Shown here one piece after another: positions 1-64,000 of a stretch of 64,000 nucleotides of DNA. Source of the stretch: Botryllus schlosseri (taxonomy: Eukaryota); assembly GCA_051294905.1 (NCBI GenBank), contig CM119371.1:5334001-5398000 (forward strand), given 5' to 3'. Within the stretch, counting starts at the first letter, position 1. Each line of letters begins with the position of its first letter. The notes below the pieces were generated by a model. The model was given only the letters and a program-made list of their open reading frames with translations. It did not search any database and had not been told where the DNA came from. Both the position numbers and the translations under genes were made by a program.

Positions 1-426
1 ATTCAGGCAGTGAGAAACAAATTTTCAGGCACTAATCCTATGCTGTAATTAAAATATGAAACTGGGAGAGACATTTTAAAACTGAAAAAATCAGGCAAGA
101 TAAACAACGTATACAGAAATTTTATTGTGGCAGCGATAAATGGACATGGGCCAGAGGCGTTGCAACATGAAGATACAAGTCCACCACCACCACCACCATT
201 TCTACACACCCGGCACAGAAATCATTTAGCCGGAAAGGTGATTCAAAGATATATGTGTTGAGTACTCGTACAGATTTGATGGCAATATTAAATCGTATTG
301 ACATGATAGCAGAGTGAATGGACGTCTACTCTAAGTAACAGCATATTTTAGTATAAGGTATTTCTGTCAATATGACTGCATCATGTTCGAGATCATCATT
401 GCGAGAAGAAAAAGACATGCGCTCCG

Positions 427-1527
427 CTACTCTACTGTATGTGTATTTCCATGTCTTTTCAAGCTACCAAACCGGGTAAACGCTTTTCCGCACGTCTGGC
501 ATGAATAATTTTTGACTCCCGTATGTGTATGTACATGTCTATTCAAGTTACTAAGCTGGGTAAACACTTTTCCGCAGATCTGACACGCATAGTTTTTTAC
601 TCTAGTATGTGTATTTTCATGTGTTTTCAAGTGACTGAGCTGAACAAACACTTTTCCACAGATCTGACACTCATGGTTTTTGACTCCAGTATGTGTATTC
701 CCATGTCTTTTTAAGTCACCAAGCTGGGTAAACGCTTTTCCGCAGACCTGACATGCATAGTTTTTGACTCCAGTATATGTATTCCCATGTCTTTTTAAGT
801 CACCAAGCCGGGCAAAAACTTTTCCGCAGATCTGACATGTATAGTTTTTGATTCCAGTATGTGTATTCTCATGTGCCTTCAAGTGGCCGATCTGAGCAAA
901 CGCTTTTCCGCAGATCTCACATGCATAGTTTTTGACCCCGGTATGTGTATTTTCATGTCTTTTCAAGCCACGAAGCTGGGTAAACGCTTTTGTGCATATC
1001 TGACATGCATGGTTTTTGACTCCAGTATGTGTATTTTCATGTTGTTTTAAGTTACCAAGATGGATAAACGCCTTTCCACAGATCTGACACTCATAGTTTT
1101 TGACTCCAGTATGTGTATTCTCATGTGTTTTCAAGTCTCCGATCCGAGCAAACGCTTTTCCGCAGATCTGACATGCATAGCTTCCAGTATGTATATTTCC
1201 ATGCATTTTCAGGTCGCCAACCCGCACAAACGACTTTCCACAGATGTCACAGTCGTGGTTTTTGACTCCAAGGTGAACAGTACGTGTATCCGCATGTCTT
1301 TTCAAGTGACCGATCGGATTATACCCTTTGCCAATGCCCTTGCGTTCATGATTTTTCAAATAAGTGTGCGATATTAAATGTTTTTTCAATAAAGTGATTG
1401 CAGCAAAGGTTTTTCCGCAGATCTCACATTCGGTATTTCTGTCTATATGGTGGAATCGCAAGTGAGCTTTCAATCCGTCCTTACAATGGAAGTTCTTTCC
1501 ACAGATCCAGCACATCTTCCTTGTCAT
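427..1527 (-). CDS. Tandem C2H2 zinc-finger protein (ZNF-A), 366 aa, 11 intact + 2 degenerate fingers, TGVKN linkers
   Basis: Repeated C-x2-C-x3-F-x5-L-x2-H-x3-H motifs in 84-bp units. In-frame TAA at 1537-1539 just upstream of the ATG. One finger has H->Y (KRHGNTY) and one lacks the Cys pair (ERKGIGKG...). Confidence 0.92.
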   Translation of the reverse strand: MTRKMCWICGKNFHCKDGLKAHLRFHHIDRNTECEICGKTFAAITLLKKHLISHTYLKNHERKGIGKGYNPIGHLKRHADTRTVHLGVKNHDCDICGKSFVRVGDLKMHGNIHTGSYACQICGKAFARIGDLKTHENTHTGVKNYECQICGKAFIHLGNLKQHENTHTGVKNHACQICTKAFTQLRGLKRHENTHTGVKNYACEICGKAFAQIGHLKAHENTHTGIKNYTCQICGKVFARLGDLKRHGNTYTGVKNYACQVCGKAFTQLGDLKRHGNTHTGVKNHECQICGKVFVQLSHLKTHENTHTRVKNYACQICGKVFTQLSNLNRHVHTHTGVKNYSCQTCGKAFTRFGSLKRHGNTHTVE

Positions 1528-2608
1528 TCTTCTGGATTATCTGTATATTACTTTACTTCTTCAAGCATCACACATCAAACGCTCTCTGCTTGAAAACGAG
1601 TATTCAACGATAGCTTGGAATGAGCTATTACATAGTAATATAATTCCTATATTATAGCAACCCGGTCTAAAATACAGGAGGTATTAGCAAAAACGGACCA
1701 GTGTAATAAATAGCAATACCCCATACGATAATCTGCAAGCCTTCAGCAAATCACAAATTTTGCATAATCACGAACACCAAAATCTATCACGTTGCACAAC
1801 TGATGAATTATTATAGAATACTGGTGCACCAAAATCAACTGTGCATAAACAACAGCGTCAAAATTACAAAAATATTACACTGGTCAACACATTTTTAGGC
1901 AGACAAACGTAAGAGTGGTTTTGGGGGTTCTGAAGGGCACTGATTCCAAATATGACCTTGGTTTTTTTCAAATTCGCTATTGTTGTGGAGATAACCCATG
2001 GGGCTATTTTGACCAAAATCTCCCATTTTCGCGGTAATGACCTGATATACAATCGGCTCAGTCGTACTATAAAGTTTAGAAAATCAATTTACTTGTTATT
2101 TTTACACGCAGAAGACTATTTTAAATCACAATACAGCAACAGCACTATATTTAGGGGTAATAGATTTATCATAGTTACAGATTTCCAAGGATATCATCAT
2201 GTACATAAATAAACTCCAGTCATGTACATAAGTATTTACCTATATACTCAGATAACGTGGCATTAATTCACTCAGTTTCACGTCAACCACCTATTCTAAA
2301 TTTGAAATAATCAGTTGGAAGATAATATTACTGATATATTTCAAATCAAAATTGTTTTTTTTGTAAGATTTTCGCCTGTAAGCTATTTCAATACAATATC
2401 CATTGTATAATACTATTTATTAACTCAAAGACTTTTCAGGTGCCTCTTTTCAAGAGTTAACGGCACACTAAAGGGATTTAAACAGATTTAAAACCAAAAC
2501 CAAGAAGGCAAAGTATGACGCAACAATCAAAATCACAAACACTGAAATTTGCATTGTACTAATGGCAGAATAACAAAATATGAAGTATACGGACATACGG
2601 TACTATAG

Positions 2609-3235
2609 GGTTGCCAGTAAACTCGGCCCGCGGAAAATTCAGCCAGGTAAATTCGGCCTATGACATCAGTAAATTCGGCCCTCCGAGAATACTGTATTAA
2701 AATGTATTACCAACCGTTTTGGATGGCAGGGTATGCGTAGATCGCGTAATCACGGGAGATAGCGCTGATATTCACGGGGACCGGATTTACCGACGGCCGA
2801 ATTCACTCGGTCAATTCGTTCCTCGGAGAATTTTTTTATAAAAATGTATTACCAACTATTAATGTGAATTAATTTCATAATTATATTATTATCAAGTGAT
2901 TTGGAGAACAGGGTATGCGTATAAATATGTATATGTATATATATATGCCGATGTTTACGGGGCGGAATTTACCGACAGCCGAATTCAATCGGTATATTCG
3001 GCCCTCGGAGAACTTTGTGTGAAATTGTATTACGAACTAATAATGTGTATTAGATTACATATTTATAATATTATCAAGTGATTTCGAGGTTAGGGGTTAG
3101 GTTTGGAGTTAGGATTAGGGTTCAGGTTAGGTAATGGTATTGTAACTGTTATTGTTACTCTGGCCCTGGCCGAATTTACCGAAGGCCGAATTCACGGACG
3201 GTCGAAGTGACCGGGGGCCGAGTTTACTGGAAATC
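2609..3235. mobile_element. Mutator-like MITE with internal telomere-like repeats
   Basis: TIR ggttgccagtaaactcggccc / gggccgagtttactggaaatc. Perfect 9-bp TSD gtactatag (2600-2608, 3236-3244). Degenerate GGTTAG repeats at ~3088-3131. Confidence 0.8.
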
Positions 3236-3292
3236 GTACTATAGTAGCAACGCAATTCGTAAATAAACAGTTACACGCACGAAACACATGCA

Positions 3293-3690
3293 CTAATGAG
3301 AAATTTGTAGGTTATAGAGGAAATCTTTTTGTCTACATAGAATAGGTTTGTTCAACTGAATAATAGTAGACTCCAGCACTTTTAGATGAAACAATGACCT
3401 ACCACGCGCAATGACAGTGAACATGAACATATTGTCATCATAGTGCTGTGCACAGGCGAGATTTTCAATCAAATGCTGACCGATTGACGAAACATATGCT
3501 TGGTAACCGTCATAGCAGTCTATTTTGGCAGTCAATTCGCACTGACGTGCAAGCTCCGTGCGAGTATTTGCGCATGCTTTTGACCGAATCAATTTTGGGA
3601 TAGGCTGCTTAATACGCTCAAACAATCTTTGAGATGTACGTCCTACATACCTACTATCACAGTGGCACTTGTATTGGTAAACAACGAGCG
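3293..3690 (-). mobile_element. Penelope-like retroelement 3' fragment (GIY-YIG endonuclease)
   Basis: Minus-strand translation VVYQYKCHCDSRYVGRTSQRLFERIKQ...SSIGQHL...LKVLESTIIQLNKPILCRQK, the typical PLE GIY-YIG domain. Confidence 0.85.
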
Positions 3691-4246
3691 TTATCTTAGC
3701 AGCATGGAAATATCAACCCAATTTCCAAATACCGTAATTTTCCACGTATAATGCGCAAAATTCTCACGATTTTTTGCCCTAAAATATTGGGGTGCGTATT
3801 ATACTTGGGTACAACAAGCCTTGAAAAGAATCTCCCTCGATGAAAAACTTGAAATCACTTCTTTCTTCATGTTTGTTTCCAATCGCGCATCACTTTCAGC
3901 CATCGCGTACAGTAATTCGTATTATAGTGTAACGCGCTGCCAATTAGCGAGAAGCGTGTTGCCAATTACCGAGAGTCGTGCGCACAAGCACGCGATCTCC
4001 TGCTGAGTTGGTTTGCCGTTTGTACTCGAGCGAAATGAGGTCGCTCATAGGCAATCGCGCGCGGTAATTCTCGCTAATTACTCGCGTCAACAACAGCCCT
4101 GAACAGTCACATATCCATATACAAGAGGCCATGTGCGCAAGATATAATCGCTTGCGTAATCAGTCGCATCTCCAACAGACCTGGCGCGCACGATAAAACC
4201 GTTAGTCTGAGCAATCGCATCTGTAATAGACGTCGTGCGCCTAAAC

Positions 4247-7200
4247 CAGTGGTTCTTAACCTTTTCCCCTCCATCGCCCCCTTTCAAAAATTATCGTGCT
4301 CCAGCGCCCCCCAACGTCATATTGTAAGTAATGTAATAAAGACAATGAGTAAGACGGAGGGCCGTAACAGCACTTCGTCAACCCCCCTAAAAACGATTGC
4401 CTTGCGCACCCATAGCGTGATAAACCAAACTTCTGAGGGCTTCGCCCCCAAGAACCCCGTAGCGTGATTTCGATGGCCAGCAAAGTTTGTGCGGCCTGGT
4501 TGCCCTAGGTACCAAAATTTTCTATAATGCATGAATGAATAGGTGGTAATTACATATATAAGTCGCTACTAACTTTTTATCCTCTGAGCCCACGTAATCA
4601 GATTTACCAGTAGCGCCGAGTGAGCTGTTGTATGGGAAAATAAAGGGCACGTAATTAATATTTAAACATATTCGGGCATGCAGATAGGTACAATTAATTC
4701 GTTACCAGGGCCGTAACAGCACTTCGTCAGCCCCCCCCCAAAATAACGTTGGTATTGGGCCCCCCAACGGGTGATAAACCAAACTTCCGGAGGTCTTCGC
4801 CCCCCGACCCCCCTTCGGCTATCCGCTATTTGCTGATACTAGTCATCTACATTGGGTGTCCATTTACGCGAAAAATTTCAATAATTAATGATTGAATTGG
4901 TCAATATGATCGGGAATTGCATGTATATTGATATCAATTTTTATCCTCTCTCTGCTCACGTAAACAGATTTACTGGTAGAGCTGAGTGATGTGTCATTGA
5001 AAAGGTAGGACCCCTCAATAATAATTATACATCTTCGGGCGTATACCCGTTGGCAGGAACGAAACGGTACTTCGTCAGGCCCCCCGAAAAAACTTGGGTC
5101 TTGGGCCCCCATAGGGTGATAAACCGACCGCCCCCCATCACCTTGTTCGCTTTTGCCATGAAATCAGCTGTAGGGGAGACCGGGGACAATTGTAACAATT
5201 TTTGTATTTTCGAACATTACGTGGTTTTCTAACTAAAATGGAACTCAATCAATAATCAATCATGGAAATTTTGGATCGCGAAAATCGTCGCTCAACTGTT
5301 ACAATTGCACCGTACGCCGGGGCAATTGTAACGCCTGTGCGGGTCAATTGTAACAGTGTTATTTATAACCAAAAACAAACGAACTGAATAACAATAATGG
5401 GATCACATATTGTACTATTGAATTTAATTAAAAAAGAGAAGTTTGAACGCTTCCAGGCTACGCCTTCGTGCCTTCTGCATGAGCTTAAGGTGTACAAGTA
5501 ACACATTCATTCCATCATCTCCCTTCACATATTCGGCCTCTTCTAACAAGGTGCTGTAGTTCAGCGTGCATAATGGATTGGGCATTCCGTCATCTGCGAA
5601 GGTGTGAAACAGACCTGGCTAAAATATATTTGTTGAACGGCCTGATGATAGTGTTGCAAAACGAGGACACAACATTGTGTGGCATCAAAGCTTCTGCTCC
5701 GTCCAAAATTAAAATAAATTGTTTAGTGGGCCATGCTCAAAGTCAGGGGATGAGGATTCAGTCATAGGCAAGTTCTTAAGTGACCATTGAAGGTCGACAC
5801 AACAAAAGTCGATCAACACAAGATATGGTAGTAGAATCACGGAAATAACCGGACCCTAAGATTCACATCACCACTTCTATATGGCCGTTCCGACAGAGTA
5901 TCATGGTAGAATTAGTATGACCAGGTAGAGTCTGTTCTGGTATTTAACGTCTGGCTGTTGCAAGATTCATCTGTAGTAGATATGGTATGAACACATATAT
6001 TCAGAATTGAAAAGATATTGTGACGAGGCAAAAGTAGTGTTACAATTGCAAAGAGTGTTACAATTGCCCCTGACACGCTCGACCATGATTAATCTCAGGA
6101 TGGTGCCTTCCCGGCGACGCGAGTCCTAGTTTCCCTGTCATCACGGTAGACTACATGGTAACATTGTTCCAGCTACATATATTGCATTGTAACCACTAGA
6201 GGTTTTATTCTTCAGAACAAATTATTCCTGATCAGAAAATATTTACTCAAGGGTCCAAAATTTAGTTCTTTTGAAATTATTGCGGGGTTTCGCGTCGTAG
6301 CTCAACGTAACTTCAGGTATAGAAGACACAACTACCGCATGTGCACTTAAAATATGAAGGCGATTTCTTCATCCTACTAGCAGTGAGGTCGATTGTTACA
6401 TTTGCCCCGTGTTACATTTGTCCCCGGTCTCCGCTACTGTTTAGCGAGCCAGTGCGAAGCGCGAAAACCTTCGATAATTCATGATAAAATAGGTCAGTAA
6501 GATCGGGAATTGCATATATTGCTATCAATTTCTTGTCCTCTCTGCTCACGTTACCAGATTTACCGGCAGAGCTGAGTGAGGTACAATGTTCCCTCTAAGC
6601 TGCGCACGTGCGCAGTGCTGACACGGTTCTGCGCACAGAAAATCTACGTTGCGCACAACAAATCCGAACTGTTGTCAAGGGTCTGCGCAATGAGTTGTTG
6701 AGTGTGCGCAGACTCATCAAAACGTAGAGCGAACATTGTGTGGTGTCTTGGAAACTGAAGGGCCAGTAACTAATAATTAAACATATTAGGGCGGGCGAAC
6801 CCATTGGTACGACTTCGTTGCATTCGTGACTTCCTGTCTGCTATATCGATCAACAGGGATATCGATTAACAGGAATATCTAGTTTCAAATATCCCTGTCG
6901 TCCAATCGTACTAAACTAAAAGACGCACACGATTTCAAATTGGTATTTCTTCACTGACATATAATTTTTCCCTGCCAGATGAAATTCGTCTTCTGGGGTT
7001 CTGATTGCCAAGACAGGAACATTCGGTGCCAGTCATTTAGGCGCCCTTGGACAATTAAACCTTTAGGTCTTTTGTAGGCTATATATAACAAAGTTTTCGG
7101 TTTTAATTTGCTCTGAATACTCATTAAGGATATGTCCTACCACCACATCATCTACTGCGAAGCAATTTTTCTCCAGCGCCCCCCTGAGCCCAGCGCCCCC

Positions 7201-7283
7201 CATATCGCCCCCTGAGCGTTTCCGCCCCCTTCAAAATCGCCAGCGTCTCTTGGGGGCGCTGGAGGCAAGGTTAAGAACCTCTG
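4247..7283. mobile_element. hAT (Buster/Charlie-like) non-autonomous element nested in 3732-7657
   Basis: TIR cagtggttcttaacc / ggttaagaacctctg. Degenerate TSD gcctaaac/gcctctac. Internal sequence related to 34477-35715 and 51516-52591. Confidence 0.75.
5173..6434 (-). mobile_element. pogo-like deletion derivative nested in the hAT element
   Basis: TIR ggggagaccggggacaa / ttgtccccggtctccgc with TA TSD. Minus-strand remnant EALMPHNVVSSFCNTIIRPFNK resembles the pogo DDE_1 C-terminus. Confidence 0.75.
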
Positions 7284-9190
7284 GCCTCTACCATATCGCC
7301 GCCGGTCTCGCATGCTTAGGCTGCTATCTACTATCATTTAGAGACAATACCGTTAATTGTATAATGATTAGCAATCGCATCTGTAATAGGTCTTGTGCTC
7401 AAGATGCCGTGTCGCTAGCCTGAACTATCGCTTAAAGACAATTCTGTTAATTATACAATGATTAGCGATCGTTATGTCATGATTGTTCAACAGTGACATC
7501 GTAAAACAGAATGACATCATATACTAAATCGGAACTATTCATGTACTGAAATGCAGGGTGCTAACTATACATGGGTACAAGCTTTTTCCCAGAATTTGCA
7601 TGCTATTTTAGGGGTGCGCATTATACATGGGGGCGTACTATACTAGGAAAATTACGGTAGCAATAGCTCTCCTAATTAGATAGATACATGACAAGGAAGT
7701 GTTTGCATTTTCAGAAGAAAAATTTAGCTCACAATGACTGATTGCTTTACTTACAACAAATAGAATCACCGACATATGGTAGTGATAATAATTATATCTA
7801 TTAATATCAAGGAGGGTACGATTACAGTACTTGAAAAATGATCTTTCACTACTTGACTTGAATCATTACAAAAATACCCGATTAGGATTCTGGTACTCGA
7901 ACCATTGTACCCAGACGCGCTAATGACATTTGTACAGTATAAATAAATGAATATATGAACCAACGAAAAAAAGACAGTAATCAAACAGCTCTATGTTGGT
8001 GTTTAATACAAATCACAATGTGACTTTACCCAAACAACATGTGAGACGAACATCAATACTTCCTGCCACCGGACAGAGATGCAAACTTTACGGAACAATA
8101 ATTAATTCAGCGACTGCGATTAATTAGTGTTCCCCATGAACATACAGACACGTATGGTGTTTTGTGGGATTGAAACACTTTTCACTCTTTCAGCTATTCT
8201 CACTACACCCGGACATTTCTTACAGTTGAAATGACAATTTCTGGCGTATATCTCGTCGATTGAGTGGCCGTTGGTGTGATCTTGAGAACAGACTCGGACC
8301 GCTACATTATTCTAGTTGGGTAATTGGAGCAAAATGCCAGTAATATAGTTCTTATCTAATTTGTAAAATATGTTTTTATGATCTTATTTTAATTCTCATC
8401 TAGGGGCTAATGCACGATGTAACGTAACTCGTAGAAATGCAAGGCCAAGGATATAGGAGTATGTGCATTTTCCGCCCGCATATCTGTTGTCACGGTGCAC
8501 ACTATAGCCTATGACGACAGTGTCATACAAATGATCGCATGATCTCATGCATGATCGCAGCTTCATATGATTCATATTTCCGACAGTTAATCACCGAGCA
8601 TATGGATATTTTTTCACAAGAGCTTCCCTCATTTTAAATTAACAATCCACCGAATATTAGCCAATCTTCAGGGCATCAGAATTGCGCCAATTTTCGCTTT
8701 GCAGATCTAAATTATACACTAACAGGTTGCGGCATTATGCTACTCAGATAGTCCATTCATATTTACCATTATATACAACAATAGGACGCTCAGAAACTCT
8801 ATTTTGCGTTATTCGCTATATACTACATATACATGGATACACGGTACTATATAACCATACAATAAATCAATTTATTCCATCAATTTTAATAATACACTGT
8901 GATTGACTCCTAGCCCCAAATCACTTATGGATCGGAAATTGACTATATAATACCAATTCGAGCATTGCTTATTGCGATTTCAAATGTAAGGCCTTCGGTC
9001 GATTTCCAGTTTTGTCTTCACGTTTAGTAGTGAACTAAATATATCGACGATACATTCCTATCAATTCACCCTTTGGTTTGGACGTATAGAACATTTGCGA
9101 GTCAAATCATTTTATTAGAATCTCATTACGTTTATAGCGATTCTATTTAGACGTTTGTCCTATCGCATGACCATACCTAGACGGCCATCA

Positions 9191-12100
9191 CTCTCCCCCC
9201 ACTTTTTTAAAAGGGTAGGTTGTTTTATATAATTCCCTAATACACTACGCATTTTTTTAACTGTGAAACTTTGGTTATTAGCTTCATCGCTGCATTCAGT
9301 TGTTCTATCCCTCACCAATTATAAGGTGAACACACGAATCAAGGGATCGATTCATCTTTTAGTTCTATTTTACATGAATACTTCATGGCTTGTTTCCCCC
9401 GCAAATGCCCGACAAGATCTTCCAATTCTGTGGCAAACGGCTCATACACCGCTCTCCATGTTTTTAGTCTATAATAGTATTGGCGTCGTCATTAAGATCG
9501 GGCTGTTGGAATGGCGCTTTTGACAGCAATACGGATTGCTTACGAAGTTCTTCCAATTCCAATCTAACCTTTATATCCGATTCATTTTGCAACACATATT
9601 CCGTTAGTGGACCATCAAATACCTTACGCAGGAAATATTTTGGCCTTTTATTTGTCGTTACAAACGAGGCAAATATTAAATCTCCACTATGAGATTTTTG
9701 ATGTTTCGGCACGCCCACGTCAACATCCACTTCGGGGCCTATGGGATCGAAAAGATCTGGCGTCCTAAAACTTTTCGACCCGTCGCACTCACATTTTACA
9801 CCCAATGTGACCATATTCCGTGCCTGCACTTCATCACTATTTTCAACGCATATCCTAACGGCGCTGTCACTATTAAATTGGCACGGGTGCGACTATACAA
9901 TTTCTAACGACCTAACATTCGAAACAGCCTCGCGATTGCTGTTTTTCACGTTATCTCCTTGTTTGGCCAAAGTTTTTATTTCCCGCCCTTCACCATCATA
10001 TTCTATTACGGCATGCGTCGACAATGAACACGGAACACCTATTTTGGACTGAGCCAGCTCGTGACTTGCAATTGACGGGCTCTTTAACACCGTATCAATT
10101 GAAGGCAGCGGTATAACCTTGTCTATCCAATGATATCCAATAATATTTAACGGGACATTACCACACGCAAAAGGAATTGAAACCCCATCAATTTCTATAT
10201 ATATCAATGACTCTACCAGTGACGATCCACCTATACCTAATATTGTCGATGTATCCAATTACCCACGTATAAAGCTAATTTCCTCTACGATCGAATAATT
10301 ATCTGCCAAAACTTCAATTTTGTAGCTTAGTCAAATCAAAGCTGTCCAATCGGGAAATAGTCTACTATTCCAGAGTACTACTCAAATAGTTTTTTATTTT
10401 ATTTTTTATATATGCAGACATGTACAACGTTGTCTCTACTTCTACTTGAGTATCAACGCTGACTACTTTGACCAGCGTAAAATTTATTTCCTCTATCTAA
10501 TCAAGTTATCCGGGCAAACTAAATAGAATTGAAGATAATAATTGTTGATGCGCCTTCATATCGACTTCATGGGCATCAGCAGTGGACAATGTAGGCCTAC
10601 GACATTTTCTAAAATACTATCAGCAACTGTATCGACATGTAACATGTATCGGAAAACAGCTATCATGCACCAAATAATCAGCCTATTACTGGGTGATATC
10701 AATATTGTTTCTTCCGCAGTAATAAATTGTTTTTTATCGATCATTTTTGGACGCTGAGAAGGTAATACTACCTGTGGCACCTTCTCTCGATCGAGGGGCG
10801 TTAAGAAAGTCCCCTGTACAATGTGATGATTTGCGTTCGCATTGAGCGACACTCTTTCTGTCATTGACCGTGGTGTCGGGTGATTTCCAGATTCCAACTT
10901 CGTATCTTCTGTGACTTCGGGCGACGACTGAAGGGACCCACACTTCGGAAGAGGTATCACTGGTTCGACTTTTGCCGGCGTCGGCATTTCTAACAGATTT
11001 GAAACTGGGCCTGTGATTTCACTTCTGGCCACTCCAGATTTTGCTTGGCTCCTTAAGACTGGTTCAAGCGAATCGGCGATATTTTTGGTACTCACTTTCC
11101 GGACGGTAGTCAAATAAGTTGTCGCTTGTTTGACCTCTCTTCTGGCTTTTTTGAATAGTTTTGCCGTCTTGTGTAGAATAGACGTCACCTTTTTCACGAA
11201 TTTTGCTTGATGCTGGACACGTGCTGTCACCTGACCTTCATTAGCCCAAGTCGTTAGCTGTCGTTGTTGAGTGGTCTTCATCAGTTGAGTGTTTTTGCGA
11301 AGGGTGCGAGTGTCCTCTTTATGTTTTCGTAGCCAAAATAACTTCATGATTGATTACCGCTCACCTCCCCACTCTTCAGAAATATGTGAAAGTCCACTCT
11401 CTTCTGAAGACGAATCTTCCAGAAGCAACAATGATTACCAGGCGCCTTGAATTACAATTTCGTCGGGTGCCTCCATATGTGTTTGTAGAAAAATCTTGCC
11501 TCCAATCTTGTTAGTAGGAAGATATTGTTTTTTGCCTGGGTTCTTTTGCTTGTAATCCAATTTTGGTGAATCACTGTTGCAGGTGGTGCAGCCTTCGAAG
11601 TGTCTTGAGCTTCCAGCGACCTCAAGGTCCAGTTTAAGATAGCCTATCTGTACGTAATTAGGCCTGATTCATCTCCAGCGAGATGCGTACCTTAATACAA
11701 CCAAATACTCCAATCTTAGAATTTACACTCAAATAGCGACGTTACCATAGCAACAATACATTCATAAAAGGCATCCAACTGTTATTAAAACCTTTTAAAA
11801 TCATACAATTCGACACATATGCGATCCAGACCATATTTCAATCATGTATTCATAATTAACCCAAGATCAAATCATGTTAATTTTCTGTCGAAGGGCTTGT
11901 TACATCGTCACGTGATCGTTTAAGCCTGATCAAGATTTTTTGTGTATTTGTATAATCTAGGGTACTTATCTAGTTTTATGACGGTTCTCACAAGAATCTT
12001 GTCTTGGTTTTATAACCGTCTAACCTCACTCAAGTATAGGGGTCCTAGTTGCTCTTGCGTGAACTAGTTATAACGCATACTAAATAATTCACACAAAATC

Positions 12101-14045
12101 ACACAATTTTCAATATACATTGATTCCAAAAATGCAATAAATACTTACACATATATATGTAATCACTTTACTTCTAAAGGATTTGGCTTGGGACTTTAAT
12201 AACCGTTTTTCTAGGGTGACGCAACATGTGGATATTCGCTTCAGACACCTTTGTTACGCATAACAAGCGTGTTAGATTTGGGTTGTATGTAGGGTGGTTT
12301 TCACTAATCACCTACCTATCGGTAGTTAGTTGACCAAAACGATCACCTAATTTTGTTAATGACCTTCTTCAAGAAGTTATCTGCCTACGGCCTTATATAC
12401 TGTGTCGTAAGTATTTTCTGGGCTATAATACTGACACTATTCCCAGAGAACATCAGATAATGTTTCCTTATAAGGATTATTGGTGGGTAATCACACCTCT
12501 GTTGTTTAACAACAACACGTGTGTGATTAATGGCGTCATATGGGCCGCCGTGGTAGTTACTTTCAACTTAAACGAAAGCTGTAGAGAGTACAGTATACAT
12601 AAACAGTAATCCATAATCTATACCGCTATCGCTAACAGATATGTCATCCTAATTTTAAAGGCATGCTTGTTCCTAATATCGGCATACTACGGATATTCAA
12701 TTAATGCACTAAAGCATACAAGCATTTACAGTTCAACCATAAAATTACGCCATACACCTGAATTACCGTGCCTCATCTCCAATTCAATCTTTGGATTGCA
12801 AAATAAGTAAGTCAAGAAATACGAAATATAATGCATTACAGGCTATACATTAAAATTAGTACTTCACCATATAGGCGAATATACGATTCATAATTGTTTA
12901 CAAATTGCGAATAATGATACAGGACGAGTAGCCACTATTACTTGACATAAATTGTCACTATATTGCTTTAAAAGGGTCATATAAAGACACCATAAAACAG
13001 AGTCTAATAACTCGGTTCACAAGCATTATGTTATTTCGATATCTCAGCTCAGCGTGGATTTTTTCTAACAAAATGACATTCAAACATTAATACAATGCGT
13101 CAAGACTGCTTACTACAACTATAAACTTTTGGTAAATATTATTTTTGATTAGCCTATATCTAGATACTCGATCCTTATCCATTATGAGCTCCTAGTACTA
13201 TAAAGACATATTTTATTCATTTCCGAAATATGCTCAATTTCAAATCTTCCACTTTTTACTACATTCTGACACTAGTCAACAACATCTTTACAATTAATAC
13301 AACTAATCTTGCTCGCGTGATGCTTCTACTGGCAAAATACGGTTCATTTGTTATCATTACATTTGCATTTTAAGATCCGACTATATACTTCTGATATCCG
13401 CTAACACTATCCTATTTCTCGAATCCAAAAAGGTCTGGAATCACCGTCCTGTTTAGATCCGCGCTAATACAATAATGACGGCGACTAACGTATTACCCTA
13501 TATTTAATGTGTGACGATCAACATCTGGCCATATGTCCAAGCTTCCGGTATTTAAATTCAGCTAACTTCCTCATCGCATCACTCGGGCATTTAACTTGGT
13601 GATGTATTTTCTAGTTTGTGATGTCATCAACCTCAATTTAATTTCACTTTTGGTTTTAACAAATAAAACAGTTTTATATAAACGCTTTGTGTTGCATCGT
13701 TATTCAACATTTTGAGCAGTCCGTAGATTTTGATAATAATCCGTGATATCTCAAAACATACACAACGGTCCGAATTTTAGATAGCGCCAGTTAGCCATAG
13801 TTGCTATGCATTCATCAGCGTAACTAAATCCTAGAATTACGGGTCCCCAATTGATGATCGTTTGGTTATAATAACCGTAATGCCACGGTTTTTCCCGCTT
13901 CTATGCCGACTCGTTTATCAATCCCTTTCCTAATTGTGTCACATTATATTTCGCCTGCAAACATATTCACATATTTTATATCGGTATTTGTGATAAATTA
14001 CATCGGTATTTGTAATAAATAACATAAATTCACGGGGCTCGATTT
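9191..14045 (-). mobile_element. Highly decayed LTR-retroelement (Gypsy-like) internal region(s)
   Basis: Minus-strand polypurine tract aaaaaagtggggggagag followed by TG at ~9190. Protease-like ILGIGG...PLNIIG (10258-10120). Integrase-like TP.YNP.SN.LV.R at ~12280. Weak RT-like MNRIFA...FLD.LLI at ~12850. Knuckle-like KLGHMARC at ~13530. PBS-like remnant at ~14030. No matching LTR pair found. Confidence 0.55.
10556..11347 (-). other. 263-aa basic, Thr/Pro-rich ORF of unknown function inside the decayed retroelement
   Basis: Uninterrupted 792-nt ORF immediately upstream of the protease-like segment. No recognisable domain. Confidence 0.35.
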
Positions 14046-15852
14046 TATAGAACTACTAAAGTAGTATTAACACCTTTATTTCCCATTTCTGCCTTAAAAG
14101 CACACAGGTTAATGTAATTTCCACCCGGTAAAAAGCAGTGTGCCCATTAATAATTTTCCGTTTATGACACGGCGGACTTCGCATGAGCGCCGGGACGAAA
14201 CACCGTTGACTTAGGGCAGATCGTGCACAAGCTCCCTCATCTAATGTCTGGATATCTTGAAAATGCTACAGGAGAAATGTATCATGCGGAACGAGGCAAG
14301 CTTAGTGTACAGACGTTTGCCATTCTCGTGCCTGAACTCTTGATTTGGTATGAACTAAACTTGATTATGGGTGTAGTTTGATTCAATTCCATTAGGCTAC
14401 TAAGTTTTTTTCAAAGTCAGACATTCTAATTCTAGTCATATTTGGAAAAAAACTGTTAGTATAATTCTGATTTTAATCTCATTGGGAAAAGCAGTAAATT
14501 TTCTAGTTGTCGAAATCACGTTGTGAACATACAATGGAACTTTTTGCATTTTTTTTAACAATACAGCATTTCCAATTGCCACACAAGAATGTGATAGTGA
14601 CACATATTTCATGTAGCGAGTTACAAATTCAAAAGTCACTTTATTTTGGCCGAAAACACGGCAGATTAGGTCAGGGAGAAGACTTCTCAATGTCAGGGGC
14701 ATACCGATGAATTGCTGAAGACTGTCAGTGAAATTATCATTTTTGTGACTTGACTCGTGACTTTTGACTGAAAATTTTCTTAATGGCAAACACAAATTGA
14801 GTTCAAAATAGCAGTGACTCGAAATGACTTTTGACTTGATCCCAATGCTATGTCGACAACTGATAGCAGGACTAAATATCAACACTCTGCCATACCCACA
14901 CAAATTACAAAATAAACAAGCAAAATATGGTGGCCTACTGGTACGATAACATGAAAAACTGTCTCTCAAATTACAAAATCCGATTGCACCGTGCATTGTA
15001 TTCAAAGGTCTTAAGATATCACTGCTCGAAAACATCACACAGAATCGGCTGATTGCGTCAAAAGTATATCAGGCCAGCATAAACAATAAATCGCTGTTAT
15101 TTTATAATCGTGTCCATTGTAACTCTACAGAATGTGCCAGACTTGTACGAACAACCCTCCTGGTTAGTTGACGGTAAACTGATTTATATTTTAGGCAGTT
15201 CTTATTCCAGTTCTAGTTGCGGCATTTCAAAAGTGAGTAGTTCTAGTTGCGGATTTTGAAAAGCCAGTAAACAGACGACAGATGGCAATTTATTACTTAT
15301 CACAGATAAACGAATATGAATGAAGATGATGATATAACCTGTAAAGACCATATTACATCGTCTGAAACATACCTGTGGAGTGACACAGTGCACTCATGTT
15401 ACCGTAATAGAAGAAACACAAATAAATAACAAGACAGCAGTCGTGTCAAGGTGCTAGTCATAGCAATATAATGTTGACATCACTAATCAGAGGCAAAAGC
15501 ATGGAACACTGTACCTGACTAGAATTAAGATATTCCAGATATGGTATTTTCGATTCATGCCCAGCCAGAACTTTGATAAATATAAGCCTATCAGGAACAA
15601 TGTTCTGAATTTTTGATCCCATATAGCATATTCAATAGACTGTTGAATCAATCTAAAGTTAATGCAGTGTACCGTACATAAAAGCTGACTTGATTACATT
15701 CTTGTGTCGCAGTGGAATAACATGCACAGTAGCATATTGTCTTGGTACACGACTGGAAAGCACTGTATCACAATGCAAAACGTACCACAACAAGCTATCA
15801 AGATCAGCCTGACTACTATTTATTGACAACTTCCTATAATACCCACGTGCCA

Positions 15853-15878
15853 ATTGGGCTCGAAAGTCACGTGACTTT
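15853..15878. promoter_or_regulatory. Palindromic GTCACGTGAC (extended E-box/CLEAR-type) site, copy 1
   Basis: 16-bp perfect palindrome aaagtcacgtgacttt. A 25-bp block here is identical, inverted, to 19593-19617. Confidence 0.45.
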
Positions 15879-16787
15879 TCAGCATAGCAACCACCGTCTG
15901 GGGCCAAGCGCGTTTCTGGTAGCATCTTCTCTGCGACAGTAATGCATTTGTATGTCGCAATTTCTGCTACTGCGCTGGTCTTTGCTGTCACATTATGTGT
16001 TTGTGTTACGAAAGTGGCTAAAACAGGATTGATTTTTTTTCGTGCAGATAGATGACAATGTATAGTATTCAATTAACATGATGGATTAGAGCAGTTTAAG
16101 ATAGCCTATGTCAAACAAGTAATTCCAAGGTTTAGTACCTTCATCTGGACCTACTAACTATTCATCGTATGGCTGCAGCATTATTATGCTTCAAGTGTAT
16201 ACTTATCGACACGGAGTCAGTGATCAGTCAACATTAGAGATTAGTAATATTGTAACATTACCGTACCGTGTTAAATTTGATTTCAGATGGATTTGGTTAA
16301 GCTACTTTTACGATTTGCGAGTTCTTCAAAATTAATCCGAATCTGGTCAGAAGAAGTCAAAATGATTTAGACAACGACCATCCAACATCAGCAATGTATG
16401 GTGGTGATGGCAGAGAATTGGGAAATATTCAGTTCAGCCATGAGTAGAAAGAAAGTTTATGACGTAGAGGTTGGTAACTGCAAAATTACGTGAAAGATTG
16501 GGGAAGCGTTGGAATTGAGTTCGAATCCCACTTGACGCAAGTGGGTCGGAGGCTTATCTGGACTCCCCAATGCTTACCTAACTACATGAGCAGCGTCATG
16601 TAATCAAGCCCAGATGGCTAAGTAAAGCCGATGACGCTTGAAAATCGGCACCACTGACGAGGACGCATGGAAGCAAGCAAGAGAAGAAAGATGGTGAACG
16701 AATGGGTGACAGGAACTCAGAAAAAGCTTATCAAAAAGCAAAGAGACCTTTGAACTTTAAAGCATTTATGTTGTGGTGCAAACAGAC

Positions 16788-16965
16788 GATCATCATCATC
16801 ATCATTGCTTTATTAGCAATTTTATCAGTTCAATACACCGCAAAATGCGATACAATGAGAAGACAGGAAGATGTCGAAGCGACTTGGAGTAGTCTATGGA
16901 ATCAGACACCCATCTTGGCCTAGGCGATGTAAAGAGGAGGCATGCACACTGAATGAAAGTAAAGA
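16788..16965 (-). mobile_element. Non-LTR retroposon 3' end (AATAAA + (GAT)n tail), copy 1
   Basis: Plus strand reads (cat)n-tgctttatt. Body is homologous to 20274-20420. Confidence 0.55.
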
Positions 16966-17739
16966 AGATAGTATTTCCACCTTTTCAGAGTACTATGTAA
17001 TATTGCATACTTGCTAGAGTGTTATATTTTTGAAAGTAGTTTTAGGACATGTTTGCGGCACTTTTGTGATGTGTGTATTGATAGATATCAAGTGTCCCTA
17101 TTCTACCAAATCAAGATCATTAATAGACTTGAGCATTTAGAAGAAAGTCTTCATTTTGAAATGAGTCGGTGATACTATAGTACTTGCCCAGCATCACAAG
17201 TACTTTGACAAGTGCAGGGCAGCTTGTGCATTGCATACTCAAAACTTATGCCAATTATTCGTTTTGGACCCGATGATACCCTAAGATTCTGAATAGAAAA
17301 ACTACCTAATTCTGATATAATAATATTTCCACAACAATACTTTCTTAATCTTGCATACTCTCGCTTGATTTTACAAAATTCTAAGAGTGCTGACGAAATC
17401 AATAACTGGCCAATAAATTCGACAAATTCACAACTTGATAATGTATTTCCTTTGTACCGAGAATGAAACAAATAGAATGTAGGTATTGGTCACAGATTAG
17501 GTATTCCTGATTAATGTTGCCAACGTGCCATAAACGGATGCAGTTTTGACTTAAGCTATACACTGCTACTGTGGAGGTAGTCTTAAACTGACGACTCACT
17601 TAAACACACAGAGTTGGCTTGAAAATGGGCAGGCATAAGCAATACAATTGAGAGGACTGTGTTAGTATATCGAAATTGACGTAAACGAGAATAACAGCAA
17701 GCAGTGTAACTGTGAGTACTCCATGGCAATCTGTAGTTA

Positions 17740-18200
17740 TTGCGTTGCTGCATCGCGTCGACGTCAGTATCTTCCATTGACAAGCCAAGATGCTGAACGG
17801 CGTCTGTGTAAATTTAGGGTGCACTGGCCCTGGCACTGAGAACGACGGTAAGGGATGCAAGTGTTGTTGGGTCCGTATGGTTACGAGGCTGGTCTCACAC
17901 AAATGACCTACTGGTGGCGTTGATGTACCGTATGTCGACAACAATGTCAGTTCCTTCCCAGCGTTTTGGGTGGATTTCTACCAAGTTCAGGAAGTATATG
18001 TGGTCCCGACTTTTAAGGCCGGTATCGTCTTGAAGTGTTCGCTCCACCTCCCTACGGTGACGTCATTCCATAGACAGTTGAGCTGCATTTTCTCACGGTT
18101 CAAGAGGTAAATAGCGTGCGTGTGCTTTTCGTTCTTGCGATGAAGGAGATGGTGTCTTCTGGAGAGCAGTTTGTGGCAGAGATACCAATTGCATCATACA
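17740..18200 (-). mobile_element. Gypsy integrase C-terminal fragment
   Basis: With one frameshift: RWSEHFKTIPALKVGDHIYFLNLVEIHPKRWEGTDIVVDIR, matching the L.VGD.V...W..G.VV pattern of Gypsy integrase tails. Confidence 0.65.
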
Positions 18201-19592
18201 AGATGCCGGGATCAGAGATGCCCCGGATATGGTTTACGTATAGCGCACAGTGCAACTTCACTAGCACAGCAATCAGGTACAGATGAGTGAGGCTAGCATC
18301 AATGTTTGCATTGATTTGTTAAACATCTAAAAGTATCTATAAAGAGAATAAAATGGTTATGAATTAGCCTACCCTCTGATTTTTGTTCAAGAAATTTGTG
18401 TAAATTTTGTATATGGCAATGCAAAAGCTACTGAAGGTAGAAAATTTTAAATTTGGTTCAACTAGCCAAATTTGCTATACATTTTTTTGAAAACTCAACC
18501 ATTTCATGGCATAGCCAGTAAAATTTTATAAAATATTTTATTTTTTCAATAAATTAATTTTTTTTTGTAAAATCTGATAGCTTCACTTCTGCATGTTGGA
18601 ATTGAGCCAAATCTAACGTGCAACCTTTTTTCAAGCCAACCTAACAATTTTGTTCATGAGACAGTGAAATTTGGAAAAAAAGTTGTTTTTGAACAACACT
18701 GATGTATAGAAACTTGACCAAAATTTAGAAAAAACATTGGCAACCGTGCCAGTACTAAATTATACGAAGTAGTGTCATGAGTAAAAGACCTGGTCTTCCA
18801 TTAAAAGAATATTTACATTCCAGTTAGAATGATACCAAATTGTAAATCGCTGCATCATCACAAAAACCAAGTCGAAAGTACGGTACTCTTGTCCTTGTCC
18901 GGCAATAGCAGTCTTCTCAGCACTATACTTGAAACAATCAATAACTTCCTTCTGATTGGCATGGTTAAACTTGAATTTGGCTGACCGAAATTCTTTATTA
19001 TCTTTTTCGATAAATGGCACAGATATCTTGATAGCAAACCGATGCGGCGATGCCTGCAGTTGATGCATCTATTCTTAGGCCAATTTCACTATATAAACAC
19101 TTTAATAAAAATCTAATAATTGTGGGTTATCTTAAATCATTTGCTATTGAAGCTGACTCGATTACGCTGTCTTTGGGGCACACAAAATACCGGTATGACA
19201 TTTGATACCACCAAACAAACAAGTCAACATAGATCAAATGTTAATTATATTTATCATTCCCACTAGCTTTATTAATTTCAGTCACTTTCCTGTCGTTTTC
19301 TGGCAATTCAGAAGTCGATGGAAAGACTACTCCGAATTGTTTTCTCATCCATTATAACAAATAGGCACGTTATACCCTGGCATTTTGCGCGGCTGCAAAA
19401 CAACATAAACCTACCTAGTTAGTGTCTAAAAGTCCTGAAACTAGCTAATAAGTCATAGAAGATAACATAAAACTTAGAACTGTACTTCAAACAACCTCAC
19501 TGAGACAGAAAATACGGTTTGAAAACATACCAATATCGCATTTAACACAGGGAGCGGCTATCTAAGATAGTTGTTTGGCCCCAGCGAACCAC

Positions 19593-19617
19593 AAGTCACG
19601 TGACTTTCGAGCCCAAT
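19593..19617. promoter_or_regulatory. Palindromic GTCACGTGAC site, copy 2, next to a CpG-rich stretch
   Basis: aagtcacgtgactttcgagcccaat, the inverted exact match to copy 1. Confidence 0.45.
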
Positions 19618-20273
19618 GTCTGTGCTAATTTCCAAACATTGCCTAAAGCCATTACTACACGCATCGATCGTATTCGTATCGCTTTCGAAAGTGATATTTG
19701 TCGGCTGTCGAGCCGAGTTTACAACCAGGCTGTCTCACGCTTCGTGAATGGGTGTGATGGAGGTGTGTCTGTGCCGGGCAGTCAACTAGAAATACGGCGC
19801 TTTCGGGAGCTTTACAACCCCGCCTTGCTTCTTGCCTGCTCCATTGTTCAGTTGTGGCATTATTAGCTAAGCTTCGGACTTTAGCACAGATATTGTGGGA
19901 AGTTGTCAGTCAGTACTGTAGTTAGGCTCATTCATGTAATTAGTATGTGGTGGATTTTGCATTGGAATAATAGTGCTTTCCAGACATGTACAAATTAACT
20001 GAGCACTAGATTTTGAAAATACGCAACTTGAAGTGGAACTAGAATTACTGACTCTCGATTAAAACTGGACTTGGTTCAGTAAAATCCGTAATCAGTTGAC
20101 CGTCATCTAACTAGCACTGTAGTTCCTGCAATCTACAAGTCTGGAGCTTTCTATAAAATTCAAGTGATCGTGATTTCAGAAGCTCGCCTATCAAACAGAC
20201 GTATGGAGGCCTCACCCAGATATACTTTTGCTGGTACCTGCCCATTTTTTGTGTTAATCATATTCCGACATTG

Positions 20274-20420
20274 TCATCATCATCATTTATTAAAATAAAC
20301 CACAAATTTGCGATATAATGAAAAGATAGGAGGGTTGCGAAACTACTAGGAGCAATGCTTCAGTCAGACACCCGCCTTGGCCTTTATCATGTAAATAAAT
20401 GGCATGTACAATGAATTTTA
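20274..20420 (-). mobile_element. Non-LTR retroposon 3' end, copy 2
   Basis: (cat)n-ttatt on the plus strand. Similar to 16788-16965 (tcagacaccc..cttggcct). Confidence 0.55.
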
Positions 20421-21838
20421 GAAAGGATATCCAGTGATACTTTCAAAATATCATGTTAGATAGAACCCGATATTGTGTTGTGAGAGCCAGTTTGTATATT
20501 CTCGTACTTGTAGCATATCTGCTGTTTGATTATTTGCATTTGTATTAGTATTTTCTCAATGACTGTGTAAAGTGTGCTAAAATCTTAAAGTTTAGTCCTG
20601 CCATCCTTTGTAGCCAGTGGTGGGATGGAGTCAATGCCTTCGAGTCCTTTCCTATCCATACCAGACATGGGGTGATTACTTCATGAATGTAATCGATTGC
20701 GATTACGATTAGTTCCGAATGCCGCGATTACGATTACGATTACGATTACAGCAAAATCTGGAAGCAGTCGATTACGATTACGATTACATTGGAAAAGTAA
20801 TCACGATTATTCACGATTACATTTGTTTTACATCTTATAAGCTATGCTGTAAGACAATATATGGATTGCGCTGAAAAGGCCTAATGAGATAACAAACTCC
20901 CTTTAAAAAAGATGCGTCATTTGCTTGTTACGCCATAATGTAGGCTAACGATTGCCCATTTTTATGGAGGTCACTTTATCGCGCCCATCGACGTGCATTC
21001 TTGCCAGGGCCATAACTACCGCATCCCAAATTTCCCAATAGGGTAGAGAGCGAGCTCGAAGGGGACTCAAAAAGTATTTCGTAAACCAAAATAGTTATAG
21101 AGTCTTTTCGAGAGATCTAATTAACTTGAAAATCCTCTCTAGACCAGTGATTCCCAATCAGGGCTCCCAGCTAGCCTACTCGCAGCTCCCATTGACGTTG
21201 GAAAATCCAACAAAAAAAAATCAATCTATAACAAACCAAAAAATTGATAATAAAAATTCCACTTGCTTGGCTTGGAAACTGGAGTTTATAATTAAGGGTG
21301 GAGACCAATTCCTTTGCTGTCGAGTAACGATTCTCTATACTCAGCAACGATTTCGTTACTCAACTCACGTCAGAAAGTATGCTCACACTCAAATGCGTTT
21401 GGATGGGCACTCAGATTTAAGTTTGCTTAACATCGGACTTAATTAAGAGCAAGTGGTGTTACAGCACGTTTTACAACGCTATCTGACCATCAAACCAATG
21501 GATCTTTGTCTTGATTGTTAAGTTCAACGGCCGCATTGACGGAATGAATGCTTTTTTGCCCATGATGAAATTGTTTTTTCAAGTCCTATTGTAGTTAATG
21601 TGGCCACTGACCCTAGTAATTTACAGCTTGAGTTGTTAGACATGCAGTCATGATATAAGACATGACAATTTGTTTGTGTGTCTCACGAAAGTTTTTCTTT
21701 TAGTCTGCTACGTTTGAGCCAATACAAAATCTTTTGATTATATAACAAATCCGAGGTCACGAATTAACAACATACACTAAAGTAATTATAACAAGATAAT
21801 ATGAATTATGAATTACGTGCCCCCAGCTCTACTGGTAG

Positions 21839-22089
21839 GTAATTGTGTGGCGAGATAGCGCAGTGCTATAATCCATGGCTGCAACACCAATGGTTCCTAC
21901 CAAAGTGTTGTAGGTTTATCTAGGCTCCTCCTCGCCGCCTCATCCGCGTAAGCGGTGTCTTACAAAAAGCCTAGAAGTGGGCCGTGCTACAAGCTGGCGG
22001 ATACGGAATCAAAAATGCATAAAATCGGCCTGGTGTATAGGACCGCTGTAGTCGACAAACACCACGATTACCTCAAACAAACAAACAAA
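21839..22089 (+). mobile_element. tRNA-derived SINE, copy 1
   Basis: Head gtggcgagatagcgcagtg (box A-like), (AAAC)n tail, flanking direct repeat ctctac(t/a)ggtag. Homologous to 32043-32272. Confidence 0.8.
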
Positions 22090-22475
22090 CTCTACAGGTA
22101 GATCTGACCATCGGGGGCTGAGAGAGGATTAAAAACTAAGAGTAATATAATATTATTGACGAAATTCAGTCTTCAACTTGAGATTGCCACCCTATGGGGC
22201 CAAAGACCAACGTTTGAACTGGGGGACGAATTGCTGTTTTGGTCCCGAACCCAGCTACATCCCACGCTAACCTGATGTATAAGCACATGGCCATGGCGGT
22301 AGATCCCAATGTTGAGTAAATAATTGTGAAATAACGATTGGCGCCCGTTTCAAGCAGAGTCATATGAGAAAAAGAAGAAGCGAACATAAAATTCTGCCTT
22401 CAACTTAATCAACTTAATACTACAAGCGGCAGTTACGAGAAACGGCCAAAACGGCTCGGTTATGATATATATATA

Positions 22476-24953
22476 TTAGGGTTGTTCAGATTTGAAAAAT
22501 TGTCCGGAAACTTCGGCCATTGTGATCCAAATGATGGTTTAGTACACAAAAACAATTTTATGAGCAATTTTGGTCATCTTCATCGTGATCTTCCTTTTCC
22601 TCAAAGCCCCCAAAGATCAGGGGCCAATTCTCCTAATTATTGGGGATTCCCCAGACTTTTTACCTAGCTCTTATCGTAAAGCAGTGCTCTGAGGTGATGA
22701 TTGTACCTTTATTGGAGTTTGCAGTTGAAAACGACCGTCTATAGGTGATAAATATCATGGTTATATATCTTCTGGGCAATCGTATTGAACTACATATGCC
22801 AGTGCGACCTTCTGGTACATGTGTTGTTATCTCTATAGGCCCACTGTTACAGCTAGTCAGGCTATATGAATGAGACAATTGCATGCATTTCCAGGTTGCT
22901 TTTATTTTGTCAACGTTGGTGAAAGATCTATTAAGTAGGAATATAATGTGCAATGCCAGTGCCTCCGGACAATTTCAGCTGATTTGTAAAATACTGAGTT
23001 GTCTAATTTGATGGAGAACCGGAATTTAGTTGAAGAATGTCTGAAACAAAGCGGAGAAGGGTTGTACCTGTCCTGCAAAGAACAAGAGACAAGTCCACTA
23101 CTCAACATTCCCGTTCACTTATTGCCCGAAGACGACCAAAACGCAGGACTGTCCTGTTCAAACAGTCTAAGAGGTTGCCATAGTGTGGAATATGACAAGG
23201 GTACCTACTGAGCAACATTGTGAAAATCCAACAAGTTCATGATACAAGGCTTGCTCTTGTAACAACAAGAGAGTCAAGTGAAGGCAATGTATGTTTCTGA
23301 AACTCATTGAATTTATTGTGAGAACATTTTGAATAATCAAACTTTATGAAGCAGATTATGGCAAAAAATAATCAGCACGTTATAACATTTTCGTGGCTTG
23401 CGACAATTGGTATTATCATTGAAAAGATGTTGAGAATTCCAAGTAATTTTCCATCTGTATGCTGAGTATAAGAAGACAATATCACAGCCAATGCTTCATA
23501 GTTTGTTCCAAATCTGTCTTCTGTCAACTTTCCATCCCAGTGTATAGCAGCATGATTGGGTAGGTCTTGTTGGAATGACTCAAATATATCATGTGGAACC
23601 TTACGGCGATTAGCCTTTATATGTCTCTTTTATACTTGATATGGATAGCACAAAGGCATCAATATTCCCTCCACATGCCTGCATGAAAGCACTAAGTAGC
23701 ATAGTTGCTTAGTTATCAGTCAATTTTAGGCGGTCCAGCTCATCAGTAATATGTTTCTTTCTTAACAAGTTTCTAGGAGCTTGAAGTTCAATAAATGAAG
23801 GATATTTGATTGTAGCATCATAATCAGAGGGTGGTGTACTGGTTTCCTTCCCAGGTGATGAGTACATTAATGTAATAAATTCATCACTAGAACTTATGCT
23901 CGCAGATGCTGAAACAGGTTCGTCACAGATCTCAGCCTGGCTTCTTTCAAAGGTCTCATGTTTTCCTGCGAGTCATGCAATGCGAGAATACTATTGGTCC
24001 TCATAAAATGCGATGTCTTCATTTTTCTGAGATGGCGACAACTGCGTCGCAATGTCCAAGGTCCCCCAACTTATCGAGTTCATCACAATTGACATGTTCT
24101 TTTGAAGATAATAAAGTTCAAGCGGCATGAAGTTTGGCAACCTCTTCCAACAGTTTGAAGAAGAAAATCCAGCGTTTTGGTAGTCTTAGGGCAGTTTTCT
24201 TTCCGATATAGCAGGTATTTTAGAGCTGGGAGTGACTGATACAATCAGATGACTATCCGCTCGAATAGTAACCAGACTTCGATCTTGTTCTTGGTGAATC
24301 CGGCACTACCTTTCTCCGCTTTGTGTCAGGCATTCCTCTTCTACTAAATTGCACTCTACCATCAAATGGAATTAGTCGTTATGTTACAAATAAACTAAAA
24401 TTGAGGTAAATATTACTGACATTACATATCATACACCTTTCAATACATTTACTGCTTAAAAAGTAGCTGCAAATCTCTGCATTTGTTCACGACTTTGCAA
24501 CCCAACGGCGCTCCTTCGAAGTACGATCCATAACAAACCAGTGTCACCCGTGCAACTAATAAATGCTTCCCATGAACACAATAGACAGGTTTTGAACAGG
24601 AAAACGGAGATACATTTGAGATTTATAAGACAACATTTAGGTACAATTTTGAAAACAAGTATACTTCCTTGCAATTCCTTATTTCTGCACAACCGTTTCC
24701 AACTGATAACATCACAAAAGCTACAAACTGGTTACACGGTCAACACTACAGAGCACTACGTCAACGTAAACACTCTGGTGTATCAGCTGTAGTAAGGAGA
24801 AATGACCTCGGGATCTTTGGGGGCTTTGAGGAAAAGGAAGATCACGATGAAGATGACCAATATTGCTCATAAAATTGTTTTTATGTACTAAACCATCATT
24901 TGGATCACAATGGTCGAAGTTTCCTGACAATTTTTCAAATCTGAACAACCCTA
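22476..24953 (-). mobile_element. Long-TIR hAT (hATm-like) element with decayed transposase
   Basis: TIR tagggttgttcagatttgaaaaattgtc, 8-bp TSD atatatat. Minus-strand remnants LDIA...EDIAFYEDQ, LDRLKLTDN and AAIHWDGKL at ~23450-24060. Confidence 0.85.
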
Positions 24954-26394
24954 ATATATATATATATATCATCAGCTGTTGATTTTACTGCTTCATTGCA
25001 GAAACCCCAATGTTTTATTTGACGAGTACAAAATATCAAATCTTTGTCCGGTGTCGGTCCGTACTAGGCCTACTGCTCGCCAAGCAGCAACGGTCAAACT
25101 GCGTTTAACTATAAGCATAACCAAACATCAACACGTAAGGTACTATTTTAAACTAGGCAGAGCGGAGACAAATTATACTGCTGCTAGGTAGTAGCGTGTG
25201 GAACGTGTTGATAACCTCATATAAAGCACGGCAGGTGTTCTTACAATCACACTAGTGTACGACGTATACGTACATCGAACATCTATACTTACTGTGGATA
25301 CTTCTTACGCAATGACGCGCAAAGCTAACTGCGGCTTCTGACGTAATAATGAGCAGTGGCGTTTGAAAATCAGACGCTTGTGCTATCACGAACCTTGTAT
25401 AATATCTCTTTCTTGTTCACAAATATTCAGTTTATGTCATGGTCCTTGTACAAATAAAAAGTAATCATTCTTTCACAGAGAAATCGATTAGATATGGGAA
25501 GTAGTCGATTACGAGTACGATTACTTCGGATTTTTTTTTAATGTTATCGATTGCGATCACGATTACTTGAAAATGCTGTAATCGTCGTAATCGATTACGA
25601 TTACTAATCGCGATTACCCCATGTCTGATCCATACCTACATGATCATCTGTCCGTCATCAATCAGTGCTCCCTACGAATTAGTCGAAAGTTATGGTAGTT
25701 ATAATTGGTTTAGAGCAGTATTGGACAACCAGAAAACTTATATGTTTTATAAATTAGACTAGAATCACAGGGAATCGTGATTGATGATGCGGTAACTTTC
25801 CTGGCGGTTATGGTTCTATAGTCCAGTTTTAAAATGTCAAATGTTGCACACTTCTGCATTACTACAATTAGAAAAATGAGTTAACAAATCTTATATTGAT
25901 TTATAAATTCGGGGCGTAGCCTATCTTTCTGCACCATGTCGTAAAATGAGTTCATGATCTAATTTTGACTTAGCATACGTCACAATGCTGCAGATTTTGT
26001 ACAAAACTGTTTTTCAGCTCAAGTCACGAGGGAAGTTGTCTAAAAAATTTTAGATTTCCAATCAGAATCAAATCATCAAATATAATCAGCCAGTATTTGT
26101 TTGATGTAATGTGTGGATATATATGTATAATTCTGCATAGGGTATAACTCAAGTGCTCTATTTTCGCCAGCCATAATTATCATGCCAGTTTAGGCTATTA
26201 TCTGTTTTATCAGTAATGTCACTGCATGCTGGTGAAAAACCCATATCAAAAACGTAAAAAAAAGTGAAATCCAGTAAATAAAGGATTGATATTAATCACA
26301 ACGTTTTGCAAAGTAGAATAGGCCATTTCATGACTTGAAATTTGACTCGAATATTTGCTTCCGAGTCATGAGCTCGTTGGGCGAAGTTCAGTAT

Positions 26395-26810
26395 TTGAGT
26401 ATCACTCATTATTTTGTCATTTCAGTATGAATGACGATAAAATTCAAAATATGTATCCGTTTTGCGAACACAAAGAATACACCTCCAGTTCCACGTCACA
26501 TTCAAGATAATTATGGCATTTTGCAGACCATGCCTATTTCATTGCCCTTTGTGACAAAGCTGCAGGTGACTCACGACTTCACAGATATGTCATTTCCACA
26601 AACGTGCGTAGCTTTGTACTGCACTTTTCGTACGATGCGATCGATCAATGTAGGTTTCGCAGCTTCCACTGTAGATATGTATCGAAACTATAATCTCGGT
26701 TGATAAATTACCTAGTAGTGGCAAAGAGTGGCAAAGATTTTAGTACAGTACTCAAAAGAATCATCCCTAACGACTCGACTCGAGCAATCCAATCATTGTA
26801 ACCAGCCCTA
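26395..26810 (+). mobile_element. Old ~450-bp hAT-type MITE family (core gatatgtcatttcca), copy A
   Basis: Core is shared with 30255-30415, 32990-33070, 37680-38032(-), 39590-39932(-) and 42150-42612. Ends resemble TAGGGCTGGGC/GCCCAGCCCTA. Confidence 0.6.
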
Positions 26811-28173
26811 CTCGCAAGTAATGAAGTTCAAAGTGAGTTTGAAATCTCTTTAAAATTGATATTAGACTTTGTCCATCTCAAAAAAAATCGATATGTCTAT
26901 TTACTAAAAATTACCGGTGGTCAGTAACTAGTTATTTCTGCTTTTTCTTATTGGACGGTCTACCCATGGCAGTTTGAATTTCTACACTTTGACATTCAGA
27001 GCAATGAGCAGGGTTTCCGCTCCTTACTGTGCAAATATAACTCTTCGCAGGACCAAGGCCAGCGTATCTGAGCTCAGTTACGTTACCATACTGGAATCTG
27101 ATGGAATAGGTTTGCCTAAATCTGTAGGACCAATCTCAGCGTCAAGGCGCGGAAATGATAAGTACATTTCCCTTCTGATCCGTGGGGCGAAGACGAGCAA
27201 GGTCCTTACACCCGATCTGTTGGACGCAAGTACCGCGTTGGTGATCCCAGCATTAGTCATTTTGTGTTAATTGCAAAAATAAATTGAACAATTTCAGAAA
27301 TAGTCACACCTAATTAACTGCGAAAAGTATGCAACGCCTTGACGAAATCTACTTTCAACTAACAACCATGTTTTCTTGACACTAGTTCAGTACAGGCAGA
27401 AACAAAATCATATATTTTAAGCAGGGGTGGTCGAAGTAGTCAGACTTGATATCCGAGTAGAAGTTGAGGTGGCGATGAGAATTTTCACTCAATTGCAAGT
27501 AAAAACAGCAAATTGCCGGGCATGTCAAAACTATTTCAAGTGGAAGTAGAAAATGATTGTTTGGCAGACTACGTACGTAAGTAATTTCAAGGCTTGACTG
27601 TCGGAGACCATCGTAATCGAACTCAGTTAAAGACGCACTGCCCCTGGCTTTCGATTAAGTCATATCATTCTCGACGTCGCAATCATACATATGCAAACCG
27701 CTTGATTTTCGAAATTTTAAAACCAGAATTAAATTTACAACTGTCAACATTCAATAATCCGCAATTAACTAACTAGATCAGTTCCAAGGTAAATCACGAA
27801 TATTTATCATATCAGAATGGAAATGCATTTGAAAGAATGGTACTGGAAGAAGTTTTGACCCCTGAAACAACCTGCAGATATGCCACTGTTAGTAGTGATG
27901 TCTGTTAACCAGAAGTGGCTGTGAAAACATGGTGCAACCAGTATCACAATTTATGTCGAACGACTACAGTGTTTTCATAGTTGTTCTGGAGCCTATTTTT
28001 CTTAACATGCAGCTAGAACTAAAACTGACTACTAAATTCCGATACGCAAGTATTGCAAATGCGTTGTTCACATTTTAATGATGCAATTTGTTTAGATTTA
28101 TTACACGCTCAAACACATAGCAGGTGGTGTAATGAATAAATGCATATTCTGAACTTGTGATGAGCACTTCCAC

Positions 28174-28995
28174 ATGAAGATGAATGATCATCCATGCGAT
28201 ATAGCCAAGAATCCGTTCTCTCAAAAAGTTGACTGCAAGCCTAACACTTATTCACATGCTGGCATCAAGAATCATAACTGTGATATATGTGGGAAAGCAT
28301 TCTTTCATAAGTGCAACCTCAAGTCGCATATGGATATGCATGCCGGTAACAAAAATCATCAATGTTATATATGTGGGAAAAAATTCATTCGGAAGAGCCA
28401 CCTCTCGACACACATGGATATGCATGCCGGTAACAAAGATCAGAAATGTGAGATATGTGGGAAAGCATTTACTCAGAAAGGTGCGCTCAAGCGCCATGTA
28501 GATATGCATGCTGGCGTCATAAATTATATATGTGATATATGTGGGAAAGCATTCACTCGTAAGGATAGCGTCACGCGTCATATGGACATGCATGCCGATA
28601 ACAAAAATCATAAATGTGACATATGTGGGAATACATTTTTGTGGAAATTCGACCTGGTGTTAAAAATCATGAATGTGATATATGTGGGAGAACATTCATT
28701 CAGGAGAGCAAACTCTCGCGTCATATGGATATGCATACTGGTATCAGACACCATAAATGTGATATATGTGGGAAAGCATTCACTCAGAAGGATGGCCGTA
28801 AGCGTCATATGAATATCCATGCTCCCGTCAAAAACATTCCATGTTATATTTGTGGTAAAGCATTCGCTCAGAATGGTTACCTCAAACAACATATGAATAT
28901 CCATGCTGGCGTTGAAAATCATGGATGTGATATATGTGGGAAAGCATTCTCTCGGAAGGATACTCTCAAGATTCATATTAATAGACATTCTAGAT
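28174..28995 (+). pseudogene. Tandem C2H2 zinc-finger gene (ZNF-B), frameshifted in finger 5; may encode a truncated 4-finger protein
   Basis: Four intact fingers, then a ~25-nt deletion at ~28655 (GACCT|GGTGTT), then four more fingers in another frame. The original stop codon is split by a hAT insertion. Confidence 0.85.
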
Positions 28996-30161
28996 CAGTG
29001 GTTCCCAACCTTTTTCCATCCGCGTACCACTTCGAGGTTTTATGCAGTGCTCGCGTACCACCTTCATAATTTACGCACGACGTAGGCGGTAAAAATGTTT
29101 TCACCATTTATGTCGTCATAATCACGTTATTGACCTATGTGGGGTGTAGGGCGAATTTTACCTAAAAATTGGAGGATTTTGACCTAAAAGACTTAATTTT
29201 GACCAAATTTTGACTTCATCTACGCAAATTAGGTGTTTTCGCACAAAATGCTAAAATTACACTACTTATATTCAATTTTGGTAAAGATTGTCCTTCCTTA
29301 CGAAGCAGTATGGCCTGAAAAAGCCTTTTTGAGTTAAATTTTGACTTAAAACTGACAAATTTTGAAAAAACTTTATTTTAACGATATCTGGCCCAGTAGT
29401 TACATCACGTATTATGGAGGAGTTAATTAAAATTATTTGTGGTACAACGAAAGATACTTTCTTACATTCTCGGGTAGAAATTGTCTGTCTTTACTAAGTA
29501 GCTTGCAAAGAATGGAGAAATAGCCTACCGTTTAACAGCAGTAGTTGTTGGTTGACAACACTCAAACTGTGCGTACACTGCTGGTGATCCACCATGTTGC
29601 TTGATTCTGACAATGTTGTCATACATCACAATTATTCATCATGCGCTTCTTGATTAAATATCCATGCAATGCCCAAGCAGTCTTGCTTCTATTAGGATAT
29701 TACGATACGTTGAGAATAACACCATGTCAATTGTCAACCTATTTGTTTCGTTTGACAATTTATGATCCACGATGAGCAGACAATGGACCGCCTACAACGG
29801 TAGGCCTATAAAGTAGGCTTCAAGCTTTAAAATATCAAATCTACGATACAAACGAAATGAAGGGGTCAAAAATCTTTTGACTTTGTAAACAAGTTTGACA
29901 ATTTTTTGACTTAAAGCTCAATTTTGTAAAAAAAAAATAACCCTACTAATACCTAATTCTATTAAACTAGGGGCATTATCAGCCCGGGTTTATGAGATGC
30001 ATGGAATTGTTTTTTCACCACTAGTCAAAAAACTTCCAAAAATTCAAAGTCAAACCCACCTGAACTAATAACTTCGAAAAAAAACAGAATCTACTCGCGT
30101 ACCACCTGGAAGACCTTCGCGTACCACTAGTGGTACGCGTACCACGGGTTGGGAACCACTG
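28996..30161. mobile_element. hAT (Buster-like) MITE inserted into the ZNF-B stop codon
   Basis: TIR cagtggttcccaacc / ggttgggaaccactg. Perfect TSD ttctagat (28988-28995, 30162-30169). Confidence 0.93.
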
Positions 30162-30966
30162 TTCTAGATGATGCATGCTTGCACTATGTGTGCGGAATTT
30201 CGGCAGAAATGTTGACTCTGTTCATTCAACTTCGGTCTGATATACTAAGTTCAGCTAACGATTTCACGGATATGTCATTTCCACTGGCGACTAGCTTATG
30301 TTGCTTCGTACCTCATATTTCCTATGCTTCGATATGACCAATCGAGGTTTAAAGCGTTTTGCAACGGAAAATAGTACGAAACTATAATTCCCTTATAATT
30401 AACTTTTAGTGGTGAGGAGCCTTAGGTTTCACAGCAAAAATCTAATCATATCTCACCACTAAACTCAAATCATTAAAATTATTTCTTGAATCATTGTGCC
30501 CACCCCTACAAGTAACCAGTTGACAAAAAGGGGTAATCGGCTGTAAATGGAAATATTTGTGACATGATAACGGACACTGTTCAACCTCGTTGAGACGCGT
30601 TGGTACAATGATAGCTGTGCCATGTCGCAGATACCACATTCTTTTTCTGGTCTCTGTGGTTTTTTAGAATATTGAACGTATTTTACTGCAAGTCTCGCGC
30701 TATCATGATATATAATCATACGTATCTATGGTGCACATTTGTTACACGGATTTTTATTGAAGTTACTTATTTCATCAATACATGTGAAAGAGGCAACTGT
30801 CGTTGTACATTCGTTGATGCTGTCGGGGGATATGAATAATGCTGACAATCTATAAGCAGTGGTTTTCGCGACCCATATTAAGATTTGGAAGAGTCAAATA
30901 TTAGAAGTGTAATATCCCAACTAAAGAGTTCATGGATAGGTAGCCTACATAACACCAGATCCTGAC

Positions 30967-31285
30967 TTGCAGGTTGAGGCACCCACTGGAAAATGCTCTA
31001 TGAAAACAGAGCTGGAGGAACATATTGTTTTAGTAGGAGAACCAGGTGAGTATTACCTCACTCACTTGTCACCTCCCAATGGAAAAGGTCGTTTTTTGGC
31101 AAAAGAAACATATGAGTTTATTTCCGACACCGAACTCTGCAAAAACCTAACTGTCGTGGGATCAGACGGTACAGCTTCAATGACAGGGAGATTCAAAGGC
31201 TGCATTCGTGCAATTGAAAAACTTTTACAAAGACCACTTCTATAGGCTATCTGCTTGCTTCATGGTAATGAGCTGCCATTCTACA
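30967..31285 (+). mobile_element. hAT-superfamily (hATm/hATx-like) transposase fragment
   Basis: EEHIVLVGEPGEYYLTHL...VGSDGTASMTG...GCIRAIEKLLQRPLL*AICLLHGNELP, containing the C-x2-H motif of hAT transposases. Confidence 0.8.
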
Positions 31286-32042
31286 TATCCACCTTGAAAG
31301 TTGTTGTGAAAACATATCGTGATGGCTTTCTAGCATAAGCGATTATCAAGATATGGCAAAATTAGCTATTTTCGACTCGTTTGGGGAAATTGCTCGGCCA
31401 CTAGAGTGCGTAAGAACCTGGAATTATGATAGAAGTTATTAATTTTCGATTTGGGACCAAATATCAAAGGCACTTTTTGGAATTCAAATTTTTCTTTTTT
31501 TCACTCCACCCTAGTGGTTATAATGGGTGTTCAAACATGACTTTTTTTCTTAAATCGTACTGGCTACTTGATAAAATTGTTATGTTACCTAATTTAAGAC
31601 TACACACCAAATTTGGTTCAATTCCAACCAGTAGCCGCATTGCTACAGGAGAAGAAACTTTCTATTTATTATATAAAATAAATGAATAAAAAATTTCAAA
31701 ATTTTCTGTTCAATATTTGATAGGTCATTTACAATTGGTAATGCATACGTACACGTGGATCGACCTCACGTCGGTGTACGAAATGAACCTCTCGCTCATA
31801 CTCGACGATAAAGTTATAAAAAATACAGGAAATATACGTGGCAGTTATAGAGCACATTGAAACAGTGATAGTCAGCATGGGTGTATGGGGAAGACTGTCT
31901 CAATCTTTATCCAACAGCCACCCCTTCATAGTTGGTCAGTAACGAATTAGCAAACTTCCACTTATTAATTGCTGTCAAAGAGGCATCGCGAGCACTTACG
32001 ATACTTACTCGAGCGGCTCTGTTATTACGACTTCCACGAATG

Positions 32043-32272
32043 TGTTTTTGTGTTATTCACGATGTCTGTCAACAGCTATAGTCATTTAGGCTACACCACG
32101 CCGTTATTCATGTTTTTTTCCGTATCTGCCGACTTATAACACGGTCCACTTTTAGGCTTTTTGTAAGACACCACTTACGCTTTGGACTTCTGAAGTCGAC
32201 CTCGGTCGGATTCGAACCAGCACCTTTTCATGCTGCAGCCGTGGATAATACCACTGCGCTATCTCGCCACAT
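32043..32272 (-). mobile_element. tRNA-derived SINE, copy 2
   Basis: Minus strand has box A TAGCGCAGTGG, a CTGCAG anticodon-loop-like segment and box B GGTTCGAATCC, then the same body as copy 1. Confidence 0.8.
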
Positions 32273-33164
32273 GTGTATTTTGCAGTAACACTACTTACTT
32301 GTCACACTTTGTACTTTGGAAAGTAGAGCGTAGTTTTAGGTTGAGTCGCTGTTTCGATCCTGATCCACCATCTTCATAGTTTTTGAAACTACAGCACTTT
32401 AGGGGTCTTTCAATATCTGTCTCTGTTGGAAGTTTCAAGATGTATTTAACATCGCTAATTCCACCCGTAATTCAGTGAAGATTTACCTCCTGAATTCCAC
32501 TTCAAATCGAGTAGCAACTAGCAAGCAGTGTTGGGACGACTCGAGTCATGACTTGACTCGGTGTATCAAAATGTGGATTGACTCGGGACTAGGAGCCAAA
32601 TTCACGAGTCAATTTCAAGTCATCGAGTAATCGGTGTCGATAAAAATCCCTGTATCTTGCATATGGTCGGACTGTTCGCTAAATGCTGGTGTAACCCGTG
32701 AGAGCGACCAATCTTTCAGTGATCGTGCGCTTTACTGAACCTCCATTTTTCTCTCTCAAATAAATTTTACAGATTACGTTGTCGTAAACTAGTACAGTTA
32801 AGTAATTTAATAGCAAAATGTCTATTTCTGTTCTTTCCCTAACCAAACCTCATGTTTTATTAAAATCAAATATAGTTAATACAGTCCACATCCATTAGCG
32901 TAAGCTTGAATTGTATCATATTAATTTGTAAATGGTAATGTATTACATCTTAGCAATTCGTCTCTCTATTCTCTATACTGTCACAATGTAGGCAATACCG
33001 CCTATCGAGGTTTAGGGCCTTCCACAGTGGAAATGCCATTGAAACTATAATTCTCATTGATAAATTACGGTAACTGTTAGGGACAAGAAGAGTATATTTA
33101 CAGTAGATATACGAATATAGCGACACGATATCAACACTAACCTACCATGATTTTTTTTTGTCCA

Positions 33165-33307
33165 CAGCATGTTGTCTATTGACCCATCTCGACGACCTTC
33201 TGCGCAATCGAGTAGTGTCCAGCTGCTTTTTGAAAGCCTACATGCCTAAAAAACTACCAACCATTTGCTTGCCTATCACAAATGTCAACGCGAGACAATC
33301 TTCACCG
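33165..33307 (+). pseudogene. PLK1: PLK1/polo-like exon remnant: end of kinase domain
   Basis: MLSIDPSRRPSA/VVSSCFLKAYMPKKLPTICL vs PLK1 KMLQTDPTARPT...GYIPARLPITCL. Donor gtgag at 33308. Confidence 0.75.
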
Positions 33308-33682
33308 GTGAGATTTCTTACAATTCCACAGCAAGTTTACGATTAGAGCTTGGCCAAAACAGATTTTTGAGCCAATACCGATAAAACCGATAACTAGCAC
33401 CTTCACAGATAAGCAAAGTCGGACAACTAAAACATTTTATTCTTTTTTGAATAAGATTAGCATTAGAATGATAGCAATTACCTTTTTTTGATGCTGAGAT
33501 ACGGCTAACTGAGTTTATGCGGACTCAGAAAGTAGAAGTAAAGTATTGGTACTAAAACATTGTTGATATTTGGCTCTTGGTGTGATGTGAATGTCGACTA
33601 ATTTTTCATGGCTCTCACTGCTTGGCTCCTAATCATTGCAGTTGATTTTCTTTTTTGATTTCCAAAATATGGTAAGCCTAAT

Positions 33683-33747
33683 TATAGTATAGTATAGTAT
33701 ATGGAGATAATATTTAGTAGTATAGTATAGTATAGTACGTATAGTAT
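33683..33747. repeat. (TATAG)n microsatellite
   Basis: tatagtatagtatagtat, two tracts. Confidence 0.8.
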
Positions 33748-33989
33748 ACAGATATTATAGTATTCCTGAAGAGGAACGGTGTCTTTATGGGTTCTTCTGT
33801 GTAATTCAAAGGGTGAGGAATCGGATATGAGTATATTTTGTTGTTGTGAAATATAGCATTGTAGCATAGCCTTGATGAATGTTTACAGTATCGGTATATT
33901 CTGTTTATTTCTTTGAACAGTGATGTAGTGGTAGTGGTACTAGTATACATTATGGTACCCTCAAGACGTTTCAGGATTCGACCCAATGA

Positions 33990-34205
33990 AGTAATGGCGT
34001 GGCAGCAGCAGATGATGGGAATGCTTTGGTATTGGAAAAATGTACTGAAAAAGAAACGCAAAAAACGTACATTTTGGGTGCATCCAATTTTATTGCGACG
34101 AGAGCGGTATGGTGAATACTGAATATCATCGCCTCATACAAGAGTATCGCCTGGAGCGTGTTTTGGAATATCGTCGGTACTTCCCGATGACCCCTGAGAA
34201 TTTTT
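33990..34205 (+). mobile_element. PIF/Harbinger transposase N-terminal fragment
   Basis: KRTFWVHPILLRRERYGEY...HRLIQEYRL...YRRYFPMTPENF matches the W.HP...GE...YFRM...F pattern of Harbinger nucleases. Confidence 0.75.
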
Positions 34206-34476
34206 TTTTTACTGTGGCGAATGAAAAAATCTGCCTGCCCTGCACTTGTGTCGTGGAATGTGTTGCTTCAGCTTGTGTCTAGATTTGTCAGTTTAGTTCA
34301 GGGGTCGCCAACTTGAAACTAGCCGCAGGCAACTTTTTAAATCTCGTAGAGAACACGGCGCGTGAATTCAATATAGCGATGAAATAGGCCTACGCCTCAA
34401 AGTACATAGCAGCCGCTAGATTGCGCAAACACGGCGGTCACGGTCCATCGGACCGCAGACAGCAAACCGTGTAGAA

Positions 34477-35715
34477 CAGTGGTTCCCAACCTTTTTCGAC
34501 TCATCGCCCCCTTTTGAAGCTCCGCACCGATCATCGCCCCCCAAATATTGGGAACCGCAAAAGAACACTTCGTCAGGCCCCCAAAACGTTGGTCTTTGGC
34601 CCCATAGGGTGATAAACCAGACCCCCCTCAGCCAGTGGGCTTTTAGTCGCTACATATCGACTATACCCTACTTCATGTACTGTTTGGTGGTAATCACCGT
34701 ATTTCACCTAAACGCGCGAAGCGCGACAAATTTATACAATTCATTTTGAATCGGTCAATATGATCGGGAATTGCATAGATATTGCTATCAATTTTATATC
34801 CTCTTTCTGGTCACGTAATCAGATTTTCCGGTAGAGCTTAGTGTGGTGTGTGTTGGAAAAGGTAGGACCCCTAAATAATAATCGTTGCTGTATTGACTTC
34901 GTTACATGATACTCTTTTGTGACCTCCTAGATCTGCTATGTCAGTCAGAAGATATGGAAATCGTCAAAACGTACCAAACTAAAAGACGCACATGATTTCA
35001 AATTGGTATATTTCTTTACTGGCAAATAATTTTCTCCTTGCGGGATGACATCTGTCCTGTAGGGTCAAGGTCGCCAGGACAGGAACATTCGGCGCCAGTC
35101 ATTGAGGTGCCTATGGGCAATTGAACATATATCTATCGAAGTTTTCGGTCAGCACAAGGGCATTCCTTTTCGGCCAAGGTCTTATCGCTGCTGATCGTTC
35201 TGGCGCACTTCTCGGAGTCGCATGTTACATGGCATCTAACTTCATATGTATTGGTGCGTCGTGGCCCAGTAATGGCCGACGCCGAAGTCTCCCATTTCCA
35301 TAAATCATTCGTATTTTTGTTGCGTGACTGGTATCCCAAGAAATATAAAAATATGGAATCGCGCGCAGCGCGAAAAATGTTTGAAAAAGTTGCACGAATT
35401 TCGAAAAAAGTTACTCCATAATTTATGTTAATTCACGAAATAATTTTGGGCCCCCTTCGAGTTCGGCCCCCCCCCCCCCACCCCAATTGGGAGGTTTTGG
35501 GTGCGGCAGTTACGGTTCCGACTCGCCAAAATAGCCGTTTTAACGCGCCATCGCCCCCTATCGCCCCATTCGTTGATTTCGCCCCCTATCGCCCCCCTCG
35601 TCCGTTTCGCCCCCCTCGTCCGTTTCGCCCCCCTATCGCCCCCTTCGTTATTTTCGCCCCCTAGACCGCCAAATCGCCCCCTGGGGGGCGATATCGCCCA
35701 CGTTGGGAACCACTG
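34477..35715. mobile_element. hAT MITE with tcgccccc subterminal repeats
   Basis: TIR cagtggttcccaac / gttgggaaccactg, TSD gtgtagaa/gtgtagat. Same family as 51516-52591 (inverted). Confidence 0.9.
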
Positions 35716-36225
35716 GTGTAGATGGAAACCACGGTTACGTTGGGTTGGGTTTGGTCAGGCGACTTGCCGTGTAGAGAAGCCTTTAACGGTGAGTAGGCCC
35801 AATCCCAGAATTATTGATTAAAATCTCTAATAACTTTGCTTCTACGGGTTGGAATTGCGTCAAATTTCTTTTGCAAGCAAAGAGAAAATTAATTTTTTTA
35901 TTAAATTGAAAAATTTTGATGTGCTCGGCCGTGGCTTCGGCTGGTTGGAATGGAGCCAAATTTGGTGTGCAGCCTTTTTTAGGCAACCTAACAATTTAAT
36001 CTGTGAATCCCCGGAATCTGAAAAAGTTGCTTTTAAACGACCCTAGTGGACAGTGCTATCAAAACTAAGTTGTTTGCCGAGCAGCAAGGAACGTATCATT
36101 TTGGTGCTTGGTGCTTGGTGCTACTGCATATTACACAGACTTTGAACGTTATTATCAACGAGACTGGGCAAAATCCAGCATCTCGGTGATTGGATTCGTG
36201 TTAAGTATTAACCGTCAAGCTAGGG

Positions 36226-36946
36226 CAGGGCCGGCCAACCCGTGGCCCGCGGGCCACATGTGGCCCGCGAGAAGGTTTTGAGTGGCCCGCGAGGTAATTT
36301 CCGAAATTAGTAATATTACCATAAATGGATTGCAAATTGTGAACTTGCAAGGACAACCATAATTTTGATTAGTCTGGCCGCAACACTTGAGATGTGATGA
36401 CTAAAATATCAGTTCCGACGCATTGGCAGATCCGTGAGCCAGTCACATTTTGGTAGATCTTCGTACACTACAATAAAGCAGAATAATTTGCGATAGATTT
36501 ATCAAAAGTAAAAATTTTCTACACGCTTCGCGCAACATGTTGTCACTCGATTCTTGCATTTAATATTGTTACCCTTTTCTGAAAATGAAAGAACGCCTAA
36601 TGTATCAGATTGAGTCCAACCATATTCGCGATTACGAGACAAAGTGTCGTTCAACATATGAGACCTGGCGTTTCCGCTCGCAGAAAGGCCGTCGACTATG
36701 AAACCTAGGCACAAAATGATTGACACATGTTGGTCCAAGCTTTCGATATCGATATGTCCAGGCGCGGAATAGTCCATTCCTGGCAAACTGAGCCCAGCGA
36801 TATGCAACAGGCCCGCAGTGTAGTCAAGTGACAATATTATTGACCTATGAACTTCGAAAATTTTTCGCGCTTGGCGCGGCTGGTGACCCGCGCAATAGTT
36901 CGTCAATCAAATGTGGCCCTTTGGCTGAAAAGGTTGGCCACCCCTT
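36226..36946. mobile_element. hAT (Charlie-like) MITE
   Basis: TIR cagggccggccaacc / ggttggccacccctt, TSD agctaggg on both sides, ggcccgcgggcc subterminal motif. Confidence 0.85.
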
Positions 36947-37172
36947 AGCTAGGGTGTTCATGTAGCTTGTATCGTGCCAATAAACTGTGCGAATTCTAGT
37001 TCTTGTCTGGCTCCATGCTGAGTATAAACTGTCTTTTTATAAGGTCATAAAACCTACCAATCCATATTTTAACCTAATATTGGGTTTGCAAAGAAAATGA
37101 ATTTTTCAGCCCTCATCACATTTGCATTACTATGCTTTCAAAGTTGTATCATCTTATTTCTTTACTTGACAG

Positions 37173-37319
37173 GTGCTACTAATACAGAGACACAGAAGCA
37201 CAAATGTCACAAGCATCATTCGCAGTACCGAATCATCGGACTTTTGTATGGTAGAATGGAAGCTCAGCTTGAGAAATTGATCTATACCCATCCAAGATTG
37301 CAGTCTGCTCTAAATATGG
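37173..37319 (+). pseudogene. PLK1: PLK1/polo-like exon remnant: kinase-to-polo-box linker
   Basis: Acceptor ttacttgacag. SDFCMVE/MEAQLEKLIYTHPRLQSALNM vs PLK1 DCHLSDMLQQLHSVNASKP. Phase-1 donor gttggt where (D/E)EAEDP would follow. Confidence 0.55.
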
Positions 37320-38234
37320 GTTGGTGTTTATGTAATCAGTAGTTGATTTCATTTTGAATCGACCTCCCTCTTACATGTAGGCCTACTTTTACTAATCAGG
37401 GATTTGATACCATTCACGACTGTAGTGACAACTGAAAAATATCATAAATTCTCTGTGCAAATCCAGTTTGTCAAATGACATTGACGCAAATCTGGCCGAT
37501 ATCTTGAAATCCATGTTATTCTCAAATTCATGTCAAGTTACGGAGATATGATCGCTCCAAATTACGGCTCTTGCTCGTATGTGACGTTGCTGAGAAGATT
37601 GTTGGGCTGTTCAAGCATTATTTTTCTTGATTTCAGTCAAATAGTGAGAAATAATCCGTTCCATCACGGAATCCTGCGCTCCGTACCATTCAGAGTTGAT
37701 TGATCAATGAAAATGATTGTTTCCATACTCATGTCCACTGCGCAAAGCTGTAAACCTCGATTGGTCTTATCCCAACATACTTTACATGTGGTACAAGCAT
37801 GTACGCATATTACTGGAAATGACATATCTGTGTAGTCCTGATCAACACACAGCATTGTCGCAAAGTGCAATGAAATAGGTGTGGCATTATATTGGTTGTA
37901 GTTACATATTCGAACTTTCCACGTCATCCATACTGGTATGGCATCATAATAAGCGCTACTCGAACACTCGACTCAAAGCCTAATACTCGATTCAATTTCA
38001 AATAACCCGGGTACTCGATTTTAACTGCCCTACGTATAACAAGTCGGATATCAAAATGGCACCATGAAATAAAATTTGAAATTACGAAGGTTTATCGGTT
38101 CAAAAAATTGGTTGTCGAATTTTACAGGTCCGCCAATTCATAAAGGTTGAGAACCACTGATTTAGATGTTCCCAACAAATAACTTATGTTGTTTTCATAC
38201 TGTCAATCCGATTACCTTTAATTTATGTTTTCAG

Positions 38235-38360
38235 TCGCTGATGGAAGTTTTTTAAAAAAAGACGCGCCATCACAGAAGCAGAGAATCGGTATTGCATATG
38301 ACAGATTCTTATTAACGTCGTTATCTTTACGATTGTAAGATCATTGACAGAGGTATCAAG
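38235..38360 (+). pseudogene. PLK1: PLK1/polo-like exon remnant: subdomains V-VIb, copy 1
   Basis: ttttcag|SLMEVF..RRAITEAENRYCI*QIL...YDCKIIDRGIK|gtaat vs PLK1 [32 protein letters not shown]...IHRDLK. Contains stops and frameshifts. Confidence 0.8.
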
Positions 38361-38962
38361 GTAATAATTGTAGTGTAGTTGTCTAATAAAACTAATTAGC
38401 GTGAATGCCTGTAATCTAATTTCTGGTTTTCCTAAAACTACAACAGAAGAGCTGTATCGTACGATACTAACCAAGCTCGATATACAGACATTTGGCATTC
38501 TTGTGCTTATGAGAAAGATTCATTCCATGTGCAAGGTTTCGTGAGCTCAGTAGCTCTAATTGTAATCTAATGTGTAGCCATCATTCTAATAACTGCCTAA
38601 TTTGGAGTAAAACTGCTTAGCTTTTATACTTCTTCTAGTCCAATTCGAAACAAACACTGTGTAGCTATCATTACTGTGTTGCTATCATTATAATTGTACT
38701 CCAATATGGAAAAATACTTTGTAGATGTACTGTAATTCTAATCCTGATATAACTTCATAAAGCTGAAAATTTTCTAGGTATCCAAGTCTGCAAATCTGCT
38801 TCTCCTGATCCTTGAATCTATTCCTATCCAAACACGGCATAAGTTTACGATATCAAATCCAAATCTATATTCGTATTATCGTTCCAATTCCACAAATCTT
38901 GATTCCCAAATATATTTGGCAATATACACGAGTTAGGAGTTAGTATCTGTTATTTGATTATT

Positions 38963-39167
38963 GTCAGTGATTTCCTCACTAGAATGTTGGCGAGTGACCC
39001 GTCTCATCGAGCTTCTGTAAAAGAAGTGCTTGTCAACGAGTCCTTCAGCGGCTACGTTCCATAAAACCTGCGCACAACCAGATTGAGCTGACGTCCAGGT
39101 TTCATTTCCCGGACTCTTCCAAGACAAAGATTTTGTTGACATTGTTCTCGAGTTGTGCAAAAGAAAG
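38963..39167 (+). pseudogene. PLK1: Chimeric PLK1-like exon: kinase C-terminus fused to an N-lobe segment
   Basis: DFLTRMLASDPSHRASVKEVLVNESFSGYVP*NLRTT runs at ~39098 into VSFPGLFQDKDFVDIVLELCKRK|gtgag (PLK1 [23 protein letters not shown]). Confidence 0.85.
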
Positions 39168-40047
39168 GTGAGATCTTTACTATGCTGTTGAGATCTCAAA
39201 CAGCAGTGGTGGCAATTGCATTAGCTCAGTAACGTTCATTACTAGCAGACTTGAACCACTCGGTAATTCAAGTTGTCTAATTGAGCGAAATGCCGGTCAT
39301 CTAATTCTAATCTACATTTTGAATACTGCTGTTACCATCTCGTTTCAATTCCATTATAATTACTGGTTTCCTGATATGCCACAAGAGAACTTCATCATGC
39401 TAAACGAGCAAAACTCGGTGTCGTGACATTTCCCGTTATTGTGCCGATGAAAAGCAGCTCTGATGTGATAAGAAGTCGACTTGATTTTTATTTTATTTCG
39501 TTTACCGAACCAAGTAATTCTAATCTAATTGAGACAAATGTGCAGCTGTAATTCTAATGCTAATCTGGTTTGGAAAATATAAAAATTTCTCACTGTAGAA
39601 AGCTGTAAACTATTAGACGTATCGCATCATACCTACCGTGTAGTACAAAGCTTCGCACAATACTGGAAATGACATTTCTTGGAAGTTGTCATCAACCCAC
39701 AGCATCTTCACAAAGTGCAAGAAATCGGTATGCTCGAAAAATACCAAATCATTTTTAATGTGATGTACAACTGGCATGTTGTTCCACATGGTCACATAAA
39801 ACGTCCATATTTGAACTTTCCGCATCATCCATTCTGGTGTGATGTCATAATGAGTGATGAGCAAATATTGGAATAGAAGCCTAATACTCGATTTAGACTC
39901 AAATCATTCAGTTACTAGATTTTGCCCAGCACTGCGTATGTTACGTCAAATATCGAAAAAGCAGCAATAAAGAAAGTTTCTAATTCGAAAGGTTCGTCGG
40001 TACTAAAAATTTGCTACTTAAAAAGGTTGGGAACCAATAATTTAGAT

Positions 40048-41154
40048 CAGGGGTGGGCAAACTACGGCCCGCGGGCCGCATGCGGCCCGCCACACCCTTC
40101 TGTGCGGCCCGCGAGAGTCTAAAGAAACTTTTAAAAAATATTGATAAAATCCGTACTAAAAATCGAATTAATGCAGGGACTTCAATAAACTTTTTCTTAG
40201 TATATTTCACCATGATAATTCGGAGACAGTGGTTCCAAAACTGTGGTGCGCCCCCCTCCACTGAAAAAAATTTTCGCGCTCCGCGCGATTCTCATTCCCA
40301 TCATGAGCATTGCTGTGTATTTAGTCTAAATTTCATATTGAAAAATTCTTGATCCACATTCGTAACCTTCCGTGCCATCTAACTATGTGTTAAGTTTGCT
40401 AGCACCCTAGTTGCGTTTTGTGATTTGACGATAAGGGTGGCGCGAAATTTTTCACCATCATAAGGGGGGGGTGCCTCAAAAAGTTTGAGGGCCACTGTTT
40501 TAACGTAAATACTTCCTTTCTTTATGTTTAATTTCTGGCGCGACAGCCCCATCTCAAGGCCCACGCAGTTTGAAAGGTTTCAACTATATACTAAACATCA
40601 CAGAAATCCTAAACGAGATTGACGTAATTCGGATAACGAGTGGGATTTCATATTGGCCACTTCAGTCTTAATTATTTCAGTGATGTGCTTATACAAACGA
40701 TTTGCGCGTGTCTTAGGCAGATTCGTTCTCTGCATGCGTAGAATTGGGGTATTTATATTTTATCCACACATCGTAGATGCGTGTTTGAAGCTAACACGGT
40801 TATGATACTGTGAGTATTGTGTGTCCTGGAACTGAACAAAAAGTGGAATTAGTAAATCTATGAACAGATCGCTGCTCATAGATTTAAATTTCAATCCTGG
40901 TCTAAGAATCGGGACAACCGATTTTCATCTATATAGTTTTGAAAAATTGGTTATTGAGGTCGGTCAGCCAATGAAATCTCGCCATGTTTCTGACGTGTGT
41001 ACGATATCATCAAAACATTGTTTGTTTTGTTTTAAATAGGAACATATATAATCTCCATGTCCTCACTATATAATCTCAATTTTATATAATGCGGCCCGCG
41101 AATGGATTTAGATGTTGAATGCGGCCCGCGAGCTCAAAAGTTTGCCCACCCCTG
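40048..41154. mobile_element. hAT (Charlie-like) MITE in a PLK-like intron, with an internal MITE at 40227-40497
   Basis: TIR caggggtgggcaaa / tttgcccacccctg, perfect TSD atttagat. The paralogous intron at ~38160 shows the empty site. Confidence 0.92.
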
Positions 41155-41220
41155 ATTTAGATGCATATAATATTCTTGTTTTGATTCTATCAATCCTATC
41201 AACTTAACATTTGTTTTCAG

Positions 41221-41345
41221 TTGCTGATGGAAGTTTACAAAGTAGATGCGCCATCACAGAACCAGTGACACATTACTACATGTAACAGATTCTGCTTGGA
41301 GTTTTTCATCTTCATGATTGTAGGATCGTTCACACAGATATCCAG
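41221..41345 (+). pseudogene. PLK1: PLK1/polo-like exon remnant: subdomains V-VIb, copy 2
   Basis: ttttcag|LLMEVYK/SRCAITEPVTHYYM*QILLGVFHLHDCRIVHTDIQ|gtaac. Confidence 0.85.
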
Positions 41346-41904
41346 GTAACATTGCTGGCAGTAGTCGCAGATTAATACAAAACTACTGGATTTTCAAAAT
41401 ACACTACTTGGTTTCAACTTAGAGTTAATGACCATTAAGATTCTGCAACGAATGAATACCTGATGACACAAATTACTAATTACAATTGAGCTAGTAAATA
41501 TCGGAGATAGAATCACTGAATCAGTTTATCAAATGGACGGGAGTTTTATTTAGGAATGACAGGCGTGTCAACCCCCAAGACCCACTTTACTGGCTACATC
41601 ACTGTTTGTTGTTATGACTGTGATGTAGCAATGGCTGCAAGAACATCAAACAACAGAACATTGGTATCACGATTCTCGTGAAACGACGACGCATGTTTTC
41701 TAGCTGTTCGGCAATTGTTTTGGAAACGCATAACTAGAACTATGCACTTTTCATAACTACAACTAGAACTATTCGCGCTTCAAATCTGCAACTACAACTA
41801 AAACTACTCAAAAAACTTTACTCAGTTGGCCATCAACCAGCCAGATTAATAGTTTGTACAAATTTGTAAACTTGTGTATCTGAATGTGAGATTTGTATTG
41901 ACAG

Positions 41905-42068
41905 CTGGAGAACCTATCCCTGAACAATATGGGCCTGAAGATTGGAGATACCAGAGTCGACTGTGATGGTCAAACAAGTAGTACATCTTGCGGCACATCC
42001 AACTGCATTGCCCCGGAAGTTCTCGACAATAATGTACATAGTTTCAAAGATCTCTGGGTTGTGTGTTT
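41905..42068 (+). pseudogene. PLK1: PLK1/polo-like exon remnant: activation segment
   Basis: tgacag|LENLSLNNMGLKIGD-TRVDCDGQTSSTSCGTSNCIAPEVLDNNVHSFKDLW|gtgagt vs PLK1 [57 protein letters not shown]. FGLA is deleted. Confidence 0.88.
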
Positions 42069-43360
42069 GTGAGTATCACTCAACATTGATAAGGGACTTT
42101 CATGAAATGGGGTCGGAAGGGTCTGATATCTTAGTCAGCGGGACCAGGAGAAATCGAGTACATGACTGATTCCAGTTGAGTAATCCACTACCACTTATTT
42201 TGGCGTCACAATATTATGAAGAGTGCGGAAAGTTCAAGCATGTGCCTTTTATGTGGCCACAAGGAATATAAGGCCAGTTCCATATAACATTATAAACATA
42301 ATTCGATATTTTTTTCAACCTAGCCTACCGTATTTCATTGCACTTTCTGACTCTCTGACATCGGTAGATCGTGACCTCATAGAAATGTTATTTCCAGTAA
42401 CACTGCGTAGCTTTGTACTACATATTTTGTATGTTGCGATACGACTAATCGAGGGTTACAGCCTTCCATTAGGAAAACAGTATCAAAAGTAAAATTATCA
42501 TTGATAAATCAACTCTTATTGGCCAGAATTGTATCGTTTCAGTACTACAGAAAATCATTAAAATTAATACTCGATTCAGAATCGAGTACTCGCAGCATTG
42601 TGCCCAGCCCTAGTCGCGAGACATATTGAAATAGTTTGAGTTGAGTAGTCATGTTGCTACTCAAGTACAAGTATTTTTGGTCTAGTTTGTTAAAATACTG
42701 AAAACGGTGACATAGTAGTACCAGTATTTTAAAATCATAACCCATCGTGAAATAATGCAAGTAGGCAAACCCTACTCAAGTATTCCGTGGAAGTACTTTT
42801 TACCTAGTACCTCAATCAAGCAATAACAAAATATTACATCCTATACCTTGATACTACTTCTACTCAACCACGAATGGGAGTAATGATTCCCATGAATTGT
42901 GAAGTAAAAATAGAAAAGGAAGGTTTGAATGGTAATCAAGGCGAGTAGTTTTGAAAAGTAGATTTGGTCATGACATCGCATACTTTTAGTAACTGATCGG
43001 AGTTGGTTACATTCGAAATTGCGAGATCCATCTTATCGACTAACACAAATGACTGATGACATTACCGCCATTACCGTTCGATGCAATTTACTGAAATATG
43101 TTCAATTACCATGCTTCATGTGACACTTTGTCCTAATTGTTGTGACAATATCAAGCATAATAGTGATTGGAAAATATCCCAGAATTACTTTATATTTTAC
43201 GAAATCAAACGTATCAAAAATTAAGTAGCCTATTGTTTAAAACACTGTTGGATAAAAGCGGTAGCAGTACTTCTGCGTGTAACCGAGTATAGATTAGTGT
43301 CGTTACTTCTACTTGTGCATGAGTACGTTGAGTAATTTAATATATTTTTCTATCATGCAG

Positions 43361-43560
43361 GACTACACCATGGTGATTCTGTGTCCTCTGATGGCGCCGT
43401 GACTTGCATCGACCAGCAACGTAACTTCACTAACTACAAACTGGAACTGTTACAAGAAGACGGATACAATTACAATCACAGTTCAGGAGCTTGCCTGTGG
43501 TACACAGATTGTATCTTGGAAAGACTCCTGTTTGAAGACTCTACTCAAGCAGATTATTCG
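43361..43560 (+). pseudogene. PLK1: PLK1/polo-like terminal exon remnant (polo box 2)
   Basis: tcatgcag|DYTMVILCPLM/GAVTCIDQQRNFTNYKLELLQEDGY vs PLK1 [36 protein letters not shown]. Confidence 0.88.
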
Positions 43561-43665
43561 CGATACGCTCGATGCAACTTTGTGAGATTGTGTAATTGGA
43601 TTTTGAAATACGTTCATACATTTACGAATGAAATCACCAAGCTTTGCAACTGATTGTCTTATCAT

Positions 43666-43857
43666 CAGGGCTGTAACCAAGCCACAAGGTTACATGTCAG
43701 AAGTCCCTCTCACTTTCATAGTTTTAACTCGAAAATTAAGTCCACTCACCTCCGAATCAAATCCGTCCAAGTCATACTGTGTGTCACTATGATATGTTTG
43801 GTGACTAGTCTGGATTACTGCTCAGTCTCGAGCTCAGGTAATTTTGTTACAACCCTG
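43666..43857. mobile_element. Short hAT-like MITE
   Basis: cagggctgtaac ... gttacaaccctg. No TSD recovered. Confidence 0.55.
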
Positions 43858-44418
43858 CGCTGATGAAACAAATCCCTCGGCATGATTATGTACTCAATTA
43901 TCTCACTCTTATCAAATGATGCTCAATAATGAAAGTGTTTTGAGGTTTAGAGGATTGGTCTAAATTAGTCGGCGTCGCTATTTGAGTGGAGGTTACTTCG
44001 TACATTTCTACTGAATTTACAGGTAAAGCTAGCGATTTTCAAGATGTCAAAACTTGCTGCCCGATGTATGAGCATGCGACACAATGGAAACGGCAGCCCA
44101 GAATGTAACTTTATAACCCAAAAATCAACCCTATCCCGAAACAACCCTGAAATTAACCCCTATATATACCGGAACCCCGAACAGATAATTTGACGCACGT
44201 GCTCAAGAGTCGCCTGCTCATATGTCCACGGACCGTCAAAACTACTAGTGGAAACAGATTACCGGTGCATGAAAATCATTCCACAGTCACTGTGACCTAC
44301 CACTTTCGAGGTGGAGTTGTTATACTGTGGGAGTCGGACTTGTGTGGGGAAAATAGCGAGAGTCGGTACGTTTAAAGATTCGGAGTTGGACGTTTGGACA
44401 ACCTTGTATGTAACATAC

Positions 44419-47400
44419 TGCAGCAATTAGAGCTTATATTCTCTGATGATCTGTATAAAAGTACAGCTAACCAATCGTCTTGGTGCTCGGCTATACAATA
44501 CTTATCTCGAGAAGCTGTTGCCTTGGGTGAAGTTCTTCGTACCAGATATATGCTCAATACAATGGTTTATTTGACGTTGATGCAGTAGTAGCGTATAGAG
44601 TCTCAATCATAATAATCATGTAAAACACTTGTTACAGACACTTATGTACTTAGTCTGGACTCTCGAGTAATCTCAACAAGAAGTAGTTTCTTATTCGAGA
44701 CATAGCAAAATATCATGGACGAGTGATCACAGCGGAATAGCTGCATTATTTTCACTCGAAAAGGGAATTAATTACGAATAATTAAGGAAAAAGCCAATTA
44801 GATTATACGACCATGAATGACAAAATCGATTTACTATGTCGAATACAATTTTGGTACAGAAAGGTCACCCCGTCCCCCATTAAAAAGGAAATCGGATAGT
44901 AACAATCACGAGTAAAGACTTTTAATTTCAACGACCCTTTAAGTAATTAGGCCTACACGGGTTCGGTTTTAGTCTGAGCATTGCAAGAGCAAGGTTTTAT
45001 ATTGCTTTTCTAATATACAAGTTAACCTAAATTGGAATAACACAAAGAATTGAATCCTAAGCAAATAGTAAGCCTAACAGATACAAATACATCCACGTGA
45101 CAGCCCAAATCATCATGTGTGACCGCCGCTGTTCACGTGAAGGCAAAATTAACTTCAGTGTGTGGCCGGTTTATGTACAATAGTGGCCATTTCAAACATT
45201 GCAATATCTCGGTCGATATTGTGACTTAGAGTAACCAACATACTCAAGTCCGCGTAAACTTCAGTTTCGGGCCGTGGCCCATATGCACCAGTGTGTTCCT
45301 GGTCAGTGAAATTCGTACAAAATCTCGATCGATAATGTACATGTGTTTCCGGCGTACAACTGCTACTCAACTCATGTGTGCCTGCACTTTTGCGTCCACG
45401 TGCAGGCATCCTGGTGGAGTCTGGCATCGTTTTCGGTTGTAAAAACTGCGTAATTATCGTCTGCGATTCGTGGCATGTCTGATTCACACAGCCGTCAGCG
45501 TATAGCTGTTGGGGGGCTAGAGATACGGCATGGCTACGTACGCGTGTTGGCGCTATAGTGTCGGCCAATGATTGCAGATGTGGGATATCTTCGGTCAGTC
45601 GGTCGATCGTTAGCGGATATCGATACAGTTTCGTCGGTGAAATCGCGGCGAACTGTTGCTGTCGACTGTTGCAGACGTTGCAGTTGCAGTGCACGTGGTG
45701 TCGGAATCGTACCGAAGTATATTGCCAGGTCGTTGTTGTTGAGTAGGTCGAAATCGTTTCGATGAATTCGCACACATGAGTATGAGATTGGTACGCCGGA
45801 ACGCGGAGCGTGGACGACGGACACGTATATATTCGCCAACTCTGTAAAAAAACCTCACGACAGCATCACGTGGAAAGGGCATATAGCACTATTACAATTG
45901 GCACAAAATAACGATACAAGCATGAAAGAAAACACACAATCTATCAATAAGCGACCAGTCTGATAAGGCAAACCTAAACCTAATTATGAAGCTGTTGACA
46001 ATATCAGAAACAATAAAAAAGAATAAGGCACGGTATTCCCTGACAGCGTTGCAAGCAAGGGGTCAATCTCTGGCGCATGCAGAAAAAAATGTAGGGAGAG
46101 AACGTGCGAAAAAAAAATTTCTGCACGTGGCAGAAGTATAAATGTAAAATGTACAGAAAGTCTGCTAACTAGCGAACTCCTTGATGTAAGTCAAACATGT
46201 CTGTTAAATTGCAATCCAAGTACTAAATTCCCGGTGCGGCCGGGGTCATGGTTTACGTAATCTTGACAGCGGAGGTGCGATTGATAGGTACTGCTGAGTT
46301 TTGTAAAGATAATTCCAAACAACTCATCAGATTTCAACTGACACGCAAGGAGTTACTGAATAGCTGCTCTGCTCACGAGGCATGGCGTAATTGAAACAAT
46401 TTAAGGATTTATTAGATATGTCAGTCAGTAATGGAATTATCAGTCAAACTTACATTGATCAATGTAGGATGTTATCATACAGAGTACTGTTATATGTCTG
46501 CGATGATTTGAAAGCTGAAGTTAATATGAAATCACTTTTTGAAATGCCATCAGAACACCATTACTCAATAGTGGATTATTTGAATGAAGGATGCGTCATT
46601 CCGCAATGGTGTCTGGCGATTATGCTGAACCAGAAAAGCTGTATCGCGAAATTACACTTCTTCGCTAAAAGCGTTACGTAACTCAAGAATCCGTTGGGTT
46701 TGAAATCAGCGGAGCACGTGGCGATATGGAGTGTACCCTAAAACACTGTTTTAACATCGAAAGCTGAAAACCACATATGCGTTTTGTGTAAGGTATCCGT
46801 CAATGCATTGAAGAAAAAAAACACAACGATTTCCGTAACTATAATATTCCGTAATTTAAACGGGACCGTTATCTATGAATCCAGAACCAATTTACGCAGT
46901 TCAGTTATATCATCTGACCGAACAAGATATGTCATATTTATACCGAATTTTATGATAGGTCTTGCGCTGAGTACGTTGCATTGCGGCGTTCACAATGTTG
47001 ACTTCGAATTCACCGATTACACCTAAATAGCGGAGGCCATTATAGCTAAGTAGGTTACTCATGATACGCGTTGTATCGCATAATAATGCTTTTCGACATA
47101 ACATTCAAATGTACTTAAAATCATACACGAGGTTGCGGTACTGTTCAAACGTTTTATCGTGTAAACCAGGAGATTCGCTAAAAGAAGACGCATTCAGCCC
47201 TGTCTCGTTCAAACTGCCCGCAGATTGTTTAGAGCAAGAGCTTTATTCCCCAACCTCACAGCGAATTGGAACATCTTAAAATCCATTAACCATAAGTATA
47301 CCAGATATTACATCCAAATACATATATAGTCACTCCGGTTCACACTCACGCGCGTAACGAAATCACAGTCGCCGATTTCCGCATCTAATCCCCAAATACA

Positions 47401-48613
47401 TGTGAGCGTGGCCGTATAAATTGCAAAATTATCGCTGATTCTTCTCAAGCAAATGTGGGACAAATCCATTATTGCGTATGGTAATCCCATAATATTGGGC
47501 TTAACGAATTCTACAACTGTGTAAGAATATCATTCTATTTGTACACATGATACTTCCCCATATTAGGCTAACGAATTCAAGCAAAAGCTATCCAATACCT
47601 GATTATACATTGGTCCATATCTTTAGCATATTATCTTGGTTTTGAAAAATCATAGATTAGTGATACCTGAACGCGTATCGAATGTAATGCGCTTCAGTTA
47701 GTAAACAACCAAAGTCAATTGCCTTTGCGTGTCAGTCATACATTGTCTCAGAGAAGCTGAGCTATTCACTGTCGGCGCGACGGCTGAAGTCACGACATAA
47801 TTCTGAACGGGAATGCGATTTAAATCTTGCGGTTCGACAATAGTCGGATCGTCCGCAATGTCCGCAACTCGGGCTTCGCATAAATACGTAGGCCCGTTTT
47901 TAACAACGCTGATAGGAAGAGTGTGCCTAATTCTTTCATCGGCAATACTGGGTAAAGCAGCTTCGTGCTTAACATATTTAGCGTGACCGATTACAGAGTT
48001 AGGCTCGGTATCCTTATCAGCAATAACTGGTTGCTTATCATTACTATCCATTTAGACACTTTAGCAAACACTTGTACATGACAATATTGAATATGCAACG
48101 ATATAACAATAACAGTCAAAAATCACTAACACATACACAGTCAATAGGGTCTGCTGTCGTGAAGTTTTCAACAGAAATCGACAATTAAAACGTGTACCGT
48201 GTTCGTCCGTGAAGAATGTCCTTGTCGTCGATAGCAAAAACGTCAGTCCCAGTATTGAAGTTGTATATCTCACGACTGTACTCGGGGCCCATGCAGCAAT
48301 TAGAGCTTATTGTCTCTGATGATCTGTATAATAGTACAGCTAACCAATCGTCTTGGTGCTCGGCTATACAATACTTATCTCGAGAAGCTGTTGCCTTGGG
48401 TGAAGTTCTTCGTACCAGATATATGCTCAATACAATGGTTTATTCGACGTTGATGCAGTAGTAGCGTATAGAGTCTCAATCATAATAATCATGTAAAACA
48501 CTTTCAGGCACTTATGTACTAGTCTGGACTCTCGAGTAATCTCAACAAGAAGTAGTTTCTTATTCGAGACTAGCAAAATATCATGGACGAGTGATCACAG
48601 CGGAATAGCTGCA
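44419..48613 (-). mobile_element. Non-autonomous LTR retrotransposon (Gypsy-derived), 4.2 kb
   Basis: Direct LTRs 44419-44745 and 48292-48613, both TGCAGC...GCTGCA, with few differences. 4-bp TSD atac. Minus-strand PBS-like TGGGCCCCGAG. Decayed protease-like LNSTATSCMI...LLSYNG..LGVIGEFEVNI at ~47150-46980. Confidence 0.92.
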
Positions 48614-50239
48614 ATACCTAGTCTCGATGATACCCCTTGAAACACTTCACACTATCCGGGTTGTAGATAATAAGTGGGGGCGTTTCACGCTGTTGTGACG
48701 CATTTTGTTGATAACATGCGATAGTGGTGAATCCTGAATCTTTTGTATACATAATCAGTAACGAAGTATGTATAACGATATTTTTCTAATTTTGGTCAAG
48801 TACATTTGCCGACTTGCATGACTTATTAAAGTAGCTGTTTTTTTTAATTACTTTATCTCACAATTTTATAGACAGAACTGAAGTTTATGTTAAGTGTGAT
48901 CTAAGATAGGGCTGTTTAGCAGTTACGTTATGAACGCCATTGGTGTCACGGTAATTACATATAGTTCCTAGTGTCGGAAACTGCACAAATTTGTGATGCC
49001 TACAGTCGTTTTGCGTACGTTATTACTTTTCAAATCTGCATTTTCCACTTCCACTTGAACTAGCTTGGGCCTATCGTTGGGAATCACTACTTATAGGCCT
49101 ACTTGTAAGTCATTCTTCTCATAGAACTATGAATCACTGGGATAAGCGACTGAGTTAACAAAACACACTATTTAACAACAATATGGGCCGCTAGCAACAG
49201 ACTGGTACGTACTGCTTGATTTCTAAAACACGTGACTAGAACTAGAACACTCATTTTTCAAAATCTTCGAATGGAACTTCTCACAACCCACTAGTTCGTT
49301 GACCGTGAACCAACATGATTTGTAGATAGTCCAAGTCTGCTCTGCTCTGGCCGCAACCAATATTGAAAGCAATTGCGACACGAACTTCAAGAACCAACGC
49401 TTATAAGTTGTCAGCACGGATCGGATGTAACAGCCCAGCGTTTGTTGCTGACCTGACAGCTTCCCACGAATGTACAACGAGATTTGCCTCTTCACATGTA
49501 GGCTATTAATCGGATAAGTCAACGCAATATGTTGTAGGTAATGTAGGCTATGTATGTTGAGAATGTGCACCAGAGATACATAGTAGCAGATGTACTTATA
49601 GAGAATAATAGCGTGAGACATCTTAAATACGTTCAACGTTCATGATAATCATTTGAGACATCAAGCAGTTAATCGAGGTATCGTTGTACCAATGCGCCCC
49701 GACCAGCTGACCAGTGCCCGTCATAACGGTACAGAACATGAAATTCGTAGTCGGTACCCCTTTCTGCCAACTGGTCACGTATAAGACTGGGCACAATGAT
49801 TTGAGTAAAGTTTTTAAATATATGATTTTATACCAAATAATTAAAGAATTAGTCACCGTAAATACTAGTTTATTCAAATCCAAATTTTTCTACTGCAATA
49901 CCTTCGCTTCTAGTGGTTGAAATGGAGCCAAATTCGGTGTGCATCATCTCTTCTGACAGCCTAATAATTTTATGGGGTTGATAGAAAAACTTTAAAACTT
50001 TTTTTTTTGGTATTTTTCAATGATAAATTCAGAACTTTCCACTGCAAGAATTTCGCTTCTACTGGTTGAAATTGAGCGAAAGTTGGTGCGCAGCGTTTAT
50101 TTGTAACCAACCTAACAATTTTATCAAGTAGCAAGTGAAATCTGACGGAAAACTTGTTTTTTGAACAGTCATATTGGATATTCATATGACGCTTGAGGTT
50201 AGCCGTCCCAGTAAATGCTTTCCAACATACATCACATTA

Positions 50240-51343
50240 TTACTTTTTGTTACCAGCATGCATATCCATATGACTCTTGAGGTGGCCCTTCTGAGTAAAT
50301 GTTTTCCCACATATATCACATTCATGCCTTTTGGTTCCAGCATGCATATCCATATGACACTTGAGGTGTTCCTTCTGAGTGAATGCTTTCCCACATATAT
50401 CACATTCATGATTTTTCACGCCCGCATGGATATCCATATGATTATTGAGGGTACCCTTGCACACAAATGAGTTCCCACATATATCACATTTGTGATTTTT
50501 GGTACCGACATGCATATCCATATGAAGCGAGAGCTGGCGAATCTGAGTGAATGCTTTTCCGCATATATCACATTTGTGATTTTTCACGCCAGCATGGATA
50601 TCAATATGTTTGTTGAGGCTACTCTTCTTCACAAATGAATTCCCACATATATCACACTTATGATTTTTTATACCGATATGCACTTTTATATGGTGTGTGA
50701 GGTCTCCCTTCCAAGTGAATGCTTTCCCACAAACATCACATTTGTGATTTTTGTTACCGGCATGCATATCCATATGATGCGAGAGGTGGCCATTCTGAGT
50801 GAATGCTCTTCCACATATATCACATTTGTGATTTTTCACGCCAGCATGGATATCCATATGTTTGTCGAGGCTACTCTTGTGCACAAATGAATTCCCGCAT
50901 ATATCACATTCATGATTTTTGTTACCGACATGCACTTTTATATGGTTCGTGAGGTCTGCCTTCCGAGTGAATGCTTTCCCACAAACATCACATTTGTGAT
51001 TTTTGTTACCGGCGTGCATATCCATATGAAGCGAGAGGTAGCTCTTCCGAATAAATGCTTTCCCACATATATCACATGTATGATTTTTGACGCCAACATG
51101 GATATCCATATGACGTTCGAGGTTTCGCTTGGCAGAGAATGCTTTTCCACATATATCACATTGGTGCTTCTGGGCGCCAATATGTATATCCATATGAGAC
51201 TTGTACTGACTCTTCCAATTGAATGATTTACCACATATATCACAGTTGCGATTTCCGATGCCAGCATTTTCACAAGCATTGAGCTTGCATTTCACTTTTG
51301 GAGAAACTGGTTTCTTGGCTATATCGCACAGATGACCTTTCAT
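50240..51343 (-). CDS. Tandem C2H2 zinc-finger protein (ZNF-C), 367 aa, 12 intact fingers, AGVKNH/AGNKNH linkers
   Basis: Intact ORF. Paralogous to ZNF-B including the 5' flank and acceptor tgtttag. A degenerate extra finger follows the TAA TAA stop. Confidence 0.92.
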   Translation of the reverse strand: MKGHLCDIAKKPVSPKVKCKLNACENAGIGNRNCDICGKSFNWKSQYKSHMDIHIGAQKHQCDICGKAFSAKRNLERHMDIHVGVKNHTCDICGKAFIRKSYLSLHMDMHAGNKNHKCDVCGKAFTRKADLTNHIKVHVGNKNHECDICGNSFVHKSSLDKHMDIHAGVKNHKCDICGRAFTQNGHLSHHMDMHAGNKNHKCDVCGKAFTWKGDLTHHIKVHIGIKNHKCDICGNSFVKKSSLNKHIDIHAGVKNHKCDICGKAFTQIRQLSLHMDMHVGTKNHKCDICGNSFVCKGTLNNHMDIHAGVKNHECDICGKAFTQKEHLKCHMDMHAGTKRHECDICGKTFTQKGHLKSHMDMHAGNKK

Positions 51344-51515
51344 CTTTATGTCGAAGTGATCACTACACGCTTACAGAATCTTCACTTTATTCCACCACCT
51401 GCCACGTATTATAGTGTTCAATTAATCTAAACAATTTGCATCATTAGAATGTAAATAGTGCATTTGCAATATTGGTATATCAGAATTGAGTGGTTAGTAA
51501 TTCATTCGTATAGAC

Positions 51516-52591
51516 CAGTGGTTCCCAACGGGGGCGATTTGGCGGTCTAGGGGGCGAAAATAACGAAGGGGGCGATAGGGGGGCGAAAACGGACGAAAGG
51601 GGTGAAAACAACGAAGGGGGCGATGGTGCGTTAAAACGGCTACATTGGAGTCGGGACCGTCACTACCGCACTCCAAACCCCCCAATTGGTGGTGAGGTGC
51701 CCGAAATCGAAGGAAGCCCAAAATTATATCGTGAATTAACATGAATGATAGAGTAATTTTTAGAAATTCATGCGACTTTTTCAAAAACATTTCGCGCTGC
51801 GTGCCATTCATTTTTATCATGTATCTTGATGGTGGGGTCCCCGTCACCCATATACGCATGTTTTATGGAAATGGGAGACTTCAGCGTCGGTCATTACTGC
51901 GCCACGACATATGAATTTAGAGGTCATGTAACTTGCGAAGTGTGCGAGAACGATCAGCATTGAGACGACCTCGGCCGAAAAAAAATGCCCTTGTGCTGAC
52001 CGAAAACTTTGATATATATACATATATGTTTAATTGTCCATAGGCGCCTCGATAGCTGGCGTCGAATGTTCCTGTCTTGGTGACCTAAACCCTACAGGAC
52101 AAATGCCACCCCACAAGGAAAAATCAGAAATATCAATATGAAATCATGTGCGTCTTTTAGTTTAATACGTTTTGACGATTTCCATATCTTCTGATATAGC
52201 AGATATAGGGGATCACGAAGTCAATATAATAACGATACCGCACGAGGATGTTTAATTATTACTTAGGGGTCCTACCTTTTCCAACATTCCATATCGACCA
52301 TTTGACCTATTCAAACATGGATAATATGAATTTGTCGCGCCTAGCGCGTTCAGGCGAATTGCGGTGACTCACCAAACACTACATGAAATAGGGTTAGCTG
52401 ATGTGTAGCGACAAAAACCCCACTGACTAAAGGGGGTCCAGGGTTTGGTTTATCACCCTATGGGACCAAGGAAAAACGTTTTTTTCGAAGGGGCCGACGA
52501 AGTGCTGTTTTTCGGTCCCAATATTTGGGGGCGATGATCGGTGTGAAGCTTCAGAAGGGGGCGATGAGTCGAAAAAAGTTGGGAACCACTG
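51516..52591. mobile_element. hAT MITE, same family as 34477-35715
   Basis: TIR cagtggttcccaac / gttgggaaccactg, perfect TSD gtatagac. Confidence 0.92.
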
Positions 52592-54008
52592 GTATAGACT
52601 GTCAAAAGCTGCACATTGAGCTATGCGGAATGTGCAAAGAGGTTGATTCGTTTTGATGCATCCCAGCAGAGGTGTCAATATTCGACAGAATAAGCATTCT
52701 TTCGCAACATGGTATGCAAATTATAGTATTGATATGAAAATGCGATACTAACCTTTTGTTTACTGGAAGACCCCGTTTTAGAGAATATAATGGCATGGGA
52801 CCCTAATACCCCATTTTATAAGGCCCCAAATTTAGGCGAAGAGCAATACGGAGAAGTGGTATCGGATAAGGCTTCAACGTGCGTGATAACTGATCAGTAT
52901 ACGTTAATAGCAAATATTGTGGATCGTAAAATTTATCTTTAGCGCAGCTTTATTTTCGAAAAATAGAGGCATTACGACACTTGCTTATATGCTTCAACAT
53001 GTATGTTCTGCAGACAAAATAATTGAAAGTAATTCAGAACTCAAAGTATGATACTCCGAGTATCATACTCGGAATTTAAAGTGAAATACAAATACCACTT
53101 CTGGAAAGCGGAAAATATATTTTATGTCTTTCGACCATAAAGCTTCAAAGGTGATCTGCTTAAGCAGCTGTAACGTTCCTAAAAGCCGAATTTTCCAGAT
53201 TAGGAGGACAAGTCATGGGCTGCTAGATAACGATAGGATAGGTAATTGCTAGATTGCGAAACGGTAGTTTCAAACGTTTTGGTGGGCCATATTTACTGTG
53301 ATGAAATATTTGATATGGGCGACAACTCAGTGCGAGCGGAACCATAAGAAATCCGGACCTAAATTATATTCACCAATACTTTCGTGAAAACATATATGTC
53401 ATTCCATAACTACTGTGCGAGAAGCGCAGCCAAATGTCTGGGCTTTAATTGACTTTTATGAATATTAAATGTTGGTACTCTGTGAAAACAGCCCCGAAAT
53501 TCCTCAGGATATCTGTCATATTGGGGTATTAAACTACTTCTACTTGACAAACTTAAAATATCGAAAAGTAAGTAAGTCTCAAAACATTACGAAGTAGAAG
53601 TCGATAAAATCAGATCTACTTGAGTAAGCATCAGAAGTAGAGGAAAACTACTTGAGTACTTTCAAAAAGTAGAAGTATTTCGTTACTAACCACCTCTGAT
53701 TATTTCATCATTAGGATTTGTAAATAACCGATATTCAATCGGGTGTATAAGACCTAAAGTTGGTTCCTTCTTGGCAATTACTACGGAATTTGGTGACATC
53801 CAGTATTTCCCTCAATATTCCTTCTTTATTGTACACGAATAAGAGATCAGCGCTGCTTTTATTCTTCAAGTTTATCACCTTCATGCAGAATTTCAGGTAA
53901 TAAACGAAGATTACATTCAACAATAGGCCTACCAAATGGGTAGTACCAATACATTTTAAATAGAGCATATGCCATGGATGTAAAGACTCGAGTCATGAGT
54001 GTGTAACT

Positions 54009-54416
54009 CAGGGGTGGGCAAACTACGGCCCGCGGACCGCATGCGGCCTGCAACACCGTTTTGTGCGGCCCGCGAAAGCCTCAAGAAACGTTGTAAGAAT
54101 ATTGATAAATTGCGTAAAAAATCAAATTACTTTATTAAACTATTCTTAATATATTTCAACATGATAATGATAAGTTTTACTTTTAATTTTATTGATTACG
54201 CCATGGCCCGACCTCGCTCCCGATATATTATGAAAGCTTTCCATTGCTGAACATCACAGAGAGTGAATCGCAAATGACTTAATTCGGACCAAATGTGTGA
54301 TTTAAGATTGGAAACACGAGAAAGTTTAATACATTTTGTCCTGTACTTGGACAAACCGATTCGCGAGTGTGTTGGATAGATTTGTTATTTTTATGAGTAG
54401 AAGTATTTATATATAT
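54009..54416. mobile_element. Truncated hAT MITE of the 40048 family
   Basis: caggggtgggcaaactacggcccgcgg... is near-identical to the 40048 start. No right end seen. Confidence 0.75.
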
Positions 54417-55301
54417 CAGAGGCGGGCAGCATACGGCCAGCGACGGGATTTTGTCCGGCCCGCGGACAGTTCCCCGTCTTACATGATAATGTGGCCCGCG
54501 GCCCCAGCCTGCCGAGATTCTCCATTACTTGCTTAAACGTCAAAATGTATTGACTGTATGTTATTATATAAGTGTGTGTGCACTGTGCAGCGTGCGAGAG
54601 TGGAGCTTACGTAGGGTTACCATGCCATACGTCCTCTTTTAGGATGATTTGTCCTCTTTTTTGACTTTTTTGGTAGTTTCCTCGGAGGACGCCAAATAGT
54701 TCTCTTTTTTGAGATTTTGTCATCTTTGTTGAGAATTTTGATTAAATATAGGGCAAAATTCGACTGAGATACAGTACATCCGCACTGAAGTAACGCTCCG
54801 GCGGCTACTTCGAGACCTGAACCGGAAAGCTGTCTTGCTGTCTTTTTTTTAGTCAACCGACCACGAAGTGGAGAAAATTTATGATTTTTCCAGGATTTGC
54901 CTCCGGTGTTGCAAGTCTGAAAATCTTGAAAAAATGTCCTCTTTCCAGATTTGCAAAATATGGTAACCCTAAGCTTACGAGTAAGTTCGTCGAAGCGAGA
55001 AGACTTGCATTATCGGCATTTACGATGTACTCAACTCTAATGAATTGATATCTTGGTAAATTTGGATTACCGGGCTTATCAAACGCCTTGAAATCTTTAT
55101 TAGGGATTGCATCGTGTGTTAATTGAGCATAGAGAAGCAGACACGGCGGCACCTGTATGACAATGCTTTTCTCAAATCCACATTGTCTTCGTCATTATCG
55201 GAAAGAAATGGCTTTGAATTGCATCGATTCAGCAATCCGGCCCTCCAAGTAGGCTACTTAATTTTCCTTTGCTCGCCGACTGGAGAAGTTGCCCGTCCCT
55301 G
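54417..55301. mobile_element. hAT MITE, inverted copy of the 58379 family
   Basis: TIR cagaggcgggca / tgcccgtccctg, TSD atatatat. Confidence 0.85.
54612..54971. mobile_element. hAT MITE nested in 54417-55301
   Basis: TIR tagggttaccat / atggtaacccta, perfect TSD agcttacg. Confidence 0.92.
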
Positions 55302-55721
55302 ATATATATAATATTAATGTGTCGTAGAAATGTATTTAAAGGTAACAGGGTTAGGATGCTGTTGCGTTCTGAAGTCAGGACCGTAACTGCCGCGCCGGTC
55401 GAATTCGAAGGGGTCCCAAAATTATTTCGTGAATGAACATTAATTTTGGAGTATTTTTTTTTTTAAATTTACTTTATTCATTTTTTTCGCGCTGCGCGCG
55501 ATTTACTGTTGCCAATAAAATTGATTATTGGATACCCTTTCCATTAAGAAACAAATACACATTATTTAGAGAAATGTGCATTTCGTCGAGGGCCATTACC
55601 GTGCCACGACGCACGAACACATATGAAGTTTTAGGGCATGTAACATGCGACTCCGACAACTGTACCAGAACGATCAGCAGCAAGAAAAGCTAGCCCAAAA
55701 AGGACTGCCACATTTATGATT

Positions 55722-56459
55722 CAGGGTTGTACTGACTCGAGTCATGAATCGACTCGAGTCCGACTCGAATCACAATTTTCAGATGACTTGCCTTGACTCG
55801 AGACATTTTCTCAAAGTACAGAAATGACTCGACTTGGACTCGAGTCATTGCGCATGACTCGAACCAAGTCATATGACTTGAGACTCAGACGGCCAAGACC
55901 GACATTTCATTGTAATTTGGAAGAATAGTCAAGCAACCACACTATTGGAATTTTATCTATTGGTACTGGTACTTGAAAATGCGATCATAAACTGCTAAAA
56001 GTGAGGAAAATTAGTATATTATAAATGCGAACGAATTTTAAATAGAGCATAGGCCTATGCCATGGTTGTAAAGACTCGAGTCCTACTCGAGCCACGATTT
56101 TCTGATGACTCGATTTGAACTCGAGTCATTGCGCATGACTCAAACCAATTCATCTGACTCGAGACTCAGGCAGCCAAAACCAACATTTCATTGTAATTTC
56201 GGAGAATAGTAATAGTAAAGTACCGTAACCACCCTATTGGGATTTCGTCTATTGGTACTGGCACTGGAAAATGAGACCAGAAACTGCTAAAAGTGATTAA
56301 AATTGGTATATTATTAATGCAAACCATTCGATATCATCAAACAGAGTTATAAAAACATTTTAACTGGAAACCGAGCAGTCAAACAGAATGACTTGGACTC
56401 GAGTCAAAACTATAAAAGTGCGATTGACTTGTGACTCTTGTGACTGGGTTACAACCCTG
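55722..56459. mobile_element. hAT-like MITE with GACTCGAG repeats and an internal tandem duplication
   Basis: cagggttgta ... tacaaccctg. ~55830-56030 is repeated at ~56105-56320. Confidence 0.7.
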
Positions 56460-57249
56460 ACATATGCCTACTCTGTTTGCAGTATCCGCATCAATTTACA
56501 TGAATAAGTGGAGTGTTAGTAATTTGCAAGTAGCAATGCCCCAAGTTGACTAGTTCTACATGATCTACTCTAGTCCATACAGAATTATGCATCACATCAT
56601 TAAAATCATAAAATACAAACTAATATCACTCCACTTGCTATTGATTAGAAATTTGAAAATATATAGACAACTTCCTAAAATGTTTCTTTGCTCTAATTCT
56701 AATCTAATTTGTGACATGTGTCTATTCTCCTATTTTTATTATAATATGATATCTGGTTTTCCTTGAATTCCTACAGAAGAATGGCATAGTGTGAAATGAT
56801 TCAAACTTGGTGCGCAGACACTTGACATTCTCATGCTGATCAGAATCAACTCTGATTAGTTTTCGTGAATTCAGTATTTCTAGTTCTAATCTAATTTGGA
56901 ATTAAAACTGTGTAGGCCTAGATATAGTTTCAATTAATGTCTAATTTGGGGAAAATGTACAACAATAATTCTAATTCCAAGCTAATATAGAAAATACGAA
57001 AATTTTCTAGTTGTCCAAGTATGCCCTAAAATTTTGACATGTTTTGGGGGAACACTGATTGGTGATAGTCATGTTGTTATCTATTGGAAAGAACTCGAAG
57101 GTATTGAATTGATATAGACATTTACCAACATACTTGAGTCAGGGATATTTTCTGTTTGGTCCTATGTCTGGTGATCAGACAAAATCAAACATTGGTAATG
57201 TGATGCAAGTTACGATACAGTGATGACATTTAAAATTAAAATAATATTA

Positions 57250-57400
57250 GGACGATTGCCGAAGTTGAAGACTTTCGCAACAAGTTTCAGAACAATTCAA
57301 CTTTCATTTAGCGTTGAAGAATCCATCTTATAAGGGTATTTACAGGCCAAAATCTATGAAGTACTGGTGTATATAGCAGATACGACACATTGATTAAGTA
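57250..57400 (-). pseudogene. Possible tyrosine-kinase exon remnant (subdomains VIb-VII)
   Basis: VSYL..TPVLHR/LAC/NTLI reconstructs HRDLACRN with two small indels, followed by LVAKVFNFG. Confidence 0.45.
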
Positions 57401-57739
57401 ACCATCATTGTTCGTAATAAATGCTTTGATGGTAAAGCTCGACTCAATTGATTCTACCTCAAGAAGATTTTGCTCCCTTGGAATCTTTAACGCTACCCCA
57501 TGAATAAGAAGTAGTGTTAAAACTAGATCGTATACACTGAACTGTAGCACAGCTAGAACATTTTAAACTTTTTTTTTAGATTAACCTAGAATTAGAATTA
57601 TAGCTAAATATTTTTTTTACAAAATAAATTGGAATTATTAAATTCGCAACAGTTGCGAAATTAAATTAAAATCAACATCATAACTTCTCGGTATTCATGC
57701 TCATGAACCGGATCTTACTAAAAACTAAAACTAGATGGG

Positions 57740-59442
57740 ACACTGTAAAACCCGCAAAACCCACAAAACCTGTAAAACTCGCAAAACCCGCAGCGTGTGT
57801 AGCAGGGTTTTGCGGATAAACGCAGGGTTTTGAGGGTGACAAAGCGGCTTTGGCGGGTGAATAGCAGGGTTTGCGGGGGAATGCCAGGGTTTTGCGGGTG
57901 ACGAAGTGGGTTTTGCGGTTAACCAGCAGGGTTTTGCTGGTGAATACCCTGCTATTCCTCCGCAAAAGCCATCGGCAAACATCTGTTAGATAATCCGATT
58001 TGTGCGAATAATTATCGAGACGACCGATTTCGAATCGTTGGGCGAGGCCGTTCACAATTCCATTTGTGTACCTTAGAGTCGACTTTTATCAAAATACACC
58101 AACCAAAAGTCTCTGTCAACAAAAGGAGTTCGTGTACCACCTACAAATAGTACATTGAACGCTCTCGCTTTCATGCTGGTGACGTCATATTTTGTTATAC
58201 GATTGTTGATATACCATGTTCTTTCCAATTCTCAACTAGTTGCTGACGACTACCCCTGACGAGTGTCAGCCGAAAATATTCGGGTTCGTTTCAATAAGAA
58301 TATACTATTCAAAAGCCGCTTTGTGACCCGAAAGACCCTGTTAGTTAACCGCAAGACCCGCTTTGTGACCCGCTAAACCAGGGGCGGGCAACTTCTCCAG
58401 TCAGCGGGCCGGATATAGGAAAATTAAGTACTTGGCGGGCCGGATTGCTGAATCGATACATTATTCACCCATTTATCAACATATGCAAATAATAAATCGT
58501 ATTTAATGGAGCCTGTATTTTAACGACAGAAATGTCACTTCGAACACAATGTGACGAACACAATGTGCATTTGAGAATAGCGTTGTCATACAGGCGCCAC
58601 CATGTCTAGTTCTCTCTGATCAATCTACACACGGTGCAATCCTTATTTAAGATTTCAAGGCGTTCGATGAGTCCAGGACCCCAAATTTACAAAGATATCA
58701 ATTCATTAGGGTTGAGTTGGTGTCGAGATAGCGTCGTTGTGCAACTGTAGCATAATTAATCTCGATATTGAATTCATGCGGCCTGCGTCCTATACAAAAT
58801 TTAAATAGTTTTGAGTTGGCAACCATTGGCATAAGAGGTGTCTTACAACAGCCCAGAAGTGTGCCGTGCTACATGTCGGCAGTCACAGAATACAAAAATA
58901 AGAAATACCAACCTGGTGTAAAAGACCATTGTAGTCGACAAAAAACATGATTACCACAAACGACATTGGGGTTGAGTATGCATCGTAAATGCCGATGATG
59001 CAAGTATTTTCGCTTCGACGAACGTACGCATAAGCTCCACTCTCGCACGCTGCTCATACATGTATATAATAACATACAGTCACTAAAATTGGACCTAATA
59101 AGCAAGTAGTGGGGAATCTCGGCTAACTGGGGCCGCGGGCCACATCATCATGTAAGACGGAAAACAATCCGCGGGCAGGACAAAATCCCTCCGGATCCGG
59201 CCCGCGGGCCGTATGTTGCCCGCCCCTGCGCTAAACCCTGCTATGCACCCGCAAAACCCGCTTTGTTACCAGCAAATCTTTGCTATTCAACTGCAAAACC
59301 CTGCTATTCACCCACAAAACCGTGCTAGTTAACCGTAAAACCCGTTTTGTGACCCGAAAAACCCTGCTATTCACCCGCAAAATTCGCTTTGCCACCCGCA
59401 AAATCCGCTTTGCCACCCGCAAATCCTTTCTATTCAGCCGCG
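57740..59442. repeat. Inverted arrays of a 21-bp unit (caaaaccc(tgctatt/gctttgt)cacccg), probable MITE subterminal repeats
   Basis: Reverse-complement array at 57800-57945 and forward arrays at 58312-58378 and 59229-59442. Confidence 0.7.
58379..59228. mobile_element. hAT MITE containing a SINE 3' fragment (58828-58962)
   Basis: TIR caggggcgggcaac / gttgcccgcccctg, perfect TSD cgctaaac. Confidence 0.92.
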
Positions 59443-59918
59443 TGATGTAGATGTATCAGACGTGCAATGAGATAGATTTTTGTAGTTTATGAGACTGGAC
59501 GAAAATCTTGGGGCCATAATGCAAGTGTGCGCAAGCGTTCACCATGTTGCATGGTATTCAAATTCATCTTCAACACAACTGACCAAATTATCCATCACTA
59601 TGATCTGTGGCTACCAAATATTTGTCTTCAATTTTCCAAGAAGAACGCCAAGGCTTTTTATTACATATTGACAAGAATTGGTTTGAGATGATATTGAAAG
59701 ACCCCAGATGACTAATGTGGTGCTTAAAGTTGGTGAGTTACGACATAGTTTCCCTAAAGCTCACCAAATTTTCCAGCACATAAAAAACTCAGCATCATAT
59801 TTAGAGCGCAGTGCACATTTTTATCCATATACATTCTGGGCAGTTAAATATACTATTACCGAAAAAGTACATTCTATCATCCAACTGCGAAATGTTCAAT
59901 AACTGCATGCATGGGCAA

Positions 59919-61412
59919 TAGGGTTGTTCAGATTTGAAAAATTGTCAGGAAACTTCGATGTTTGTGGCCAAACTGATGGTACATTAGTACATAAAAACAC
60001 TTTTATGATCAATTTTGGTCATCTTTATCATGATGTCCTATCCCCGAAAACCCCTCAAAGATCCACGGGGGAATTCTCCTTACTGCTGGATATGTAATGT
60101 TGACCACGTCACCGGTTTATAGCTTTTGTGACGTTATCAGTTGAAAACGGCCGTGTAGGGATAATATATTGCAATAAAGTAGCCATGTTTTAAAATTGTA
60201 CTTGAATGCAGTCCTATAAAGGCCACGTGCATATCGATTTTACTCTGCACAACCTGTCTATCATGCTCATGGGAATCATGTATTGTTTGCACCATTGACA
60301 TCGGCTTGTTTTCGATCGTACATTGAAGAAGCGCCGTTGGGTTGCAATTCGTGAACAAATAATGATATTCCCAGCTAGTTTTCAGCCATAAGGTATTATT
60401 CAAAGGTATGTAATATCACTAATACTTTTCTCAATTTCAAATTATCTGTAAAATACCGAGTTATATTATTTTACGGTACACTGCAATTTAGTTGCGGAAG
60501 AATGTCTGAAACAAAGCGGATATGGGTTTTGCGGACCAACCATGAACAAGATTCAGGTCTGCCCACTATCTGGTCCGATATTCTGGTCACTATTCGGTCG
60601 GATATTTTTCTGAGTGTATTAGTCACTCCAAGTTACCGACTCTAGATGAGGTTCTACTACATCCGCCATATCTGAAAGAAAATTGCCCCGAAACTACCAC
60701 AACGCAAGCCTGTGTCATTCTAACTGTTCAAGAGGTGGCCAACGTATGAAATATGACCAGAATAGGCTACCTATAAGGCAAGGGCTCAACATTGTGTTGA
60801 TGCATTGTTTCAGGCATTCTTCTTCAACTAAATTGCAGTCTGCCATAAAATAAAATAACTCGGTATTTTAGTAAAATAATTTTACAGATGGTTTGAAGTT
60901 GAGAAAAGTATTACTGACATTACATACCTTTGAATAATACCTTATGGCTGAAAACTAGCTGGGAATATCAGTATTTGTTCACGAATTGCAATCCAACAGC
61001 GCTTCTTCAATGTGCGATCCAATACAAGCCAATGCCAATGGTGCTACCAATACATGATTCCCATGAGCATGACAGACAGGTTTTGCTGAGCAAAACAGAG
61101 ATGCATGTGGCCTTTACTGGACTGCATTTGATTAAAATTATGAAGCCATATCTATTTTATTGCAATATCTCGTCTCTGCATGGCCGTTTTCGAACGATAA
61201 CGTCACAAAAGCTATAAACCGGTCACATGGTCAACACTACAGATCAAGCAGTAAGGAGAATTGCCACGTGCATCTTTGGGGGCTTTTCGGGGATAGAAGA
61301 TTACGACGAAGATGACCAAAATTGCTCATAGAAGTGATTTTATGTACTAAACCATCATTTGGATCACAAGAATCGAAGTTTCCTGACAATTTTTCAAATC
61401 TGAACAACCCTA
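59919..61412. mobile_element. Foldback-like hAT derivative with ~600-bp inverted arms (22476 family)
   Basis: Same TIR as 22476, TSD atgggcaa/atgagcaa. Mirror ORFs 60137-60403(-) and 60930-61217(+) are nearly identical. Confidence 0.9.
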
Positions 61413-61424
61413 ATGAGCAATGGG

Positions 61425-61830
61425 CATGGTTACTGTGAGGTTTGGCGCCATCCGAAGGTTTAGGAACGATATCCATATATTCTGAATCGAGTATCAGGCT
61501 GTGGAGGATATCATTGCACTGTTTAACAAAGCTGTATTCGACTGGGATCACTAGATTTATTACACTATTCAGATCCCAGTAGTCCACCATCAATGAGCTA
61601 ATTCCAAACAGGATCACAGAAGTTAGGCCATTTTAAAAATTGACAATTTTTCGCTCATTTCGGGTCTGAACAGTACTTTGTTTTATCAATACAATATTCA
61701 AGGTGTAGCTGATGTTGGAAGACAGTTGATATTTGTCACTTGGATTTCTTGGTAGCTTGTCTGATAGTCTATATGTCAAAGTGACATTTAAGACCTTACG
61801 GCGTAGGGTACAGTTGCTCGGCAACTTAAG
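61425..61830 (-). pseudogene. Possible tyrosine-kinase C-terminal exon remnants (subdomains X-XI)
   Basis: ATVPYA... then ISSLMVDYWDLN...SFVKQCNDILHSLILDSEYMDI, resembling LM..CW...SF...EYLD of receptor tyrosine kinases. Confidence 0.3.
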
Positions 61831-61930
61831 GGTTTAAGTTAACAAACAAACAACCAATAATTAGCATGGAGAACTCATTACCTGTATAATTAAATCACGT
61901 ACTACACATCAAGCATGCTATAGTGAATAT

Positions 61931-64000
61931 TGTAACAGATCCCTGTTGTCGATCAACCTTGAAATGTGTATATCTCGTAACCGAGAGACATCCTGTTGGA
62001 GTATATGGTAACTGACAACCTCCAAACCTACTAACCGCAAGCAGATCTGATGCGATCTGGCTTTCATTCGATCAGAGAAAAACCGCGGCCAAGCTGTGGC
62101 AGAGTGTTGCAAATTATACAGCTGTGATACAGATATGATGCACCTGCTTGCGGGACTATATGATAATATCCAATATTGTGTATTTCACGCCATATTAGGA
62201 GACGAATAAGACTTCCGATTGCAGTGATCACGAGTCTATATAAGCGCATGTTTAGTTGACTCGAGAGACTCATTTTACGCTACCTACGACAAACATCAAC
62301 GACGAATAAATCTTGTATTGAGCAATCTCTTGGTTCAAGAACTTACTACAGAGTTGACGTCAAGTTAAGTATAGCGCAGCAATTACCTACAATACACAGG
62401 TTACGCTACTTTGCTACTTCAGGACGAAACAACTATATGGTACCACGTGCTCGGTGAACAAGGGATTACGTCTATACAGTACAACGAACTATATATCGTA
62501 CGACTACAACGATATCGTGCAACAACGGACTATACCCGTACCGGACCATCAACCATCCGGTAACCCTTTCATTGCAATAGCTACGGCAGATTTCACGATC
62601 AAATTCGCTTGTTGTGTGCTTATTTTACGCCTCATTATATTCGTGATTATTGTGTACCTTTCATAGCAATTAGAAGTGTGCATGCAATAGTGCTTTCATG
62701 GCTAGTGGCGGCAAACATAATAAACCACCTACCTCCGTCCCTAAAGTTGGCGCAGGCCCTAAGGACGCTAAACCTAAGGTCGAAGTAGTAGGGGGGCGAC
62801 CTGACAGACAGATTAGCGAGACTAAACACCAAACTCATCAATGGGAGGCATATGTCAGCACTTTGAACAACTACAATACTGCTCAAAATTTTTAGAAGCG
62901 GTGACGCCGGCTGGCATCGCTCTTCGAATCAACGATATCGACTTACTTCACCCGAACTGGCTCACACTTTATTCTGCATTTCTTTGTTATTTCATTGTCA
63001 TATGGGTGTTTTTGATCCATTCAGACATCAGACGACGCCCGAAACAGGCTTTATCGGGACTGTCATGTGTACTTTATTTTCCGTACAATTTTCACCCTTG
63101 CCAATACGTATATGTTATGGAACCATCGCAGATGCAAGGGTTACGCAAGCATTATCTAGGACCTTTCCGGGTTTTACACAGATGGAAACATCATCTTCAA
63201 ATCGCAATCTCAGGTCGAACACGTAACGTAGCATTATACGATGTCAAAGTCATGTATTGCGACGGCGATCGCATCTCAGATTTTTCGCGACCGAACGCAA
63301 ACACGCTGTTTACATCCGATTCTCACGATGCTGAAAACCACGTGGCCACAACACATGTAGGCCGAACGGACATCGCTGCTAACGTTGCACATACAATTCT
63401 GCTTCAGAAAGCAGTCGAGCCAACAGCGAACGCATCCGGTTCAGATATTATTGCAGATTCAAGCGAGCAGATTCTGAGCGAACGAGATTTTGAAATTGTT
63501 CAACACTGTAACGATTCGAATTTACCTTGCAGACCTGCTATTATTGATAAAATTATTACAACGCGAACAGGACGTGCAATTTCCAAGCCGCACGCACTCA
63601 AGGATTTTGTTTTATCGGCAATCGATTGTCCTGTCACTTTTGACGGCGTGGCTGTTAGCAAGCCCAGCTAAAGGAAACGATACTCCGATTTCTATTACGG
63701 CTAACGTATGTCGACGTGAAGCCGCTTCTGATTTGATCGATATTCAACCACCAAACGAATGCAAACACAACCCAATTATGCATTCAAAATCGTGCCTGGC
63801 AAATATCTACGCCTTGACAAACAGATTTCACAATCTGGATGGAAAGATGTGTTTTGTTGCTGAGCAATATTGGGAGACACATTATTCTTCTTTTTTGGTT
63901 CTTATTCGCAAAATATAGGCGAAGAACGACGTTACAGTATATCCCGTTAGTGGAATGTCAACACGCAATTGTCACACATCTGTCCGCATACGGACAGCTG
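61931..64000 (+). mobile_element. Gypsy LTR element, internally deleted, running off the window
   Basis: Candidate LTR TGTAAC...AATAAA...ACTACA (61931-62350). ORF 62841-63671 has the integrase tail YVYV...L..HYLGPFRVL and TRTGRAISKP..LKDFV. Confidence 0.75.

Follow-up and report, generated by a model that had tools for sequence, protein, structure and literature searches.

The best-known vertebrate genome defence against transposons consists of zinc-finger families that are clustered and evolve fast, and zinc-finger gene clusters of this kind are familiar from mammals, fish and insects. To our knowledge, the vertebrate defence always acts through an added repressor domain. KRAB zinc-finger proteins silence transposons in this way, with TRIM28 as the recruited corepressor. 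In KRAB zinc-finger genes, an excess of amino-acid change has been described at helix positions -1, 3 and 6 (Emerson and Thomas 2009, PMC2604467, in the available part of the paper), and ZAD genes are there mostly without positive selection (N/S for fly and mosquito in Table 2 of PMC2604467). In the FiNZ genes of carp-family fish, a separate exon encodes an acidic N-terminal domain of 28 aa (PMC10547256, in the available part of the paper). The C2H2 arrays described here, from a window that comprises the whole 64,000-nt stretch of DNA analysed, represent a genuine variant, private to one lineage, of the known birth-and-death poly-zinc-finger cluster. In kind, the cluster is an expected finding.

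Finger arrays, linkers and repeats of the window

Three ORFs made of C2H2 fingers only, as described in an earlier note on this DNA, are present in the window (427-1527, 28174-28812 and 50240-51343; Table 1). They are recognised both by Pfam zf-C2H2 (E-values of 3.2e-66 for ORF1, 8.4e-25 for ORF2 and 3.2e-64 for ORF3) and by a regular expression search in six frames, in which the window has 31 intact C-x2-C-x12-H-x3-4-H motifs, none of them outside the three arrays. With tandem C-x2-C-x12-H-x3-H fingers, the arrays are of the Krueppel type. The finger array of ORF1 is flanked by 5 residues on the N-terminal and 2 on the C-terminal side, and its 115-aa constant "head" consists of fingers 1 and 2, the decayed finger 3, and finger 4. 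The leader of ORF3 (32 residues) is a single decayed 28-residue finger period, and the ORF is terminated by a double stop inside a linker. ORF2, which the same note took for a dying copy, is indeed broken: a repeat spacing of 227 versus 252 nt marks a 25-nt deletion near 28655 that shifts the frame. Its first open frame (28174-28812, plus strand) encodes 212 aa, and 4 further fingers follow the deletion in another frame (28620-29069).

The linkers depart from the TGEKP[YF] consensus, retaining its 7-residue length, the G and the K. E is changed to V, I or N, P to N (225/247 fingers in subfamily 1, 31/40 in subfamily 2) and, in subfamily 2, T to A. Per-position counts are T 213, G 208, V 192, K 207, N 225 and Y 195 for subfamily 1 (247 fingers from ORF1 and 14 paralogs), and A 27, G 39, V 14 or N 9, K 37, N 31 and H 39 for subfamily 2 (40 fingers from ORF3 and 2 paralogs). 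These counts confirm, in the general form T/A-G-x-K-N-H/Y, the proposed replacement of TGEKPY by TGVKNY/H or AGVKNH/AGNKNH. A genome-wide count, also suggested in the note, finds 316 HTGVKN[YH] and 682 HAGxKNH linkers, that is 998 K-N linkers versus 32 of the canonical HTGEKP[YF] (reversed-pattern controls for the three patterns: 0, 1 and 0).

The arrays had further been described as embedded in nested transposons. This description is only partly borne out, for the presence of transposons and not for their nesting, by one clean 3.9-kb insertion, a 2.5-kb element, and matches of 48.5% of the window to other places within it or to 262 kb from further cluster loci. No transposable element protein was found in the window, since 116 of its 117 non-zinc-finger ORFs of at least 75 aa are without a Pfam match. 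Those lacking a match include the ORFs of the 3.9-kb element and the ORF internal to the LTR-like pair. The site of the 3.9-kb element is empty in paralog L004, and its insertion is later than the duplication that separated ORF1 and L004. Shorter copies of this element are found near other paralogs in both orientations, and a copy related to the 2.5-kb element is found at 59984-61350.

Table 1. Positions of zinc-finger arrays, putative transcript parts and repeat elements in the window.
Feature	Position	Strand	Description
ORF1	427-1527	-	366 aa; 11 intact fingers plus decayed ones; TGVKN[YH] linkers; subfamily 1
Putative 5' UTR part of ORF1 coding exon	1528-1666	-	contains TAA 1537-1539 and two short uORFs
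Putative mini-intron	1667-1726	-	60 nt; GTATG start
Candidate non-coding first exon or promoter block	1727-1877	-	collinear upstream block
Non-autonomous DNA transposon, 3.9 kb	3732-7657	.	TA target-site duplication; 12-bp perfect terminal inverted repeats
2.5-kb element	22465-24965	.	154-nt inverted repeats at ends, 97% complementary
ORF2	28174-29069	+	broken subfamily-2 copy: leader, 4 intact fingers, truncated fifth
LTR-like pair of 212-nt direct repeats	44419-48503	.	98% identical, 3.9 kb apart
Residual decayed finger	50180-50236	-	just past the ORF3 stop codons; zf-C2H2 E 4.7e-4, weak
ORF3	50240-51343	-	367 aa; leader plus 12 intact fingers; A/V-G-x-K-N-H linkers; subfamily 2
Putative 5' UTR of ORF3	51344-51426	-	in-frame TAA 51371-51373

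Family size and selection

The copies of the family are mostly clustered on a single 41.8-Mb, chromosome-sized contig. Within the host genome, ORF1 has 220 matches and ORF3 has 205; among the matches listed, contig C1 holds 148/150 and 116/150, respectively. The ORF1 head, taken as 95 aa, has 45 matches, 18 of which, at 73% identity or more, fall within 4.09-6.50 Mb of C1. A birth-and-death mode of evolution, as previously proposed, is evident from paralog pairs that span dS values of 0.006 to 0.36, from stops in 22 of the 150 ORF1 matches listed (128 are without a stop), and from the broken copy in the window. The longest open frames of the family reach 1386 aa. Lineage specificity is likewise upheld by searches of public proteins, which are dominated by generic poly-zinc-finger proteins: among the 120 matches listed per search, all are at most 52% identical to ORF1 and at most 50% identical to ORF3, and the N-terminal 116 aa of ORF1 match at no more than 43% in a word-index and an exhaustive profile-free search. 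A literature search turned up neither a tunicate zinc-finger cluster nor K-N linkers, judging by titles and the starts of abstracts. Because no public protein is close, this family, of perhaps 100 or more genes, will be overlooked or wrongly labelled when the host genome is annotated.

Purifying selection acts on the finger framework and on the G-[VIN]-K-N linker, and the four DNA-contacting helix positions outpace silent sites in change. By simple pairwise counts from non-independent pairs, which are open to distortion by gene conversion or by shuffling of fingers, pooled dN/dS amounts to 1.75 at helix positions -1, +2, +3 and +6 (536 codons; above 1 in 9/10 pairs) and 0.26 at the remaining 24 finger positions (3216 codons of framework and linker), with whole-gene values of 0.27-0.77 in 12 paralog pairs. 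Entropy is 2.2-3.0 bits at the four contact positions and 0-0.3 bits where C, F, L and H stand. No variation is seen in the zinc ligands of 247/247 fingers, which were chosen by that motif, and F, L and K, which were not used in the choice, are near-invariant. Purifying selection on the framework together with fast-changing contact positions indicates that the proteins are made and that their binding specificity is diversifying. The combination known from KRAB zinc-finger genes, clustered birth and death with positive selection at DNA-contact residues, is found here, and the genes look functional and DNA-binding as judged from these patterns. The constant head was also considered as a constrained effector. 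This is unsupported, as dN/dS is higher in the head (0.60) than in the body (0.40); amino-acid identity is 83% versus 73%.

Gene structure and search for an effector domain

An in-frame stop shortly before each ATG, one of the observations of the earlier note, is seen at 1537-1539 (ORF1), 28150-28152 (ORF2) and 51371-51373 (ORF3). This stop is kept in 15/15 subfamily-1 and 4/4 subfamily-2 paralogs. The frame opens 3 codons ahead of the same ATG in 15/15 subfamily-1 copies, all of which keep the ATG and its context, 7-9 codons ahead of the ATG in 4/4 intact-leader copies of subfamily 2, and 1-67 codons ahead of the first finger at 20 further loci on 9 contigs. By itself, the in-frame stop is a weak argument for the lack of an upstream coding exon, because in both subfamilies the stop is followed by an AG ahead of the ATG (TCCAG at 1532-1536; GTGTAG at 51363-51368).

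An acceptor-like site is found 5' of the stop. In ORF1, the putative 5' UTR follows a CTAAT / pyrimidine tract / TAG arrangement with its AG at 1667-1668, kept in 15/15 paralogs. Its layout matches that of a read-verified spliced-leader acceptor elsewhere in the window, where a 25-nt leader is seen spliced to the AG at 18336 in 22 reads (Rfam gives no match at this spliced-leader-like site). The putative acceptor of ORF3 (TTCTAAT...TTGTTTAG, AG at 51427-51428) is kept in ORF3, ORF2 and paralogs L001 and L002. With the start, the preceding stop and the 3' splice-site-like motif kept in 15/15 copies, any upstream exon would be non-coding. The candidate first exon or promoter block of ORF1 is collinear, with unchanged orientation, at 8 loci (ORF1 and 7 of 14 fetched paralogs), where its distance to the ATG is 0.3-5.4 kb. 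It terminates at GTATG in 7 of the 8 aligned copies, those that reach that point. When joined to ORF1 it contains stops and no ATG, and is non-coding in all joined frames. Two other upstream blocks considered as exons (-2.7 to -2.2 kb and -6.1 to -5.8 kb) are the ends of one transposon that occurs in either orientation.

The upstream regions (1.8-6 kb) of 39 genes have no conserved sense ORF of at least 20 aa in common. The largest cluster of upstream ORFs, from 16 genes and with a median distance of 113 nt to the frame opening, lies at the conserved subfamily-1 leader position. KRAB (PF01352) has no match in the genome, searched in six frames without a positive control, or among the 117 window ORFs of at least 75 aa, and ZAD (PF07776) has no match in the genome, again without a positive control. 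Other Pfam families likewise yielded no candidate effector, 116 of the 117 ORFs being without any match. The proposal that the arrays are effector-less is therefore supported at the level of sequence, by the conserved stop, the acceptor-like site, and the lack of a KRAB or ZAD match and of a shared upstream sense ORF. RNA depth over ORF1 is about 0.1 in one bulk RNA run, a weak sample of which about 6% was read (window positions 1-20000). In three other runs genes and repeats are covered alike over the same 20 kb, so these runs are probably DNA.

Interpretation and comparison with known systems

The best explanation, with a probability of roughly 0.6, is a young, lineage-private family of finger-only, sequence-specific DNA-binding proteins, with clustered duplication and decay, a single coding exon, and targets that are predicted to change fast. 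The family would grow and decay through local and segmental duplication, mainly on one chromosome-sized contig. Each gene would have one coding exon, and the start of its mRNA would be either a short non-coding exon that is spliced in or a trans-spliced leader, joined at the conserved acceptor about 85-140 nt 5' of the ATG. A single coding exon with a non-coding mRNA start would yield a protein without a separate effector domain. The targets may be sequences of the genome that change quickly, with the abundant local transposons or satellites as the likeliest candidates, and the proteins could work through occupancy, which keeps other factors off, or bring in partners via their constant N-terminal fingers.

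A more specific version, rather doubtful at present, is an arms race in the style of the KRAB zinc-finger genes without an effector, in which about 1000 fingers joined by proline-less G-x-K-N linkers are set against transposons or satellites, with silencing by occupancy or through the constant head. The excess of change at contact residues fits an arms race and names no target. Such diversifying selection would equally be seen if the finger-only family is real and binds something else, be it satellite or centromere DNA, host promoters, recombination sites or RNA. This alternative is unlikely on the whole, yet deserves real weight; what speaks against it is circumstantial, namely the richness of the clusters in repeats and the finding, in the available part of PMC10547256, that zinc-finger gene numbers track retroelement numbers across animals.

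It is quite improbable that a short N-terminal effector exon, with a KRAB-, FiNZ- or ZAD-like role but belonging to no named family, is spliced at the AG behind the stop, making the ATG internal. That AG is present in 14/15 subfamily-1 copies (as TCCAG, lost in L012) and in ORF3, L001 and L002, the FiNZ domain occupies only 28 aa on an exon of its own (PMC10547256, available part), and the upstream screen took in only ORFs of at least 20 aa within 1.8-6 kb. However, the acceptor-like site 5' of the stop is stronger and fully conserved, the sole collinear block upstream is interrupted by stops in the joining frame and lacks an ATG, no upstream sense ORF is common to the subfamilies, the ATG with its context is kept in 15/15 copies, and the stop-to-ATG stretch of subfamily 2 resembles a decayed finger tail and not a spacer. 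Hardly any credence is given to the arrays being non-functional, that is, 84-bp repeat DNA that decays or amplifies selfishly with frames that are merely open. While the broken ORF2, the stops in 22/150 listed ORF1 matches and the low RNA depth (about 0.1, in a weak sample) could be read in this way, a dN/dS of 0.26 across 3216 framework and linker codons, zinc ligands invariant in 247/247 fingers with near-invariant F, L and K, open frames of up to 1386 aa, and 128/150 listed matches without a stop all contradict it.

In the preferred reading of a finger-only DNA-binding family, the selection signature of the vertebrate clusters is found without the added domain, in a large family of a sea-squirt-like animal. 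With its about 1000 natural linkers without the conserved proline and glutamate, the family would be a natural experiment on the real role of TGEKP, and on whether finger arrays act alone. If an effector-free arms race were true, such a system could do without the TGEKP linker and without a dedicated repressor domain.

Among known systems, the FiNZ genes of cyprinids (Wells et al. 2023) are likewise lineage-private, with fingers that number in the hundreds and are gathered on one chromosome, with young duplicates and positive selection, and a transposon arms race has been proposed for them. Unlike in FiNZ genes, no shared upstream coding exon was found here (ORFs of at least 20 aa in 39 genes; the collinear block is non-coding), and sequence similarity between the two is limited to generic fingers. 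Insect ZAD genes share the clustered, lineage-specific C2H2 expansion; here, by contrast, ZAD was not found and contact residues have a dN/dS of 1.75. The best database matches, unnamed or "ZNF708-like" proteins, have a non-finger N-terminus of 250-300 aa and K-P linkers (TGVKPF; TGEKPH), whereas ORF1 starts 5 residues before its first finger and the linkers here are K-N. Tetrapod KRAB clusters, such as those of human chromosome 19, differ in that no KRAB was found in this window or genome, in the start-to-finger spacer that is missing here, in the TGEKPY linker, here T/A-G-x-K-N-H/Y, and in the host, here a tunicate-like invertebrate chordate. In common with them, the present family has tandem 28-residue C2H2 units on a single exon, packed genes that grow via local duplication with pseudogenes amid intact copies, and an excess of amino-acid change at the DNA-contact helix positions. 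In its long uninterrupted array and 7-residue linkers, it also resembles the domain-less poly-zinc-finger proteins (non-KRAB, non-SCAN, non-BTB).

Zinc-finger arrays and repeats in the window

Three of the six ATG-initiated ORFs of at least 150 aa in the window are poly-C2H2 arrays (ORF1, ORF2 and ORF3), and the 31 intact fingers found with a six-frame motif scan all lie within them. As the earlier note had claimed, all three consist of fingers only and are preceded by an in-frame stop: the stop-to-stop frames open at 1536 (ORF1), 28153 (ORF2) and 51370 (ORF3), and therefore the stops are at 1537-1539, 28150-28152 and 51371-51373. ORF1 has 5 residues ahead of finger 1 and 2 beyond the last finger. 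The N-terminus of ORF3 is exactly one 28-residue period, minus two zinc ligands, and at its C-terminal end two stop codons within a linker are followed by one further decayed finger. ORF2 is broken by a deletion of 25 nt near 28655 (repeat spacing 227 vs 252 nt), with four more fingers running on out of frame up to 29069, which agrees with the view that one copy is dying. Three ORFs of 199-276 aa, at 10556-11347 (-), 14436-15035 (-) and 62841-63671 (+), have no Pfam family; that at 10556-11347 adjoins the leader-like sequence, and its RNA depth is modest (3-4).

Coordinates of arrays, repeats and leader-like sequence in the window
Feature	Position	Strand	Description
ORF1	427-1527	-	366 aa; Pfam zf-C2H2, E 3.2e-66
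ORF2	28174-28812	+	212 aa; Pfam zf-C2H2, E 8.4e-25
ORF3	50240-51343	-	367 aa; Pfam zf-C2H2, E 3.2e-64
Insertion, 3.9 kb, upstream of ORF1	3732-7657		Absent from 95%-identical paralog L004
Element, 2.5 kb	22465-24965		154-nt inverted ends; relative at 59984-61350
LTR-like pair	44419 and 48292		212-nt direct repeats
Spliced-leader-like sequence	11691-11715	-	25 nt, then GT; RNA reads

The genes had also been described as embedded in nested transposons. The 3.9-kb insertion, the 2.5-kb element and the LTR-like pair accord with transposons, putatively nested, and Pfam identified neither a transposase nor a reverse transcriptase domain in window ORFs of at least 75 aa. The 3.9-kb insertion shows a TA duplication, its inverted ends match perfectly over 12 bp, and shorter copies of it are found near other paralogs in both orientations. 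Of the window, 48.5% has matches elsewhere within it or among other cluster loci (262 kb).

A diversifying family with K-N linkers

The arrays are part of a real family of finger-only genes that is mostly intact, diversifies rapidly and has an altered linker. In the 495.5-Mb assembly (219 contigs), ORF1 has 220 matches (1328 first-look candidates, 112 of them scored). Among the 150 listed, 22 have internal stops and 148 are on the contig of the window (C1:5334001-5398000), clustering at 4.0-6.5, 9.6-10.3, 21.9-22.1, 32.4-32.7, 34.7-34.8 and 36.9-37.2 Mb. ORF3 has 205 matches, with 116 of the 150 listed on C1. Exact degenerate DNA patterns identify 316 HTGVKN[YH] linkers (the type of subfamily 1, ORF1 and paralogs) and 682 HAGxKNH linkers (the type of subfamily 2, ORF2, ORF3 and paralogs) genome-wide, versus 32 dispersed canonical HTGEKP[YF] linkers (reversed-pattern controls 0, 1 and 0, respectively). 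Thus, K-N linkers exceed canonical ones by ~31:1.

The N-terminal 95 residues of ORF1, present once in each gene, have 45 genome matches at E <=1e-15. Those with at least 73% identity number 18, in C1 4.09-6.50 Mb, and a second group (47-71% identity) lies at C1 21.89-22.13 Mb. L006 (C1:4196636) and L007 (C1:4086986) are inverted, 110 kb apart and 99.5% identical in nucleotides, and L001 (C1:5745255) and L002 (C1:4146979) are 99.2% identical and 1.6 Mb apart; both pairs reflect very recent segmental duplication or, possibly, duplication in the assembly. All subfamily-1 genes carry a constant head (ORF1 residues 1-115; window 1183-1527, -) ahead of the variable fingers, and the 22-Mb cluster retains it. 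Head fingers 1 and 2 are atypical, with odd linkers (HLIDRNTE and HTFLKNHE), in finger 3 both Cys and one His are missing from every subfamily-1 copy, and the contact residues of finger 4 are fixed. The dN/dS of the head (0.60) is not below that of the body (0.40).

Whole-gene dN/dS of 12 pairs is 0.27-0.77, with 10 pairs within 0.33-0.48; these and the following dN/dS values are pairwise, from pairs that are not independent. When the aligned fingers of ten pairs were split into helix positions -1, +2, +3 and +6 and the remaining 24 positions, pooled dN/dS was 1.75 for contact codons (dN 0.309, dS 0.177; 536 codons), exceeding 1 in nine of the ten pairs, and 0.26 for non-contact codons (dN 0.059, dS 0.231; 3216 codons). 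As dS of contact codons is not above that of the others, misalignment does not explain the dN excess. Per-position entropy across 247 fingers agrees with this split, being 2.2-2.9 bits at contact positions as against 0-0.3 for F, L and K(+5), with the linker also conserved. The same selection pattern is described for vertebrate poly-ZF expansions by Emerson and Thomas (PMC2604467).

Gene starts and the question of an effector exon

Seventeen paralogous loci were compared, each with ~7 kb of upstream DNA. In subfamily 1 (ORF1 and L004-L017), all 15 frames open three codons ahead of the same ATG, and all carry TAA-TCC-AGA-AGA-ATG or a one-base variant. Upstream similarity to ORF1 extends ~190 nt (90-120 nt in one clade), then breaks off, and within this stretch a CTAAT/pyrimidine tract/[CT]AG motif is retained in 15/15 copies. 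From these sequences, an exon likely starts at window 1666, which places this start upstream of the in-frame stop, 139 nt ahead of the ORF1 ATG. Eight loci (ORF1 and seven of the 14 fetched paralogs) share a 160-nt block (window 1727-1877) in the same orientation, with 0.3 to 5.4 kb between it and the ATG; it ends in GTATG in the 7/8 aligned copies that reach that point. This block resembles a first exon, and the intron after it would measure 60 nt to 5 kb. Whichever possible acceptor it is joined to, it has stops in frame and lacks an ATG; thus, any such exon would be non-coding.

Spliced-leader trans-splicing occurs in this organism. A template-switch-oligo-like tail lies directly 5' of window 11715 in 539 RNA reads. 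A junction between 11715-11691 (-) and an exon that begins at 18336 (-) is spanned by 22 reads (12 start positions; short side 25 nt), and a canonical site (CTAAT, pyrimidine tract, TAG) precedes this exon. Allowing <=1 mismatch, the genome has 218 occurrences of the leader core, with copies diverging right after ...TAAG, and the leader-like sequence has no Rfam match. The window copy departs from the abundant transcript 8 nt past the GT and so may be a partial copy of a leader RNA gene. Given this, the conserved acceptor-like sites may serve the zinc-finger genes for trans-splicing; with cis- or trans-splicing alike, the upstream part would be non-coding. RNA depth on ORF1 is ~0.1 in one bulk RNA run. 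Within 1-20000, RNA depth is clear (10-25 per strand in the raw-read run) only for the region ~16000-18336 (-), which is trans-spliced at 18336; its ORFs at 17603-17977 and 17178-17489 have no Pfam match. As 16676-17342 is very high-copy in contig runs, this region may be a transcribed repeat.

In subfamily 2 (ORF3, ORF2, L001 and L002), an in-frame stop 7-9 codons ahead of the ATG and a TTCTAAT...TTGTTTAG motif ~84 nt upstream of it are kept in all four copies. In 20 further loci on 9 contigs, the opening of the array frame lies 1-67 codons ahead of the first intact finger. Sense-strand ORFs of at least 20 aa from the 1.8-6 kb preceding 39 genes gave 3009 peptides, among which no cluster spans the subfamilies. 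The largest (16 genes, members not itemised; median 113 nt from the frame opening) coincides in position with the conserved subfamily-1 leader, and others are repeat-like, at scattered distances. Pfam gives no match for 116 of the 117 non-ZNF window ORFs of at least 75 aa, the sole match being a residual finger. Neither KRAB nor ZAD was found in six-frame genome searches, which gave none in any control genome either. With the stop before the ATG kept and the 160-nt block apparently non-coding, the claim that no upstream coding exon is evident stands by sequence. Counting against it are an AG between stop and ATG in both subfamilies and the shortness of the FiNZ exon of fish, whose domain is only 28 aa on its own exon (PMC10547256). 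As far as sequence can show, this appears to be a finger family without an effector domain.

Relationship to known zinc-finger families

On contig C9, L038 (C9:15068570) and L039 (C9:15025585), 43 kb apart, carry the motif WVKTPGESDG and a GH6 domain whose coding sequence is interrupted by introns. They look like two copies of tunicate cellulose-synthase-type genes, in keeping with the link between GH6 and tunicates.

In comparisons with public proteins (lengths 201-643 aa), the closest among the 120 matches listed for each array are 52% identical to ORF1 and 50% to ORF3, and the best identity for the N-terminal 116 aa of ORF1 is 43%. The best matches have K-P linkers and a non-finger N-terminus of 250-300 aa, whereas the linkers here are K-N. 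Styela clava reportedly has 154 zf-C2H2 genes, each either ZBTB or plain (PMC8122590), and among the papers listed by literature searches no account was found of a tunicate zinc-finger cluster or of K-N linkers. In TGEKP, according to a review, G gives flexibility, K contacts the phosphate backbone, E aids contacts between fingers and P holds the next finger in place (PMC8084297); G and K are retained here, whereas E and P are replaced. Phosphorylation of the T lowers DNA binding (PMC4359306), and this residue is A in subfamily 2. A putative transposon-targeting or competitor role is a reasonable reading for the family. Although a member of none of them, the family resembles in kind the KRAB, FiNZ and other lineage-specific poly-ZNF clusters.

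Follow-up and report, generated by a model that had tools for sequence, protein, structure and literature searches.

Probable unprocessed PLK1 pseudogene debris in a repeat-rich zinc-finger cluster of Botryllus schlosseri

PLK1 pieces between two zinc-finger arrays

PLK1 is normally a low-copy essential mitotic kinase. In the window, i.e., the whole 64,000-nucleotide stretch of Botryllus schlosseri DNA analysed here, eight plus-strand pieces forming seven blocks, F1-F7, extend from 33168 to ~43569, all align to PLK1, and sit between two C2H2 zinc-finger arrays. Residues are given on P0207, the PLK1 of Phallusia mammillata (UniRef name).

28153..28995, + strand: C2H2 zinc-finger array flanking the pieces, interrupted by a frameshift and a MITE (28996-30161)
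33168..33307, + strand: F1, copy A, remnant of the kinase-end exon, P0207 residues ~256-290; frameshifted, phase-2 acceptor (AG at 33166), phase-0 donor (GT at 33308)
37173..37319, + strand: F2, copy A, remnant of the inter-domain linker exon, aligned to P0207 residues 335-368; frameshifted, acceptor phase compatible with the F1 donor (AG 37171, GT 37320)
38235..38360, + strand: F3, copy B, exon for subdomains V-VIb (residues 108-149) with a damaged HRD motif, two frameshifts and one stop
38983..39103, + strand: F4a, copy B, kinase-end exon, residues ~256-296; two stops, acceptor position and phase identical to F1, terminates in a fusion
39099..39167, + strand: F4b, copy C, N-lobe exon, 3' end only (residues 85-107); donor GT at 39168
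41221..41345, + strand: F5, copy C, exon for subdomains V-VIb with a damaged HRD motif, one frameshift and a stop at the codon where F3 also has one
41905..42068, + strand: F6, copy C, subdomain VII-IX exon with the activation segment; without a stop, 24-25 nt shorter than the references, four codons deleted after the DFG-position Asp
43361..43569 (end approximate), + strand: F7, copy C, last exon with the second half of polo box 2 and the C-terminal helix, residues 508-575; frameshifted
50178..51370, - strand: second flanking C2H2 zinc-finger array, facing the one at 28153..28995 and belonging to its family

The minus-strand array consists of a long open frame, then two stops and a last degenerate finger (Pfam zf-C2H2 E 4e-64), and the stretches 28153..28995 and 50510-51498 are 71.5% alike. 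The preliminary description had tied the PLK pieces to the zinc-finger cluster; in the window this link is seen only as the position between two similar arrays.

Judged by match scores, the pieces are of PLK1-subfamily origin and not derived from PLK2, PLK3, PLK4 or other kinases. Frameshift-aware alignment to P0207 scored 72 for F1 (shuffle maximum 37), 48 for F2, 81 for F3 (33), 75 for F4a (39), 84 for F4b (33), 106 for F5, 111 for F6 and 84 for F7, with 60 shuffles per piece and shuffle maxima of 33-42 over the eight pieces. P0207 gave the top summed match among 107 animal references (661, next 651) and is also the best-matching reference for F2. In PDB, the top matches of F4a, F4b, F5, F6 and F7 are PLK1 and not other kinases: 12 of 14 matches for F4a (E 0.024), 12 of 12 for F4b (E 7.7e-4), best E values of 1.9e-5 for F5 and 2.8e-7 for F6, and 26 of 28 matches for F7 (best E 0.086), the last being the polo-box piece at 43361. 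F6 scored 30.5-33.5 bits against PLK1, 20.3 against PLK3 and 17.7 against PLK4; the respective values for F5 were 27.5 for PLK1, 24.0 for PLK2 and 21.1 for PLK3. On the PLK1 profile, F3 reached 13.9 bits, F6 41.2 bits and F7 16.4 + 10.2 bits (best null 7.4); F7 also aligned at 84-103 over four references (shuffle maxima 39-52), and it gave no Pfam polo-box match at E<=0.05. F6 alone as a homologue-search query returned 29 candidates, none at E<=1, and Rfam gave 0 matches at the gathering score.

The weakest piece is F2, which the animal PLK1 profile misses. It tops a linker-only scan (48, runner-up place 38), a score reached by 0 of 40 shuffles, and in a scan of the whole window on both strands (640 tiles) the seven top matches are PLK1 pieces, with a background maximum of 48, equal to F2. 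Whole-window searches with PLK1 (profile, both-strand tile scan, four animal references) revealed no further PLK1 piece in the window. Three further candidates, at 27080-27360 (+), 49250-49550 (-) and 43500-43650 (-), scored 25-43 with the four animal references and were rejected as background.

Copy structure, splice junctions and introns

All seven blocks that had been described lie at the positions, in the order and on the strand first reported. This order resets twice, which bears out at least three partial copies arranged head to tail: copy A with the kinase end and linker, copy B with V-VIb and the kinase end, and copy C with the end of the N-lobe, V-VIb, the activation segment and the last polo-box exon. 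The term "scrambled" was too strong, as each copy is colinear with internal deletions. Consecutive exons have intron DNA with splice ends between them; the direct fusion of F4a to F4b (block F4, 38983-39167; breakpoint about 39097-39110) joins non-adjacent PLK1 parts out of order.

The expected AG/GT splice dinucleotides are intact at 13 of 13 positions, which has a chance of 0.015-0.35 for 15-4% divergence. Several junctions match from both sides, and the pieces are thus genomic duplicates and not retrocopies: the F4b donor after residue 107 meets the F3 and F5 acceptors before 108, and the F3 and F5 donors after 149 meet the F6 acceptor before 150, while F1 and F4a have a phase-2 acceptor in common. 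These junctions presumably agree with vertebrate PLK1 intron positions. The genomic origin proposed beforehand is further strengthened by the duplication of an exon together with its intron in copies B and C (self-matches of 63% and 70%); exons joined without introns, as in a retrocopy, are not what is found.

37736..38234, + strand: remnant of an intron in copy B whose homologue in copy C lies at 39591-40011 and 41123-41220
40048..41154, unstranded: MITE lying within the intron of copy C; it has terminal inverted repeats, and 8 bp of target sequence are duplicated on either side (40040-47, 41155-62)

The MITE, which we take to be hAT-type from the length of its target duplication, was inserted after the B/C duplication, because the copy B intron carries an empty 8-bp site at 38160-38167 where copy C has the element.

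Such a coherent history of element and empty site makes it scarcely credible that a mis-join in the assembly created the order or the triplication. The copies, described from the outset as differing a lot, diverge by 25% or more, far above uncollapsed haplotypes, and in the public DNA run X1 a remainder of single-contig depth (7-9) is without any other letter at 39031, 39062 and 43441. An artefact would agree with the facts that no public-DNA contig spans the array or is shown across the F4 fusion, that the window's letter occurs in no X1 contig at 38310 and 41207, and that in the second run, X5, it occurs in none at most exon sites.

Lesions and divergence of the copies

About half of PLK1 is missing from the window when compared with the proteins of Phallusia mammillata and other animals, and residues 1-84, ~212-255 and 369-507 were not found. 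There is no Gly-rich loop, ATP-site lysine region or polo box 1, the HRD motif is damaged, the codons after the DFG-position Asp are deleted, and the C-terminal polo-box domain is represented only by part of polo box 2 (F7). Stops or frameshifts occur in 7 of 8 pieces, the short clean piece F4b being counted with its fused block. The window holds no complete open frame with the ATP-site lysine, HRD, a DFG-type motif and two polo boxes, and, as read from these letters, the array is no readable working gene.

Copies B and C differ by 0.25 over the exon, 0.21 over the near intron and 0.27 over the far one, exon and intron having diverged to an equal degree. The two V-VIb exons, F3 and F5, the pair best suited to dating, have a dN/dS of 1.23 (37 codons, a small sample) and are, by this comparison, neutrally diverged; they carry a stop at one common codon site, but in the form of different stop codons. 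Neutral divergence and a stop at the same codon together suggest that DNA already dead was probably copied. The lesions are not polarisable, because the parent gene is not seen.

We consider it unlikely that the pieces are recent dead members of a working or kinase-dead PLK1 family with live ones elsewhere, i.e., products of the birth and death of once-functional paralogues. The older pair, F1 and F4a, alone hints at past constraint (dS 0.73, dN/dS 0.44, p 0.15, 23 codons, not significant), and its upstream introns are unalignable. All splice ends are intact, and F6 has an open frame with at least 3 of its 4-5 deletions frame-keeping, whereas only 16-22% of indels in repeats of the window are multiples of three; three in-frame deletions of four in F6 would have a P of about 0.02 before allowing for eight pieces, and a hand tally over all pieces (5 of 13 in-frame) a P of about 0.07. 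The F3 frameshift at 38253 is absent from 8 and 5 other DNA contigs, and the F4a stop at 39062 from 5 and 9. Against such a past stand the neutral F3/F5 pair with its stop at the same codon and the fact that no signal is significant once eight pieces are allowed for.

We favour the reading that the array is pseudogene debris of PLK1, non-functional and unprocessed, multiplied within a repeat-rich cluster of zinc-finger genes, and regard this as likely. Unprocessed pseudogenes in tandem clusters keep introns and splice ends, carry stops and frameshifts, diverge neutrally, receive later transposon insertions, and lose or fuse exons by deletion. The array shares these traits, its splice ends and introns being at gene-consistent positions and its disabling mutations accompanied by neutral divergence; unlike in typical clusters, the source gene lies outside the fast-turnover families and the copy number appears high. 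PLK1 genomic segments with introns would have been multiplied by tandem or segmental duplication within the cluster, possibly through unequal crossing-over aided by transposon copies, and the copies would afterwards have been trimmed by deletions and then decayed. One deletion would have joined the kinase end of copy B to the N-lobe exon of copy C. For copies B and C the template was probably dead by the time it was duplicated, and copy A would belong to an older branch. The array itself would have no function.

Related sequences and the origin of the family

At each exon site, X1 and X5 each contribute 5-42 public-DNA contigs whose letter is not the window's, and the PLK1-fragment family is therefore far larger than three copies. 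Most public-DNA contigs at the exon sites differ from the window, often with flanking intron, and sequences ~86-90% alike to the window span exon plus intron. The lineage-level multiplication of PLK first suggested is thus larger than guessed, while the birth and death of functional paralogues that went with it would be no more than possible, the neutral F3/F5 pair pointing to the copying of dead DNA.

The multiplicity is very unequal between exons, with rough depth ratios of 7-9 for F4a, 28-42 for F3 and >100 for F4b, summed contig depth not being equal to copy number. This, together with the 47% of the PLK1-piece interval that is repeated within the window and the transposon copies at several junctions, would suit a Helitron or Pack-type DNA transposon that took up and spread PLK1 exon-intron pieces. 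We hold such a capture to be very unlikely, given that the pieces are colinear within each copy with long intron context kept, that self-comparisons of the window show no common terminal repeats or target duplication enclosing exon sets, and that the MITEs with defined bounds lie within introns, without exons. Repeat family A was tried as a marker of lost PLK1 introns and dropped, as 0 of 10 flank comparisons were better than their own shuffles.

A search of public runs listed no RNA run with the array, a result that speaks neither way. The RNA examined was one bulk run, probably from another individual, of which 6% of its size was read. At four exon sites its reads carry a non-window letter in 6/6, 8/8, 1/1 and 3/3 cases, and these 18 reads point to an expressed relative; the bin with F2 has zero RNA depth. 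Expressed sequences with 1-3 differences from parts of F4b and F7 would accord with live paralogues, but a single expressed parent gene could account for the reads. It is even less probable than transposon capture that the array was co-opted as a non-coding regulator of PLK1 that yields a spliced long RNA or small RNAs. The intact splice ends, the same-strand order and the closeness of some pieces to an expressed sequence would allow it, but at the four exon sites the reads never carry the window's letter, and in this run no site was found where many RNA molecules start or stop, the depth tracking repeats.

No PLK1 fragment array reported in a tunicate was found in the literature searched. A term search of the main text of PMC13746493 and PMC7540406 gave no mention of polo or plk, and in the excerpts of PMC4818882 PLK1 appears only as a differentially expressed gene. 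The closest published case found is Daphnia pulex, where, according to excerpts of PMC2680839, three PLK1 genes stand beside six partial copies, which lends some colour to paralogue birth and death. These copies, POLO-F to POLO-K, are truncated or rearranged and PLK1-derived, some with stops or chimerism, and three have some EST or tiling signal; the authors take them as pseudogenes or partial-duplication remnants (PMC2680839). As far as those excerpts allow comparison, the pieces in the window are likewise partial, lesion-bearing PLK1 copies; unlike the six of Daphnia, they belong to a family with tens of related sequences per exon, are far more decayed, lie between C2H2 zinc-finger arrays, and show no locus-specific RNA in the part of the run that was read. 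The family thus seems far larger than that case.

On a more speculative and rather improbable reading, the array would be a slice of a megabase-scale amplification of PLK1 and zinc fingers that began as a selected paralogue burst, some members being kinase-dead but translated, as exemplified by F6, which is in frame yet lacks the codons following the DFG-position Asp. Meiotic or germline conflict in an ascidian could lie behind such a burst, and expression, or the supply of small RNAs that tune PLK1, may persist in a few members.

As debris, the array is of modest importance; it preserves traces of recurrent duplications and deletions within a zinc-finger cluster and can confuse PLK1 annotation and read mapping in the host animal. 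If the family did begin as selected paralogues, it would be a rare case of a core kinase of mitosis and meiosis amplified en masse, and the question why certain lineages amplify their cell-division genes would become testable.

Identity of the PLK1 pieces

All seven same-strand blocks resembling Polo-like kinase 1 (PLK1) in the preliminary description were found at their places on the + strand, which makes eight pieces with the fused block F4 split.

PLK1 pieces in the window, with aligned residues of Phallusia mammillata PLK1 (P0207) and frameshift-aware scores
F1: 33168-33307, + strand, residues ~256-290, score 72
F2: 37173-37319, + strand, residues 335-368, score 48
F3: 38235-38360, + strand, residues 108-149, score 81
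F4a: first part of the fused block, + strand, residues ~256-296, score 75
F4b: second part, ending at 39167, + strand, residues 85-107, score 84
F5: 41221-41345, + strand, residues 108-149, score 106
F6: 41905-42068, + strand, residues 150-~211, score 111
F7: starting at 43361, + strand, residues 508-575, score 84

Shuffled controls (60 per piece) gave maxima of 33-42, and seven pieces exceed the background maximum of 48 from a whole-window scan (both strands, 640 tiles), which F2 merely ties. F2 ranks top at 48 in a linker-only scan (runner-up place 38), and 0/40 shuffles of the F1-F3 interval attain its score. F3-F7 reach 10-41 bits on a profile built from 107 animal PLK1 sequences, for which the best null is 7.4; F1 lies at that level with 7.3 bits, and F2 went undetected by this profile.

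Among solved structures, PLK1 was the top match for each piece searched (F4a, F4b, F5, F6, F7), so that the matches are to PLK1 rather than to other kinases, the polo-box piece F7 included. F6 matches best at E 2.8e-7, with PLK3 13 bits below, and F5 at E 1.9e-5, with PLK2 and PLK3 behind; PLK1 accounts for 12/12 matches of F4b, 12/14 of F4a and 26/28 of F7, though the best E of the last is just 0.086. In Pfam, F5 and F6 have Pkinase matches below threshold, and F7 lacks a polo-box match. P0207 comes first among the 107 references by a narrow margin (661 vs 651), chiefly via the linker, and the Ciona savignyi reference places 34th; this ranking makes the host a likely ascidian. A stretch at 49337-49486 (-), faintly similar to the Gly-rich loop region of PLKs, scored 58 with one distant PLK and 29-37 with animal references and was judged a chance match.

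Copy anatomy and lesions

The order of the pieces resets twice, as first described, which gives three head-to-tail partial copies: A (F1, F2), B (F3, F4a) and C (F4b, F5, F6, F7). The tandem array stands, while "scrambled" is too strong a word for it, because the pieces of each copy keep their gene order and have undergone internal deletions. Every one of the 13 splice dinucleotides expected is intact. At intron position 107/108 the F4b donor meets the F3 and F5 acceptors, and at 149/150 the F3 and F5 donors meet the F6 acceptor; F1 and F4a have a phase-2 acceptor in common, and phase 0 is shared by the donor of F1 and the acceptor of F2 (the donors of F1 and F2 were positioned by eye). These positions support one another, and they probably agree with the vertebrate PLK1 intron positions. 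Copies B and C also have intron DNA in common (37736-38109 vs 39591-40011, 63%; 38127-38395 vs 41123-41381, 70%), and the copy C intron is interrupted by a MITE, a transposon copy with terminal inverted repeats (40048-41154, 8-bp target duplication), where copy B has the empty site. The pieces are genomic duplicates, as had been proposed.

The array is not readable as a gene. Residues 1-84, ~212-255 and 369-507 of P0207 have no match anywhere in the window, F1, F2, F3, F5 and F7 carry frameshifts, and F3, F4a and F5 carry stops. HRD is damaged in F3 and F5, the two copies of kinase subdomains V-VIb, and F6 lacks four codons following the DFG-position Asp. Divergence between F3 and F5 is 25% (near intron 21%, far intron 27%), with dN/dS 1.23 (37 codons; Fisher p 0.79), and a stop interrupts the two at one and the same codon with differing stop codons, at this one site most simply a single inherited lesion. 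The F1/F4a pair has diverged further (dS 0.73; dN/dS 0.44, 23 codons, p 0.15), and its upstream introns cannot be aligned.

Birth and death of functional PLK1 paralogues is an unlikely account of these copies, although retained splice ends, the open frame of F6 and in-frame deletions hint at something other than pure decay. The chance that 13/13 splice ends survive is 0.015-0.35 at 15-4% divergence. F6 is stop-free and, at 164 nt, shorter than the expected 188 or 189 nt; three of its deletions are clearly in frame, and its end reads either as a frameshift or as two further in-frame deletions. In the repeats of the window (13 pairs compared), only 16-22% of indels are divisible by three; 3/4 deletions in frame in F6 gives P 0.02, uncorrected for eight pieces, and the hand tally over all pieces (5/13) gives P 0.07.

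Zinc-finger and repeat surroundings

The pieces are flanked by two C2H2 zinc-finger arrays that belong to one family, are 71.5% alike and face each other; the upstream one is frameshifted and interrupted by a MITE. Of the PLK1 interval, 47% is repeated within the window. An old repeat family has six long copies, all of them inside a 16-kb part of the 64-kb window (P ~0.005 if uniform), suggesting local duplication; their flanks align no better than chance, the B/C pair excepted. Capture of PLK1 pieces by a transposon is very improbable as the source of this array.

Repeats and other features of the window
26385-26818, 30221-30508, 32951-33105, 37610-38109, 39585-40011, 42151-42620: old repeat family, long copies
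28996-30161, 34477-35715, 36225-36944, 40048-41154: MITE-like elements, each with an 8-bp target duplication; that at 28996 cuts the zinc-finger array at 28153
427-1536 (-): third C2H2 array, 369-aa open frame, linker residues unlike the PLK1-flanking pair
33720-34200: short frame resembling a transposase N-terminus, presumably PIF/Harbinger-type
3293-3712 (-), 9464-11353 (-), 30940-31245 (+), 45155-45865 (-), 62826-63671 (+): open frames resembling, by eye, decayed retroelement or DNA-transposon proteins; nothing above the Pfam cut-off
57747-57946, 59229-59441: two oppositely oriented tandem arrays with a 21-bp period, possibly ends of one element
44419-44759, 48292-48627: recent direct duplicate, 340 bp, 95% identical

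The 33720-34200 element is probably young: among the matches listed it has near-identical contigs (6 differences/280, 10/475), at several-fold higher depth in runs X5 and X10.

A larger family of relatives

Four of 24 listed sequencing runs were compared with 33100-43700 at 80% likeness.

Contigs with a letter unlike the window, among the matches listed, in DNA runs X1 and X5
33214: X1 5, X5 5
38310: X1 14, X5 24
39031: X1 6, X5 10
39137: X1 42, X5 40
43371: X1 17, X5 19
43441: X1 14, X5 10

Intron sites flanking the exons have the same pattern of differing contigs, and exon plus intron are covered by pieces ~86-90% alike (both among the matches listed). Summed depth over median listed contig depth gives a rough ratio of 7-42 per site and >100 at 39137; these are not copy numbers, as overlapping unitigs, allelic variants and a repeat close by may raise them. 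Even so, the relatives still far exceed three local copies and a parent. Other contigs are free of two lesions of the window, the frameshift in F3 (38253) and the stop in F4a (39062). An assembly artefact is the least credible reading of the array, though among the matches listed no contig spans the whole 33100-43700 stretch. At 33214, 39031, 39062, 43371 and 43441, X5 has 0 contigs with the window's letter and X1 leaves a remainder (among the matches listed), and the PLK1 locus may be polymorphic between individuals in presence or sequence.

In a bulk RNA run (6% read), every read at each of four exon sites differs from the window (6/6, 8/8, 1/1 and 3/3); a relative is therefore expressed, and the window locus was not seen expressed. 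The bin holding F2 had zero reads in that run. Non-coding co-option of the array is still less probable than transposon capture.

We consider the array to be, probably, unprocessed PLK1 pseudogene debris that was multiplied within a zinc-finger cluster. The freely accessible literature searched, supplements aside, held no tunicate report of a PLK1 fragment array. The closest published case found is that of Daphnia pulex, in which three PLK1 genes are accompanied by six copies that are partial, rearranged or interrupted by stops (PMC2680839). The scale of the array here is notable.
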